Below, one piece after another: positions 1-64,000 of a DNA stretch of 64,000 bases. The notes below the pieces were generated by a model. The model searched no databases, was not told where the DNA came from, and saw nothing but the letters and a program-made list of their open reading frames with translations. Made by a program: the position numbers and the translations under genes. The first letter of the stretch is position 1; every line of letters begins with the position of its first letter. The stretch is from Girardia tigrina. Its lineage: Eukaryota. The DNA lies in NCBI GenBank assembly GCA_001938485.1, contig MQRK01227907.1, positions 49,577-113,576 on the forward strand, written 5' to 3'.

Positions 1-829
1 TTAGATTCAAATAATTAATCAAATAACATATCAATCCCATCTGAGTAGGAGAGTCACAAATCTAAACAGCATAAAAACAACAAACTTACAACATTCACAA
101 TTATCCCTCACAATGACTATCTGGTTTGCTGGATCCGGAAATCTTTTTGTTCTGATTAAATAAGTCTACGTAAGTTTCAGTCGGGATATTTGATCCAAGT
201 GAGGTGCGTATGTCATTGACATAAAATAATTTTTAAAACAATTTATATCTTTTGATTGACTAAAAATATATAAATTATTATTAATTTATTATTCACATTT
301 GTATTAAAGTTACAGAGAAAGAATTTGCAAATATTTAATATAAACTACTATAAATAGTAAATAGTTTACCGAATATTTTAATGTTTATTTATATTAATAT
401 ATTTATATATTAATATTAATATATATATATATATTTAATATTAATGATAATAAAAATTTTGAAAACAAAATTATATTTTATTAATATTAAACTAATTTAA
501 TACAATTTGAAACATTATTGCAAATCTACAAAAAAATATTCATTTTTAATGGTTATTATTAATATTCACATATTTGATTTACAAAATTAAATATCAGTTA
601 AAATTATAAAAAGAAAAATAGATTTTATATAAATTAAAAATTTCACGCCCCAAAGATTTTCTGAATATCATTTCCAAGAGAACATTTTCAGAAATGTATT
701 CAAACGTTTAGGAGAGGTCGGGCACCCTAAGCATAACCATCCCTTATGGTTTAAAACCCCTAACTTTTGTAACTGTAATGAGTTTAGAAGTGTAAATTAT
801 ATTTTAATATTAAGTGTATGAGTGAGGTT

Positions 830-995
830 TTCGGATGTCTTTTTTGCCAAAAAACACGTTCATTTCTTAGAATTGATAAATTTAATTTTAATCAAAATAT
901 TTCCATTCTATTGAAAAATAAATAGTTTGATGCGATCCATTCTTCAAGCCATTTTTTGATTTCTTCGTAATTTCTGAGGTACTGGTCTTTGATCG
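830..995 (-). mobile_element. mariner transposase C-terminal remnant
   Basis: Minus-strand translation gives KDQYLRNYEEIKKWLEEWIAS and, after a deletion/frameshift, NGKYFD-like end, typical of a mariner C-terminus. Confidence 0.55.
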
Positions 996-2894
996 TAAAT
1001 GTACATTTTAATTTTATTTTCTGTTTATGTTTAACCATCATTTATTCTTTTATTTTATTATTTTTTAAAAAACGTATGTAAAAGTTTTGTTATTATTTTT
1101 TTTTGTGACGAAGCGAAAAAAAATTTATTATTATTTTTTTATTGTTTTTTTGTGTGAGAATGAGACAAATCATTTATTATTATTATTATTACTTTTTTTA
1201 ACTTACCTGAAGTAAAAGATAAAAGAAAATTAACCTGATCCGGTTATTTATTTTACACAAGTGTTATTTGTTGTTGTTTTTTTCTTTTGCAATTAAATAC
1301 CATTTCCACATCAGAATTTGTTGTTTTGTTTATTTTATCGTATAAAAGTAATCTCAAGTTCACGGTATCTGGACCTTAGGTTACTTTTATAGATCGGAAC
1401 AATAGTAATCTGATTAGGCCAATCTGGGGAATAGGAAGCCTTAATTTTAAACTCACATTTACGTGCCTCCAATGTATTTTATACTTGTTTTCGTACCATA
1501 AAATCACGTAATACTGTTTTTTACTGTAATATAATGTAGCTCATTCAACGTATGGTTCAAATATATCAACTAGTCTTGGTAACGTTCCATAGTAATAGCT
1601 TCCTTCAATATTAACAACTCTTTGTGCAATAAATTTCTGATTGTTTTCATTATTAAAACGGTTCTTGATGGACTTATTCTTATACCGTCGCAAATCGCCC
1701 ATTGTATTTTTGTGTGATTGCAATTATTTTAATTTATCAAAAGAGAAAAAAAAATAGAAGTGGAATTATTGTTTAAAAATTATTTTGTACGAAAGAAAAG
1801 AAAATATGTTATTATACGTTATTAAATTATTATAAAACATGAATTTTATTGAAAGCAAGGAAATGTGTTTAAAACAATTTAATTATGTTTGATAGAATTT
1901 GTTTTTTGAAATGGATAAAAAGATGTCGTTGTCACTGGAAAATAAATTTTTGTTTGATTTTAATTTTTTGATGGTCGTACCTTTGTTATGAATCTAAAAG
2001 ACATTCAGAAATGTATCGAAATCCATTCAATACTGAAGATTCATTACCGTAAAAATGAGAATGATTTGTTATGCAGCATTTACGCGTTCGAATTAGGGAG
2101 ATGGATCGTAATTTGGCAATGAGCGATGCTGTAGGTTGTCGGGGGAAGGGACGGGACGTGACCCCTCAGGCACGATCGGACACAAAATCGGGCGCGAGTA
2201 ACGGTGGAGTGCGAGTGCTTGAGGGTGAAGTAATCTAGAGAAGGGTTTCCAAGTGATTGTTTGTCGTTGAAAACAAAAAAAACTTGGAGCCGTTGAAGAA
2301 TTTCTTTGAGATTGTCGTGGCGACCGGATGTGGCGAATCAAATTTGTTTTCCCTCTACCCAATTTGAGGTACGATCCTGTTTCCCTCGACCCAAAGTACC
2401 CTCACTAACACCGCGGTGGTGCAACCGCTCTGCGCTCGGTCCCCTATCAGGAGGAAGGTAGAGAGTTACAAGACACAATAATCTCTTACGTTAGTTTATC
2501 GCAATGCATTCGTATCTGCCTCTAATCACAAGTATAGAAATACCTCCTCGAACTTTGTAATAAATATTGTGATCTGGACCTGGAAAATGCTGAGAGTTTT
2601 TCTGGCGTATTGATAGAAGAGCGTATTGTTCTATTTTTTTACTTCTGTAGGATAAGGACACAAACATCGATTATGTATATCAATTTAAATCACAGAGAAA
2701 AATAACGAAGAATAAGGATCGTAAATTGAGCTTAGAAATGATTAATAAACAAAATAAATAAATGATTATTAAACAATTTAAGTCATCTCTTGGAAAATCC
2801 AAACACTAAGTTATATACCTAATACTTAAAACAATAAAACTATTCCTGTTATATGGATAAGAAATAATTATATACCCACTTCATTCGCCTTTAA

Positions 2895-3150
2895 CACTAG
2901 ATTTACGATGGTTGATTATATACCTATTTTTACGAAAGTGAGCCAATTTGACTCCTACTACAAGCGATTTCATGGCTGTAGAAATATGTAAACCACATTC
3001 AAATATACAAAATGAGGGAATCTGAAATAACCTATATTTCATTATTTAACTAAAAACCATCATCTGTATTTAAAAAAAATAATATTTCAATTTCATATAT
3101 AGCAATATAATTTTAAATGAGTCAAATTGGCTCAGTCCGTAAATCTAGTG
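2895..3150. mobile_element. piggyBac-like MITE
   Basis: TTAA|CACTAGATTTACG...CGTAAATCTAGTG|TTAA. Also has subterminal inverted repeats GAGCCAATTTGACTC / GAGTCAAATTGGCTC. Confidence 0.85.
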
Positions 3151-6009
3151 TTAAATGTTGTCCAAGTTACTTGCAAAGATTCGATGCTTTGAAAGAGGAT
3201 GAATTAATTATCTGACGTAAAGTTATTTTCAAGAACGATTTTAAAATTTCAATGACAGATTTACAATTATTAATGATGAAGAGAATGTAAAATTGTTAAT
3301 CATTATAAATTTATCCTTTGATATAGTTTTAATGTAGACAAGACATGAACGGTGTAAAACGTTCATCTGGCTATAACCAGTATTGAAGAAGTATTAGATT
3401 CATTGATGAAAGGTTCATTGAAAGATTCATTGATGGCAGAAGGAAAATTCGTTTATTAGTAATGTCTAATCGTAATAATTATATTTAACTTAATTTTTAA
3501 TATTTTTGTTAATTTTCTTTTAGTAAGGATATCTAATATGTTACCATATATTATGTAAAACATGATATTTGATGTAATAAAAATGAATCCATTACTTTAG
3601 TAATGTATATCTCACATGGTTTTAATATCATCAGTATACGCTGGACAACGACAGAAAGATGAGATTTCGTACTAAAAAACCTAAGACAAGTTTGCGATTA
3701 TATGAATCAGTAGTTTTAGGGGTGTAAAGAACAAAGGTATTAAAAAAAGTATAAATTGAAATAAATATACTTAGACCCAATGTGTTTTGTGATATAAATT
3801 ACAAGAGTCGCAGTTTGGTGATTGTATAAAGACTTTAAAACACCTTCGACATAAAAGCATTAAACGTAAATGAGAATATTAAGAAAATAAAACATATTCC
3901 ACAAACAATTTTTCTAACTTTCAACTACATTTCATGAACTCTTAAAGCGCACTGGTACCTAGCAAACCGAATAAATACGCCAGATACAAAATGTTTTAAT
4001 TATCAGTAAAATCAAGCAAAAAATAGACTTGATATTTATCAAAACCTTTTGCAAAAGCCAATTGATGATAGCTTTTTAAGCAAATTGTAAGTTGAAATGA
4101 CAAATGACTTTATTTGACTAACCCTACTTCAAAAGCCAAAATATTATAATTTTCCGTCAATAGAACTTTAAAAGTATGAGATCCTGTTCAATAATTACTA
4201 AACCCGAAATAGAAAGCAATTTTAGGAACAGATAATTTTTATAACAGAAGAAGAGGGACATATACCCTTGTAGCCAAAATTGTGGTCATATTACAAGTTT
4301 TTATCGAAGGCTGTTCTTCCAATTTTATTTAAATATTTATTTACTTATCACCTCAATTTAACTCTACGTAATATTCTTGGGGGTTGTAGAATTGAGTACC
4401 TTAGAATAGTGGTATATCAGTGTTGCAGAAGCGCAGTGGAAGCATAATCCATAACTACGGTGCATCAAAAACGAGACGATGTTTTTGTCTATTTTTTTGT
4501 ATAAATATTTGATATATAAATATGCAAATATGACATACTTAAAAAGTAATGTCACTTCGAAACCTTCCGTCTCTGCCATAGGATCGGTAATCCACGATGC
4601 GACCCAGAAACGACCGGACACACACCACCGCTTCAGTCGCCCGCTCCCGGGACGACTTACACTACTCCCACGACTGCCGTGACCTGGGGGTTACCCCCAA
4701 TCATCGATTGATTTTTTGGTCGCCATGACGCATAATTTCAAGCGTTTCGGTGCACAGCGGTACCGATTACGTCATTTCGATTATTACCATAATAAATGAC
4801 AACAGCGTCGTCGAGTTGGTTCTCTCCACACAGTCAGCACCTGTGATAATTTTGAATGAAAATGTGTGAAACGGGACAATCTCTAAACAACAGTAGGTGA
4901 TCAAGATCTTCATCCCGCTTCTTGTTGATTTGATGATGTGATTTGTCACCAGGGTATTGAAATAATCATTTATTCTTAACATTCTTCTTTAATAATGTCG
5001 ATCAATTTTATCAAAAAAAGAAAATTGATTCTAATAAAATGCTTTATATAACAAATGCTTTTTTATAACAAATACAACAATTTTAAATAATTGTGCGGAG
5101 TTACCGCTAAATTCCACATAATAATATTCAAACAAACCATCAATTCTTTTACGTTATATAAATAAATATAAATATTTAATTTTTAAAATACATTTTTTAA
5201 AAATTTATTATACATAAATTTAATATACATCATATAATTATATATGCATGAATATCTTTAATTTAAACTTTACTTTAACAAAAAAATTAAATTCGAAACG
5301 AACAGTCAGTAATGTTGAAATCATTTTCGTGACTTGGTGTTTTTTGTTGTCCGCGATTTGTTGCAGATGACCTACGTGTATAAGTTACTTGCTTCCTGTT
5401 ATTATTTCGTGCATTTGTTTAATTTTTACTTGGCAAATTTACTAAAAGTAGTATTCTATTAAAAAAATCTTATATTCTTACAAAAAATATATTTGCATTA
5501 TAATTCATTAAAATATAACAAATTATAAAGTTTAATGTTTTTATGCATACTGATTTAAATCAATGCAAATAGTTGTTTCTTGGTTCATAAAGGACTGGAT
5601 TGTTAACTAAAGAAGATGGTAAGTTTGATTACACTAAGTAACAAGGGTTAGAGTTATTGTGAGGTTGTTAAAAAGATCGGGTGTGAAGTTATGACGGAAA
5701 AGAAGGAAGACACAATATTGAAAATAGATATAGCTTGACTGTTGCTGCAGAACTACAGAGCAACATCACAAGATATTAGCAAGATCAGGCACCTATATTC
5801 AAAGCCTAGAAAGATATGTTGTTCTTAAATCAAGTTTCAAGTCTTAAAAAAAATTTTTTGCCAGGTCAAGTTTTTAGTGAACGAATCAAGTAATCAGGAT
5901 TAGTTAAATAAGGTTCTTATGTTTACAATTACAACTGGACAAAGAAAAAGCATATTACAAAAAAATAGACTTACAAGTTTAATCAAATAAAAACAGTTTT
6001 TCTTCAAAA

Positions 6010-6250
6010 TATTCATGCAAAGCCTCGTGCCTCGACACTAACGCACTCTCAACCACTCAGTTCCTCATCCAGCGTATAGTCCAGACCTGACCTTAATTTT
6101 GTTATTTTATTTGTTATTTATTATTATATTTTTTGAAGACAAGGCAAACATTTAAAGAGAATGTTAAGAATGTTTCGTCTCTATATACTCGGATTGATAT
6201 TGTAATCAAATAAATCATCTGTCTTAACGTTGGGAGGAGTGTGTAAAAGC
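6010..6250 (+). mobile_element. mariner remnant
   Basis: ttcctcatccagcgtatagtccagacctg encodes PHPAYSPDL. Confidence 0.55.
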
Positions 6251-7124
6251 CTTTTACTTTTTGATGTACATTTAAGTTGATATATTATAACTTATTTAAA
6301 GCTATTCAATTTAACTTAACTTAATTTTCTTAAGGTTATATTTATTAATATTTTACAAAATGAAAATCAAACAAAAGCCATGTCTGCAAAACAAATGATA
6401 TCTAACTAGAGACAGACCTGAAAAGAGGGTGTGGCCGTTCATCGATGCTTCAATGTATTTCTGGAGGGTCTACCAACGAAGACTTTGTCTCGACAATGCC
6501 TCCACCTTTTTTATTACAATTATCATTCAAAATAGAAATTGTGTTGGTTATATTTTACTAAATTTTCTATGCTTCAGTAATTTCAATTACTTTTCAGACT
6601 ATTGAAGTTTTATCGTTATCACTCATCGGAACCGACATTAATTATGAATCACCGAATGCACAAGGTTCTTGTTGCCAATAATTTATTATAACAGAATATA
6701 TTGTCTAAATTCAGACGTCATTTTGAAGTCTGAAAAGTTGTTGGACAAAGCCAAGATTTAATATTATATTTACTCTGCAGGGTTCTTGTATGTCTATTTA
6801 CATGACCAATGTTCAATTTATCGCTCTTAAAAAAAGATTTTCCTCGTTTTTTAATCAATTACAGAATTACTTAATACTTATTTTAACCGAAAAATAATAA
6901 TTATTATATTAGTTGAACTAAGCAATATATCCGATCATGATCAAAGTCCGCTATCGCTTCTAAAAATGAAAACCTACGACTAAATCTTTTTGCTATTTAA
7001 GTATTATCACCAACATTTCAAAATTTTTTTATTTTATTTAAAATCAAAACACTTTCAAAATTCAAAACATTTTATTCATAAAAAAGTAGTCAATGCGATT
7101 TCGTTGGAAAATGGGCCGATATAT

Positions 7125-7335
7125 TATATGAGTGTTGAGAGAACTGAGACTATTATAACAGTTTGGATCATTCTCTGAACAATCGTAGTAAGGCTTTCGT
7201 ATTCGTCCTCATTTTAATTAGTGTTTTTTCTGAATTTTTAATAATGATTATTCGTACTAATTTCCTAATTTTTCAATAATTTTTATTATTATGTTAGCTT
7301 TAAAATATTTCATAAAATTATAAAAAATAATTAAA
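7125..7335 (+). repeat. Direct repeat, copy 1 (copy 2 at about 9326-9563)
   Basis: Shared aacagtttggatcattctctgaacaa.cgtagtaaggctttcgtatt...ttcgtactaatttcctaatttttcaataatttttattattatg. Confidence 0.8.
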
Positions 7336-9325
7336 CTAACTTTAAAATTATTCAACCTCTTAAATATCTTTCATTAAAACATAATATAATTTAATATAGA
7401 TTTAAAACAGTTTCTATTTCTGTTACCATATGAACTCTGATAAATAAGATTCTAAATTATGTCTCTTGTTCCTCCAATTTGCATTTCCCATATTATCTCC
7501 ACCGTTTATGTATGAACTTCTGTATTAGGATCAATAAAATTGTATTTATGATTAATCTTAGTGTGTAGCAGGCAATATTTGAACACAGTAACTGGGTACC
7601 CGAATGGGTGCCCAGTCATTGATTAATAGATGAAGCGGGTACCCACCTAAAATATTTCGTGGTTTAGTTCCATCTTCCTCCACCTCCAGATGTAACAGGT
7701 TTATCGGATAAATAAACTTTAGAGGTAAACTTTATCCTTCTTTATCGCTCGCTCCCACATTTTGACTCTTACTCTTTGCAGCACGGGAAATAGACTGATT
7801 CATAAACTCATTATTCTGATGATAATCACAGTCACATTTCTAAAGATCAAGTTGTGACTGTGCACGTGTACAGTAATCAACCAGTGTTATTCAAAGAAGG
7901 GTATCAATACTAAAAGTTATTTCCCGAATGGTTTGAAAAAGATGCATTTCAGAAAAATAGGTTTCAATTTCACGACATTGTCAGAAAGTGGGTACCCAGT
8001 AAAAAAACTGTTAAAATAGGGCCTGGTGTGTAGGAATCCTTCTATTAGTATTCTATTTGTTTGGTAACATTTCCCATCATCAGAATAAATTGTGATACCG
8101 TCTGCAATGTTTACAATATTTCTATCTAGAAAGGTAGAGCAAGTTCTATTAGAATATTTGATGCGGTGGCGTTAATACGTTAATTTCTTTTTTTGGTTTT
8201 TCTTTTTTATTTATTCGTATAAACAATATGATAATATTTCTCTAAATTTATATATAAAGTATATGCTTTAGACACTAATTATTACTCATAATAATAATAA
8301 TTACTAATAAATTATTTATTGCGATTTATAATTATTAATAAGTGTAATAAATCTTAGGAATCTGAAAAAAAGAAGAATTTATTTTCCTTAAAAAAAGAAC
8401 ATTTGTTGTAATTTTCCCTTTTTATTAATTAATCTTTAATTAATTTAATAAATATTAAAAATAAAAATTAAAGAATTTTATTCTAATTTTCATTAATTAC
8501 TTTTTAAATGATTAATTAATATTAATATTAAAATTCAAAAAAAATTATCAAAAATTATTTCATATTTAATAAAATGTTTTACAATTAACAAACGATATTA
8601 ACTTAAAAAGAGGATATGGAAAGATCGGTTCTGATGAATGAGGAGAAAGATTCATAAAATTCTTAATCAGACAGACATGCATAAATTAAATTTAATAATA
8701 ATAATAAAAATAATAATATAATAATCAAAATTGAAGTTAACGAATGAATTTAATATTAAATGTCAGACTTGAAATTTTGATTGCAAATCAGTTCTTGATT
8801 CAAGCTGTGAATATGAATTAAAAATGGCATCAAACAGCACGAAGCCATCAAATAAAACTGGAAACGGCCTTTTGATTTACGCGGTTGGTTAATTAGACAA
8901 CTTGATCGGATCATTGAAGATCTCTAGCGGGTATCGCGTTCGGAAAAAAAGTGCCGAGTTAATAGGAATTATAACGGGGAATCGGTACACGAATAAATGA
9001 ATTTTTAATCAATTCGCCAGTGAATTTTCAACCAAAAAAAAACAGTATATATTATATCAAACTAAAATAACGACCGATTTGGTAATTATAGATTCATTTA
9101 AAATTCATAAAATTGATCGTAACTCGTTTACTAATATCACAACGGATCAAAGTGAGACTGGAAAACTTGTGATGGAGGATCGGAGGAAAATCGCTGTTTC
9201 ATTTAAAATTAGAGAATATAATCAGAAATTATATATAATGTCTTTATTACTTCTTTTGTCTTGATATAATCATTCATTTTTATTATTTATAATAATTGTT
9301 GGTTTGGATAGGACGTATTAGTTTT

Positions 9326-9563
9326 ATATGAGTGATATGAGAACTGAGATTTTAATATAACAGTTTGGATCATTCTCTGAACAACCGTAGTAAGGCTTTC
9401 GTATTGTTAAGAGCACCGATCAGAAGTTCTTTCATCATTTTAATTAGTGTTTTTGTCTGAATTTTTAATAATGACTATTCGTACTAATTTCCTAATTTTT
9501 CAATAATTTTTATTATTATGTGAGCTTTAAAATATTTCATAAAATTATAATAAAATAATTAAA
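9326..9563 (+). repeat. Direct repeat, copy 2 (about 25 bp longer internally)
   Basis: Aligns to 7125-7335 with scattered substitutions and one indel. Confidence 0.8.
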
Positions 9564-10229
9564 TTACTTATATTAAAAATTATCTTATATTATTTTTTTT
9601 TAATTTTATCAGCTTATTAAATTTTCATTAAATATAGTACTCCAATTTCGGTATACTCAACTAAACTCACCACATCCATACACAATTTAAAATATTCCTC
9701 AAATGTATTTCTAAATCCTTTTTGATTGAAAAAAATAAGAGATTTTTAAAACCCTTTCTATTCGAAGAAATTTTATAATGACATTTTAAAGACTTAATTA
9801 TTAAATTATAAAATTGAATTTTTGCAAATAATTATTAATTCAAATTTTTCAATTTCAGTTGATTTAAAAAATAATAACAAATTAAGATTTGAAATTTTAA
9901 ATTCCTTTCGAATATTCGGAATCATAAAACACTCGTAAAATATCAATCGACCTTCTTGGTATGAGAGACACGATACAAATTACAACACACATTGCATCAT
10001 TAAAAATATTTTTTAGATTACAGTTTTACTGTTTCTATGCTTGTAGAAAAGAGCGCAATAATTTCCTTTCAGTTGGAATGAAATTTCAAGTTTCTTAATT
10101 AGAAATTATCAAAATACTCTTCAAAGGATTCTAGAAAATGATATTCTTTTTTCCTCAATGAATGGCGTTTCATAATACACAGACTTGTCTGTGTTCATTT
10201 ATGTAAAGTACCTCAGTATGATCTTGACA

Positions 10230-10450
10230 TCGAAAGAATGGAGCAAATAACGAACATTAAATTTGTGTTGAATTGGGTAAATTGGGTTTTGAATCATACG
10301 AAATGATTATAGGCAATAGAAGTCGTTTTCAAGTAGTTTGTTAGATTTTAATCTGGAAGAAAATCGACAGAAGATGTTGGGAGATCGTGTGGTCAATGTT
10401 TCAGTGAAAATGAGAAGAATATGGATCTTGTGCAAGTGTTTTTGGTTTAA
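10230..10450 (+). mobile_element. mariner transposase N-terminal remnant
   Basis: MEQITNIKF(C)VELGK-like start, broken by frameshifts. Confidence 0.45.
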
Positions 10451-10614
10451 GACAGTTGAATAATAATATTAAAATGTAAATAATGTTAATTGAGATATTA
10501 ACCATTTTTGATTTATAATCCTTTAATTATGACTTTTTAAACTCTTATATTTTCCGTTACTTGAACTTGTACAAACTTGAAAACTTGGCATAATGTACCA
10601 CATAATCGGACAAA

Positions 10615-10780
10615 TTGATCTCCAGGTTAATTCCGGAGCATTTCAAACGGTATGACGATGTCGAAGTATTTATTTCGAGTTGTAATAAATATTTTAAAGT
10701 AACCGGAGTACCCGATAACCCAAATGAGACATTAGTCGTGACTTTGCTTTCGAGGGAGTTAATCACGGTTTACGAAAACT
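10615..10780 (+). mobile_element. Possible Gypsy gag N-terminal fragment
   Basis: RLIPEHFKRYDDVEVFISSCNKYF resembles the PxxFxxxDDxExFxxxCxxYF start of gag. Confidence 0.35.
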
Positions 10781-12273
10781 CGAAATGTTTCTTTGCTTCA
10801 TTTAGTCTCTGGTTATCTGTTTTTATACATCCAAATTTGTTTATATTTCATAAATCTGGTGTACTGTCTGAAACTCATCTTTTCTCTTTTTATTGCCGTT
10901 AACCAATGAAATCCTATACCAAAACTCTTCTGTAAAAGTCCGTCTCATATCATTTGAGGTCATAGTTGTTCTACAATTTCTAAGGCCACCAAGCGAAAGG
11001 GATAACTAACCTAGACAATTTTGAATTGTGATTTGGGAAAGATTATTCTGCTGCTTAGAGAGAACTAAAATCCATACTTTTTATGGTATCATTCGACCAG
11101 GAATGCCCAACCCTCTATCAAACACTATTTTAGTCACAAAAGTTTAAAATGCTTTTAAAACAGGTATTAGTAATTATTTAAATTCTCTCTCTCGAAATCA
11201 AGAATAAAACATTTTCAGACTTACAATAAAATTATAAAAAATAAAACAGTATCACATGGTAAATATTCAATCAACTTACCAAAATTCTATTTTCCAACAA
11301 TCACTAATTAAATTACCTAACAAATTTAATTAAAAATTATTATTTTTTGGGGGATAGATTTCTCTTTGTTAAATGAATCTCGTCATTTTGAAACCAGGGA
11401 TAATATTTCCTTTACGTTAAAAGTCCCACTTGAAAAGCAATATGCGGAGGTAAATATTTACATTGAGACTTTATTTTCTAAAAATAAAAAAATGAGCACG
11501 AAACTCTCTTGGTTAATTAATAAATGATAATATTTTAAATATTTTAGTACATATTTAAAAACAATAATATCACGAGAAGACCAAAAATTGTAACAGAGGA
11601 TGTTTGGAAAAACCCGATACAAATGATCTTTAAATGATGAATCCAGGAGGAAAATCGTATTTTGTTATTGATAGAAGAGACAATTTTGTGATATGTATTC
11701 ATATAATTGATTACACATATATAATGTATGACTTTGCGAGATAAAATTAAAAAAACGTCGCAAGAGAAACGTCTGAAGGAGAAAAGTCGGAGGAGAAACG
11801 GCCTGCTCCCGTTTATTAGTATTTATACTTTTAGTATTCTTTCTTAGAAAGAGGTTCAAGTTATAATGCTTCATCTCATGTTTTATGAAACTTAGAAGGA
11901 ATCTCAATATTTGAGTTTTGATCGAATAAAATGTTCCCTGACAAAAAAGTGGTTTATCTTGTACAAAAAACCATTCTTTAGATTTTTTTAAACTTGTTTA
12001 CGCTCTGATGAAATAGTCAAACGTTAAAAAAATTCAATAATTTTTACCTATTTATATGAACTTCTTTCACATAAAAAATCATGCGTTATTAATTAATTAC
12101 CACATGAACGATATCCGATCCATTTTTTTAGAAAATGCTTCAATAAGTCCAATATGAAAGGCCTGAACTGTATCTAATATTCAAAATATTCCTACTTTTT
12201 TTTCCTATAATAAAGTTGTCTTAAATTTTGTAGCCGAAATGTTCGATTTCCCAAAACCATAATAACTGTAGAT

Positions 12274-12519
12274 TAGAGAGGGGCATTCATTCTTGAAAGT
12301 CTCTCAACCCAACCCGAATTTTCATTAGTCAAACCCGATCCCAACCCGACCCGACTTGATAATAATGCGGCACGACACGACCCGACCCGAATGTATTTTA
12401 TATCAACCCGAATTAACAAATTATCAATATTCTGCAAATGATGCGAGGCCCATAAAAGACCCCACAAAAAGCATTGAGCTCGGTTGAGTTCGGGATCGCG
12501 TCACAATCGCCCATCTCTA
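12274..12519. mobile_element. hAT MITE
   Basis: TIRs TAGAGAGGGG(C) / GCCCATCTCTA, perfect 8-bp TSD CTGTAGAT (12266-12273, 12520-12527), and many subterminal ACCCG repeats. Confidence 0.88.
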
Positions 12520-14137
12520 CTGTAGATACCCCCTTATTTCATCAACTATGTTTGAATCAGCATAAATAATAGTTATATATTTATTGATCAAATTTATAAA
12601 TAAAAATTTTTTTTTCTAATTTCTCCCCAAAAATTAAATTCAATAAAAGAAAAGCTTCAATGAAACTAATGTTTAAAATACTTAATTTTTTGACAAATGA
12701 AAATAAAATTTTAACGCAAGAAAATATTTTTATTTGGACTGAATAATAAACCATTAAACAGAAAACGTTTCCCACGAACGAGTCATATTCTTTCGGTACG
12801 TTTTTATCTTCAAAATTTGATCTTTCGGTCTCTTCTCCGGCTTCCCGATTTCCTTTACGAAAACAAAAAGAGAAAAAAAGAAACTCCCATTAAATATATT
12901 TTATATCTCCAACCATAATGAAATTAAAACAATTAAAAAGACACACAAAACGCCGTTCGGCCTAAAAGAATTTTTCAGGAAAATAAAAGGGGTTTCTTTT
13001 CCTACTTTCGTTTTTGTTGATCAAATAAACATTAAATATATTAAATTTTTATCGATTTTTTTATTCTCTTTTCTCTCATTATATTTATTATCGTAAATAT
13101 TAAGGAAATAAATTTTGTTTTTTCCCCAAATTTATGATGAGTAACATAAATAATAAATCTGAAACAAATCCAAACCGAAGAACAACAGACAGAAGGAACA
13201 ATAACAAAAACCAGTTATTGATTTCCTATTTATCTTCTGGTGTGAATTACCGCTACCTCTCGACTGAAAAAAGAGACTCAACACTGATAAATGAGTCCAT
13301 TCCAGGGATTAAGTATTAATGCATCCTGCGACCTAAAAAAGCGAGGCTAACAGAGTCGACATAATATCTATTGAGAGAATGGGTAATGAGTCGGTAATTA
13401 AAGCAATTAACGAAATTCTGGATTGTCGACCGGATGATGAAAGTGAATCCTCCCTCACGGAAAATTAGGGAAGGGCGATTATTAATGCCACTAATAATAT
13501 CCCTTCGTAGACGAAATTACTCTCCCATTCCCTATGATTCATCGGTTGAGTTAAAACGATGAATTATTAATGAATAAAGTACAATTAACGTTGGGCGGGC
13601 AACACTGTCAAACTTATTACTGTCTGGGTAATTTATTTATTTATTTATTTATATTTCCACGAATCAAATGCTTTTTTTATAATTTGCTTTTAAATATTTT
13701 ATCGGTGAATAGGAAATATACCGATTCCATTTGATAATTCATTTACAATTTATATTATTCCGTCTATTGTTTCGAGAGAAAATACAAATGAGAAAAAAAG
13801 GAATTGACTAATGGATGGGAGAGGAAAGAAAAACAGAATTTTTTTATTAATAAAAGATATGATTTGCATAAGAAAATAATTTTATGCAAATATATTTAAT
13901 TTATTTTCTCTATGAGATTTTAAGTTTGATTTTTTTTGGTTTTATTTTGAAAATATTTTGATGATAACGTCCTATTTTAACATCGTATGAGCCTTTTTTT
14001 TGAAGGTTTCAACCAGTATAATTTCAAAAATTAATCATTTTTGTTTAGAAATTTTGTTTCGAATTAAATAATTAAAATAAAAAATATTTTAAATTTGTAA
14101 AAGTTAACATTTAGACACCTAAAATACATTTTAGGTG

Positions 14138-14180
<43 letters not shown>

Positions 14181-14216
14181 TGCAAAGTAAAATCTATATA
14201 ATAGGGATAAAAACAA

Positions 14217-14257
14217 GACGACGCGTTTCGAGATAATAAAAATCCCATCATCAGGTC
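14217..14257 (-). ncRNA. Minimal type I hammerhead ribozyme (PLE type) HHR1
   Basis: GAC-CUGAUGA-U-GGGAU-UUUUAUU-AUCUC-GAAA-CGCG-UC^GUC: complete core, 5-bp stem II, palindromic stem III, GUC cleavage triplet. Confidence 0.85.
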
Positions 14258-14259
14258 AC

Positions 14260-14434
14260 NNNNNNNNNNNNNNNNNNNNNNNNNNNNNNNNNNNNNNNNN
14301 NNNNNNNNNNNNNNNNNNNNNNNNNNNNNNNNNNNNNNNNNNNNNNNNNNNNNNNNNNNNNNNNNNNNNNNNNNNNNNNNNNNNNNNNNNNNNNNNNNNN
14401 NNNNNNNNNNNNNNNNNNNNNNNNNNNNNNNNNN
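14260..14434. other. Assembly gap
   Basis: Run of N. Confidence 1.
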
Positions 14435-14856
14435 AGGAATTCAAAACAAAATGTATTTTGTCGGTGTGGGATTGTTTTGCATTGGCCAAATGTGTTATTA
14501 TGCTGAGTGTCCCAAGTGTCAAACCTGGTACAGTTGAGAGAACACAACGTTCTTTCAGATTTCCATTTGGTCAGGCATTTCAGTCAAATTGCATCGATGA
14601 GATTTCGGATTGTTTTGAGTTTGATATACATATATATATACATATACATATATATATTTTTTAAGACTGTTAGAAAAGCTGTTTGCAGCGCAAACCTCGT
14701 CAAAATTCGAATCCATAAATAAAATTTATTCAATTAAAAAATGTTGCTTTTTTAAATATTCGCTTCTCGTTATTTCTGAATATTTAAGCAAAGTTTTTTT
14801 TTCAGGAGTTTTAATTTTACAATTTTCTAAATTTAACCGTATTATAAATATGTATG

Positions 14857-14901
<45 letters not shown>

Positions 14902-15109
14902 GCGTGTTTTTCTAAAGTGTATTTATTGTTTTTTGTAATTACGACTTAATAAAAAAAATTTTTTTTCCAAAAATAATAATTTGGGCTGGAAAGGGTTAAC
15001 TGCATCAACTGCAGTTTATTGTTTGTGAATTATTACAATTTGTTAGTTGTAGTGGATAATACAAAATTTGAAATTTGTGTGTGAATTATCAATTTTGAAT
15101 TTTGAAACT

Positions 15110-15470
15110 TTTTTTGAATGTCAGTTAATACAAATTGTGGTGGATTTAATATCGATATTCTAGCAAAAAATCAGTTTCTTATTAAAACGAACAAATTAAA
15201 AAATTGTTTAAATAGAAAATTTGATATAAGTAATTTTAAGATTTTGTGTTCACAATTTAATAATCCCTGAGAGGGGGTGATAAATAAAACATTGATGATC
15301 AAATCATTTGATCCTAAAATCGATGTGAAAGCAAAATCTTCATCAACTTTATCGAAAATATTTTTATGATTAAGAAATCACTTAATAATAACATAAAATA
15401 ACTTTCGAATGTAAATTTATCATTGTTAGTTTAATCTGATGATGATGGTTAAAGATATTTATTAAGAACA
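15110..15470 (+). mobile_element. Penelope-like element 3' end (GIY-YIG C-terminus plus truncated hammerhead)
   Basis: DISNFKILCSQF...TLMIKSFDPKIDVKAKSSSTLSKIF is homologous to the PLE fragment at 46.1-46.3 kb. ctgatgatgatggttaaa at 15437 matches the 5' half of HHR6/7, with the 3' half lost. Confidence 0.6.
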
Positions 15471-16815
15471 CTAATATTATTTTCGAAATTTTTACAAATC
15501 AATTAATATTTCCAATTTCAAATTATTAAACTTCGTGTTATTTAAAATATATCTGTTATATCTGTTAAAATATATATGTTATTTAAAAATATATATTTTA
15601 TTTTAAAATATATCGTAAAAATTTTATTAGTTAAAATTGAAATGAATTTTAATTATTTTTAAAAAATATTAAATTGATTTATTCATTTAAAAATTTAAAA
15701 TAAACTATTATAATAATTTTAAATGTAAAATAAATTTAGACATTAAACTGAAATTTAAATCAAATTAGTTCCAGACAGTAAGAATGAAACATCAATCGAC
15801 CTTCTGTGTAATGGAGACACAATCTCAAATCGACACACAACATTCAAACATTCCTCACACCGTCGAAATTAGTAACAATAAATTATCATGATCGTTTTTT
15901 GTATTTTAAAATCAATTTTCCAACAATTTTTAAATATTTATTTTATAATGTTAATCAAATAATAAATAAAAAAATTAAAAAAAATAAAAGTTATATTTAT
16001 AAGAATCGCTTTAATGTAAAGTTTTTGGAAATCTTCATAGAATAAATAATAACCCATACAAATTCGGCAAGTAATTCCCTCCTTTAAGTCAGCGATTTTA
16101 TATATGAACTTTAACATATTTAGAAAATGTAAACATTGAAGATACCGGCACCCCCCTGTAACCATGTGACACAGATATACATTCATCCATCGCAGTCAGC
16201 GTCAGTCTGCTAAGTTTCAAATTATCCCGATATTTATATAAGAATTACAATAAACATCAGGTCTTTGATACAGAAAATAATGTTGTTTTAATATGTTGGA
16301 ATTTGTTTAAATAAAATAAGATTTTTTCCATAATTATTGAAAGAAAATAATTTTTCTCAAGTGGATTATTTATGATAATTCAAATAATTAAATAATATAT
16401 TAATAGTAAAATCGTATTCAAATAAATAAATAAATATTGAATATCTCATTATATATTCATCCAATATAGTATTTTGTTAAAATTTAACAGTCAGTTTTGA
16501 TTTTTAATTAAAAATAAAATAATTTAATTAATTATAAATTTATGCTTTTTATAATAATTACGTGACTTGTCTAAAAATAACTTTTAACATAGTTATATTA
16601 CTTTTCTTACTGGAGCTTGGGACCTTTCAAGACGAGGCAAATGTCCATAGACATAATTTAGGTTTACTTAACCATTGAAAAGTCATTGAAAAGTCAAAAT
16701 TGCGGTTATTGGAACTCTACCAACTTGCATCGCAGGATATTAGTAATTAACTTGTTTCATGTTTAATGGTTATGTACAGTTTAAGAGATTTTTTTCAATT
16801 TATCCTACAATTAAA

Positions 16816-17534
16816 CAGTTCCCTGGAAGGTACTTGTATAGCAACTGTTATTGGCGCCCGGGTCGGTCTTAAGATTTGCCGCCCCGTCGTTGATAGTTCA
16901 TTATCCAGAACCCTCAATGACTGTCTATGCTAAAAATTAAATAGAGTTTTGTAATTTTTAGTCTTAAACTCCTTACTTTTATTTCATATTCTACTTGCAA
17001 TACTCTTATTCTTATAATAAAATTTACGAAGTAAAAAAGTGATTCAAAACTTTACAATTTCAATTGCAATTTACAAGCAAACTTATCGCGCTTTCATTTC
17101 TGTAAATTTATTGATAAAAATATCCAAATTCAGTTCAGCAGCAAGGTCCCTCTCAATGGAAAGGACTGCCAAGTCTATAAGCCTTGATTGACTCATTGTA
17201 GATCGGAAATAGTTCTTTATGAGCTTTATTTTGGAAAATGAACGTTCGCAGCTGGCAACGCTAATAGCCCGGGTAAGAAAGGTGCACAGTAAGATCACAA
17301 TATTATGTTCTAAAAGTCCGTTGATTCCGTCGTTCTCTGAAGCATGGAATAAATACAACAGTCTTCTTCTTTCGTTTTTAACTTTCTGTAATGGCCAGCA
17401 TTTCAGAATCTTAATTCTTGTTAAATTTTTATTCATTTTATTTTATCATTAATTTTTTACCTATTGAAAAATGCCGCCCGAGGCGGACCGACACCCCCCC
17501 CCCGCCCACCGCCCCCATCTCATACTACGCTACT
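16816..17534 (-). mobile_element. Deleted hAT element carrying the C-terminal dimerisation domain
   Basis: ORF 17083-17436 contains SVASCERSFSKIKLIKNYFRSTMSQSRL..LAVLSIE. It ends in a hAT-like terminus (tactacgctact) with GC-rich subterminal sequence. The left boundary is approximate. Confidence 0.85.
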
Positions 17535-18378
17535 CCTTAAAGGATCTGTATTTGTGAAGAATATTCCTTTTCAATTTAATTGTTGCTTAAAATGACTATT
17601 TTATAATGATACATGAAGTTTATGTTTTACCTAATATGATATGTTTGAAAAATATGTATAATTTCAATAAGTATATTATTTAAAAATAGTAATAATGTTC
17701 AATAATATGGTTCAGTTAAAACGAAGAAAGTAAATTATAAGGTCAAAATGAGGTAAAACCCCCAAAAAGAGGAAGAGTAATGTATATGCATTTCTTATTC
17801 ATTTGTATCGTATGGCCAACCGAACGGGGAGGGGCGATTCTAGGATTCCGTCTTTGACGAAAATTAAAGCATTAATTTACTGGAAATCATAATTTATTAT
17901 TAAAACTTCTTTATAATAATATTCCATTAAAATAGATAAATAAACATAAATATAATTTATATATTAAAGACTGTTAGATTTACTTAAATAAATAAAATAA
18001 TTTAAATTATAACTAAAATCATTAAAATTTATTAAATAAATTAAAAATATTAAATGTATAAATAATAAATATAATTTTCAAATATCTCATCAATTATAAT
18101 GATTGTTAAAGAGCAAAACACAAAATGTACATAATATAAATAAATGAATAATCGACCGATTAATCTTGTTCAAAGTTTTACTTTTGAATAAATAAATGTT
18201 TATAATTTATTTGTGTATATATTTGTGTAAATATATTTTTGTAAATATCTTTGGCCATTTGATTTTTGAAATGTTTATTAAGACTTTTAGACTCCTATTA
18301 GGTTCAATAAATTTATCTTTGAATGACTCTTGTTAATAAGTGTCTGAAAATACATAAATATACAATTTATCTCTAAAC

Positions 18379-18606
18379 CAAGGGTTCTCAACCTTGGCCC
18401 ATGGACCTCGAAGGAGTCATAAATAAACTAGGGATGTAATGTAAGATAATTTTAGAACAAGATAAAATAAAAAAAATACAGAATAAAATGCTCAAGTCTA
18501 TTTTTTGTTCGTAAAGTAAATATTTATATCGTTTGCTTAAAATTACGATGTACCTTGGAAATTGATGACCACTATCGTTTTGGTTTAGAGAGGTTGAGGA
18601 ACACTG
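18379..18606. mobile_element. hAT/Charlie-like MITE
   Basis: CAAGGGTTCTCAACC...GGTTGAGGAACACTG, flanked by near-TSD CTCTAAAC / CTCTAACG (NTCTA-type target). Confidence 0.75.
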
Positions 18607-19259
18607 CTCTAACGACACAACAATAAACTGGCCAAACATGAGCGAAAATGTATATCAAAAGGAAGAAGCCCCAAATGCCACAGAATAAGGGTTAAGTATT
18701 CATTTTAATTTCCATTAATCTTGATTCGAAATTTCTTAAATATTTTTATTAAAAGTTTTGTTATCCGAATTTTGCACAATAAATGGTAATTGATGATAGT
18801 GTAAACGGATTAACATTCAATATTTATTGTTAGTTTCTAGAACTTGGACCGATCCGGATTAAATGACTCTGTGTCATTTATATTCGGTGATAAGTAACAC
18901 AGAACATAATACGATCGCAGCGGAAACACTTGTCAGTAAAAATAATTAATAAAGAGATAATCTAAGAATCGTGGGAAGTCTTGAGGTAAATTGAAGTGTT
19001 AATTATGAATATAAATAACAAATTAACAGTCACTGGAACATAAAATAAATTATAGAGCAAACAAAAAGAACAAAAAGAGTTCAAAAACCGATCAACCGAA
19101 AGTCAAACATAAGCTAAAAGTATAATAAACTCGTTTGGTAGTCTAGAATAAAGGTTTCGGGAGTGTGGTGATTGTTATCTTTTGAAATTTGTTGACATGA
19201 TTACAATAAATTCAAAAAGTTATCATTTGACAATGACTTAACACTGTTAAAAATCAGTA

Positions 19260-19825
19260 TTTTAAAAAAAATGAAAAGGCAGAAATTTGAACTAATATGA
19301 AGTGCGAGTTCCTATGTGGAACATCAGCATCAAAAATCATGCTAAATATCATTTCGGATTTGAATTCGGATACAATGCTACTATGCAGCAGACAGTCTCA
19401 AATTGATTTAGGAAATTCATGAAAGGTAATTTTAATATTAATGATGAGTCTCGGCGTCTCACTGCAATGCAGATATACAAAGACGAACTGAAGGTAATTG
19501 GCGATTCGAATCCATCCCAAAGTCTTCATGATTTATCGATAAAATTTGCAGTTACAAAGCAAACAATATTAAATCACTTGGATCAAATTGGCAAAGTGAA
19601 AAGGTTGGATATGTGGATTTCACATGAGTTGAATGAAAAGCAGAAACAAAAACGTTTGAATACTTGCTTGGTGATGATTTCTAATGATAAATGTGATAAT
19701 CACAAACATTTAGCAAGCTAAGTATATACAAATGAAGCATCAACCACAGTCTTAAGCACAACATTCATCAAGAAGCTGTTTGGTTGTCTGCGCAGGTGTA
19801 ATCATCATGACTTGATGAAACCGGT
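19260..19825 (+). mobile_element. mariner transposase fragment, truncated by a MULE
   Basis: KGNFNINDESR...GKVKRLDMWISHELNEKQK (variant of WVPHEL), followed by VWLSAQV.IHHDLMKP. Confidence 0.8.
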
Positions 19826-20815
19826 TGGGTATCAATTGATCGGATACAAATTGGTCGGTTCATATTCGACTGTTAAAATTGACCGGGCTGTCAATTGATC
19901 GGTTGAAAATTGATCAGGTGAAAATAGATCTGGTGAAAACTGATCGGTAGAAAACTAATCGGTGGTTTATTATTTCTTAAAACAGTCACTGCAATCTAAT
20001 AACGTGACAATCTATGTTACTAAATAGTAAAATTTTAAAATTGTTAAAATAATCAAGGACAATTTTTAAACGTTTATTTGAAATATAGTACAGTATAGTT
20101 GTTAGAAATTAAAGTAAGAGGTAAATTTTTGAAGTAATAATAAGAAATTAGTTAACAAAATACAAAATAAGAAAATAACAGACAAATGAAAGTGTAAGAA
20201 TTTTCATACGTTGCTTGTCAGCACTGGAGCATGTGCTGCCCGACCAAGTGTTAGACAGATGAAGAAACAGTGTGAAACTTGATGAGACACTAACCTATTT
20301 TGGGCATACATATGTTAGAAGCAGATGTCTAATAGGCCGCGGTGATAATTATGGCCCTCCGTCATTTACTGTCGAAATATGGAATAAACATGCAGCCGGT
20401 AGTAGTGGTATAGCACGAACCACAAATATCACCGAAGGATTTCATAGTGGATTACAGTCTCTATTTGAGTTTCACCAGCATATCATTTGGACCTTCTTGA
20501 AGTTTATCGTGGCCGACATGCAGAAGCAGAAAGCCAAGTACCTGCATGACGTTACAGATATCACTGAGTTAGTCAATCGTCGCTACCAACGATTTAATAA
20601 AGGTATCAGCGAAGTTGTGGTCGGTTATGGTCGTGTTGAAGTGTTAGTCTACTTTCGTGCGCTAGCTCATCTGTCGTATTCGTAGTAAGGACAAGCATCT
20701 TTGTGATAAAAGTGTTTATTCTTATGTTTGTCATTATATGTTTATGTATTGGTGTAAAGCTTTTGTTTTTATTGTAATATTATTATGTTTATATAAATTT
20801 TCACCCCATCAATTT
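19826..20815 (+). mobile_element. Mutator-like (MULE) element remnant
   Basis: Left subterminal array of about 15-mer aaattgatcggtga units. ORF 20272-20685 (YFGHTYV..IWN..GIARTTNITEGFHS) is a MULE transposase C-terminus. An inverted unit occurs at about 20796-20815. Confidence 0.75.
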
Positions 20816-23199
20816 AGCTTTGTCCTTCAATTAGCCAAACAAATCATTGTTCTTTTTTTATTTACAGGAAATTATTTATTATATATATTAATGAAAATTT
20901 TTAAACTATGATTTATTAAATCACTACACTTTATGTTAAATTTTACTTCAACTTTAATAATATTAAAACAAAAATTATTTAATATTTAATTTTACTTTAT
21001 ATTTAACTTTAAATTTAATAATATTTAAACAAATTAATTTAATGTTTAATATAACACAATGTGATGCTAATTGGAGGGCGGGGCTTATTTGAGCTTATAC
21101 GGTATATATATATATATATAGAAATATATAACAAATGTACCATACCAAAAACAGCACAAAATCTTTTTTCATTTTTTAATGTATATCATTAAATAAAGTT
21201 CTAGAAACTTTTTCGATATAATTAGCACTTTATTAATTGGCAAGCCTAAATGAAGAATATCAGTTAATCTAAGACTTATTTGTTTATATTTACGGATCAA
21301 TTATAAAAACAAACAAATGATAATTTAAACTCTTATAAATTGAATTTAATAAAATTTATTTATATTTAGACAGAGGGAACATAAAAATTAATTTTTTTCT
21401 AGTTCGAAAACATTCAGAATGAAATTTAATTTAATTTAATAAAAAGATATTCATAAATAAAGGATTAAGGAAGGTTTGAAAAGAGTACTCTTAGAAAACC
21501 GTTTTTTATGTTATTAATTCATGAAATATTCACAAATCTGTTGGAAATATAAATAGATGGAAATATTGAAAAAAGGAAATATGGAAAATTTCGAAATTAT
21601 CCTAAAGTGTCAATTCTGGAAAACTATAAAACAAAAAAGCTTAATACTCTAGAGTAATATTTCCAGTTGAAATCGGAATACATTAAATGGACATTGTGGG
21701 GTTCTTTTGTTCACTTGTTTCTGTTGACGCTGCAAAATATTCTAAAAGAAACTCGGAGGGAGAAAATGTTTGTTGGAAAACGAGAAAATATCGATTCAAT
21801 TAAAGAGGCTTTTCCAAAAAATATATTTAAAATTGAAAATTGGTTCCAATTATGCTCAAAGCAATGGAGAATATTTCCCTTAGAAAAATTTTCTACGTTT
21901 TAAATAACCTTACTCATCAAAAAATATTAAATATATTTTTTGAGTATTCCATTAGAGTACACATTCCTCGCAGATATCTGTTGTAGACAATTGTGCGATG
22001 CCAAATTCATCCATTTTTGTTGATTTATTAATTAAGTAATGTTTTAATTTGACATTATTTTTCGTAATAATAAAATAATAATAAAATAATAATAATCAAA
22101 ATTATCAAGCTCATCGATTTTTTTATTTATTAATTTCGAAGGTTTAATCATCATCTTCAAAACAAATGATTTAAAAGAAAGTTGATTACATATTGCAAGT
22201 AAACTTTATGTAATCGATTCGTCTTCATTACACAATTAAAAAATCTTAACAAAGTTGTATAGAGTACATTTGGAACATTAGATTTAGGATCCTTAGATTT
22301 TTTTATATATAACGCTTCACATGGAACTCTCTCGAAATAATTCTTAAATTGAGTGCTCAGAATTTTTAAAATTTGGATATTTGTTTCCCCTTTACACTGT
22401 TTTCTAAGTCCAGCAATATTACTTCCGATTCATATTGACTTTCTTCCTAGATTCTCTTACAAAGATGACTTGAAGTCTCAATCAATGCATGATGCACTAC
22501 ATTCATTACATGTATATTTGTAAACGAGACATGAAATGAATCCGAACGGCTATGTAAATTTATTGCCACACTTTAGTTTTGTAAAAGAAGAAAACCTAAT
22601 TACATTTGATTTATGTTCTAAATCTTCTTCTAAAAACAATAATGTTTAGAATAAAATTGTAAAAATTATATGATAAAATTATTTTATTTATAAAAAATTT
22701 AATGAAAAGAGAAAAAGAAGTTATAACAGTAAATCACAGTTTAAAAATGGAAACTTGGCTTAGAAAATCAACAAATAAATAAGTTACTTTACGTATAGAA
22801 TATGATTCGCTATATTTGGTATTTAGGTAATTGAGTAATTTGATTCAATATTGAAATAGACTAAAAGTATTGTTTTAAAACTGAGATTAACAAATAATAA
22901 TCTGTTTCTGAATAGGTATTGATGAATTTTACAATGATTTGTTAAAAAATTGTCAAATAATGAAAAAGTTTCGAAATAATGATTGAAAAAAATACTAAAA
23001 TTGTTCTGAATAGAGCTTGGTCATTAATAAAATGGTTGTGAGTAGAAATTGACAAATAATTTTCAATTTTGTAGTCAATTTTTTTTTAACTTTTGTACAG
23101 AAAATATTCAGGAGTTAGAATAATTAATTCAAGAACATCAAACAAATCAGGTAATTAATATTAAATTTAATTTTATTGGTAATAATATCATATTTAATA

Positions 23200-23643
23200 A
23201 TGGGCCTCCCATCTCTTTCAAGAATGTTATTGAGCCTATAGGTTCTTTAGATGCTCCACCCAAACCAAATAAGTCTATAAGCACCCAGATAGGCATCCTA
23301 TGAGGACGTTAGCCATTCGCTTCGGCGCACACTTTGGAAATTCAGTGAGAAACGACCAGTCATGGGTAGTGGTCCCATGATTCTGCATCCCTTAGGCTGT
23401 GTACATAGACTTTATACAACCGCGAAACGGGCGTCTGAAGGTTTCTCTCGCAGTTAGATCTGTAAGGTCCAGATGAGTTTCTAAATGACTCGCTTGAGTT
23501 GGGTTGTCTTCTGATATCACGTTCAGTGGTTGATTCCCTTCTTTTGATTGTCTGGGTTAATTGGTTCTGTTCGGAAATATTTGGACTATTTGTTCTTCTT
23601 CAATATTGTACGCTGTTCTGAGATGTCTGATGAGCCATCCTTT
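23200..23643 (-). mobile_element. 5'-truncated non-LTR retrotransposon 3' end with C2H2 fingers (diverged copy)
   Basis: KGWLIRH...FRRPFRGC...GMQNHGTTTHDWSFLT. Shares its 3' terminus ...GATGGGAGGCCCA with the copies at 43.6 and 51.6 kb. Confidence 0.7.
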
Positions 23644-23768
23644 GGTATTTTATTTATAATGATTTAATAATAATATATTTTAAGTAATATATTTAATATA
23701 AATAGTCACCTGTCTAGATGTGGCCGCTTATAATATGACTCATCAGATGGGATTGACAAAAAAATACT

Positions 23769-23800
<32 letters not shown>

Positions 23801-24925
23801 TAATTATGATAAATGTTATGAATAAATAAATATAAATTTATCAATAGATGTTTAATGATGAAAGAGAGACAACATTATACATATATACTTTTTCGGTACG
23901 GAATATTATTTTAAAATTTGCTATATTATTCAATGCTTCAAAAATAGAATTTTTAATATTTTAAAACCTTCTTAATAATGTACAGTTAGAATGTATTGAA
24001 AGTATTAAAAATCGAAGTACTTTGAATTTTCTATTATTCTCACATGTTCTTTGGAAAGGAAACAATGGACCAAATAAACATTATTAATTCTTTAAAAACT
24101 GTATTAAAATATTTTAAAATATTTTAATTAAAATATTAAAAAAATAAAAACTTTTTCCGTTCTGTTACAACATATCGAATTAATTGATAATTCTACTTTC
24201 CCATTACTGGTAGCAATTAATTTAAACAAAAAAATGATAACGGCTTATTAAAACAATTTGAAATTGTCCTACCCTGTAATTAAAATTTTATAAAAAAAAG
24301 AATCGTTTTAATTTCCTCCTTTTGCTGAAGTAATGACGCCTGAGTTGAATATTTTTAATTATATATTAATTAGTAATAAACAATAGAAATTGAATTTTCC
24401 AATTTAATTTTAATTATTAATAAATGAAAAATTAATTTTAAAAAATTTAATAAAATAAAACATATCGATTTTCATAAAAAATTTAGTTTATTTTTTTATT
24501 TTAATTTTGTAAAAAAAAATTTTTGTTTTATATAATAAAATGAACTTTTAAATCAAGATTGAAAAAGAATATTTTTCTGATTTTGAAATTATTCGTTGTT
24601 TTAAAATGATTTTTTAAAAGGGGTATTTGAATATTTATACGAGGAGCGAAATTGATTTCTCTCTACCTTCCTGACATTCCTATACACTTAGTTATATCTT
24701 TTCACAATTACCAGTGTGAGGAATATTTGAATGTTTTGTGTTTAAATGTTGTATGTTGATTTGGAAATGTGTCTCTTCTACCCAGATGGATGATTAATAT
24801 TTTAATTCTTATTATCTAAAAATATGTAATGTTTAAATTTATTTCAAATAATTTTAAAATTTTAAATAAGTTAATGAATTTTTATAATCATTATTAAAAA
24901 GTGAACGCCATTTTTCACAATTTAT

Positions 24926-24970
24926 TTTCGTAATTAATTTCGGCGGATTACCCGCCATCTTCAGACTAAA
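24926..24970 (-). ncRNA. Minimal hammerhead ribozyme HHR2
   Basis: UUUAGU-CUGAAGA-U-GGCGG-GUAAU-CCGCC-GAAA-UUAA-UU^ACGAAA. Confidence 0.85.
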
Positions 24971-25080
24971 TTAACACTGGCTTTTTGCAGCTTATATATG
25001 AGAAAGGTGATTATGCAATCCATCATGTAATAAAGGCTCTATTTGAAAATGTTTAACAGAGAAGTTGAGTGTGAAGCTTG

Positions 25081-25859
25081 NNNNNNNNNNNNNNNNNNNN
25101 NNNNNNNNNNNNNNNNNNNNNNNNNNNNNNNNNNNNNNNNNNNNNNNNNNNNNNNNNNNNNNNNNNNNNNNNNNNNNNNNNNNNNNNNNNNNNNNNNNNN
25201 NNNNNNNNNNNNNNNNNNNNNNNNNNNNNNNNNNNNNNNNNNNNNNNNNNNNNNNNNNNNNNNNNNNNNNNNNNNNNNNNNNNNNNNNNNNNNNNNNNNN
25301 NNNNNNNNNNNNNNNNNNNNNNNNNNNNNNNNNNNNNNNNNNNNNNNNNNNNNNNNNNNNNNNNNNNNNNNNNNNNNNNNNNNNNNNNNNNNNNNNNNNN
25401 NNNNNNNNNNNNNNNNNNNNNNNNNNNNNNNNNNNNNNNNNNNNNNNNNNNNNNNNNNNNNNNNNNNNNNNNNNNNNNNNNNNNNNNNNNNNNNNNNNNN
25501 NNNNNNNNNNNNNNNNNNNNNNNNNNNNNNNNNNNNNNNNNNNNNNNNNNNNNNNNNNNNNNNNNNNNNNNNNNNNNNNNNNNNNNNNNNNNNNNNNNNN
25601 NNNNNNNNNNNNNNNNNNNNNNNNNNNNNNNNNNNNNNNNNNNNNNNNNNNNNNNNNNNNNNNNNNNNNNNNNNNNNNNNNNNNNNNNNNNNNNNNNNNN
25701 NNNNNNNNNNNNNNNNNNNNNNNNNNNNNNNNNNNNNNNNNNNNNNNNNNNNNNNNNNNNNNNNNNNNNNNNNNNNNNNNNNNNNNNNNNNNNNNNNNNN
25801 NNNNNNNNNNNNNNNNNNNNNNNNNNNNNNNNNNNNNNNNNNNNNNNNNNNNNNNNNNN
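25081..25859. other. Assembly gap
   Basis: Run of N. Confidence 1.
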
Positions 25860-25885
25860 TATAAGCTGCAAAAAGCCAGTGTTAA

Positions 25886-25930
25886 TTTAGTCTGAAGATG
25901 GCGGGTAATCCACCGAAATTAATTACGAAA
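25886..25930 (+). ncRNA. Minimal hammerhead ribozyme HHR3 (one stem II mismatch)
   Basis: Same as HHR2 except the stem II 3' strand reads CCACC. Confidence 0.78.
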
Positions 25931-26274
25931 ATAAATTGTGAAAAATGGCGTTCACTTTTTAATAATGAATATAAATTGTCATTATTTTTTAAATTCCTTA
26001 ATTTTTATAATATTTAATAAATAAATCAAATTAATATTTTTTAAATAATTAATTATCATTTTAATTATTATCCAATAAGTTTAGAGTGAATATTTATGTA
26101 AATTTAAATATTTATTTCCCCATTTACTAAAAAGTAATGAGAATTAAAACCATTAATCAATTTCGCTTTGAATGCAAATGTACGAAAGTTTTGACAAAGA
26201 TTGTCTTGAGGACAATCAAAATTGTTGTTTAAATAAAAATATAAAAAATCAAATTGGTGTTCTTAATAACCAGT

Positions 26275-26380
26275 AAAAAAAAGCATTTACAAATCATTTT
26301 TCTAACTAATGGTTAGATAATGTGAGTTTAGGGTTAGGGTTATGATTAGAGTTAAGGTTAATCATTCTCGATTTTTTCTT
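26275..26380 (+). repeat. Telomere-like (TTAGGG-derived) repeat unit, copy 1
   Basis: aaagcatttacaaatcattttt..ggttagataatgtgagtttagggttagggtt. Paralogue at 27079-27193. Confidence 0.8.
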
Positions 26381-26397
26381 TAACTCCTAATCCTTAC

Positions 26398-28043
26398 GAG
26401 GACTGCAAATCGTTCTCTCTCGACCTTCGTCAAATGATCGACTTTTAATCGCCATTCTGATTTGGGATTAATGAGATTCTGCAAATGCTCCAATTCATCA
26501 TTCAATTTCGTTTTCTCTGCCGCTTGAACTTTCAACGATTCTTCGAGAGAAACGATTTTCTTCGTTAACTCTTCGATTGTTTCCGTCTGATTGGTGATAT
26601 TTTCATTTTGATTATTATACTTTTTTGTTGGCTTTTCTCGATCCGAAAATTCGACATTGAAATTATCGTTTGTCTCCCTTGTTTCATTAATATTTGATAA
26701 TTTTAAAATTCAATTTCCAATATAAGATAAAGAAAACGATAATTAACTCTATAGCGTTTTATTTTATAATTTGTGTGTAGTTTCCGCGTACATCACTTTC
26801 CTTAAAACAATAACATCATATCTATAATATACTTTTTTTTATCATTTGAAAAAAAAAACCGATAAAATCTTTACAATAAAAATTTACATTATTTACATTT
26901 CTTTTTTATTATTTCTCAAATAAGCAACGCAAATTTCATCAAAAGTCATCGTCAACAAAAATGGAATTCTAATCTACATTATGGATAAATTTGTCTATAA
27001 CTGATTCAAACCAACTTAATTAACTACAGATATGCTCCAGATTCGGTCAATTGTTTAAAATATTCTCCAAACAGTCTTAAAAAAGCATTTACAAATCATT
27101 TTTCAAATTAAAGGTTAGATAATGTGAGTTTAAGGTTAGGGTTAGAGTAAGGGTTAGGTTTAGGGTTTAAGTTAATCAAACTTGAATTTTTCTGTCTCAT
27201 ACACCAGATGGTTTCACACGTTTTTCACTAATAGTGAAACGTTTTTTACACTTTTTTTCACTTGAAGTTCAGATGGAATGTGATATTTACATTTCTATGA
27301 AAAATTGTTTTTTATGACATCTCAAATAAGACTTCTTTTATTATCTTTCATTAAACGATAATTTTCATAGATATTTATTGAATAACACAGTTTTTATCGT
27401 AGTTTTGATGGATTGCGCCATATTCTGATTGTGATTTCCCTTTGGCATTGGGCACTTCAGCAGTTACTTAATTTTTACCCGTTGTATGTCTGGTTCTATC
27501 CCTGGCTATTATGAAATCGGGTTGTATTGTCGAAGATCTTTCCCTGTTCGTCACTCTCCTCGTCATATTACTCCGGTTTGTGTATTATTGTGTTCAGGAT
27601 CTGAGTCCGAGAGTCCAGAGAGTCTTGGAATGTGATCCACTGTAATGATGACCATCGGATGTTGGAGGTCACACAAGCATTGGTAATCGAAACATTTCTC
27701 TTCTGCAAATATAAATAATTTAAAATATCATCATTGTTGGGTAGTAAAATGCCAAGGCATCCAAAAGTGAATGTATTAAGGGTAATTTCTAATCTATCCT
27801 CGTCGGTATTCGCAATTAGCACATTAAGCGCTTTATATTTTTCTTTATTTGTCCGGTCACTAATTGTCATGTTTTTCTTAGTGTCGTAGGGGCATTATTA
27901 TTTAAGATTATAATCGTTATTTGCACAATCAATCATTAAATACCTAATAAAAACCTAAATCCTTACCCATAACCCTAATCCTAACCCTAATTACCTTTGT
28001 GATAACCTTTGATGAAATTGTCTTTCAAATTTATGTAAGCCAT
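26398..28043 (-). pseudogene. Decayed intron-containing BTB(-BACK) plus coiled-coil gene
   Basis: ATG at 28043 gives MAYINLKDNFIKGYHKG, then a 51-nt GT-AG intron. Next come frameshifted FND..YNL.KII and ILNYLY (BTB-like), then DKFIHNVD..LTMTFDEIC (BACK-like). An open stretch of about 100 codons at 26709-26398 (IEELTKKIVSLEESLKVQAAEKTKLNDELEHL, coiled coil) ends at a GTAAGG donor. Many stops and frameshifts. Confidence 0.5.
27079..27193 (+). repeat. Telomere-like repeat unit, copy 2
   Basis: Same flanks as copy 1, with ggttagggttagagtaagggttaggtttaggg. Confidence 0.8.
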
Positions 28044-28974
28044 TTAATTTCGGATAAATAAAATTATTTTAAAACAATTTTCTCCATTTTTAATTATTAT
28101 TTTAAAACCTGTTTTCTTTACTACAGTCTTCCATGAAATGGATCGCGCGCTGGGGAGTGCTGAAAAATGTTGTTTTGTTATTTTTCCAATTTGTTTGCTC
28201 ATTAAAAGATTGATTTTAAATGATTATCTTTTTTTTGCAATTTAGAAAATAAAAGATGGTTATAGATGAACTTTCCTGATGCAGTTATCGATGGTGTAAA
28301 AGTAAATCTTTTGTGATTTGAATTGGCTTTTTTTCAATAGAATATAGCATGAACCCTTGACGGCAATTGTTGTATTGGGTTCATGCTCAAAATATCGTAA
28401 CGTCTGATCGAAATTTATTATATTATCTGGTTTTATACTTTTACTGGTAATTAATGTCTGACAATTTGTGATAAAGGATATAGCAATGTTGACATAGTCT
28501 GTGGGAAGGGTTTTTGTGATAGTTTACCCAAGTAACACAAGGTCATGTCGTTCTCGAAATCTATAAATCCATGATTTCGAAGCCTCAAAATTTTTCAATA
28601 GTACCATTTAATGAATATATTTAATTCTTTAGAATCTGTGTACACCTCCTTTTCAATTATCTTATTTTCAATTTTTTATACAAGTGTTTTTTTATGAAAA
28701 CTGCCTTTCGTACGATATAGGCGTCTTTTACACATAGTCCTATTGAATTTCTGAATTTATATATAGATTACTCTTTGAACATCATTAAAAATATATATAC
28801 AATTTTAAATTGTAAAAAAATATCTAATAAAATATTAAAGAATCACTAAAGAAAATTCATTGTAAATAGATATATAGTCGAAAATTTTAATAATTTTCAA
28901 TTTCATTTGTCTTTTATTAGGTCTTTTATTTGTCTTTTACTTGGGTCGATGTTGGGGCGAAAGACCAACGGTTT

Positions 28975-29530
28975 CCAGAAGAATTATGCGTGGTGACACC
29001 TTGTTCGAAATTTTGAATCATGGAGAAACCATTAATTCAGAAAGGTATTTGGAATTCTTATCACGAATGTTTACACATTTTCATATTACGCACCCCATCC
29101 TCTTGCATGATAATGCGCGTCCGCATGTCGCCAGAACAGTGCAAAATTGGCCGGAAGAAAAGAATATCAACCTACTCCAACAGCCCCCTTATTCTCCTGA
29201 ACTGAATTTAATGGATCATTACATCTTTAGAAACTTTGAGACATTCCGAGGCTTATATACTTTATCAACAAATCGAGGAAAAAGGTCGAGGAAAACATCC
29301 GAGATTTTTTTCAACGTTCCCTCCTGAGAAATTTAGCTAGCAGTTTACTGATTTTGTAGCCCATTTCGGCAGAGTAATTGAATTATCCCACTTCATTCCA
29401 ATTTGTTTTATTTTGCTAAATGTTATGTGATTGAATTTGTTAAAAATAAATCTTGACATGCATTTGACATTGATTTTTAAATTTTTGGAGTGCATATTTA
29501 TAAAAACGAAATTTTTTTGGAACCCCCTAT
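28975..29530 (+). mobile_element. mariner/Tc1 3' fragment
   Basis: ETINSERYLEFL..ILLHDNARPH..QPPYSPELNLMD, with a TIR-like tttttggaacccccta at about 29513-29530. Confidence 0.8.
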
Positions 29531-29568
29531 AATTGATGAGTTTGTATTTTAACACAAATAATTATCAT

Positions 29569-30793
29569 TAGGGCGGGCAAAAGTCAATAAAGTCAAAATG
29601 GTATCATGTGGTAGAAATAGTGAGAGAATCCCTAAAGCATTCAAAAGTATATACAAGGATGCCTCTCCCCAAAGTCATTAGGTCAAAAATATGTCATAAA
29701 AATTTGTTAGGTCAAAAAAATTCAAAATAAGAAAAATAAATTAAAATTAGAAAATTTAAGTAAAAATAAGAAAAAAATTGCCAAAAGAACCCAAAATATG
29801 TCAAAAAAGTCGAATTAAGTCAAACATTTTAATTTAAAAAAGTAATAAAAATTCTAAAAAAACATATTTTTTTAAAATATTTAATAAATGTTTTTAATTT
29901 TTTTTGCATTTGTATTTTGTACTTCTCCTGACGGATGCCGCAAGGTATATGGTTAGTGCAGGATAAGTTCTGAAGACAATGTATCCTCAATTGTTTCATG
30001 TAACCTGCATTTTTTTACTGCACAATTGTGCAATGAAAGTGAAGACGAAATATGCAGCCGTAGACAACTTGACTGCCACTTTCAAGTTCCTAACAGTAAA
30101 GAACCGTGAACGACGAGACCTATTTAGAATTATTGGACAACCACCGTAGCCGGTTGTCCCGAGATTGACTACATGGTTGCACGCAGCTTTCTACTACGCG
30201 GAGCATATGCCAACAGTTCGATAGATTGTTAATTCCATTGAAGGCAAAGGGATCCTTCTTGCTCACGCCAAATAGGCGGTCGCAAGTTCTACTCTTGCCA
30301 AAGACTTAATCAACATTTTACAAAATAAGTCGCTGACATACTTGGTAGAACGTGGTGAGTCTCCAAACTATCAGATACGGCAGGCAGTTGAAGACTTAAA
30401 AATATTACTGTTGGGGCAGATTCGTGTGCCATTAGAAAATACTTAGATAAACGTTTGGAAAACACTGAAATTATCGACATAATGAAGATGGAGAGAAACG
30501 ATGTGTCCCCTCACTTATACGCTTTGCTGCAGGAAGCGCAGCCAACAAGTGCTACTGGGGAAAGGAGTTTTTCCATACTGAAAAGAATTTTGCGAGATAA
30601 TCACAACTTTGACGTGGAGAATGTGCGATACTATGCACTGCTGAATTTTAATTCCGTTGCTTGAATATTGTTTACTCTATATGTTATTAATACAATTTTT
30701 GATTTACTTGTTCTCTTAACTAATTTTATTAAGGTCAAAAAAAGTCTAAATATAGAAAAATTTTGATTTTTTAAGTCAAAAATGCCCGCCCTA
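29569..30793 (+). mobile_element. Internally deleted hAT element (CGGBP1/hAT19-like transposase)
   Basis: TIR TAGGGCGGGCA / TGCCCGCCCTA with perfect 8-bp TSD ATTATCAT. Decayed coding sequence TDAARYM..LKTMYPQLFHVTC..LHNCA...TSATGERSFS. Confidence 0.9.
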
Positions 30794-31907
30794 ATTATCA
30801 TATATCAATTTATTATGATTTTCACATAACGATTTTACTGATTGCGGATTTTCTTCCAATTTGTGTATTTTTCAATCATTAATAAATCCAATAATTGGTT
30901 AATTTTTTGATAAATTAAAATAATGTATTTTGGAATTAAGTTTACGAAATCCAGCTCTATCTGACAAAGATAAATTTGCTAAAACATGTTTACCAAAACA
31001 ATGTTTCAAGTTGATTACATTTAATCCGAAAATATGATTGTTGATTTCTGTACTTAGAGAATGGTTTGATGAGCTGAGCACGAGGCAAAGAACAATTATT
31101 ACATTACAAAACTGCCTGACAAAACAATAAAATAGATCACGTTTAAAGACATAATGTTTTCTTTTGTTTCCAGGTTTATTTTATACTTTCAGTCTAAACT
31201 TGTTCTTTATATCTCAATTAATGTAAACTGATATGTTTTATACTGGAGCCCTCCAAAACTCGGTTTAAGTACCATTGTTACTACTCATTACAATTACACT
31301 ATCATACACTTCAAATGTTTAAAGCAATTTAAAATCAATACACTACACCTTTTATTTATTACTGTGCTTATCGCATCTGTGTCTTATTAAATATTCATTA
31401 ATACTTGTTTAGAATATTCAGATTAAGTTTATGTTAACGTATTCAATAGTGACCATGTTATATTTTGTAACGGAAATGAGCACAAAATATTGGAAGATAT
31501 TTTATTTACCTTTGGTTTTGTATTTACAAAATCTCTAAAGTCTTATTGTGAAAAGTGTACAAGTATATATAGGGTGATCCAATGAGTACACACGATCCTA
31601 GTTTTACATAATTTATGATAGTTTAATGTATGAAATACGATGGTCTTTTCTAGGTCGCGTGGGACCCGATTGAAAATTTTATTGAGCACTGAAAGCAACT
31701 TCAAATTAATAAATATTTACTAAGAACGAATATTAAAAAAACATTAAGAACAATTTATAATTTATCGAAAAATATTTAGTTAAATAAATTACACCGATGT
31801 TTAAAACCCTTTCTGTACTTATACTCCCAACCCCTTTTTATGAAAAAAATGTGGTACTCATAAATACTCACGTGATATTGAAATTTATTTAAAGAATACA
31901 AAATCAC

Positions 31908-32589
31908 GGAGCAGGACGTTTTGGTACCGCCGTTTTGGTCCCAGATGGTTTTGGTATCACTGTTTGGTACCACCGTTTTGGTCCTTGGTATATTTATTTA
32001 TTTGATCTATTTATACGATACATATGATCTATATAATTCATTTGTATGATCTGTTATGCCGAATTTGTATAATATTTAAAATATTCCAAATGAAAAAACT
32101 TAATTTAATATGAAAAAATAGGTATTTAATATGAAACATTATCAATTTAATATCAAAATTATTAATTTAATATGAAAAAATATAAATTTAATATGAAAAC
32201 AAGGTTTTAACAATACACGTTTGCAATTCCGTTTACCACCAAAGAAGAATTTTAAATAACTATGCATAAAAATTTTACATTTTCAGTCTATTTTGCATTA
32301 TAAATTAAGATTTTTTTCAAATTTAATTTATATTTTTTCATATTACATTGATTTTTTTCATATTAAATTGATAATTTTCATATTAAATACCTATTTTTTT
32401 CAAACATGAATTAAAAAAAATTTTTATTCGGCAAAAATTGCCTAATTCACGAATTCGCCAATTATACAAATTCGGTATAACAGATCATACTACAGCTAAA
32501 AATTTTATAAATAAATATACCAAGGATCAAAACAGTGGTACCAAAACAGCGAGGGACCAAAACTACGGTACCAAAACTGTATAAACGCA
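31908..32589. mobile_element. Foldback MULE-type MITE with inverted arms of about 290 bp
   Basis: Arrays of GTTTTGGTACC and GGTACCAAAAC at the two ends. Internal inverted tttaatatgaaa repeats. 9-bp flanking duplication ACAAAATCA (31898-31906, 32589-32597). Confidence 0.85.
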
Positions 32590-35500
32590 CAAAATCATGT
32601 GCCATATTATGTTTAAATAAACATTAAATAATATGTTGATTCATCTATTTTGACACTGATTTGAATTTTTTGTTTGTTTGTATACGAAAATAATATTTTA
32701 GTCTACTTTCAATAGTCTCGCGCCCCACATGTTGGAGACCATTGAATTACACTATTTGTGTCAAATCAACAAAACAATCTTTTCAAACTACTATTTAAAA
32801 AACAGCATATTAAAAACATTTGGAGGAAGGAATATCTTCCTGAAAATAAAATAACATATTTTGTCGAGTCTGACAATGCACACTATATTTTAAAATAATA
32901 TTAATTATTAAATAGCTTATGCATCTAATTAAGCTTATATTATACATATTTTAAGAGCTCCTGAATCCCCTAGACAAATTTGAAAGATTTTCACAAATAC
33001 AAATGTTTCAAAAATAGTATGTTCAGTTTCTCACCCTTCCATATAACTTTTGTAAGACTTCAACAAATAAAAAAACTGATTCTTTTACAACATATTTTTC
33101 TATATGGAAGCTTTGACTAAAAATAAATACAGAGATTGGAATTTTAAAAAGATTGAATGTCTATTATTTTACATTTTTGCAGTTTTAACAATAATTTAGA
33201 AAATAAATATTTTAAAATTCATGAAATTTAAAGGCGAGCATAGACACTTGCAGCTCTTTGGTATATTTCATATTGGTTGGACAGAAAATTCTTGAATATT
33301 CTTGAAAATCAAAATGTTTACTAATGCGCTAAAAGATAAAGAATTCTTGATTTCAGTACACTGTCAGGTATTAATTTTATATGCAATGGATAATAATTAT
33401 ATAATGTATAACTATTTCCTGAATTGTAACGAGTAACGTAACCATTTTGATACTTATAAGTCACTAGTAAGTTTAAAATAAGTTGTGGTAACTTTTTCAA
33501 AAGAGCTTTTTTTAAGTAAATATACAAATTCTGAAGGTAACCAAAGATACTGTTACATGTGTGTGAGGAATATTTGGTGTGTAATTGTTTTTTGTAGTGT
33601 TTACATGTTTAAATGTTGTGTGTTGCTTTGGGATTGTGCCTCTCCTAACCAGATGGATGATCAATATTTTAATAATTATAATCTGAAACTAATTTATTCA
33701 AATTTAGATTTAATATTCAAATTTTTAATTTTTATTATTGCAACTTTTAAATAATTTTATTGATTTTATTTTTGTAAATTTTTAAATAGTTAAAATCAAA
33801 TTAATATTTAAAAATGAATATAAAAATATTTTATTTTATCCAATAAAATTTAAATTAAATATTTTTAAATAAAATAATTTTCTCAAGTATAGTTCAGATT
33901 ATAATGAGAGATACTGAAAAATTGAGTGATGGATTTACGTGAAAGCAATGCTATTGATCGTCATAAAGATGATAAGAAATGTGAATGTAATAAATGTTCT
34001 GTCAAATGTGTGAGTTCTCTTAACAATGTGTTTGTGGCCAAATCTAGATTAAATAAAACAAGTACTCCTTGATTTTAAAGAAATTCCCTTGTCGTTCCTA
34101 AGAAGTTTATTGTTGGAACATGAGCCAAAAAATCCATCAATCATTGCCTGGAAAATCCAGTCATGTTATGAGATCAAATTTTAATGTGTTAGTGTCCGAT
34201 GATATTTTGTGAGTTCTCTTAAGACATTATTAGGAACAAATGAGGAGTACATGACAGCGAGAGATATCAAAATACCGTACATTATTGTGGATAATAGAAA
34301 ATGGATTTTAAAGATAAGGCGGTGACTTGAAAAATGTCCGGAAATTGTGCACCTTGGAACAGATTTTGATGGAAACAAGGGACATTCTGGACAATTTATT
34401 GCAGTACTATCTTTGGTGTTTGATTCCTTCGCAGTCATGGACAATATGAAAATTGAATCTTAAATTATTTTTATGATATAATTGTAAATATTAAAAAGTT
34501 TTTTAAAAACCACCCTAAATTTTGAAGAATTTATATGAATTTTTAACGACGAAGACATTTGAAAGATTAAAACTTTTACAGTATTTGTTAAACTTTGCGA
34601 TTCTCATTAGCGTTAAATGGCAACTTATTCTATGGAAGCAGAAGATAATGTTAAATTTCATTGGAGTATTTTAATAGTAAATACTTCAGTTTGAATAGCA
34701 TCAATATATAATGAAAAGTGTACCACCATATGAAAACAATAGATTGGAAATTGGGATTAAAAATTTTAAAGATTATGCAAAATCCTTTAGGGTTACACTG
34801 ACGCCAATGCAAAAAGCGTTCCGTTAATGAATCTTAATTCGACTGTAATATATCTACATATACATGTAATTAACATTATAATATAGACGAAATTAAAAGA
34901 AAACAACGCCTTAAATTTATATTTTAATGAATGCATAAACGTAAAATAAATCAACAATTAATAAAATTACTTTAGTCATTAAGCACTACCTAAACCTCCA
35001 TTGATCTATACAAGTGTTCCTCCATAATTGTTAACTGGTGGTCATACCTTTTAACATTTATTTTCCTCTTACTCTATTTCATGGACATTCAGTACTTGGA
35101 AGACAAAAGATTAAAATGATCACTGTCATGAAAGATATCAAACGTATATTAAACTTTATAAAAACCTCAACGTACAAAAAAATTGAAAACGTTTTTTAAT
35201 GTTATAATGAACTCCAAACCAATATTAATTAATTAATTAATTGAAAATAAAATAAGTCGAAATCAATTAATAATGTATTTAACATCACGTTTAAGGCAAC
35301 CAAAAAAATTCATTTTATTTACAAATATATATATCTAACCAAAATATATATCTAACGTAATAATAAGTATACTCAAATTTTAAATAGGTTACCTTATGAA
35401 AAAATTTAAGATGAAACAATATGTAAACATTATACCCTTCCTAAATCCAGCAATTGGTTGTACCCTGTTAGAGAGAAAAGATCTTGAGGTCGTTGCAATC

Positions 35501-35680
35501 TCTAATGTAACACCCTGTTTGCCAAATACAAATTATTACCCTATATAAAGTAAACTTAGTTAACAACAAACAATCAAAAACAAGTAATCTAGGGTAGCAG
35601 CCAAATAAAAAGTTAGCAAAAATGTCCGAACTACCAAAACTATAAAAATTAACTTAGAAAAGAAGAATAAGGGATTTAGT

Positions 35681-36465
35681 CTACGCTGAATACATATTAC
35701 CTACGGGATATACTGTTTGTTGAGTAGATAATTGATTGCTATGTATTATATACGGCGCATTACTCGTTGACATTGAAGATGAGTTATTTGATGAAACTTG
35801 GGATGGCTGATGAGATGAATAAACTTGACTAGATTGGTTTGGAGAATAAGAATTAATAGACACTCCACTAATTGAGTACGGTGGTATATTGTGATTGCCT
35901 GGATTGTTAGCAACCGTTGAAACTGTATCTGTGACACTAGTTGGCGGCGGCGGAGACGGTGTTGTATCAGAATCATACGGTACATTTGGATTGTGTGACA
36001 GGCAAGCATGATGTGAACAAGGATGATCAATTTCAGTACTATTAGGCGTTGTGTTGCTTTGGGGCATATACTGACCATGGCCCGTATAGTTATAGTTCAT
36101 AACTGCTGGAGTGTAGCCGGCTGCAAAAGCTGGATAATTTGAATTAAAAGGAGGACCACCTACAGAATTAGTTGGATATTCATTAGCAGGAACATACTGG
36201 GGCTGATAGCTTTTCGAACTGACTGTACTTGTAGGTAACATGTGTTGCCGTGGATTGGAGGCGTTTCTAGATCCCGAGGAACTCCCATTTGCACTAGAAG
36301 TATTTGTGGTGGTGATTGTCGTACCTCGACCAGCTCGGTTTTTGAAACTCGAGTCTTGGCGAAGTTTGCGCCGAATTAAACAGTACAAAACCGTCCCGAA
36401 ACAAATGACAAAAACCGCAATTGGCCCAATAATGTAAAGTGGAAAATTGTTGTTTTCTTTTACAT
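35681..36465 (-). CDS. FGFRL/ndk-like receptor, terminal exon: transmembrane helix plus kinase-less cytoplasmic tail
   Basis: tttttag|AT at 36465 (phase 1). Encodes DVKENNNFP-LYIIGPIAVFVICFGTVLYCLI-RRK (TM followed by a basic stop-transfer), then about 230 aa rich in S/P/N/Y, ending MYSA-TAG. Two Ig + TM + no kinase is the planarian ndk/ndl (FGFRL) architecture. The exact paralogue cannot be identified from sequence alone. Confidence 0.9.
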
Positions 36466-36719
36466 CTAAAAAAATAATATCAATATATATTATTTTAATT
36501 TAATACTTTGTGTTAATAAATTAATCTTAAAATATATTAAAAAACACTTATGCTTTAATTAAAAAAATTGTCATATTGATTTTCATTTTTACTTCAACAA
36601 TTTGGGTATCAGTGGTCTTAGATTATTCCATAAACTTATGTCGTACCCTATCTCACAGAACTGTATGATCTTGAGAGATTTAGCTGGAAGAGATTCTTTT
36701 ATTATTTCTTACAGTTTAC

Positions 36720-37250
36720 CTTTTCAATAGTCCGGTGCCATTAATGACTGAAAATGTATCTCGGTTATCTCTCTCCTTGATGGACGATTCGCCATGATAT
36801 TTGCTTGACTTGCTATGTATATAATGCGACAAATATAACTAGTTTGTCGGATCTGTCTTGGGTTTGGTTCTTTCATATCTATTGCAGGCTCTAAGGGCTT
36901 ATGATCTGAATATATCGTGAATTCTTGTGACTCCAAAATGTCCCTAAAATACTTAACATCATCGTGAACAGCGAGTATTACTCGGTCATATGTCGAGTAT
37001 CGTTGTTCTTTTTATTTTATAGAATGGTTGACAATTGACAAGATTTTATCATTTCCAGTTTATTCCAAGACTGTTTTCATAACTAAATTTGAAGCATTCG
37101 TGGTCAGTGTCAGTTTTAAATTTTCCAGGAGCATTTTCAAACTCATTGTATTTTGTAAAAATATTTGAATTTCGCCCATACATTCGCTTTCTCATAAACG
37201 TAACTCAACTTTGTCCTTGTAGTGAACATTTCCAACAAAAAATCAAACAA
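36720..37250 (-). mobile_element. Gypsy RT/RNase H remnant (intronic)
   Basis: LTLTTNAS (variant of TDAS), then QRYSTYDRVILAV..VKYFRDILESQEFTIYSDHKPL. Confidence 0.8.
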
Positions 37251-37494
37251 CGCTAAAATTTTGCCAAATTTAAATATTATTAAAATGTAATTTGAATTTC
37301 TTTTATTTTTTGTTGTCGCAAATCTATTTAATAATTACAAAATTAAAATTCCCAGAAGTTTTTTTTCACAAAGAATATCGGGTCACAAATTCAAAACCAA
37401 TTTAGACATTTTTTTAACCGTGAGCGAACTGCCGAAAAATCGTTTAAAATTTATTTTTGTGATCAATAAATTTTGTATCCGATTCTGTCTTTTC

Positions 37495-37640
37495 CTTGTT
37501 TTTTGCAAATGGGAACGGCCATGGAAACTCCAACCTCAGTCCTTTTATTATTTCGGATAATGGTGCTAGTATCTCGGAGCAGTATTGGATGATAAAAGTT
37601 AATCATACCAACCTATATGCCAATGTCTCGGATTGTTCCA
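37495..37640 (+). mobile_element. Possible Penelope RT remnant
   Basis: An alternative frame reads QMGTAMETPTSV, resembling the PLE GTAMG(T/S)P motif. Confidence 0.35.
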
Positions 37641-37963
37641 GGAATTTCGGAGCATATTATATGTTCGAGATTTTCTTTTATCGGTCTTACTTGCTGTTCA
37701 GAATTAGTATAGTCAAGAAAATAGCCAAATTTTAATTATTTGTAAGTTCAAAATGTGATTTTCTAAATTTTCGCTTCTTACCAGAATATTAAACAGGTGT
37801 TGTGATATACTTTATTATAGGTAATAATGCATTATATATTAGTATTGATAAAGATTGAAAAAATTATTATTTGATAAATGTAATTACTAATTGTTTAATG
37901 TTATAGAAATAAATTCATTATCAATTTTTATCAATCATTATCATTATTCATAGGATTTTCTTT

Positions 37964-37981
37964 TGGTGTCAGAAGTGGGAT
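37964..37981 (+). other. LTR retrotransposon primer-binding site (tRNA-Leu)
   Basis: TGGTGTCAGAAGTGGGAT, an 18-nt complement of a eukaryotic tRNA-Leu 3' end including CCA. This is a common Gypsy PBS. Confidence 0.65.
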
Positions 37982-38194
37982 GGACAGATTGTGTTTTTTG
38001 CGTCATTATCGTTCTTACTGATAGCAATTCAATTAATATTATGCCTTCTCTATACTCTCTGAATAACTCAACTTTCAGATTTCGTTCTCTAATCTTCCGA
38101 TTCTCTTCTTCCAGTCCAAGTATGTATATTTTATATTATATATTTTATATTGTATATTTTATTATTTTTTTTTAAAAACTGAATAATATTATTT

Positions 38195-38239
<45 letters not shown>

Positions 38240-39427
38240 TTAAAGTACGAAAAGATTTTTTTTAATTACGCGATATATTTTGTTAGTGAAAATCCAAGAG
38301 TCAGTTGCAATTCAGATACTTCAGCAAATCTGTCATTCTGATACTTAATGTTCAAACCGCATTTAATTTGGATGAGTGATTCTTGGAAAAGGAAATTCGT
38401 GTATTAATTATACAAAATAAAATTAAATAATAACTTGATTTTTAGTGCTTCTTATAACATATTTTTGACACGCGATACCTGTCAAATTTTGGGGGGAATT
38501 TGTTTACCATACGGCCGGAGAATGCGCTGTATAATTATGTATGAATTATGTGTTCCCCAGACCTAAACTAAACACGATGTCGTTTGGGTTGTCATTGAAA
38601 GTGTCGAAAGAATGATAAAACTATTACTAGTGTAAAGACCGGTTATGTTGTCTACACTAATAAATAACCATGATAAAATCAGCAAAGAAACTAATTAATG
38701 AAATAAGCGTTCTAAAAAAACTAAATATGTATAAATTAGGAATGTTTTTTTAACTTTATTAATAGGAATATACATCCTTATAGTTTCTTAACACCATTAC
38801 TCTTATAATTAATTAACGGGAAGGTTTCTAAGGTATAAACATATAAATATATAATCAGTTTTTAACAAATTTTTTTTCACGACAAAATTAATTATCGAAT
38901 TCCAGTTGTATAAAGAGAGAATTAATTATTTTCCGAAAAAATGTAAATATTTTAAATTAGAAATGTAAACAATTCTATTAAAAATGAAATTGTTAAATTG
39001 TTATCAAAAATAAACGACATTTTTATTTGTCAACAAAGTGAAATTTTATGATAAAAAATTGATTAAATTATATTAAAATGCCTAAAAGTTGTGAATACCC
39101 GTCTGATAGTCTTAAGGGTTTCTCGGACGATCTAAAATGTGAGCCACAGGAACGATATAGATCCGTGACGATGAGAATCGAAAAATAATTTTATTAATAA
39201 CAAATATTTAATTTATGATAATTAAAACGTTTGGAATAACTCAACTCGAATAGCAATCCCAACTAAAGGATACCTCCTAATGGTACCATGAGACCTAATA
39301 GTATCACTACTCATTTTTCAATAACATTTTAGTGATACTATTTTAATCCTAACCGTTTCATTATTACAAATTTTTAATGATAGTTCATGATATAATTATG
39401 AGTTATCCGTCAATAAAAAACATTTAT

Positions 39428-40528
39428 ATACTTAGGCTGTCCCAAAAGTCCTCAGGTGGCCATTAATATTTCACCAAATTTGGACTGAATATTATCCAGA
39501 CTGTCATAAATACTGTGTTAAAATTTCAAAGCATAAAATTAAAAAGTAAAATTTTGTTTTATTAAAGTATTGAAATTTTAAAAATGCTGCGAATTCAAAT
39601 CAAGCGGTTTTTAACAATGGAACCAAATAAATGTTGCCAGCGTTTTTTTGTTCTAACTCAAAGTAAAAGAGGATTCTCTGCTTCAGAAATTCTTCAGCAA
39701 CTTCAGCAGGCATGGGAAGACGCAAATCACCCAGCACTGAAAACTGTTCAACAATGGTTGACTGATTTTAAAAAAGAAAAGCGGACGTCCTTCGACGATT
39801 CATCAAGAAGTGGCAGGCCGTCATTAATAGATGATGAAAAGATTAAAGCAATCAAAGAAGTGATTGATGAAGCTCCACATGCATCTTTGCGTTATATTGA
39901 AAATGAACTTTCTTTAGGCAAAAATACAGTCCACAAAATTTTGCGTGAAAAACTTCGTTACAAAAAAGTTTGCTCTGTTTGGGTCCCTCACGAACTTTCT
40001 GCTATTAATAAACAAAAACACATTAACACTGCAAAGCATTATTATGAGTTGCTTCCGTATGGCCAAACACTAAATTCAGATCTGTACTGTCAACAACTGG
40101 ACCGTTTGAAGATAGCAATTGATGAGAAACGAAAAGAATTGGTCAATAGAAGAGGTGTTGTGTTCCATCACGACAACGCCAGACCACATACGTCTGTAGT
40201 GACTCGCCAGAAACTCAGGAAGCGTGGTTGGGAAGTTTTAATGCATCCACCATATAGTCCGGACGCCAAGCGATTACCACCTTTTTCTCGCATTGCAAAA
40301 TTTCCTGAGTGATAAGAAATTTGGATCAATAGAAGATTGTGAAAATCGATTACTACAGTTTTTCACCAATAAGGACCAAGACTTCTACGACATAGGCATT
40401 ATGAAGCTACCTTCGAAATGGCAACTAATTATACAACAAAACGGTGCATATTTCACTCCAAGAGGACAATCCGAAACATGTTAAATAAAGTTTTGAATTT
40501 CATGCCAAATGGATTTCGTTTTCCCCAA

Positions 40529-40533
<5 letters not shown>
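39428..40533 (+). mobile_element. Chimeric mariner (N-terminus of one family fused to C-terminus of another)
   Basis: ORF 39584-40312: HTH region to WVPHEL..KQKHINTAK jumps directly to HYYELLPYGQTLNS..HDNARPH..YSPD, so the first catalytic D is missing. The left end (ttaggctgtcccaaaag) and right end (ttttccccaacc) are not reverse complements. Confidence 0.8.
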
Positions 40534-40569
<36 letters not shown>

Positions 40570-41869
40570 AATATTCTTTACATCAGTATTTTTTCATCCC
40601 TAAATATATTTATTATATATTAAGATTAATCACATTTTTATTTGGTGTGATTGATGTTCATTGATTTTTTTAAACGTATTTTTATTTTTTATGGAAATAA
40701 AACCATTAATAAACTAAAATTAAAAAAGTTATTTGTTTAAACGCATGGAAATAAAAAAAAAGAATACCGAGAAAAGAGAATCATTACAAAAATATTGCAA
40801 AGAAGATAGTCCAAATATTATTAATCTCGCAAACGATTTCTATTCATCGCGAAGAAACGAAAAAACCAAATTCCAATACATGTTAAAAATTCCAGATCAG
40901 ATTGATTGTTTTCTTTTCTACCGATTTATTCCTCAAAAACCTGCCAAAACAATCTATCCAACGGAGTTTTGAGAAGAACTATACTATCTACCGATTGATT
41001 TTTTATTCCGATTTGAGTGAGTTATTAATTACTAATTTGTATTATTCACAGATTCGTACTCATCAGTCCTAAACCAGTCACTTAATCAAGGCTAGTTTGT
41101 CTTTTTCTTCCATCCATTCTTACTATATATGCTTACGAAATTCCTCTAATTATAGTTATTGCTTATTTATTAAACAATTTAGAAAAACCGTATATTTATT
41201 AAATTCTTGCCCTACAATGAAGTTTTCATGATCAGATCATCCTGATTATCCTATGAGGAGGAATAAAGAAATATAGAACCGAATTGATGGCAACTCGTAT
41301 GTACTATATAAATGTATAAATATGGCGTTGATATATCATTAATTAACCCTAATCAATATATTGAAACATGGAGACAGAAGATTTGTTCTCCAATGTCACG
41401 GTGCCAAGAAGGAACAATTTCCTCAACGTTGTGAGCACAGAATTTCTAATCCCAAGGATTGATTCATGTCAAGAATAATCAGTGACAGAGGAAATCTGTC
41501 AATAAAATCAAGAGCTCATTGAAATATAAATAACGAGCAATTGAAATTCACTAATCCTAAGACAATGATTCCTCAAGAAACGGAGAGATTTTATTTTATT
41601 TGAATTTACAATTTCATATTAAATCTGTTTCCATAACTCGAAAGATATGAATCTGTCTCGTTTCAAGAGTCAACTGAGGATTTCGTTTCGCTTTAATTGT
41701 ACAGCGAGACTTTCCAAAACTTATCAAATATTTTAAAAATAATTCTTCAAAATTTTAAACTATTTCATAATATATTAGTAAATTAATAAATTATACATAT
41801 ACATAATTTATATAATTAATATTGAAATAATTTAAATTATATATAACATTATTTGAAAAGCGTTGTTAA

Positions 41870-42073
41870 CCCTAGAAAGGCCAACATAAACACAGCAGTA
41901 TAATCAAAACAGATCTCATCGGTCTGTTCATTATTTTATATTGAAAAAATTATAAGCCTAAATAAATATGCAAACATTAAAATTTTATTTTATTTTAAGC
42001 AAATCAAGTCTATTAGTTTTTAAAATATAAATTTTATATTTCGTTTCAAGTGGACTTTTTGGTCTTATAAGGA
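41870..42073. mobile_element. Degenerate piggyBac-like MITE
   Basis: TTAA|CCCTAGAAAGGCCAA...TTGGTCTTATAAGGA|TTAA. Confidence 0.6.
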
Positions 42074-42358
42074 TTAAATAATCGATTTCGTTTCCATATT
42101 TTTAGTTAGGTATTACTTTTATTATCCAATTAAATTAAATTATTTTTTAACTCATTTTATTTTGTATTTATTTGTATCCAACCGCTCCTCATTTTTATCA
42201 AAATTTGTTCAAAGATAAAAAAATCATCTTTTTGAAAAGATGTACAACATAACTCGATCTACTCAACTGAACTAATCCTTAAATTTTCAATTAATTTTAA
42301 TAATTTTTGTATAAATATGTTTGAATAAATAATATTTTTTGAATATATATATATATAT

Positions 42359-42468
42359 NNNNNNNNNNNNNNNNNNNNNNNNNNNNNNNNNNNNNNNNNN
42401 NNNNNNNNNNNNNNNNNNNNNNNNNNNNNNNNNNNNNNNNNNNNNNNNNNNNNNNNNNNNNNNNNNNN
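42359..42468. other. Assembly gap
   Basis: Run of N. Confidence 1.
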
Positions 42469-42532
42469 GATAATGGCATTTTTAATAATAATGAAAAGAA
42501 AGGCCATTTTTTAATATTAAATTTATTCGCAA

Positions 42533-42569
42533 TACATACGCGTTTCACCATTTCGGCATCTTCAGTGCA
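42533..42569 (-). ncRNA. Minimal hammerhead ribozyme HHR4 (sense to host pre-mRNA)
   Basis: UGCA-CUGAAGA-U-GCC-GAAAU-GGU-GAAA-CGCG-UA^UGUA. Stem II is weak (G-U closing pair). Confidence 0.75.
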
Positions 42570-42847
42570 ATGAAATAAAGTGATTAAGTGCTATTTATAT
42601 AGTTGAAAACTATTACATCATACGTCTCAAAAACATGCTTTTTTCTTTAAAAAAAAAGAAAAGTATTTTTAATGATATTTTAAAAAACTTTAATATGATT
42701 AGATATATCATCTAATCATATTAAAGTTTTTTAAAATATCATTAAAAATCCTTTTCTTTTTTTTTTAAAGAAAAAAAGCATGTTTTTGAGACGTATGATG
42801 TAATAGTTTTTCAACTATATAAATAGCAATTAATCACTTTATTTCAT

Positions 42848-42884
42848 TGCACTGAAGATGCCGAAATGGTGAAACGCGTTTGTA
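42848..42884 (+). ncRNA. Minimal hammerhead ribozyme HHR5
   Basis: Inverted twin of HHR4, with a GUU triplet. Confidence 0.72.
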
Positions 42885-42959
42885 TTGGGAATAAATTTAA
42901 TATTAAAAAATGGCCTTTCTTTTCATTATTATATATTATTATATATTTTATTAAGTCAG

Positions 42960-43600
42960 ATTTTGTCAAATGTTATGCATATGATATGGTTATGAAGCGA
43001 GCAAAAAATGTATAAATCGTTTTGACTCCATGTTCAGAGAGTATGCGAATGATGAAAAATCTCTCATTGGAACTGTGTAAAGCTTTTTAAAATCATGGAA
43101 CAAGAGAACTTAGCCTTGTTTACTCAGTATAGTTGTGCTATATAGAGATTTTATCAACCCTCTTTTTCCTTTCTAGCATTTTCCAAAGCATAAAGTCTTC
43201 ACAATCTCATCAGACGCAGGTCATTATCTTTCCTGGTGGTATGTTACTTACCTCTTAACTTGGAATTCGTTCCTTCCTTTGCTTCATTTTAATTTAGAAA
43301 CACCGTTTCTCGTCTCTCATAACAGTTTTGTAAAGTAATTGTTGTTTATGGATGACAAACAAGTGTTCCAAAGCAACAGACAATCTTCTCATCATATTCT
43401 TAACATGTTTAACGATTGTTCTATTTCAAAAGTGATTTAAGATAGTTTCCGTCGAAGTTAGAAGATTGCTCTGAAAAGGACCTGTCGTTGAATTCGAAAT
43501 TTCCAATTTTGCTCAGTCTTGAAATCTAAAGCTTCCTCTTCATACATGATGAAAATGTCTCTAACTGTTTTGGTAGCTTTGCGACTACGACTAAGATTCA
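42960..43600 (-). mobile_element. Decayed Penelope RT N-terminal half
   Basis: Fragments YDEKI, RIPxLRG and DFKKLYTVP (compare DVxSLYTNVP) occur in PLE order, with many stops. Confidence 0.45.
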
Positions 43601-43620
43601 AATAAAGTAACTATCGAAGA

Positions 43621-44150
43621 TGGGCCTCCCATCACTTTCGAATGGTATTGAGCCTCTAGGCTCTTTAGAGGGTCCACCCAAACTAAAGAATCGCTAGTAG
43701 CCCCCCGATAGGCCTCCTCCGGGGTCGGATAGTTTCGGTCTCCGAGATCTTTTCGGCTTCCCTGTGAGAAACGACCACCCATGGGTTGTATAGCCATGGT
43801 TCTGCATACCTTTGGCTGTATTCGTGGACTTCGTACAGCCGGGAAAGGGACATCTGAACTCCCCCCTTGCAATTAGATCTGCAATCCTAAAAGTCAGATG
43901 TGTTTCTTCAGTACCTATCGCTTCTTCCACCGCCGTCGAGATAGTCGGGGGGTCCGTCACGGATTGAATCTGGTTGCCTGGAATGTTGAGGTTTTCTACG
44001 ACTCTTTCTTATGTGGTATTTGTTGTACTGGTTTGCACTGGTGTCATTGTCAGTTCCCCAATTTCTTCTGTCTCCTCCAATTTATGATCCCGGTAGAGGT
44101 TCCTGGTCACCCCTTCGTTTTGTACTACTTTTTACATAGTGTACATAGTG
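43621..44150 (-). mobile_element. LINE 3' end with C2H2 fingers
   Basis: CTLCKK..H, FRCPFPGCTKSTNTAKGMQNHGYTTH, then the shared terminus GGGAGGCCCA. Confidence 0.75.
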
Positions 44151-44614
44151 TCGAAGATAATTATTTTCTCACCTTGATTTTTCATCTGTGTACCTTAAAA
44201 TTAAAGTAAAATTAAGTTTCTTAGAAAAAATGATCAAGAATCTTTGAATGGGTATTTACACTTTGCTTAAAAGAAGACAAAACGGCAAGAATAAGTATCG
44301 CATAAACAACTTGGTAACTTATAGAAAAACGCAATAATTTAACATTTTTTTCGCTAAAAACAAATATTGTCATGTCTCGAACATATGCGGGTTATACTTA
44401 TAAAATTATTCTAAATAAAATATTAGGGTTTACTCTAATTACAGCTTGTATTTAAGTAAATAAAACTTTTAAGGGGTTTTCTGTCCATTTGACATTAGCT
44501 GATTTGTTTTTCTACAGAAACTGAGGTTTTATCAATTTAAAAAATATAATATAAAATAAATAACAAAGTTAATGATTCAGTTATTTTATCTGTAATAAAA
44601 TAAGAATTGATTAA

Positions 44615-44941
44615 CCCCACAGCTGTATACTAAGCCTTTTATGAATATTTAGTTTGTCAGTTTCCATGAATTTTTTAAGTTTTAAAATTGAATTTTGGTT
44701 TAACTTCTAAATTTGTTCCCACATTGCAAAGATTTCTAAAAATATGAAAAAAGTGAAAGAGACATAATGAAGGTTTTTTGTATACATTTCTTAATTTTAA
44801 AGTTGTGCAAGGGATGAAAGATTTCGTTTCACGATTTTATAATACTAATTGAGCTATCGGATGTTGTAACATTTGGTTAAGTTCAAAAGTTATTCAAAAA
44901 AAAGCTTATGGCCCGATCTGACCGTAAAGGTCCTCAAGGGG
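44615..44941. mobile_element. Possible piggyBac-like MITE
   Basis: TTAA|CCCC...GGGG|TTAA. The TIR match is short. Confidence 0.4.
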
Positions 44942-45189
44942 TTAATCTATTTTCTACTTATAATTAAAAGAATTTCGGTCACATATTATCCTCTAAATTA
45001 ATATTATTATATCTTTTATCGTTTACACTTCACCAGTTTTTTATAAGCATCAAAAGGTTGAAAAGATTTTTTGTTTAATTGTAAAAATGATCGTCTAATA
45101 ATTCGTATAAATGTAATATTTAAAAAAATTATAACTAAAGAAATCCATAAAGTATTTATTTATATATTTTAAAACAAAATGTTGTGCAA

Positions 45190-45192
<3 letters not shown>

Positions 45193-45236
<44 letters not shown>
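45193..45236. repeat. (TA)n microsatellite; similar tracts at about 14142, 14858, 23768, 38198, 40531, 50008 and 62378
   Basis: Direct observation. Confidence 0.9.
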
Positions 45237-45238
<2 letters not shown>

Positions 45239-45959
45239 CGTATGTGTCACGAAATTTGTAAGTTCTGTTTTTGTGACAACTAAAGTGATGTTTTTATCAT
45301 TAAATTGTAACAATTTATATTTACATTATAATAGTAAAACTATGTAAATAATAATAAAAATTTATTAATAAATATAAATTGCTATTTATTTTTTTTTCCA
45401 TTTTCTTCAAATAAGTAAATACAATAAGTGAAAAATGTCATTATATTTTTAGATGAAAACAAAAATATTTTTTGTGAATAATTTTTGTTTTCATATTTTT
45501 TTCCATTTGCACTGTGGCAAAGATTGATTATTCATATACTCCCCCCGTTACGCCTTGCACAAATGGATATTCTTTCAATCTTCGACAAAATTTGTAATTA
45601 TTTATTAACATATAATTTAGAAAAAAAGTAGTATGTTTAAAATAGCTTTTCTGCAAAATATTTATATTTATGATTCATATAATATTATGTTTATTGAAGA
45701 TGATTGCTAAGATAGGAGGTATCAATTTATCCCCTGAAGGGTTTAATGAAACATGTTTCAGTTTGTATTCAGGTACAAGAAACGAAAATTTACACCAAAA
45801 CTTACATTATTTTATTTTCATAACAAATAGAAAAAACAAATTTTTAATTTTTTTAAGAAAATAAAACATTTTGATATATTACAGGAATTATATAAACATA
45901 ATATTCTAAAACTTTCTTCACATATAAAATAGTACAATAATCAATTTATTAAAAACAAA

Positions 45960-46350
45960 TAAACACCATTTAAAAATATATTTTGTGATAATATATTTCG
46001 ACGGTTTAACCGTCATCATCAGATCACTGATTATGTTCTTTTTCATTGCTTTTATATAAGAAATGAATGATTATGCAATCACTAACGTAAGTCTAATCGA
46101 AAACTCTTAACAAATTAGTTGAGAGTGCTGTTTGAACATTGATTTTCGGATCACATGATCTTATCAACAATGCTTCACATGACACTCTTCCAATAATTTT
46201 TAAAATGCTTGCACAAAATCTTAAAATCATTTATGCTCATATTACATTTACACGTTTTTTTATGCTCAGCAATATTACTCTTTTCCCCTTTTTGATTGTG
46301 TTCTTGGAATCTTTTGCAGAGATTGTAAGTTTTTTTTCAAGTTTATTTGT
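45960..46350 (-). mobile_element. Penelope-like 3' end: GIY-YIG endonuclease C-half plus pseudo-LTR
   Basis: KTYNLCKRFQEH..SNIAEH..DFKIL..EALLIRSCDPKINVQTALSTNLLRVFD*, followed by a hammerhead. Confidence 0.8.
45985..46027 (-). ncRNA. Minimal hammerhead ribozyme HHR6 (sense to host pre-mRNA)
   Basis: GUGAU-CUGAUGA-U-GACGG-UUAAA-CCGUC-GAAA-UAUA-UU^AUCAC, with perfect 5-bp stems I and II. Confidence 0.9.
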
Positions 46351-46708
46351 AATCAATTTATGTTAAAACTTTTAAGGTTTTACTTCTCAGTAATAGAAGG
46401 ATGAAGGAGAAGGTTTAGCAAATTTTATAAAAGTACTTTGCAGTTATCATAAACCTCTGTGATACATGAATAGTAGATTTTTTTAAAAGAAGATCAACTA
46501 CCGCTCTAAAGGTTCAGAAAATTATCGTAAGAACATAGAAAATAGATCATCACAAAGTGATAAAGGTCTCAAAGAATGAAATGTAAAAAACATAAATAGA
46601 AGAAAAAAACCTGATGATTAATCAGGTTTAAGCATGGTAAGACATATGGATGAATAAAAATGTTTTGAGAATAATTTTTTTTTATTTTGTTCAAATTCTC
46701 TGAATATA

Positions 46709-47930
46709 TTAGGTTGATGCATAAGTTTTTAGCCCTATATTTATTATAAACGAAATATAACTAAATAATTTAATTGATTATTTATTTAAAAGTAAATACT
46801 CGTATTTTCTAAGACGTTCAAAAATGAACAAAATTCATCTTCGACATTGCATGCTTTTCATGTTTAATTTAGGAAAAAACACCACCGAAACATTGGATCA
46901 AATTACACAAGCCTATGAAGCTGATACTGTTTCATATGCCACGGTCAAGAACTGATTCAAGAAGTTTAGAAATGGTGAGTATGACCTAGAGGACAAGCAG
47001 AGAAGCGGAAGACCTAAAGAAACTGAAGATTCGCAATTGGAGGCATTGCTTCAAGGGGATTCAACCCTGGTGACAAGTGATATGGCTAAGATCCTAGAAA
47101 TCGATCAATCAACGATGCAACGAAGACGGCAATGGGAAAAGTTTTGAAAGTTGGACATTGGGTTTCGCACCAGTTATCACATGCACATATTGCACAAAGA
47201 CTAAATTTATGCGTTGCACTTCTTTCACGTCACCGCCGTAAATCGTTTTTGTGGAGGATTGTCACCGGGAACGAAAAATATGTGTATTACGAAAACCCAT
47301 AGCGTAAAGGATCATGGGTAGATGCGGGTCAACCTTCAACTTCAACGCTAAAACCTAATCTTCATAGCAAGAAATTGTTACTCTGCATATGGTGGGACAT
47401 GAAGGGAGTCCTCTATTATGAGTTACTTAAACCCGGAGAAACAATCACGGCACAACGCTACAGTGTACAGTTGTTGAAACTGAGCGAAAAAATCAAAGAA
47501 TTGCGGCCGCAACATGTACATTCGATGAAAAAAATCATCCTACTTCACGATAACGCTACACCACATGTTGCGAAAGCGACAAAAAATAAATTTTTGGAAC
47601 TGGGATGGGAGGTTTTACCGCATCCGGCGTATTTTCCGGACATTGCTCCATCCGATTGTCATTTGTTTTGCTCTCTACAACATATTCTGGCTGGTGAGCG
47701 ATTCAAACAAGAAAGTGATGTGCGAAATTGCATGGATGAATTCATGGCATCGAAAAATTTTTTCAAACCAGAAAAATTTTTCACCGATGGAATTAGAAAA
47801 TTACCGGAAAGATGGCAAAAATTAATTGATTGTAACGGCGAATACTTCACCGATTAATATTTTGTAGTTCCTTTAGAAATTCTTTGATAAAAGTATTAAA
47901 AATAGGCTACAAACTTATGCATCAACCTAA
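46709..47930 (+). mobile_element. Full-length (1222 bp) mariner with a disabled transposase
   Basis: TA|TTAGGTTGATGCATAAGTTT...AAACTTATGCATCAACCTAA|TA. ATG at 46824 and stop at 47857. Motifs IVTGNEK (D>N), HDNATPH and YFPDIAPSD. Internal stops and a frameshift are present. Confidence 0.95.
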
Positions 47931-48539
47931 TATTTAACATATATAACAAGCAAAATGTTTTCAAAAACAAAATTTTTCAACTAAACTTTAACCATCATAA
48001 AACGACATGCAATTTTCTCATCACTTTTGTTGATGTACATTCTGAAAGCTGCCCGAGAGCAACAGTCTCATTATTTCCATGTTGCAAAAATATAATTATT
48101 TATATATTATGGAAAATAATATTCAGAAATTCGATAATATAACCGACATAAAGAATATTACATTAGAATTAATAATATATTTATTAAAATAATGTTCCTT
48201 TTTATTAAAAAAATAATTTCCTATTATTGTTTTTATTTAAACAAAAATTTAATTTATTAATAATTTTAATAAAATTTTTAAAATACTGTTTTTATTGTAT
48301 ATATATATATTTAATATTTGTATTTTTATATATTTATATATATTTATATTTTATATTTAATATTTTGGAAAAATAATTTTGTTAAAGCCTTTTTAAGAAA
48401 TTAATAATTGTACATGTTTCAGAAAATCTTTTTCCATCATCTACAATTTAATTTGTTAATATACCTGTTTTATAAAATAAAGTTAAAGCGGATAATTTAT
48501 TTATTCATTTCTCTTAATTGAAGATATTGTTGGATAATA

Positions 48540-48781
48540 ATGGCAAAATGTTTAAATAATTAATCAAGGCCCTTCTGTAAACCATAAAACTCATCCTTTG
48601 AAATATAAGAGATTGTATTTTTACAATGTGACCAATGATCAAGAACCTTATTCGATCGACTCAATTGCAAATGCTCACTAAGACGAGTTTTAAAATGACG
48701 ATTTGTCTTTTCAATGTACAAGTTTTTACACCTGTGACAATTAAATTTATGAACGGGTGGAAAAACTTGTACATTGGAAAA
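48540..48781 (-). mobile_element. Penelope GIY-YIG fragment with a terminal foldback
   Basis: HKFNCHRCKNLYIEKTNRHFKTRLSEH..DH..HC. Inverted repeat of about 25 bp at 48708-48732 / 48756-48781. Confidence 0.85.
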
Positions 48782-48784
48782 CTT

Positions 48785-49131
48785 GTACAAAAGAAGGAGC
48801 TGAACAGACACATGAAAAGGGACCACGCGGTGTCCACTTCCGCTAATCCTGATCAGCTCAATGAGATACAACAACAGCAATTGCCATTCCCATGTACACT
48901 ATGCAAAAAGTCGTACAAAACGAAGGGGTGGCTGACCAGGCACCTCTACCGGGATCATAAATTGGAGGAGACAGAAGAAATTGGAGAACCGACAATGACA
49001 CCAGCGCAAATGAGTACAACCACAGAAGAAAGAGTCGTAGAAAACCTCAACATTTCAGGCAACCAGATTCAATCCGTGACGGACCCCCCGACTATCTCGA
49101 CGGCGGTGGAAAAAGCGATAGGTACTGAAGA
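48785..49131 (+). mobile_element. LINE C2H2-finger region (longest copy, cut by the gap)
   Basis: QKKELNRHMKRDH..FPCTLCKKSYKTKGWLTRHLYRDH..TDPPTISTAVE. Confidence 0.75.
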
Positions 49132-49181
49132 NNNNNNNNNNNNNNNNNNNNNNNNNNNNNNNNNNNNNNNNNNNNNNNNNN
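49132..49181. other. Assembly gap (50 N)
   Basis: Run of N. Confidence 1.
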
Positions 49182-50006
49182 TTTCTTATATAAAAGCAAT
49201 GAAAAAGAACATAATCAGTGATCTGATGATGACGGTTAAACCGTCGAAATATATTATCACAAAATATATTTTTAAATGGTGTTTATTTGTTTTTAATAAA
49301 TTGATTATTGTACTATTTTATATGTGAAGAAAGTTTTAGAATATTATGTTTATATAATTCCTGTAATATATCAAAATGTTTTATTTTCTTAAAAAAATTA
49401 AAAATTTGTTTTTTCTATTTGTTATGAAAATAAAATAATGTAAGTTTTGGTGTAAATTTTCGTTTCTTGTACCTGAATACAAACTGAAACATGTTTCATT
49501 AAACCCTTCAGGGGATAAATTGATACCTCCTATCTTAGCAATCATCTTCAATAAACATAATATTATATGAATCATAAATATAAATATTTTGCAGAAAAGC
49601 TATTTTAAACATACTACTTTTTTTCTAAATTATATGTTAATAAATAATTACAAATTTTGTCGAAGATTGAAAGAATATCCATTTGTGCAAGGCGTAACGG
49701 GGGGAGTATATGAATAATCAATCTTTGCCACAGTGCAAATGGAAAAAAATATGAAAACAAAAATTATTCACAAAAAATATTTTTGTTTTCATCTAAAAAT
49801 ATAATGACATTTTTCACTTATTGTATTTACTTATTTGAAGAAAATGGAAAAAAAAATAAATAGCAATTTATATTTATTAATAAATTTTTATTATTATTTA
49901 CATAGTTTTACTATTATAATGTAAATATAAATTGTTACAATTTAATGATAAAAACATCACTTTAGTTGTCACAAAAACAGAACTTACAAATTTCGTGACA
50001 CATACG

Positions 50007-50055
<49 letters not shown>

Positions 50056-51624
50056 TTGCACAACATTTTGTTTTAAAATATATAAATAAATACTTTATGG
50101 ATTTCTTTAGTTATAATTTTTTTAAATATTACATTTATACGAATTATTAGACGATCATTTTTACAATTAAACAAAAAATCTTTTCAACCTTTTGATGCTT
50201 ATAAAAAACTGGTGAAGTGTAAACGATAAAAGATATAATAATATTAATTTAGAGGATAATATGTGACCGAAATTCTTTTAATTATAAGTAGAAAATAGAT
50301 TAACCCCTTGAGGACCTTTACGGTCAGATCGGGCCATAAGCTTTTTTTTGAATAACTTTTGAACTTAACCAAATGTTACAACATCCGATAGCTCAATTAG
50401 TATTATAAAATCGTGAAACGAAATCTTTCATCCCTTGCACAACTTTAAAATTAAGAAATGTATACAAAAAACCTTCATTATGTCTCTTTCACTTTTTTCA
50501 TATTTTTAGAAATCTTTGCAATGTGGGAACAAATTTAGAAGTTAAACCAAAATTCAATTTTAAAACTTAAAAAATTCATGGAAACTGACAAACTAAATAT
50601 TCATAAAAGGCTTAGTATACAGCTGTGGGGTTAATCAATTCTTATTTTATTACAGATAAAATAACTGAATCATTAACTTTGTTATTTATTTTATATTATA
50701 TTTTTTAAATTGATAAAACCTCAGTTTCTGTAGAAAAACAAATCAGCTAATGTCAAATGGACAGAAAACCCCTTAAAAGTTTTATTTACTTAAATACAAG
50801 CTGTAATTAGAGTAAACCCTAATATTTTATTTAGAATAATTTTATAAGTATAACCCGCATATGTTCGAGACATGACAATATTTGTTTTTAGCGAAAAAAA
50901 TGTTAAATTATTGCGTTTTTCTATAAGTTACCAAGTTGTTTATGCGATACTTATTCTTGCCGTTTTGTCTTCTTTTAAGCAAAGTGTAAATACCCATTCA
51001 AAGATTCTTGATCATTTTTTCTAAGAAACTTAATTTTACTTTAATTTTAAGGTACACAGATGAAAAATCAAGGTGAGAAAATAATTATCTTCGACACTAT
51101 GTACACTATGTAAAAAGTAGTACAAAACGAAGGGGTGACCAGGAACCTCTACCGGGATCATAAATTGGAGGAGACAGAAGAAATTGGGGAACTGACAATG
51201 ACACCAGTGCAAACCAGTACAACAAATACCACATAAGAAAGAGTCGTAGAAAACCTCAACATTCCAGGCAACCAGATTCAATCCGTGACGGACCCCCCGA
51301 CTATCTCGACGGCGGTGGAAGAAGCGATAGGTACTGAAGAAACACATCTGACTTTTAGGATTGCAGATCTAATTGCAAGGGGGGAGTTCAGATGTCCCTT
51401 TCCCGGCTGTACGAAGTCCACGAATACAGCCAAAGGTATGCAGAACCATGGCTATACAACCCATGGGTGGTCGTTTCTCACAGGGAAGCCGAAAAGATCT
51501 CGGAGACCGAAACTATCCGACCCCGTAGGAGGCCTATCGGGGGGCTGCTAGTGATTCTTTAGTTTGGGTGGACCCTCTAAAGAGCCTAGAGGCTCAATAC
51601 CATTCGAAAGAGATGGGAGGCCCA
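49182..51624. repeat. Right arm of the inverted duplication (probably mis-assembled)
   Basis: Reverse complement of 43621-46063. It starts exactly at the gap edge. Confidence 0.9.
49218..49260 (+). ncRNA. Hammerhead HHR7 (duplicate of HHR6, possibly artefactual)
   Basis: Identical to HHR6 and lies inside the duplicated arm. Confidence 0.6.
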
Positions 51625-52614
51625 CATTGGAGAGACAAATCGTCTCTGAAAACCTGAATTAGAAAAAATTCAGAAAGCTTTAACAAAATTAATTTTCAGA
51701 TATATATTTTTTCTCCAAAACTAAGAAGAATCTTGAATAATTAATACAAAAAATTTATTAAGAAAATTCCAAATAATAAAACTAAAAAAGAAAATAACCA
51801 AAATATAGAAATCACGTTCGTAGATGTTGAAAAAATATTCTTTTAAAATATGAAGTGTAAAAAAACTCATTGAAAACTTTCAAACGTCTCGTCGAAATAT
51901 AATCACTGGTCGTCCGTTTTTTTGAGTCATTTTTCTTTGTTTGTTTGCACTTATACCAATAATGTATTTTAAAACCAGATAATAAAATTTTTTATTGCAA
52001 TATATAGACATAAACGATAGAAGTATAACCACCTTAGCCCTAATTTGAGTCAAGTGGGTAGGGCCCATGAATCATGAAATGGGCTGTCATTGTGACTTTC
52101 AAGAGTGGTTTTAATCTTCAATCATTCAGTGGCCGTCATTGTCGTCAACAAATTTTATACATATGTCAGATAAAATATGGCTTATGTCTGGTACGGGCTA
52201 CTTATTCTATATCAAGAAAACAATCTATTAAATTTTTTTTTTCAATTTTTCGATAGAAAATTTATACTTCTAATAATAAAAATAATATCGAATTCGTTTT
52301 GAATGACTTGAAATAGTTAATTTATTTGTTTAGAAAAACAACACAGTATTGTACTAAAAATATTATTTAATATTATTAAAAAAATTAATATTTTTGAATT
52401 TATTAATTATTATTATTTGTTTTTCTTTCATTATATTGATAAATTATATTTTAATCAGATTATTTAAATAAAATCGATGTTGGGGAATTTCAACACGTCA
52501 TTAAAAATATTAAAAATTTAGATAAATATTTTTTTTGTTTTATTAAACTTAAATATAAAATTATATATATATTAGGTAAATATTAAACTAATTTTATAGT
52601 ATAAATATTCCAAC

Positions 52615-52903
52615 CTCCTCCCGATTTGAGTGTTAAATATACAAATTTTGTTTCCGGTGAATTCGATCGAACAAGCACTGAGCAAATGTAAGTTCCGGTA
52701 TCCGCCTTACCGATGTTTTCCAATTTCAGATTGTTGACATAAAAATTTACATTATTATTGTTGTTGTTGTTGTTCAATGTTCCTTCGTTGTTGACGTGCT
52801 CAAGATCCAAAGACCCTTGTAACATTCGATAATGATTTCCTTCCCACATAATTGTGGAAGACGAATCCGGTGCCACTTCATTCTTTTCCAACTTTTTACC
52901 CCA
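52615..52903 (-). CDS. FGFRL/ndk-like receptor, Ig domain 2 C-half exon
   Basis: tttcag|TGG at 52903 (phase 0) and GGAG|gttgga at 52615 (phase 1). Encodes WGKKLEK...WEGNHY...NLKLENIGKADTGTYICSVLV...FVYLTLK, with a canonical DxGxYxC. Confidence 0.88.
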
Positions 52904-53188
52904 CTGAAATTTAAAAGATAATAAAACGTTGAAAAATAGTCACGTATTTAATTATCCAAATTTAATATTAACAATTTTGTATTACTAATTAAACCGTATT
53001 TTTATTACTTAAGTTTAATAAAATGTGTGTAGTGATATACTATATGATACAAATAATATAATTTATGATGATTAAATTAACAAGATTCTACACGAAAATC
53101 TTTCAAAATTTGTGAAAAGATTATTTATTTTGATATTAATATTTTAAATATGAAATAAAGGTCTTTAAACATATTAGCCTAAAACGTC

Positions 53189-53720
53189 ATTTCATTTATA
53201 CAAGAATGTAGGACAAAACTGTGCTAATAGGACAGGCATTGACTGCTATTAAGTTATTAGATTGGAACGACAGTTTTGTCGGTAAAATATCTATTAATTG
53301 AATTTTGTCTTATATGGATTTCATGTCTTATATATTCTTAGGAACTTTTTTGATATATTATTCTCATTGTATAGTCTTTTCTATAACAAGTTATCGATTT
53401 TAGGAAAAGCGTCAGGTGGGTTGTTTTCGATAACCAAAAACATAAAATCCAGGTCAACCTAGAAAACGGACATCTCGTAGTAATCTGTAATAAAAAAAGT
53501 GATGTTGTGCATTTGATGGATGGTAGGGACCTGTTCACTAGGAACTCCTTCCGCACGATCATAATATCACCTCTGAAGTTTATTGCACTCAATTAGACCT
53601 TGTTTAGGTCACTGTGTTTTTGTGTTATCAACACAGTTTGTGTTTGCTTTCACTTGTAATTTGGATTGGATGTTCATAAGCATTCACATATAGCCCAGAC
53701 GTTACCCCATCTTATTATCA
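53189..53720 (-). mobile_element. Decayed Gypsy integrase fragment; 53189-53566 is copied to 58931-59306
   Basis: SAINFRGDI..KEFLVNR, then frameshifted PYHPS (compare SDNGxxF...PYHPQSNG). Confidence 0.45.
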
Positions 53721-56452
53721 CCTTTTCGTTAAAGAAGAATAATAAAAGTAATGGCGACTACATTAACGAAAACAAACCATTTTTATTATAAAATTTTGGG
53801 TTTAATAAAATATTAATTTACTGACAAAACTTTTATTCCAACCTGATAAATAAAAGTTTTTATATATAATTAAAAAAATATTAACAAAGTAAACAATAAA
53901 AAACAATTCCTAAAAGATTTATTAGAATGAAAACAGTATAATCGTTATTTGGTGGGAAAATAGGCAATAATTACATTTATATATATTAAATATCAATGGA
54001 TGTTGTTTCACTACACAAAAAGCGTTCGATAAAGTGTGAGTAAACACAAAGTTTTTCTAGATTATGAATTTAATTGAAGTTATTTTTAAATTTTATTTTA
54101 TTTTTTATTTTAAAATCAAAATATTTTTTTAAGAAAAGGAAGACACAGTACCATTAGCAAGAGAGGGTGTACTAGAATCAAAAATGTTATTTTAGAAGAT
54201 TAATAATAATGGCCATTGGCGATGAAGGCTTTCAAAGAGGCTTGGTGTTTATTATTGGTTTCGATGATCGTAAAAAAGGATTTAAAAGAGGATTCTTAAC
54301 AAGAGGAAATTATTTAGAAATTATATGAATTAAATAAGTCAATTTCGAATCTTCAATTTATCCCATTAGCATTAGGCAAAAGCCACTTCAAATTAAAAAC
54401 CTTATATAAAGATAAATATTGAGTATTATGAATGATAGGTATACTACTTTGATCATTGCTAAACTAGCATATCCATTAAGATGCAGTTTTTTTGTTAAGA
54501 CTCATAAAAAAACAGTGCCGACAATTATCATTATTATTTTTCGGTATTATATTTCAGTTTAGAATTACGATTAATCCTCTTTGATAAAAATATTGACAAT
54601 AACAAATGATAATGAAGAATGACGAAGAAAATGTAGAGTAGAAATCGATACATGATATTAACTGTTATTATGTGATAAATATTTTTTAACCAATAAAAAG
54701 AAAGAAAATTAATAATTATGTTGATAATTTTATTAGTTCAAAAATATATTATTAAAGATGATAAAATCCAGAACCAAATGATATTTATAAAATAAACAGT
54801 TAATATGTAAGTTACTAACAGTTTGTAAAATGAAATGATTGTGACATCTCTGTTCGATATGACTCCTTGAATATTTGGATTAAAATGTTCAAAAAGGGTC
54901 TGGATGAATTTTTCAGTAATAAAAATTGTTAGATTTATTTTAGAAAATTGTTCCATATAAAGACTTCTCAGGACACCATTGAAAATGACTATCGTAATTT
55001 TGTAAACTAATTTTGCTTGAATTAATTGTCTCTATTTTTTATTAGATTTAAATTTGTTTGTTAGTATCGTTTATAGGAATTTGGATGTTTAATAATTACT
55101 TTGTAATTTTTTATACAACAATGATATGATGGGTTAGTATAGTGATAAATGGTCTAATAACAATTTTATTAGAATATAGTAATATTATATTATAAAAATT
55201 TTTTTCATACTTCTATTAAAATATATAAACTGTTATGACTGTAAAAATATTTTTATTTATAAATAAATATTTAATATTTAATGGTTTTCTTATCATTTAT
55301 AATTTTAAGATATTTAATGGATACAATAAAAAGATATTTTTTACTTTTAAATATATATTTAATTTTTTTATGATTTTCTTTTATTATATCATTTTTAATT
55401 TTAAAATATTTCCAAGCATATTAACATTAAAATATTTTACCTTTTAAATTAAAAAAATAATAAATTATTCTGGCGAGATACAAATTTAAATTAACCCTTC
55501 ATAATATATATATAATGTATATATAAGTGACTAGGTCACTACATAATTATTAATATTTTATTATCGTTTTGGTGATATTATTAATTTCTGTAATATAATA
55601 TTTTTGCTTCATAATATCTTAAAAATTTCTGTCTTTCAACGTTTTTGTCTCCTCTGCATTTCTAACCTTTGTTAATATTTTCCTTTATTAGTTTTATCTT
55701 TTTTCTTTTTGTTTTCTGATATCATTCAGGGAATGAAAAATAGATATATGAGTTATGCATTTCAGTAATTATACCATATTTTATGTATCCAATATTGCCT
55801 TTTCAGATAAAAATTAAAAATACATCTTCAAATATTCTTCTAATTAATGACAATTTTCTGATTCACTTTATTATGTAGAAATGGAAGAGACATGAATATA
55901 TAAACAGTTAATGTATAAATTAAGTTTATGTATAAATACTTTTGTATAAATTAAGAAATAAAAGTGACTTATGTTATACATTAACCCATATAATTCATGT
56001 TAAATAAAATTAAATGAATAAATCATTTATTTATAAATGTTTATAATAATTACTATTATAATTATAATCGTTATTAAAAACCGACAATTTTGTTAAAAAT
56101 TAAAACTAGTTAAAAAGCCCAAATAAAAGATAACTCCGCGAAATATTAACATAATAAATTTATTTATTTTTTAAAATTATTTTCTTTTAATATTACATTA
56201 TTTTTATTTCCCAGGTTGGTGGTTGTAGATTATTTACCAAAAAAAATAAATTCGAATCTTTCTTTTCAACAGATCTGATAGCAAAAAAACACGAAATAAA
56301 AATAATGTTTCATAGAGTAAACAAAAACAGAATTGAAAATAAACAATAAATTTTTTTTGTTCTTTTAAATAAACCCTAATTTTGTTTCATGAAATTGATA
56401 CTAAATTTTCTATTTATTTTTTTTTATAAAAAAAATATTAATAAAATATTAC

Positions 56453-56565
56453 TTTCGGTTTTGAAAGCGAATTCGAAGCTTTACATGATAAAGAATGAGT
56501 ACTCCCAAGAGCTATAGAGATATTCTGAACCAAAGGTCCTTCAATAGAACTGTTTGCTTTGGCTT
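56453..56565 (-). CDS. FGFRL/ndk-like receptor, Ig domain 2 N-half exon (absent from ORF track)
   Basis: ttcag|AA at 56565 (phase 1, matches upstream donor) and CCGAAA|gtaata at 56453 (phase 0). Encodes EAKANSSIEGPLVQNISIALGSTHSLSCKASNSLSKPK, comparable to the start of FGFRL1 D3 (N-x-S/T...G-x-T-x-x-x-x-C-K). Confidence 0.85.
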
Positions 56566-56817
56566 CTGAACAGAAATTATTATTATTTTATTGACATATT
56601 AAAATTACTTTTCTATTAACAATAGATCTTTATCAAGGTCTATGTCTTGTTTTACAAACGAAAATATATTTTCAAAGCTACCAAAGTAATGAAAGTCAAC
56701 AAAAGTCAGTGATGGCTAAAGTGATTTACAGGAATAATTTTTTTTATCTCTAACATCTTCAAAACCTTCAAATGTCAGGGTTTGATTTATCAAACAATCC
56801 AAATGAAACCATAAATA

Positions 56818-57595
56818 TTGGGTTGTTCGGAAAGTAATTTTGTTTTTTTCCCGACAGAGGATTTAATTGTATTTTTTTATTCCAACTTTACACTTACGTC
56901 GCATAATCATTATATGTTTTGAGAGGTGATATAGCAAGGCTCGTAAGTGAAAAGTTAAATTGATTTTACGTAGTAGTTTTTTGTATCTCTCCTTTTAAAT
57001 ATGGAGAGCAATAAGCAGCATTTTCGTCTTTTTTTACTTTTTTACTATACAAATGGTAAAAATGCTATTTAAACCAGAAAGAAATTAACCAATGTGTATG
57101 GAGAATGTGTAGGCAATATGCTAGTGCCAGAACTGGTTTGCAAAATTTCGATCCGGGAATTTTTATGTCGAAGATGCAACACGTTCTGGAAGGCCAGTTG
57201 AAGTTGATAAAGAGACGAAAAATACATTAGCTTATGCAAACCGACGAAAAACAACACGTGAGATCACTGAGAGGTTAAATTTATTGAATTCAACTATTTT
57301 TGACCACCTGAAAGGCCTATGTTTAACCTCGAAGCTCGATATTTGGGTTTCCCATGTCCTTACGGAGATAAATTTGTGTCGTATCGTTGGCGTCTGTGAT
57401 TCACTTCTCAAACGTGAGGGAAGATGATCCATTTTTGAAGAGCATCATTACTGGAGACGAAAAATGAGTTGTATATAACAATGTCAAACGCAAGGGATCA
57501 TGGAGCAGAAAAGATGAAACGACTCATTTCGAAAGCATATATCCATAAAAAAAGTGATGCTATCGACAAACGAAATTACTTTCCGTACAACCCAA
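56818..57595 (+). mobile_element. Internally deleted mariner (cecropia-like) with both TIRs
   Basis: TA|TTGGGTTGTTCGGAAAGTAATTT...AAATTACTTTCCGTACAACCCAA|TA. Coding remnants MESNKQHFR..DIWVSHVL..IITGDEK. Confidence 0.9.
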
Positions 57596-57789
57596 TAGAT
57601 GTACTACAAAATTAAAATAATAATTTTGAAATTGATGAATTCAATTATTATAGGAATGGAAGTAGACAAGTCTTTTTAGAAGATTGATTCAATGGTAGAG
57701 AAATTATTGTTTAATAAATGGAATAAAAAAGAATTAACTTCTATTTTATCTTGCAATCAATTATATAAATGTTGCAATCAATAAAATAG

Positions 57790-58100
57790 CGATACGGAAA
57801 TAATAAATAACATATCCAATTTCCATAATAGACAACGTCAAAATTCACCATTATCGCGAGCTTGCATAAGATGAGGAAGTTGTGCGTCTTGAATCCAATA
57901 GAATACGTTTTTTCTGTTTGAAAAAATTGGGTAATTCGAGGTGTTACCAAAAATAAAAATGAACTTCGAGGTCTTATTTCGGAAAAAAACTTGATGAAAT
58001 AACCCCTAAACATTGCGGAGGATTCTACAGAATAATTTTGGATAACTAGATTCGCTCACTAGCAAGGAAAATTAGATGATATTATTAAGAACATTTAGAC
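57790..58100 (+). mobile_element. Tc1/IS630-like DDE transposase remnant
   Basis: IIDNVKIHH...LNPIEYVFSV*KN... Confidence 0.6.
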
Positions 58101-58595
58101 AAGTCGCGTTTGAATATTTATTACAATCACATTTAGAGTCATTATGACTCTCAGAAAGTCTTTCATCGTTTGTCATCATTCTAATTGGTTTTCTTATTTT
58201 TCTTTTTAATCATGATTATTCGAACAATTTTTCTAGGTCATTCTTTTAAATATATTAATTAATATTAATTAAAAATAATAAATTTTACCATTTCTTAATA
58301 AATCCCAAAATAAGAAAAATGTCATCAAATTATTAAAAATCCATTTAATTTAAATTTTACCAAAAATATTAAACTTAATTTTAATTGTTAAATTAAAAAA
58401 ATATGAACCTATGAAATGATTATTTTAATTATGTTCGAATAGTCAATCACTGTAAATATAAAAAATACCAATTTCCATCTGGATGGAGAATCACCATTCT
58501 AAATTCAATATACTTAAATCAACATACATTTACACATTCAAATAAATTAAAATATTCCTCACAGATATGAAGTTTCGTTTTTTTGCTCAATTTTT

Positions 58596-59643
58596 GATTT
58601 TCAGTAAAAAATTTTATATAGTTACAACAATTTTGGTTTTTATAATTTGTATATATTTTTTCTTTTTACGTAAAGTAATAATAAAATGAAATTTAATAAA
58701 AAAAATTTTATATTAAATTTATAAATTTTAAAAATTTATTATTTCCGTATCGTTATTTTATTGATTGCATTATTTCATAGATCGTAAAACCCCTATAATT
58801 TTGAAGCCAGAGATTGGAAGTAATATTCTCCAAGTTTAGAATACCATATAAAAATAAATTTTTTCATTCTCAAAAGGATGTTTGAAGAAATTTAATATTA
58901 TTTTTGTTTTCAAAGAATTATAAACTTACTATTTCATTTATACAAGAATGTAGGACAAAACTGTGCTAATAGGACAGCATTGACTACTATTAAGTTATTA
59001 GATTGGAACGACAGTTTTGTCGGTAAAATATCTATTAATTGAATTTTGTCTTATATGGATTTCATGTCTTATATATTCTTAGGAACTTTTTGATATATTA
59101 TTCTCATTGTATAGTCTTTTCTATAACAAGTTATCGATTTTAGGAAAAGCGTCAGGTGGGTTGTTTTCGATAACCAAAAACATAAAATCCAGGTCAACCT
59201 AGAAAACGGACATCTCGTAGTAATCTGTAATAAAAAAAGTGATGTTGTGCATTTGATGGATGGTAGGTACCTGTTCACTAGGAACTCCTTCCGCACGATC
59301 ATAATAAGATTTTCAGTAAAAAATTTTATATAGTTACAACAATTTTGGTTTTTATAATTTGTATATATTTTTTCTTTTTACGTAAAGTAATAATAAAATG
59401 AAATTTAATAAAAAAAATTTTATATTAAATTTATAAATTTTAAAAATTTATTATTTCCGTATCGTTATTTTATTGATTGCATTATTTCATAGATCGTAAA
59501 ACCCCTATAATTTTGAAGCCAGAGATTGGAAGTAATATTCTCCAAGTTTAGAATACCATATAAAAATAAATTTTTTCATTCTCAAAAGGATGTTTGAAGA
59601 AATTTAATATTATTTTTGTTTTCAAAGAATTATAAACTTACTA
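58596..59643 (+). repeat. A-B-A duplication (A = 336 bp twice; B = copy of 53189-53566)
   Basis: A occurs at 58596-58931 and 59308-59643. B occurs at 58931-59306. Confidence 0.9.
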
Positions 59644-62373
59644 AGTCAGTTTTATTCATTGTTATAATGTAACAAATAAAATTTTAATTGTTTTTAGTAT
59701 TATCATTTATTATTGATAAATGTTTCTTCCGTAATCTTTTGTTTTCCACATCTGTTGAGCCTTTAATTATTTAAAAATAGTTTATTAATGTTTATATATC
59801 AACGAAATTCGATGTACTTATATTATATTATTTTAAAAACCATCTAAAATAAAAAAAATGATTTTATATATTAATATGAATTTATATAAATTAATAATAA
59901 CCGTAATTATTATTTTTATTTATTTTTTTCTAAAAAAATGTAATTCAATCTTGAGAATCTTTAATTTCACGTCTTGTAAAGCAGCCTGATTGTTTTAATC
60001 AGACTTTCTATTTTGTTTAAATGAGATCTAATTAATGAGAAACGTTTAATAAGGTTTCAAACTTAGAGGTATCGAGTTCTCGACGATAATAAGACAGTAC
60101 AAGAGAAATTATTAAAAAGAAATAACAATAATAAATAATTGTAATTTGATACCGCCAAGTCGACATCACTGCAATCGACGACAGAATAATAATAATAATG
60201 ATAATAATAAAAATAATATTTGACAGGACCGGGTTGGACATATCTGATAACCGATTGTAGAGCATAATCGCTGTGTTGAAACATGACAAACTTCTTGGAT
60301 TTAGCGAAACGAAAAAAAAAACGAAACGAAAACAGAGTATGAAAGACCGGTACGTCCCGATTTCAGATATCAAAATATCGTGCTTTTGTCTCGGATATCA
60401 ATCATTCTTCTCTCGATATTGAATTAATTTGACAATCTTCGTTGGAATATATCGTTAAATGATTCATGATTTATCCATTATCAAGCCGGCCATGATGGAG
60501 CAAACGTTCTCTTTTTTCAATTTTAATATCATTCTTATTTTTCGTTTGTTATTCCTTCGATAATTAGAAAGAAAAAAATGTAAAATTTTTGTTATAAAAA
60601 AAATCATAAGAAAAAATTAAAAATAAATGTAAATGTTATGGTTATCGGTTGAAGTTGTTAAAATCGGTGAATTTTTTTAATTTTATTAAAATATAATTAA
60701 TTTTATTATTATATAATTAATGATAATTTGGGTAAATTTCGACCTGGATGAAGGAAAAAAAATTACAAATAAAATAAATCTCTATTTGCGTTTTTCATGA
60801 CACTTAATAATATCTCACTGTTGACTTTATTTATATTTTTGAGGCATGATTTTTGACTAGATATCCAAATGAAGCCAGGAGTTAAAATATTTGGTCTATA
60901 AAATGACTCTGTCTTTTTTTTAACATTTGTTGTTAGTCTTAATACTTGTGTTCTAAGAATATGGCAAAATATAAAAAAAATCCCAACAAAACAGCATTCG
61001 TGGAAGGTTTTACGTCATTTTTTGAAGCACTTTACGATGAATGCAACTTGAAGTGAGTTTAATTATTGCAACTGGTTAAAAATAGTGATTTCGACATATA
61101 AGTCAAATAATTTTATAAAAATATCATGACTAAGCATTAAAGGGTGAAGATTTGAAAGTCGTACTGGTCAAACTGAAAAATGTTTGTCAACAAAAGGACA
61201 TTGTTAATCAGGTGTTTATTATGGATTATGTCAGAATATTCATTATTCTGAATTTAAAGAGCTTAATTTTGCGATTTAATACTTCGCCAATTATTCACCT
61301 TTTTAAAACCAAATAGATAATTGTTTCTCGAAGTGGAAAAACCATGTTGTTCACAATTGTGCCAAAAACGAAGAACAATTGAAAAAGTTGATTGAAGAAA
61401 GGTTTGTGGTAATTAATGCATTTGACTGTGATGAATATTTTATGAAGAAGCATAGATAAGTCATGAAAACTGAAAAGAGAAGCGATTCTTGAATATTTTT
61501 TTAAAATTTTTTCCTTGTATATTTTTTTCAATTTTTATTGGAAAATTGATTGCTAAAATTGGAAAAACACCCTGATCAAAACATCCAGATCAAACACCCT
61601 ATAAATATCATTGGTTTTTTAAATTGAAGGTGACTTTACTTTGACAATTTTAAAGGTTAACTTATGAAATAGATTTTGCTTCTCTTTACGTGGAATCTGG
61701 CGATTTTCGGCATGATGACAGAAGATTGAAACATCTAAAGCCTCACTTCTCATTAATGTTGTTTTTATTTTATGAATAAAAAATTATGCTTTATTTACTT
61801 AAAAATAAATATAGAATCATTATTTATAGACTAACACTTATTCTAATCTTTATGGATGTAAAATAGCAGACTGAACAAATTAAAGTTCAATGAACTCTTA
61901 ACTATAGAATTAAATAAATATGGAAAATAGTACATTTTAATATAGGAAATTTTATAACAAATTATTATATAAAAACAAATAGATAAACAAATAGTAAGAA
62001 TACTGGCTTTGAAGATTGAATAATTCTGAGTAATTCAATCAAATAGTTGAGGCGAAATAGATAATACCGGGGTAATTAGCTAGTAACAAAAGAACATCGA
62101 CAATAGAGTTTAGCAAATTGTTGTTATAGATAACAGCAATAAATAACCCAAAAGTATTGAATCAATGAAGTAAACTAAAAGATTTGGAAGGCGAATTGTT
62201 GACGAAATCGGAATTGATATTTTACTTCTTTATTCTTTTGATTTGTTCGCAATTGGAGTTTTGTTTCTAATTCTGACAATATCCGTTGTAAAGAGATGTT
62301 AATGTTAATTCCATGGTACCATAAATCTGAAATTTGGAATCGATTTTTTTAATCGATGTAGTTTTATAATCTC

Positions 62374-62411
<38 letters not shown>

Positions 62412-62969
62412 CTTATATAAAAAATATATGCTTGTGTCTGGGTCACTACAATGGGATACGAAAACAAAGTTCCTTTCGATAATCTTCCATATTTTAAAAT
62501 ATTATAATTCTAGGGTTAATATAAACTGTTTTTAATTAAATAATTAAACAAATTAAATTAAGAGTAATTTAAATTATTTTGCAGTCTCCGTTACATACAT
62601 CAGAAATATAAAACTAAAAAATGAAAAAAACAACGTAAAGGCTAAAGAAAGAAATAAAAAAACTCTCTTCTGAAAATCATCTATTAAATAATGATGATTG
62701 AGAGTTATTTCTATTCATAAATTATAAACATATCCTTGTAAGGGTCAATAAAAAACAAAATAAAAATGTTAGTGTTACATTAAATTTTAATAAAAAAATT
62801 AATCACCAAACCATGCAAAATTAAAGAAATACACGATATTTTTGTTAAAGGTAATAAAAGTTAGATGTTATTTGCCAACTAATTAACAAATTTTACTTCT
62901 TTTATTGTCTTTTAAGTAAACTGAGATGAAAAGAATAAATAAAAAGATAAAACAAAACCAATATTTTAC

Positions 62970-63353
62970 CTCTGACTACAAGTCTAAACGTTCTGTTGAT
63001 AGTGCTTATAGAATTGGAAGCTGAGCACATAAAAACCCCGTCCATCTCTTTAGTAACTTTGTCGAAAACAACCATCGAACTCCATTGTGACATGTCATTG
63101 AAATTACTACTTTCAATCTTTTCAACTGGAGGAACACTTTCGAGCATTTGGAATTGCCTCTTGTATTCGTTATTTGGTATGGATTGTTTGATTCGATACG
63201 AATCCGTCATTGGGATTCTTCTCCAACTGTACGTTAAAGCATTTTTGTTTCCTGTTGAGTTTAAAATAGCTCGACAATCAAGTGCTATTTTGTCGCCTTC
63301 GTCTACTTCGTATATGAAATTATTATCGCTACTTGATACCAAAAAACAAGGAC
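62970..63353 (-). CDS. FGFRL/nou-darake-like receptor, Ig domain 1 exon (first exon visible; signal-peptide exon must lie >64000)
   Basis: Acceptor attttag|GT at 63353 and donor AGAG|gtaaaa at 62970, both phase 1. Encodes GPCFLVSSSDNNFIYEVDEGDKIALDCRA...YSWRR...DGVFMCSASNSISTINRTFRLVVR, an I-set Ig with C, W and DxGxxxC. INRTFRLVV resembles the end of FGFR D2. Confidence 0.9.
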
Positions 63354-63589
63354 CTAAAATAAGAAATTTTTAATTATCATAGAAACTATAATTTGAGTTA
63401 AATAATAAAAAAGAATAATGAAAAGAACGTTCTTATACTATTTGAATATTAAAATGTCAACTCTAGAAACAAAAATGATATTGGGTTGAATGTTTGAAAC
63501 ATTTTTCAAACAATAAAAATAAAGAAGATCAGATAAAAATATGAAAATATAAAAAAATAGAATACATTCCCTATCAAAAAGATCAAATA

Positions 63590-64000
63590 TAATAATCACA
63601 AACGTTCAACCGGCTGCAAAGACACAACATTTATCAAAAGAAGCTAATAGTGAGTGTTTGGTTGTCTGGTGCTGGTATAATCCATTATGACTTCATGAAA
63701 TTTGGTTCGCCGATCACAGCAGATGTTTACTGCAACCAATATGAAGATATGAAGCGGAAACTAAAAGAAAAAGAGCAACGTTTGGTAAAAAGGTCAATTC
63801 CCATTTTGCTCCACGATAATGCAAAATCACACATTACATTTAAAACCGTGACAAAACTACAGGAATTTAATTTCTAACTAATAGATTATTCTTTATACTC
63901 ACCAGATCTACTTCCAACTGACTACCATTTCTTACTCAATTTGAAAAACGTTTTGATAGGAAAAATATTCAATTCTGAAGATTCAGTAAAAATGGCCTTC
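63590..64000 (+). mobile_element. mariner C-terminal fragment (runs off the window)
   Basis: SVW..GIIHYDF..ITADVYC..ILLHDNAKSH..YSPDLLPTDYHF. Confidence 0.85.

Follow-up and report, generated by a model that had tools for sequence, protein, structure and literature searches.

The seven hammerhead motifs in the analysed window, a 64,000-nucleotide stretch of a Girardia tigrina contig, are very probably minimal type I hammerheads in the pseudo-LTRs of canonical Penelope-like elements (PLEs; reverse transcriptase, RT, plus a C-terminal GIY-YIG domain), and the copies in the window are insertion by-products that are likely inert. The original prediction listed seven such motifs, and the coordinates and strands were right for all of them: HHR1 14217-14257(-), HHR2 24926-24970(-), HHR3 25886-25930(+), HHR4 42533-42569(-), HHR5 42848-42884(+), HHR6 45985-46027(-) and HHR7 49218-49260(+). 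The shared layout that it described, CUGA(U/A)GA-U-stem II-GAAA-palindromic tetramer-UH, could be read in all seven, and the motif sequences bore out its four sequence types. Every motif has the core CUGANGA ... GAAA ... UH in type I topology, an extra U between positions 9 and 10.1, and a self-complementary hexamer (A-NNNN-U) at the palindromic stem III region. The palindrome is CGCG in HHR1 and HHR4/5, UUAA in HHR2/3 and UAUA in HHR6, and the cleavage triplet ends in U (AUU or GUU) in five of the seven motifs.

Pairing of the stems had also been claimed; stem II indeed pairs in each type, but the stems are weak at some positions. Stem II has 4-6 pairs with one mismatch (C.A, in HHR3), and stem I has 3-5 pairs with one mismatch (A.G at the third pair of HHR2/3); both stems of HHR6 are perfect. 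The 10.1-11.1 pair, usually G-C, is G-C in five motifs and G.U in HHR4/5. A strict minimal-hammerhead descriptor recovered six of the seven motifs, missing HHR3 with its stem II mismatch. Folding calculations showed that the hammerhead is not the minimum-energy fold for HHR1, 3, 4 and 5, and that dimer helices made of AU pairs alone would be very weak (-0.2 to -0.8 kcal/mol, against -7.5 for CGCG). The insertions and relics that carry or accompany the motifs were as follows.

14178..14259, minus strand: PLE-type 3' end with HHR1 (CGCG); cleavage site after 14220; 3' terminus at a (TA)18 run, 71 nt past A9
15196..15495, plus strand: older PLE 3' end; hammerhead relic in which CUGAUGA-U-G (15436) is intact and stem II disrupted, together with a GIY-YIG C-terminus (15196-15363)
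22122..22567, minus strand: older PLE 3' end; GIY-YIG remnant (22238-22567) and decayed hammerhead (~22122-22166) with C3 changed to U and stem II broken
24877..24888 and 26000..26011, plus strand: left and right copies of the 12-bp target-site duplication of HHR2/3
24889..25999, both strands: PLE insertion with HHR2/3; 5'-truncated copy on the minus strand and inverted pseudo-LTR on the plus strand
24926..24970, minus strand: HHR2 (UUAA), 74 nt after the ORF stop
25039..25080, minus strand: end of the PLE ORF, 13 codons plus the stop, interrupted by a gap; 13/13 residues equal the C-terminus of the P0147 cluster
25886..25930, plus strand: HHR3, inverted copy of HHR2; 34/37 residues equal P0147 1-37
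42485..42932, both strands: 448-bp palindrome (96.5%) of head-to-head pseudo-LTRs carrying HHR4 and HHR5 (CGCG)
45938..45949 and 46350-46361, plus strand: 12-bp target-site duplication of HHR6; a length of 12 bp arises in 13/1000 random pairs searched over the same range
45950..46349, minus strand: 400-bp 5'-truncated PLE copy; GIY-YIG C-terminal half, 70-nt spacer, HHR6 (UAUA) and first 22 ORF codons
48563..48780, minus strand: GIY-YIG remnant from another PLE family; short inversion on its 5' side (48708-48780)
49182..51624, plus strand: inverted copy of 43621-46063 (2443 bp), starting at a 50-N gap and carrying HHR7 with the same flank as HHR6

The seven motifs stand, as three inverted pairs and one single, for four independent insertions rather than seven, probably at six loci. 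The insertions share one layout, in which the end of the GIY-YIG ORF and its stop are followed after 70 to 117 nt by the hammerhead and the first 22 to 25 ORF codons. Each is heavily truncated at the 5' end, often with an inverted pseudo-LTR on that side, a tail and a 12-bp duplication; inversion, tail and duplication were all seen for HHR2/3, the duplication for HHR6, and only the inversion for HHR4/5. Target-site duplications were also sought, and not found, for HHR4/5, the long arms, the 22-kb relic and the 48-kb relic. All four types share a 3' end 67-75 nt downstream of A9 (102 nt if the tail is counted), and every insertion ends 40 to 52 nt past the cleavage site (75 with the tail), so the reverse-transcribed RNA was uncut or re-ligated at that site.

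The insertion with HHR2 and HHR3 showed the clearest relationship to an intact element. The AUG at 24958 in HHR2 opens a PLE N-terminus with 25/26 residues identical to the start of P0147, an intact RT plus GIY-YIG protein of 841 aa, and the upstream peptide equals the end of the P0147 cluster; the insertion thus matches both ends of P0147 (the C-terminus via its cluster), and HHR2/3 are inverted pseudo-LTRs of one PLE insertion. Its middle is hidden by a 779-N gap, its target is an AT-rich dispersed repeat, and its HHR3 arm extends 32 nt past the HHR2 arm, which corresponds to the PLE tail. A 12-bp duplication was reached in 1/400 random AT-rich position pairs. The HHR6 copy contains the GIY-YIG C-terminal half at 46321-46096 with one frameshift, and its C-terminal residues equal those of P0259/P0263/P0264 (31/31). 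The centre of the HHR4/5 palindrome (42708-42734) encodes the last eight PLE ORF codons (8/8 residues of the P0028 C-terminus, E 0.013 in a 264-protein set). The pseudo-LTR location is therefore firm for HHR2/3 and HHR6/7 and weak, at eight residues, for HHR4/5. HHR1 lost its upstream part in a 175-N gap and had no protein match on either flank; its motif and end position suggest a PLE origin. The PLE origin first proposed was right, with actual PLE proteins matched for three of the four types and HHR1 assigned by its motif and matching 3' end position. The proposal of several PLE families also held, as the protein clusters matched by HHR2/3, HHR4/5, HHR6 and the relics differ.

The statement that most copies adjoin GIY-YIG or RT remnants was true only of HHR6, which adjoins a sizeable GIY-YIG remnant. 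HHR2 is preceded by just the last 13 PLE ORF codons and HHR4/5 by the last eight, and gaps lie upstream of HHR1, HHR3 and HHR7. A Pfam search of 181 stop-free window fragments showed mariner, hAT, Ig, zinc-finger and one LTR-type RNase H match, and no GIY-YIG or PLE RT. A profile built from 137 retrieved PLE proteins (best match in the reversed window, E 0.63) revealed GIY-YIG C-terminal remnants at four places in the window, visible only with this profile and not with Pfam, and no PLE RT remnant. The remnant 22160-22429 as query retrieved RT plus GIY-YIG proteins. Word-based homolog searches with the GIY-YIG piece at 48.6 kb and with an Ig exon gave no match, a PDB search with P0147 gave weak retron RT matches only, and an atlas search with the zinc-finger ORF gave generic C2H2 clusters. 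Two further decayed hammerhead motifs were found beyond the seven, at ~22122-22166 (minus) and 15428-15495 (plus), each following a GIY-YIG end at a distance of 66 or ~74 nt, the same spacing as for the others; no hammerhead was found downstream of the GIY-YIG remnant 48563-48754.

The window copies hold only ends, and the single ORF with RT followed by a C-terminal GIY-YIG domain was seen in the parent family proteins P0002/P0147. Seven aligned family proteins lack a cysteine-rich linker between RT and EN and have the DKG motif and CCHH in EN; as judged from this alignment, these are the features given for the Penelope/Poseidon clade in the available text of PMC8557442 and PMC3846280. Minimal hammerheads are thereby tied to intact, apparently young PLE families, including one with an 841-aa protein in which the ribozyme provides the first codons.

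HHR6 and HHR7 lie within 2443-bp inverted arms that are identical over the first 2344 bp, and they are probably one locus assembled twice, with an inversion haplotype as the alternative. Two real loci, produced by a recent 2.4-kb inverted duplication or by PLE-driven 3' transduction, are rather unlikely. Both outer arm ends do enter different unique sequence without a gap, and PLEs can carry host DNA according to the available text of PMC3846280. However, 2344/2344 bp are identical, including a (TA)22 run of equal length, and all four differences fall in the last 100 bp, within a dispersed zinc-finger repeat. The gap where the right arm begins also interrupts a copy of this repeat in the opposite orientation. 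The HHR6 copy already carries a target-site duplication, and one of its two sides is duplicated together with the arm. Two inverted copies of a repeat with the segment between them flipped would leave this pattern. Inverted PLE ends lead to gaps and double assembly, and motif counts in draft genomes overstate independent events.

In HHR2/3, the core nucleotides A9-U-G10.1 are the start codon of the PLE ORF, and codons 2-9, after this initiator, make up stem II, GAAA and the palindrome. The same overlap is supported for HHR6/7, whose putative peptide ranked first among 1956 scored places (18.5 bits, next 10.2) with a profile of four PLE N-termini. The peptides of HHR1, HHR2/3 and HHR4/5 were absent from the top 14 of that search, and HHR4/5 are an exception in that the frame opened by the A9 AUG reaches a stop at codon 5. 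By eye, the HHR4 frame from the second AUG resembles PLE N-termini, which we note only as a lead, since it is also outside the profile top 14. For four of five additional database families, back-translation gives a 5-6-bp Watson-Crick stem II, compared with 36/3000 random pentapeptides; the four have different N-terminal peptides, each giving a perfect stem. Among 45 N-termini, eight were compatible with stem II on back-translation, seven of these belonging to the four clusters nearest P0147, and the 37 more distant ones were incompatible in a test that covered only the 4-nt-palindrome form with an unbroken stem.

The overlap would account for the conserved extra U, left unexplained originally, since the core would be the initiator AUG. 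Its conservation suggests that the ribozyme may remove the start codon from the mRNA of its own element. We tentatively propose, as possible but on balance doubtful, that the hammerhead of this PLE subclade is dual-coding and has a putative regulatory role as a translation switch. Cleavage after codon 9 would deprive the element mRNA of its cap and start codon, and a ribosome at initiation would unfold the ribozyme, making translation and cleavage mutually exclusive. With protein-assisted cleavage, as in the Poseidon of Anolis carolinensis (PAc), the PLE protein would exert negative feedback on its own synthesis, and only uncut or re-circularised RNA would be reverse-transcribed. If the overlap explains the conserved core variant and works as a switch, self-cleaving RNA would have a role that is new for a eukaryotic retroelement.

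Lunse, Weinberg and Breaker reportedly described how PLE hammerheads cleave as dimers. In a complete element in tandem arrangement, one RNA would carry two motifs, which would pair via the hexamer A-NNNN-U and form the missing stem III; the paired motifs would then be cut after codon 9, probably aided by the PLE protein, judging from published assays on other PLEs. The window contains no two compatible motifs in tandem on one strand. Because the pairs lie on opposite strands and no motif has a same-strand neighbour with the same palindrome, the copies are probably inert fossils. The wording that self-cleaving RNAs had been seeded across the locus was thus overstated, all the more as published monomers were silent or protein-dependent. 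Genomic copies acting as ribozymes on host transcripts are improbable. HHR4 and HHR6 apparently lie in a long minus-strand intron of an Ig-domain transmembrane gene (Ig-domain exons 62905-63369 and 52586-52939, transmembrane/tail exon 35684-36499, all minus), if, as we infer, these exons form one gene, the architecture of which we take to be FGFR-like, and the stems of HHR6 are perfect. However, HHR4 (CGCG) and HHR6 (UAUA) cannot form stem III together, and the HHR4 palindrome would fold as a 220-bp hairpin. Furthermore, single motifs showed no cleavage in the available text of PMC4209133, and PAc required its own protein, with no RNA-seq ends reported at its site in the available text of PMC11167929.

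A chance origin in AT-rich DNA is vanishingly improbable in spite of the low G+C content of the window (~27%). The motif rate in shuffled AT-rich sequence had been named beforehand as part of a possible refuter, and palindromic-type hits occurred in 0/300 windows simulated with Markov models of orders 1, 3 and 5, which refutes chance; the motifs also hold a fixed position, flanked by an ORF stop and an ORF start. Non-LTR retrozymes or satellite-type canonical type I hammerheads would share the type I topology with a short palindromic stem III, and retrozymes may derive from PLE pseudo-LTRs (bioRxiv 10.64898/2026.07.22.740005), but this assignment is very unlikely. No motif lies in a tandem array of 150-450-bp units, the motifs are embedded between C- and N-terminal codons of PLE ORFs, and the Rfam hammerhead families had no match in the window at E values as high as 5 and none in two 201-nt stretches at E values as high as 10, the Rfam matches in the window being hairpin (miRNA-like) and snoRNA noise only. 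Pseudo-LTR hammerheads of PLEs remain the preferred reading.

The phenomenon itself is known: minimal PLE hammerheads have been published, including opposite-strand pairs 100-700 bp apart, with thousands of such motifs per animal genome. The local density of six loci per 64 kb is ~10x the Schistosoma mansoni average (~3,300 in 364.5 Mb), for one selected window. The motifs are of the kind described as min-HHR of metazoan PLEs by Cervera and De la Pena in 2014 (PMC4209133, available text). However, they have a 4-nt palindromic insert (a Drosophila/rotifer-like variant) where the min-HHR there has no stem III, and HHR4/5 differ from it by the G.U at 10.1-11.1. The main text of that paper, in the part available, notes the extra nucleotide with no link to a start codon. 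Non-LTR retrozymes (PMC7229834; bioRxiv 10.64898/2026.07.22.740005) likewise are type I hammerheads in animal repeats with a proposed PLE origin, but form head-to-tail arrays of short non-coding units, as opposed to the dispersed or inverted PLE ends here.

The insertion anatomy is the same in the available parts of PMC8557442, PMC4209133 and PMC11167929. The Penelope/Poseidon-group elements of Adineta vaga (Arkhipova et al. 2013, PMC3846280, available text) share the ~840-aa ORF, inverted pseudo-LTR and target-site duplication and, as here, have a tail (31 bp, against 32 nt here), first codons in the pseudo-LTR, solo pseudo-LTRs and palindromes. Their target-site duplication is 8-10 bp, compared to 12 bp here, and that text describes no ribozymes for them. 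The overlap of A9 with the AUG was already reported for PAc (Frangieh et al. 2024, PMC11167929, available text), a single lizard element that was purified and assayed, whereas here only truncated ends are present and the overlap was traced across several divergent families. The distance from the AUG to the end is 67-75 and 102 nt here and 111-118 nt in PAc. The role of PLE hammerheads was termed unclear in PMC8557442, and the families described here provide a second system beside PAc for this question.

All seven minimal hammerhead motifs of the original prediction were found in the sequence: HHR1 (14217-14257, minus), HHR2 (24926-24970, minus), HHR3 (25886-25930, plus), HHR4 (42533-42569, minus), HHR5 (42848-42884, plus), HHR6 (45985-46027, minus) and HHR7 (49218-49260, plus). 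Their shared layout runs from stem I through CUGA(U/A)GA, one U and stem II to GAAA, a palindromic tetramer and UH, and closes with the second strand of stem I. Pair-by-pair inspection showed 4 to 6 pairs in stem II and 3 to 5 in stem I, with one A.G mismatch in stem I of HHR2/3. In general hammerhead numbering, the 10.1-11.1 pair was G-C in five motifs and G.U in two, and the predicted cleavage triplets were GUC, AUU (four motifs), GUA and GUU. A descriptor requiring an unbroken stem II found six motifs and missed HHR3, which has a C.A mismatch there. On the question of chance occurrence that the prediction had raised, palindromic-type matches numbered 0 in 300 windows simulated with first-, third- and fifth-order Markov chains. 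An Rfam search returned no model matching HHR1 to HHR7. The window itself is a gapped draft of an AT-rich animal genome (about 27% G+C) in which mariner, hAT and other remnants abound:

Mariner/Tc1 transposase remnants, hAT dimerisation domain and LTR-type RNase H fragment: 46761-47857, 39566-40481, 28878-29327, 43461-43610, 63596-63874, 17086-17442, 36727-37011
Imperfect palindrome of 650 bp (70%), MITE- or foldback-like, containing tandem units of 14, 20 and 41 bp: 31932-32577
Direct repeats of 350-380 bp, 99% identical, with mariner-like fragments inside, possibly another assembly duplication: 53189-53566, 58596-58942, 58931-59306, 59308-59654

The motifs had been counted as seven separate occurrences; they represent four insertions instead, and probably six loci. 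Self-comparison of the window showed three inverted pairs:

HHR2/3 (UUAA), opposite orientations, flanking a 779-N gap
HHR4/5 (CGCG), opposite orientations, within a 448-bp palindrome
HHR6/7 (UAUA), opposite orientations, at the inner end of each 2443-bp arm

A GIY-YIG C-terminus, its last 31 residues identical to a database family, lies 70 nt 5' of HHR6. This copy spans 45950-46349 between 12-bp repeats (13 in 1000 by chance), which makes all sequence past 45950 host flank; HHR7 nevertheless shares 2.3 kb of it. Over 2344 bp, with a (TA)22 run among them, the arms show no difference. Four differences occur, all in the final 100 bp and within a dispersed zinc-finger repeat, another copy of which is cut short by the gap where the right arm starts. 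The simplest reading, which these features make likely, is that a single segment flanked by two inverted copies of a repeat was assembled in each orientation, owing to a mis-join or an inversion haplotype, in which case HHR6 and HHR7 would be one locus. The whole of 43621-51624 is a probable double assembly or inversion haplotype, its inverted arms limited by the gap and the dispersed repeat; the intervening 3.1 kb, which holds a PLE end, a mariner and a second PLE end, may be wrongly oriented. The GC-rich C2H2 zinc-finger repeat occurs at 48770-49131 (plus), 51099-51624 (plus), 43621-44146 (minus) and 23200-23465 (minus); three copies end at the same 3' motif, with no RT after it. It may be a short non-autonomous element, and presumably resembles the N-terminus of an R2-type non-LTR element.

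The stop-free piece 22160-22429, used as query, retrieved two proteins, one with an RT followed by GIY-YIG, and relatives of that one brought the collection to 264 proteins. These have the canonical Penelope-like element (PLE) layout, with DKG and CCHH and without the cysteine-rich linker. By the feature criteria in PMC8557442 and PMC3846280, the proteins are Penelope/Poseidon-like, a placement by features. A profile of the first 137 proteins, with the reversed window as control (best E 0.63), located four GIY-YIG ends:

15196-15345, plus, GIY-YIG end
22292-22567, minus, GIY-YIG end
46094-46324, minus, GIY-YIG end
48575-48754, minus, GIY-YIG end

The same profile found no PLE RT in the window, so that the RT remnants proposed beside the motifs are unconfirmed. 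Decayed motifs lie 3' of two older GIY-YIG ends, spaced as in the hammerhead-bearing copies; downstream of a third, no hammerhead was found.

The HHR2/3 insertion (24889-25999) is bounded by 12-bp direct repeats (a length reached by 1 in 400 random AT-rich pairs), and its two flanks match neighbouring parts of a dispersed repeat at 33606-33864. The 13 codons 5' of HHR2 encode exactly the C-terminal residues of the cluster of P0147, an 841-aa database PLE protein, and the peptide from the motif's internal AUG matches the P0147 start (25/26 at HHR2, 34/37 at HHR3). The HHR3 arm exceeds the HHR2 arm by 32 nt, the surplus being PLE tail. This structure is the same as that drawn for the element Pen2a in PMC3846280. 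Copies of the AT-rich dispersed repeat (about 270 bp) lie at 15587-15851, 24739-24888 with 26000-26117, and 33606-33876; one was the HHR2/3 target, and another is directly 3' of the 15-kb PLE relic. At the centre of the HHR4/5 palindrome, eight residues and a stop are identical to the C-terminus of the PLE protein P0028 (E 0.013), with the stop 117 nt ahead of the core. Judged from this arrangement, HHR4/5 is two extremely truncated PLE ends, head to head; a search for a target-site duplication found none. HHR1, with a gap 2 nt from its start and a (TA)18 run at its end, has no PLE protein match. In all four types the 3' end lies 67-75 nt past A9. The motifs are real and their attribution to PLEs is correct; they are new members of the PLE minimal-hammerhead class, a kind already described.

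The main interest lies in a conserved overlap with the start codon. All seven motifs read AUG across A9, the extra U and G10.1, and in HHR2/3 P0147 begins with this codon. A profile of four other N-termini ranked the HHR6/7 AUG peptide first among 1956 places (18.5 bits versus 10.2). By back-translation, 8 of 45 N-termini could be encoded by AUG-stem II-GAAA-palindrome-UH, as against 5 of 1046 internal methionines; seven of the eight, each with a stem II of 15 nt, came from the four clusters closest to P0147. With the rest held fixed, four of five such families permit 5-6 Watson-Crick pairs, versus 36 of 3000 random pentapeptides, and only 1/120 to 9/60 of their own-residue permutations do so; the families are related and hence non-independent trials, although their residues 2-6 differ completely. 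Counting against generality, the 37 more distant N-termini were incompatible under this narrow test, and the A9 AUG of HHR4/5 meets a stop at codon 5. Those four-codon frames are at 42559 (minus) and 42858 (plus); a second AUG within stem II opens a frame that resembles PLE N-termini by eye but that the profile test failed to detect. The HHR1 frame is putative. The extra nucleotide is a listed conserved feature in PMC4209133, whose main text, in the portion available, mentions neither AUG nor start codon. A literature search, largely of open-access papers, found no paper on the generalised overlap.

According to PMC4209133, monomers of PLE minimal hammerheads show no cleavage and dimers show weak cleavage. 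In an intact tandem element, two motifs would pair through the palindrome and so form a complete core. None of the copies here has a partner of the same palindrome on its own strand, and a transcript across an inverted pair would form a long hairpin; for these reasons they are probably inert. An intron of a predicted Ig-domain transmembrane gene appears to contain HHR4 and HHR6 in sense orientation. The candidate exons of this gene (62905-63369, 56441-56587, 52586-52939 and 35684-36499, all minus) would encode a single-pass membrane protein that has Ig domains and a low-complexity tail; no kinase domain was seen in the window, and a homolog search for the protein returned none.

A related case is Poseidon of Anolis carolinensis (PAc), as described in PMC11167929. 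Its ORF starts at stem II, 26 nt upstream of the cut, and its motif cuts only with the PAc protein. The start-codon overlap in the present elements allows the role of the ribozyme to be tested in a second family. The insertions here run 40-52 nt (75 with the tail) beyond the cleavage site, and the template was therefore uncut or re-ligated at that site, which agrees with the in vitro insertion of PAc without need for cutting.
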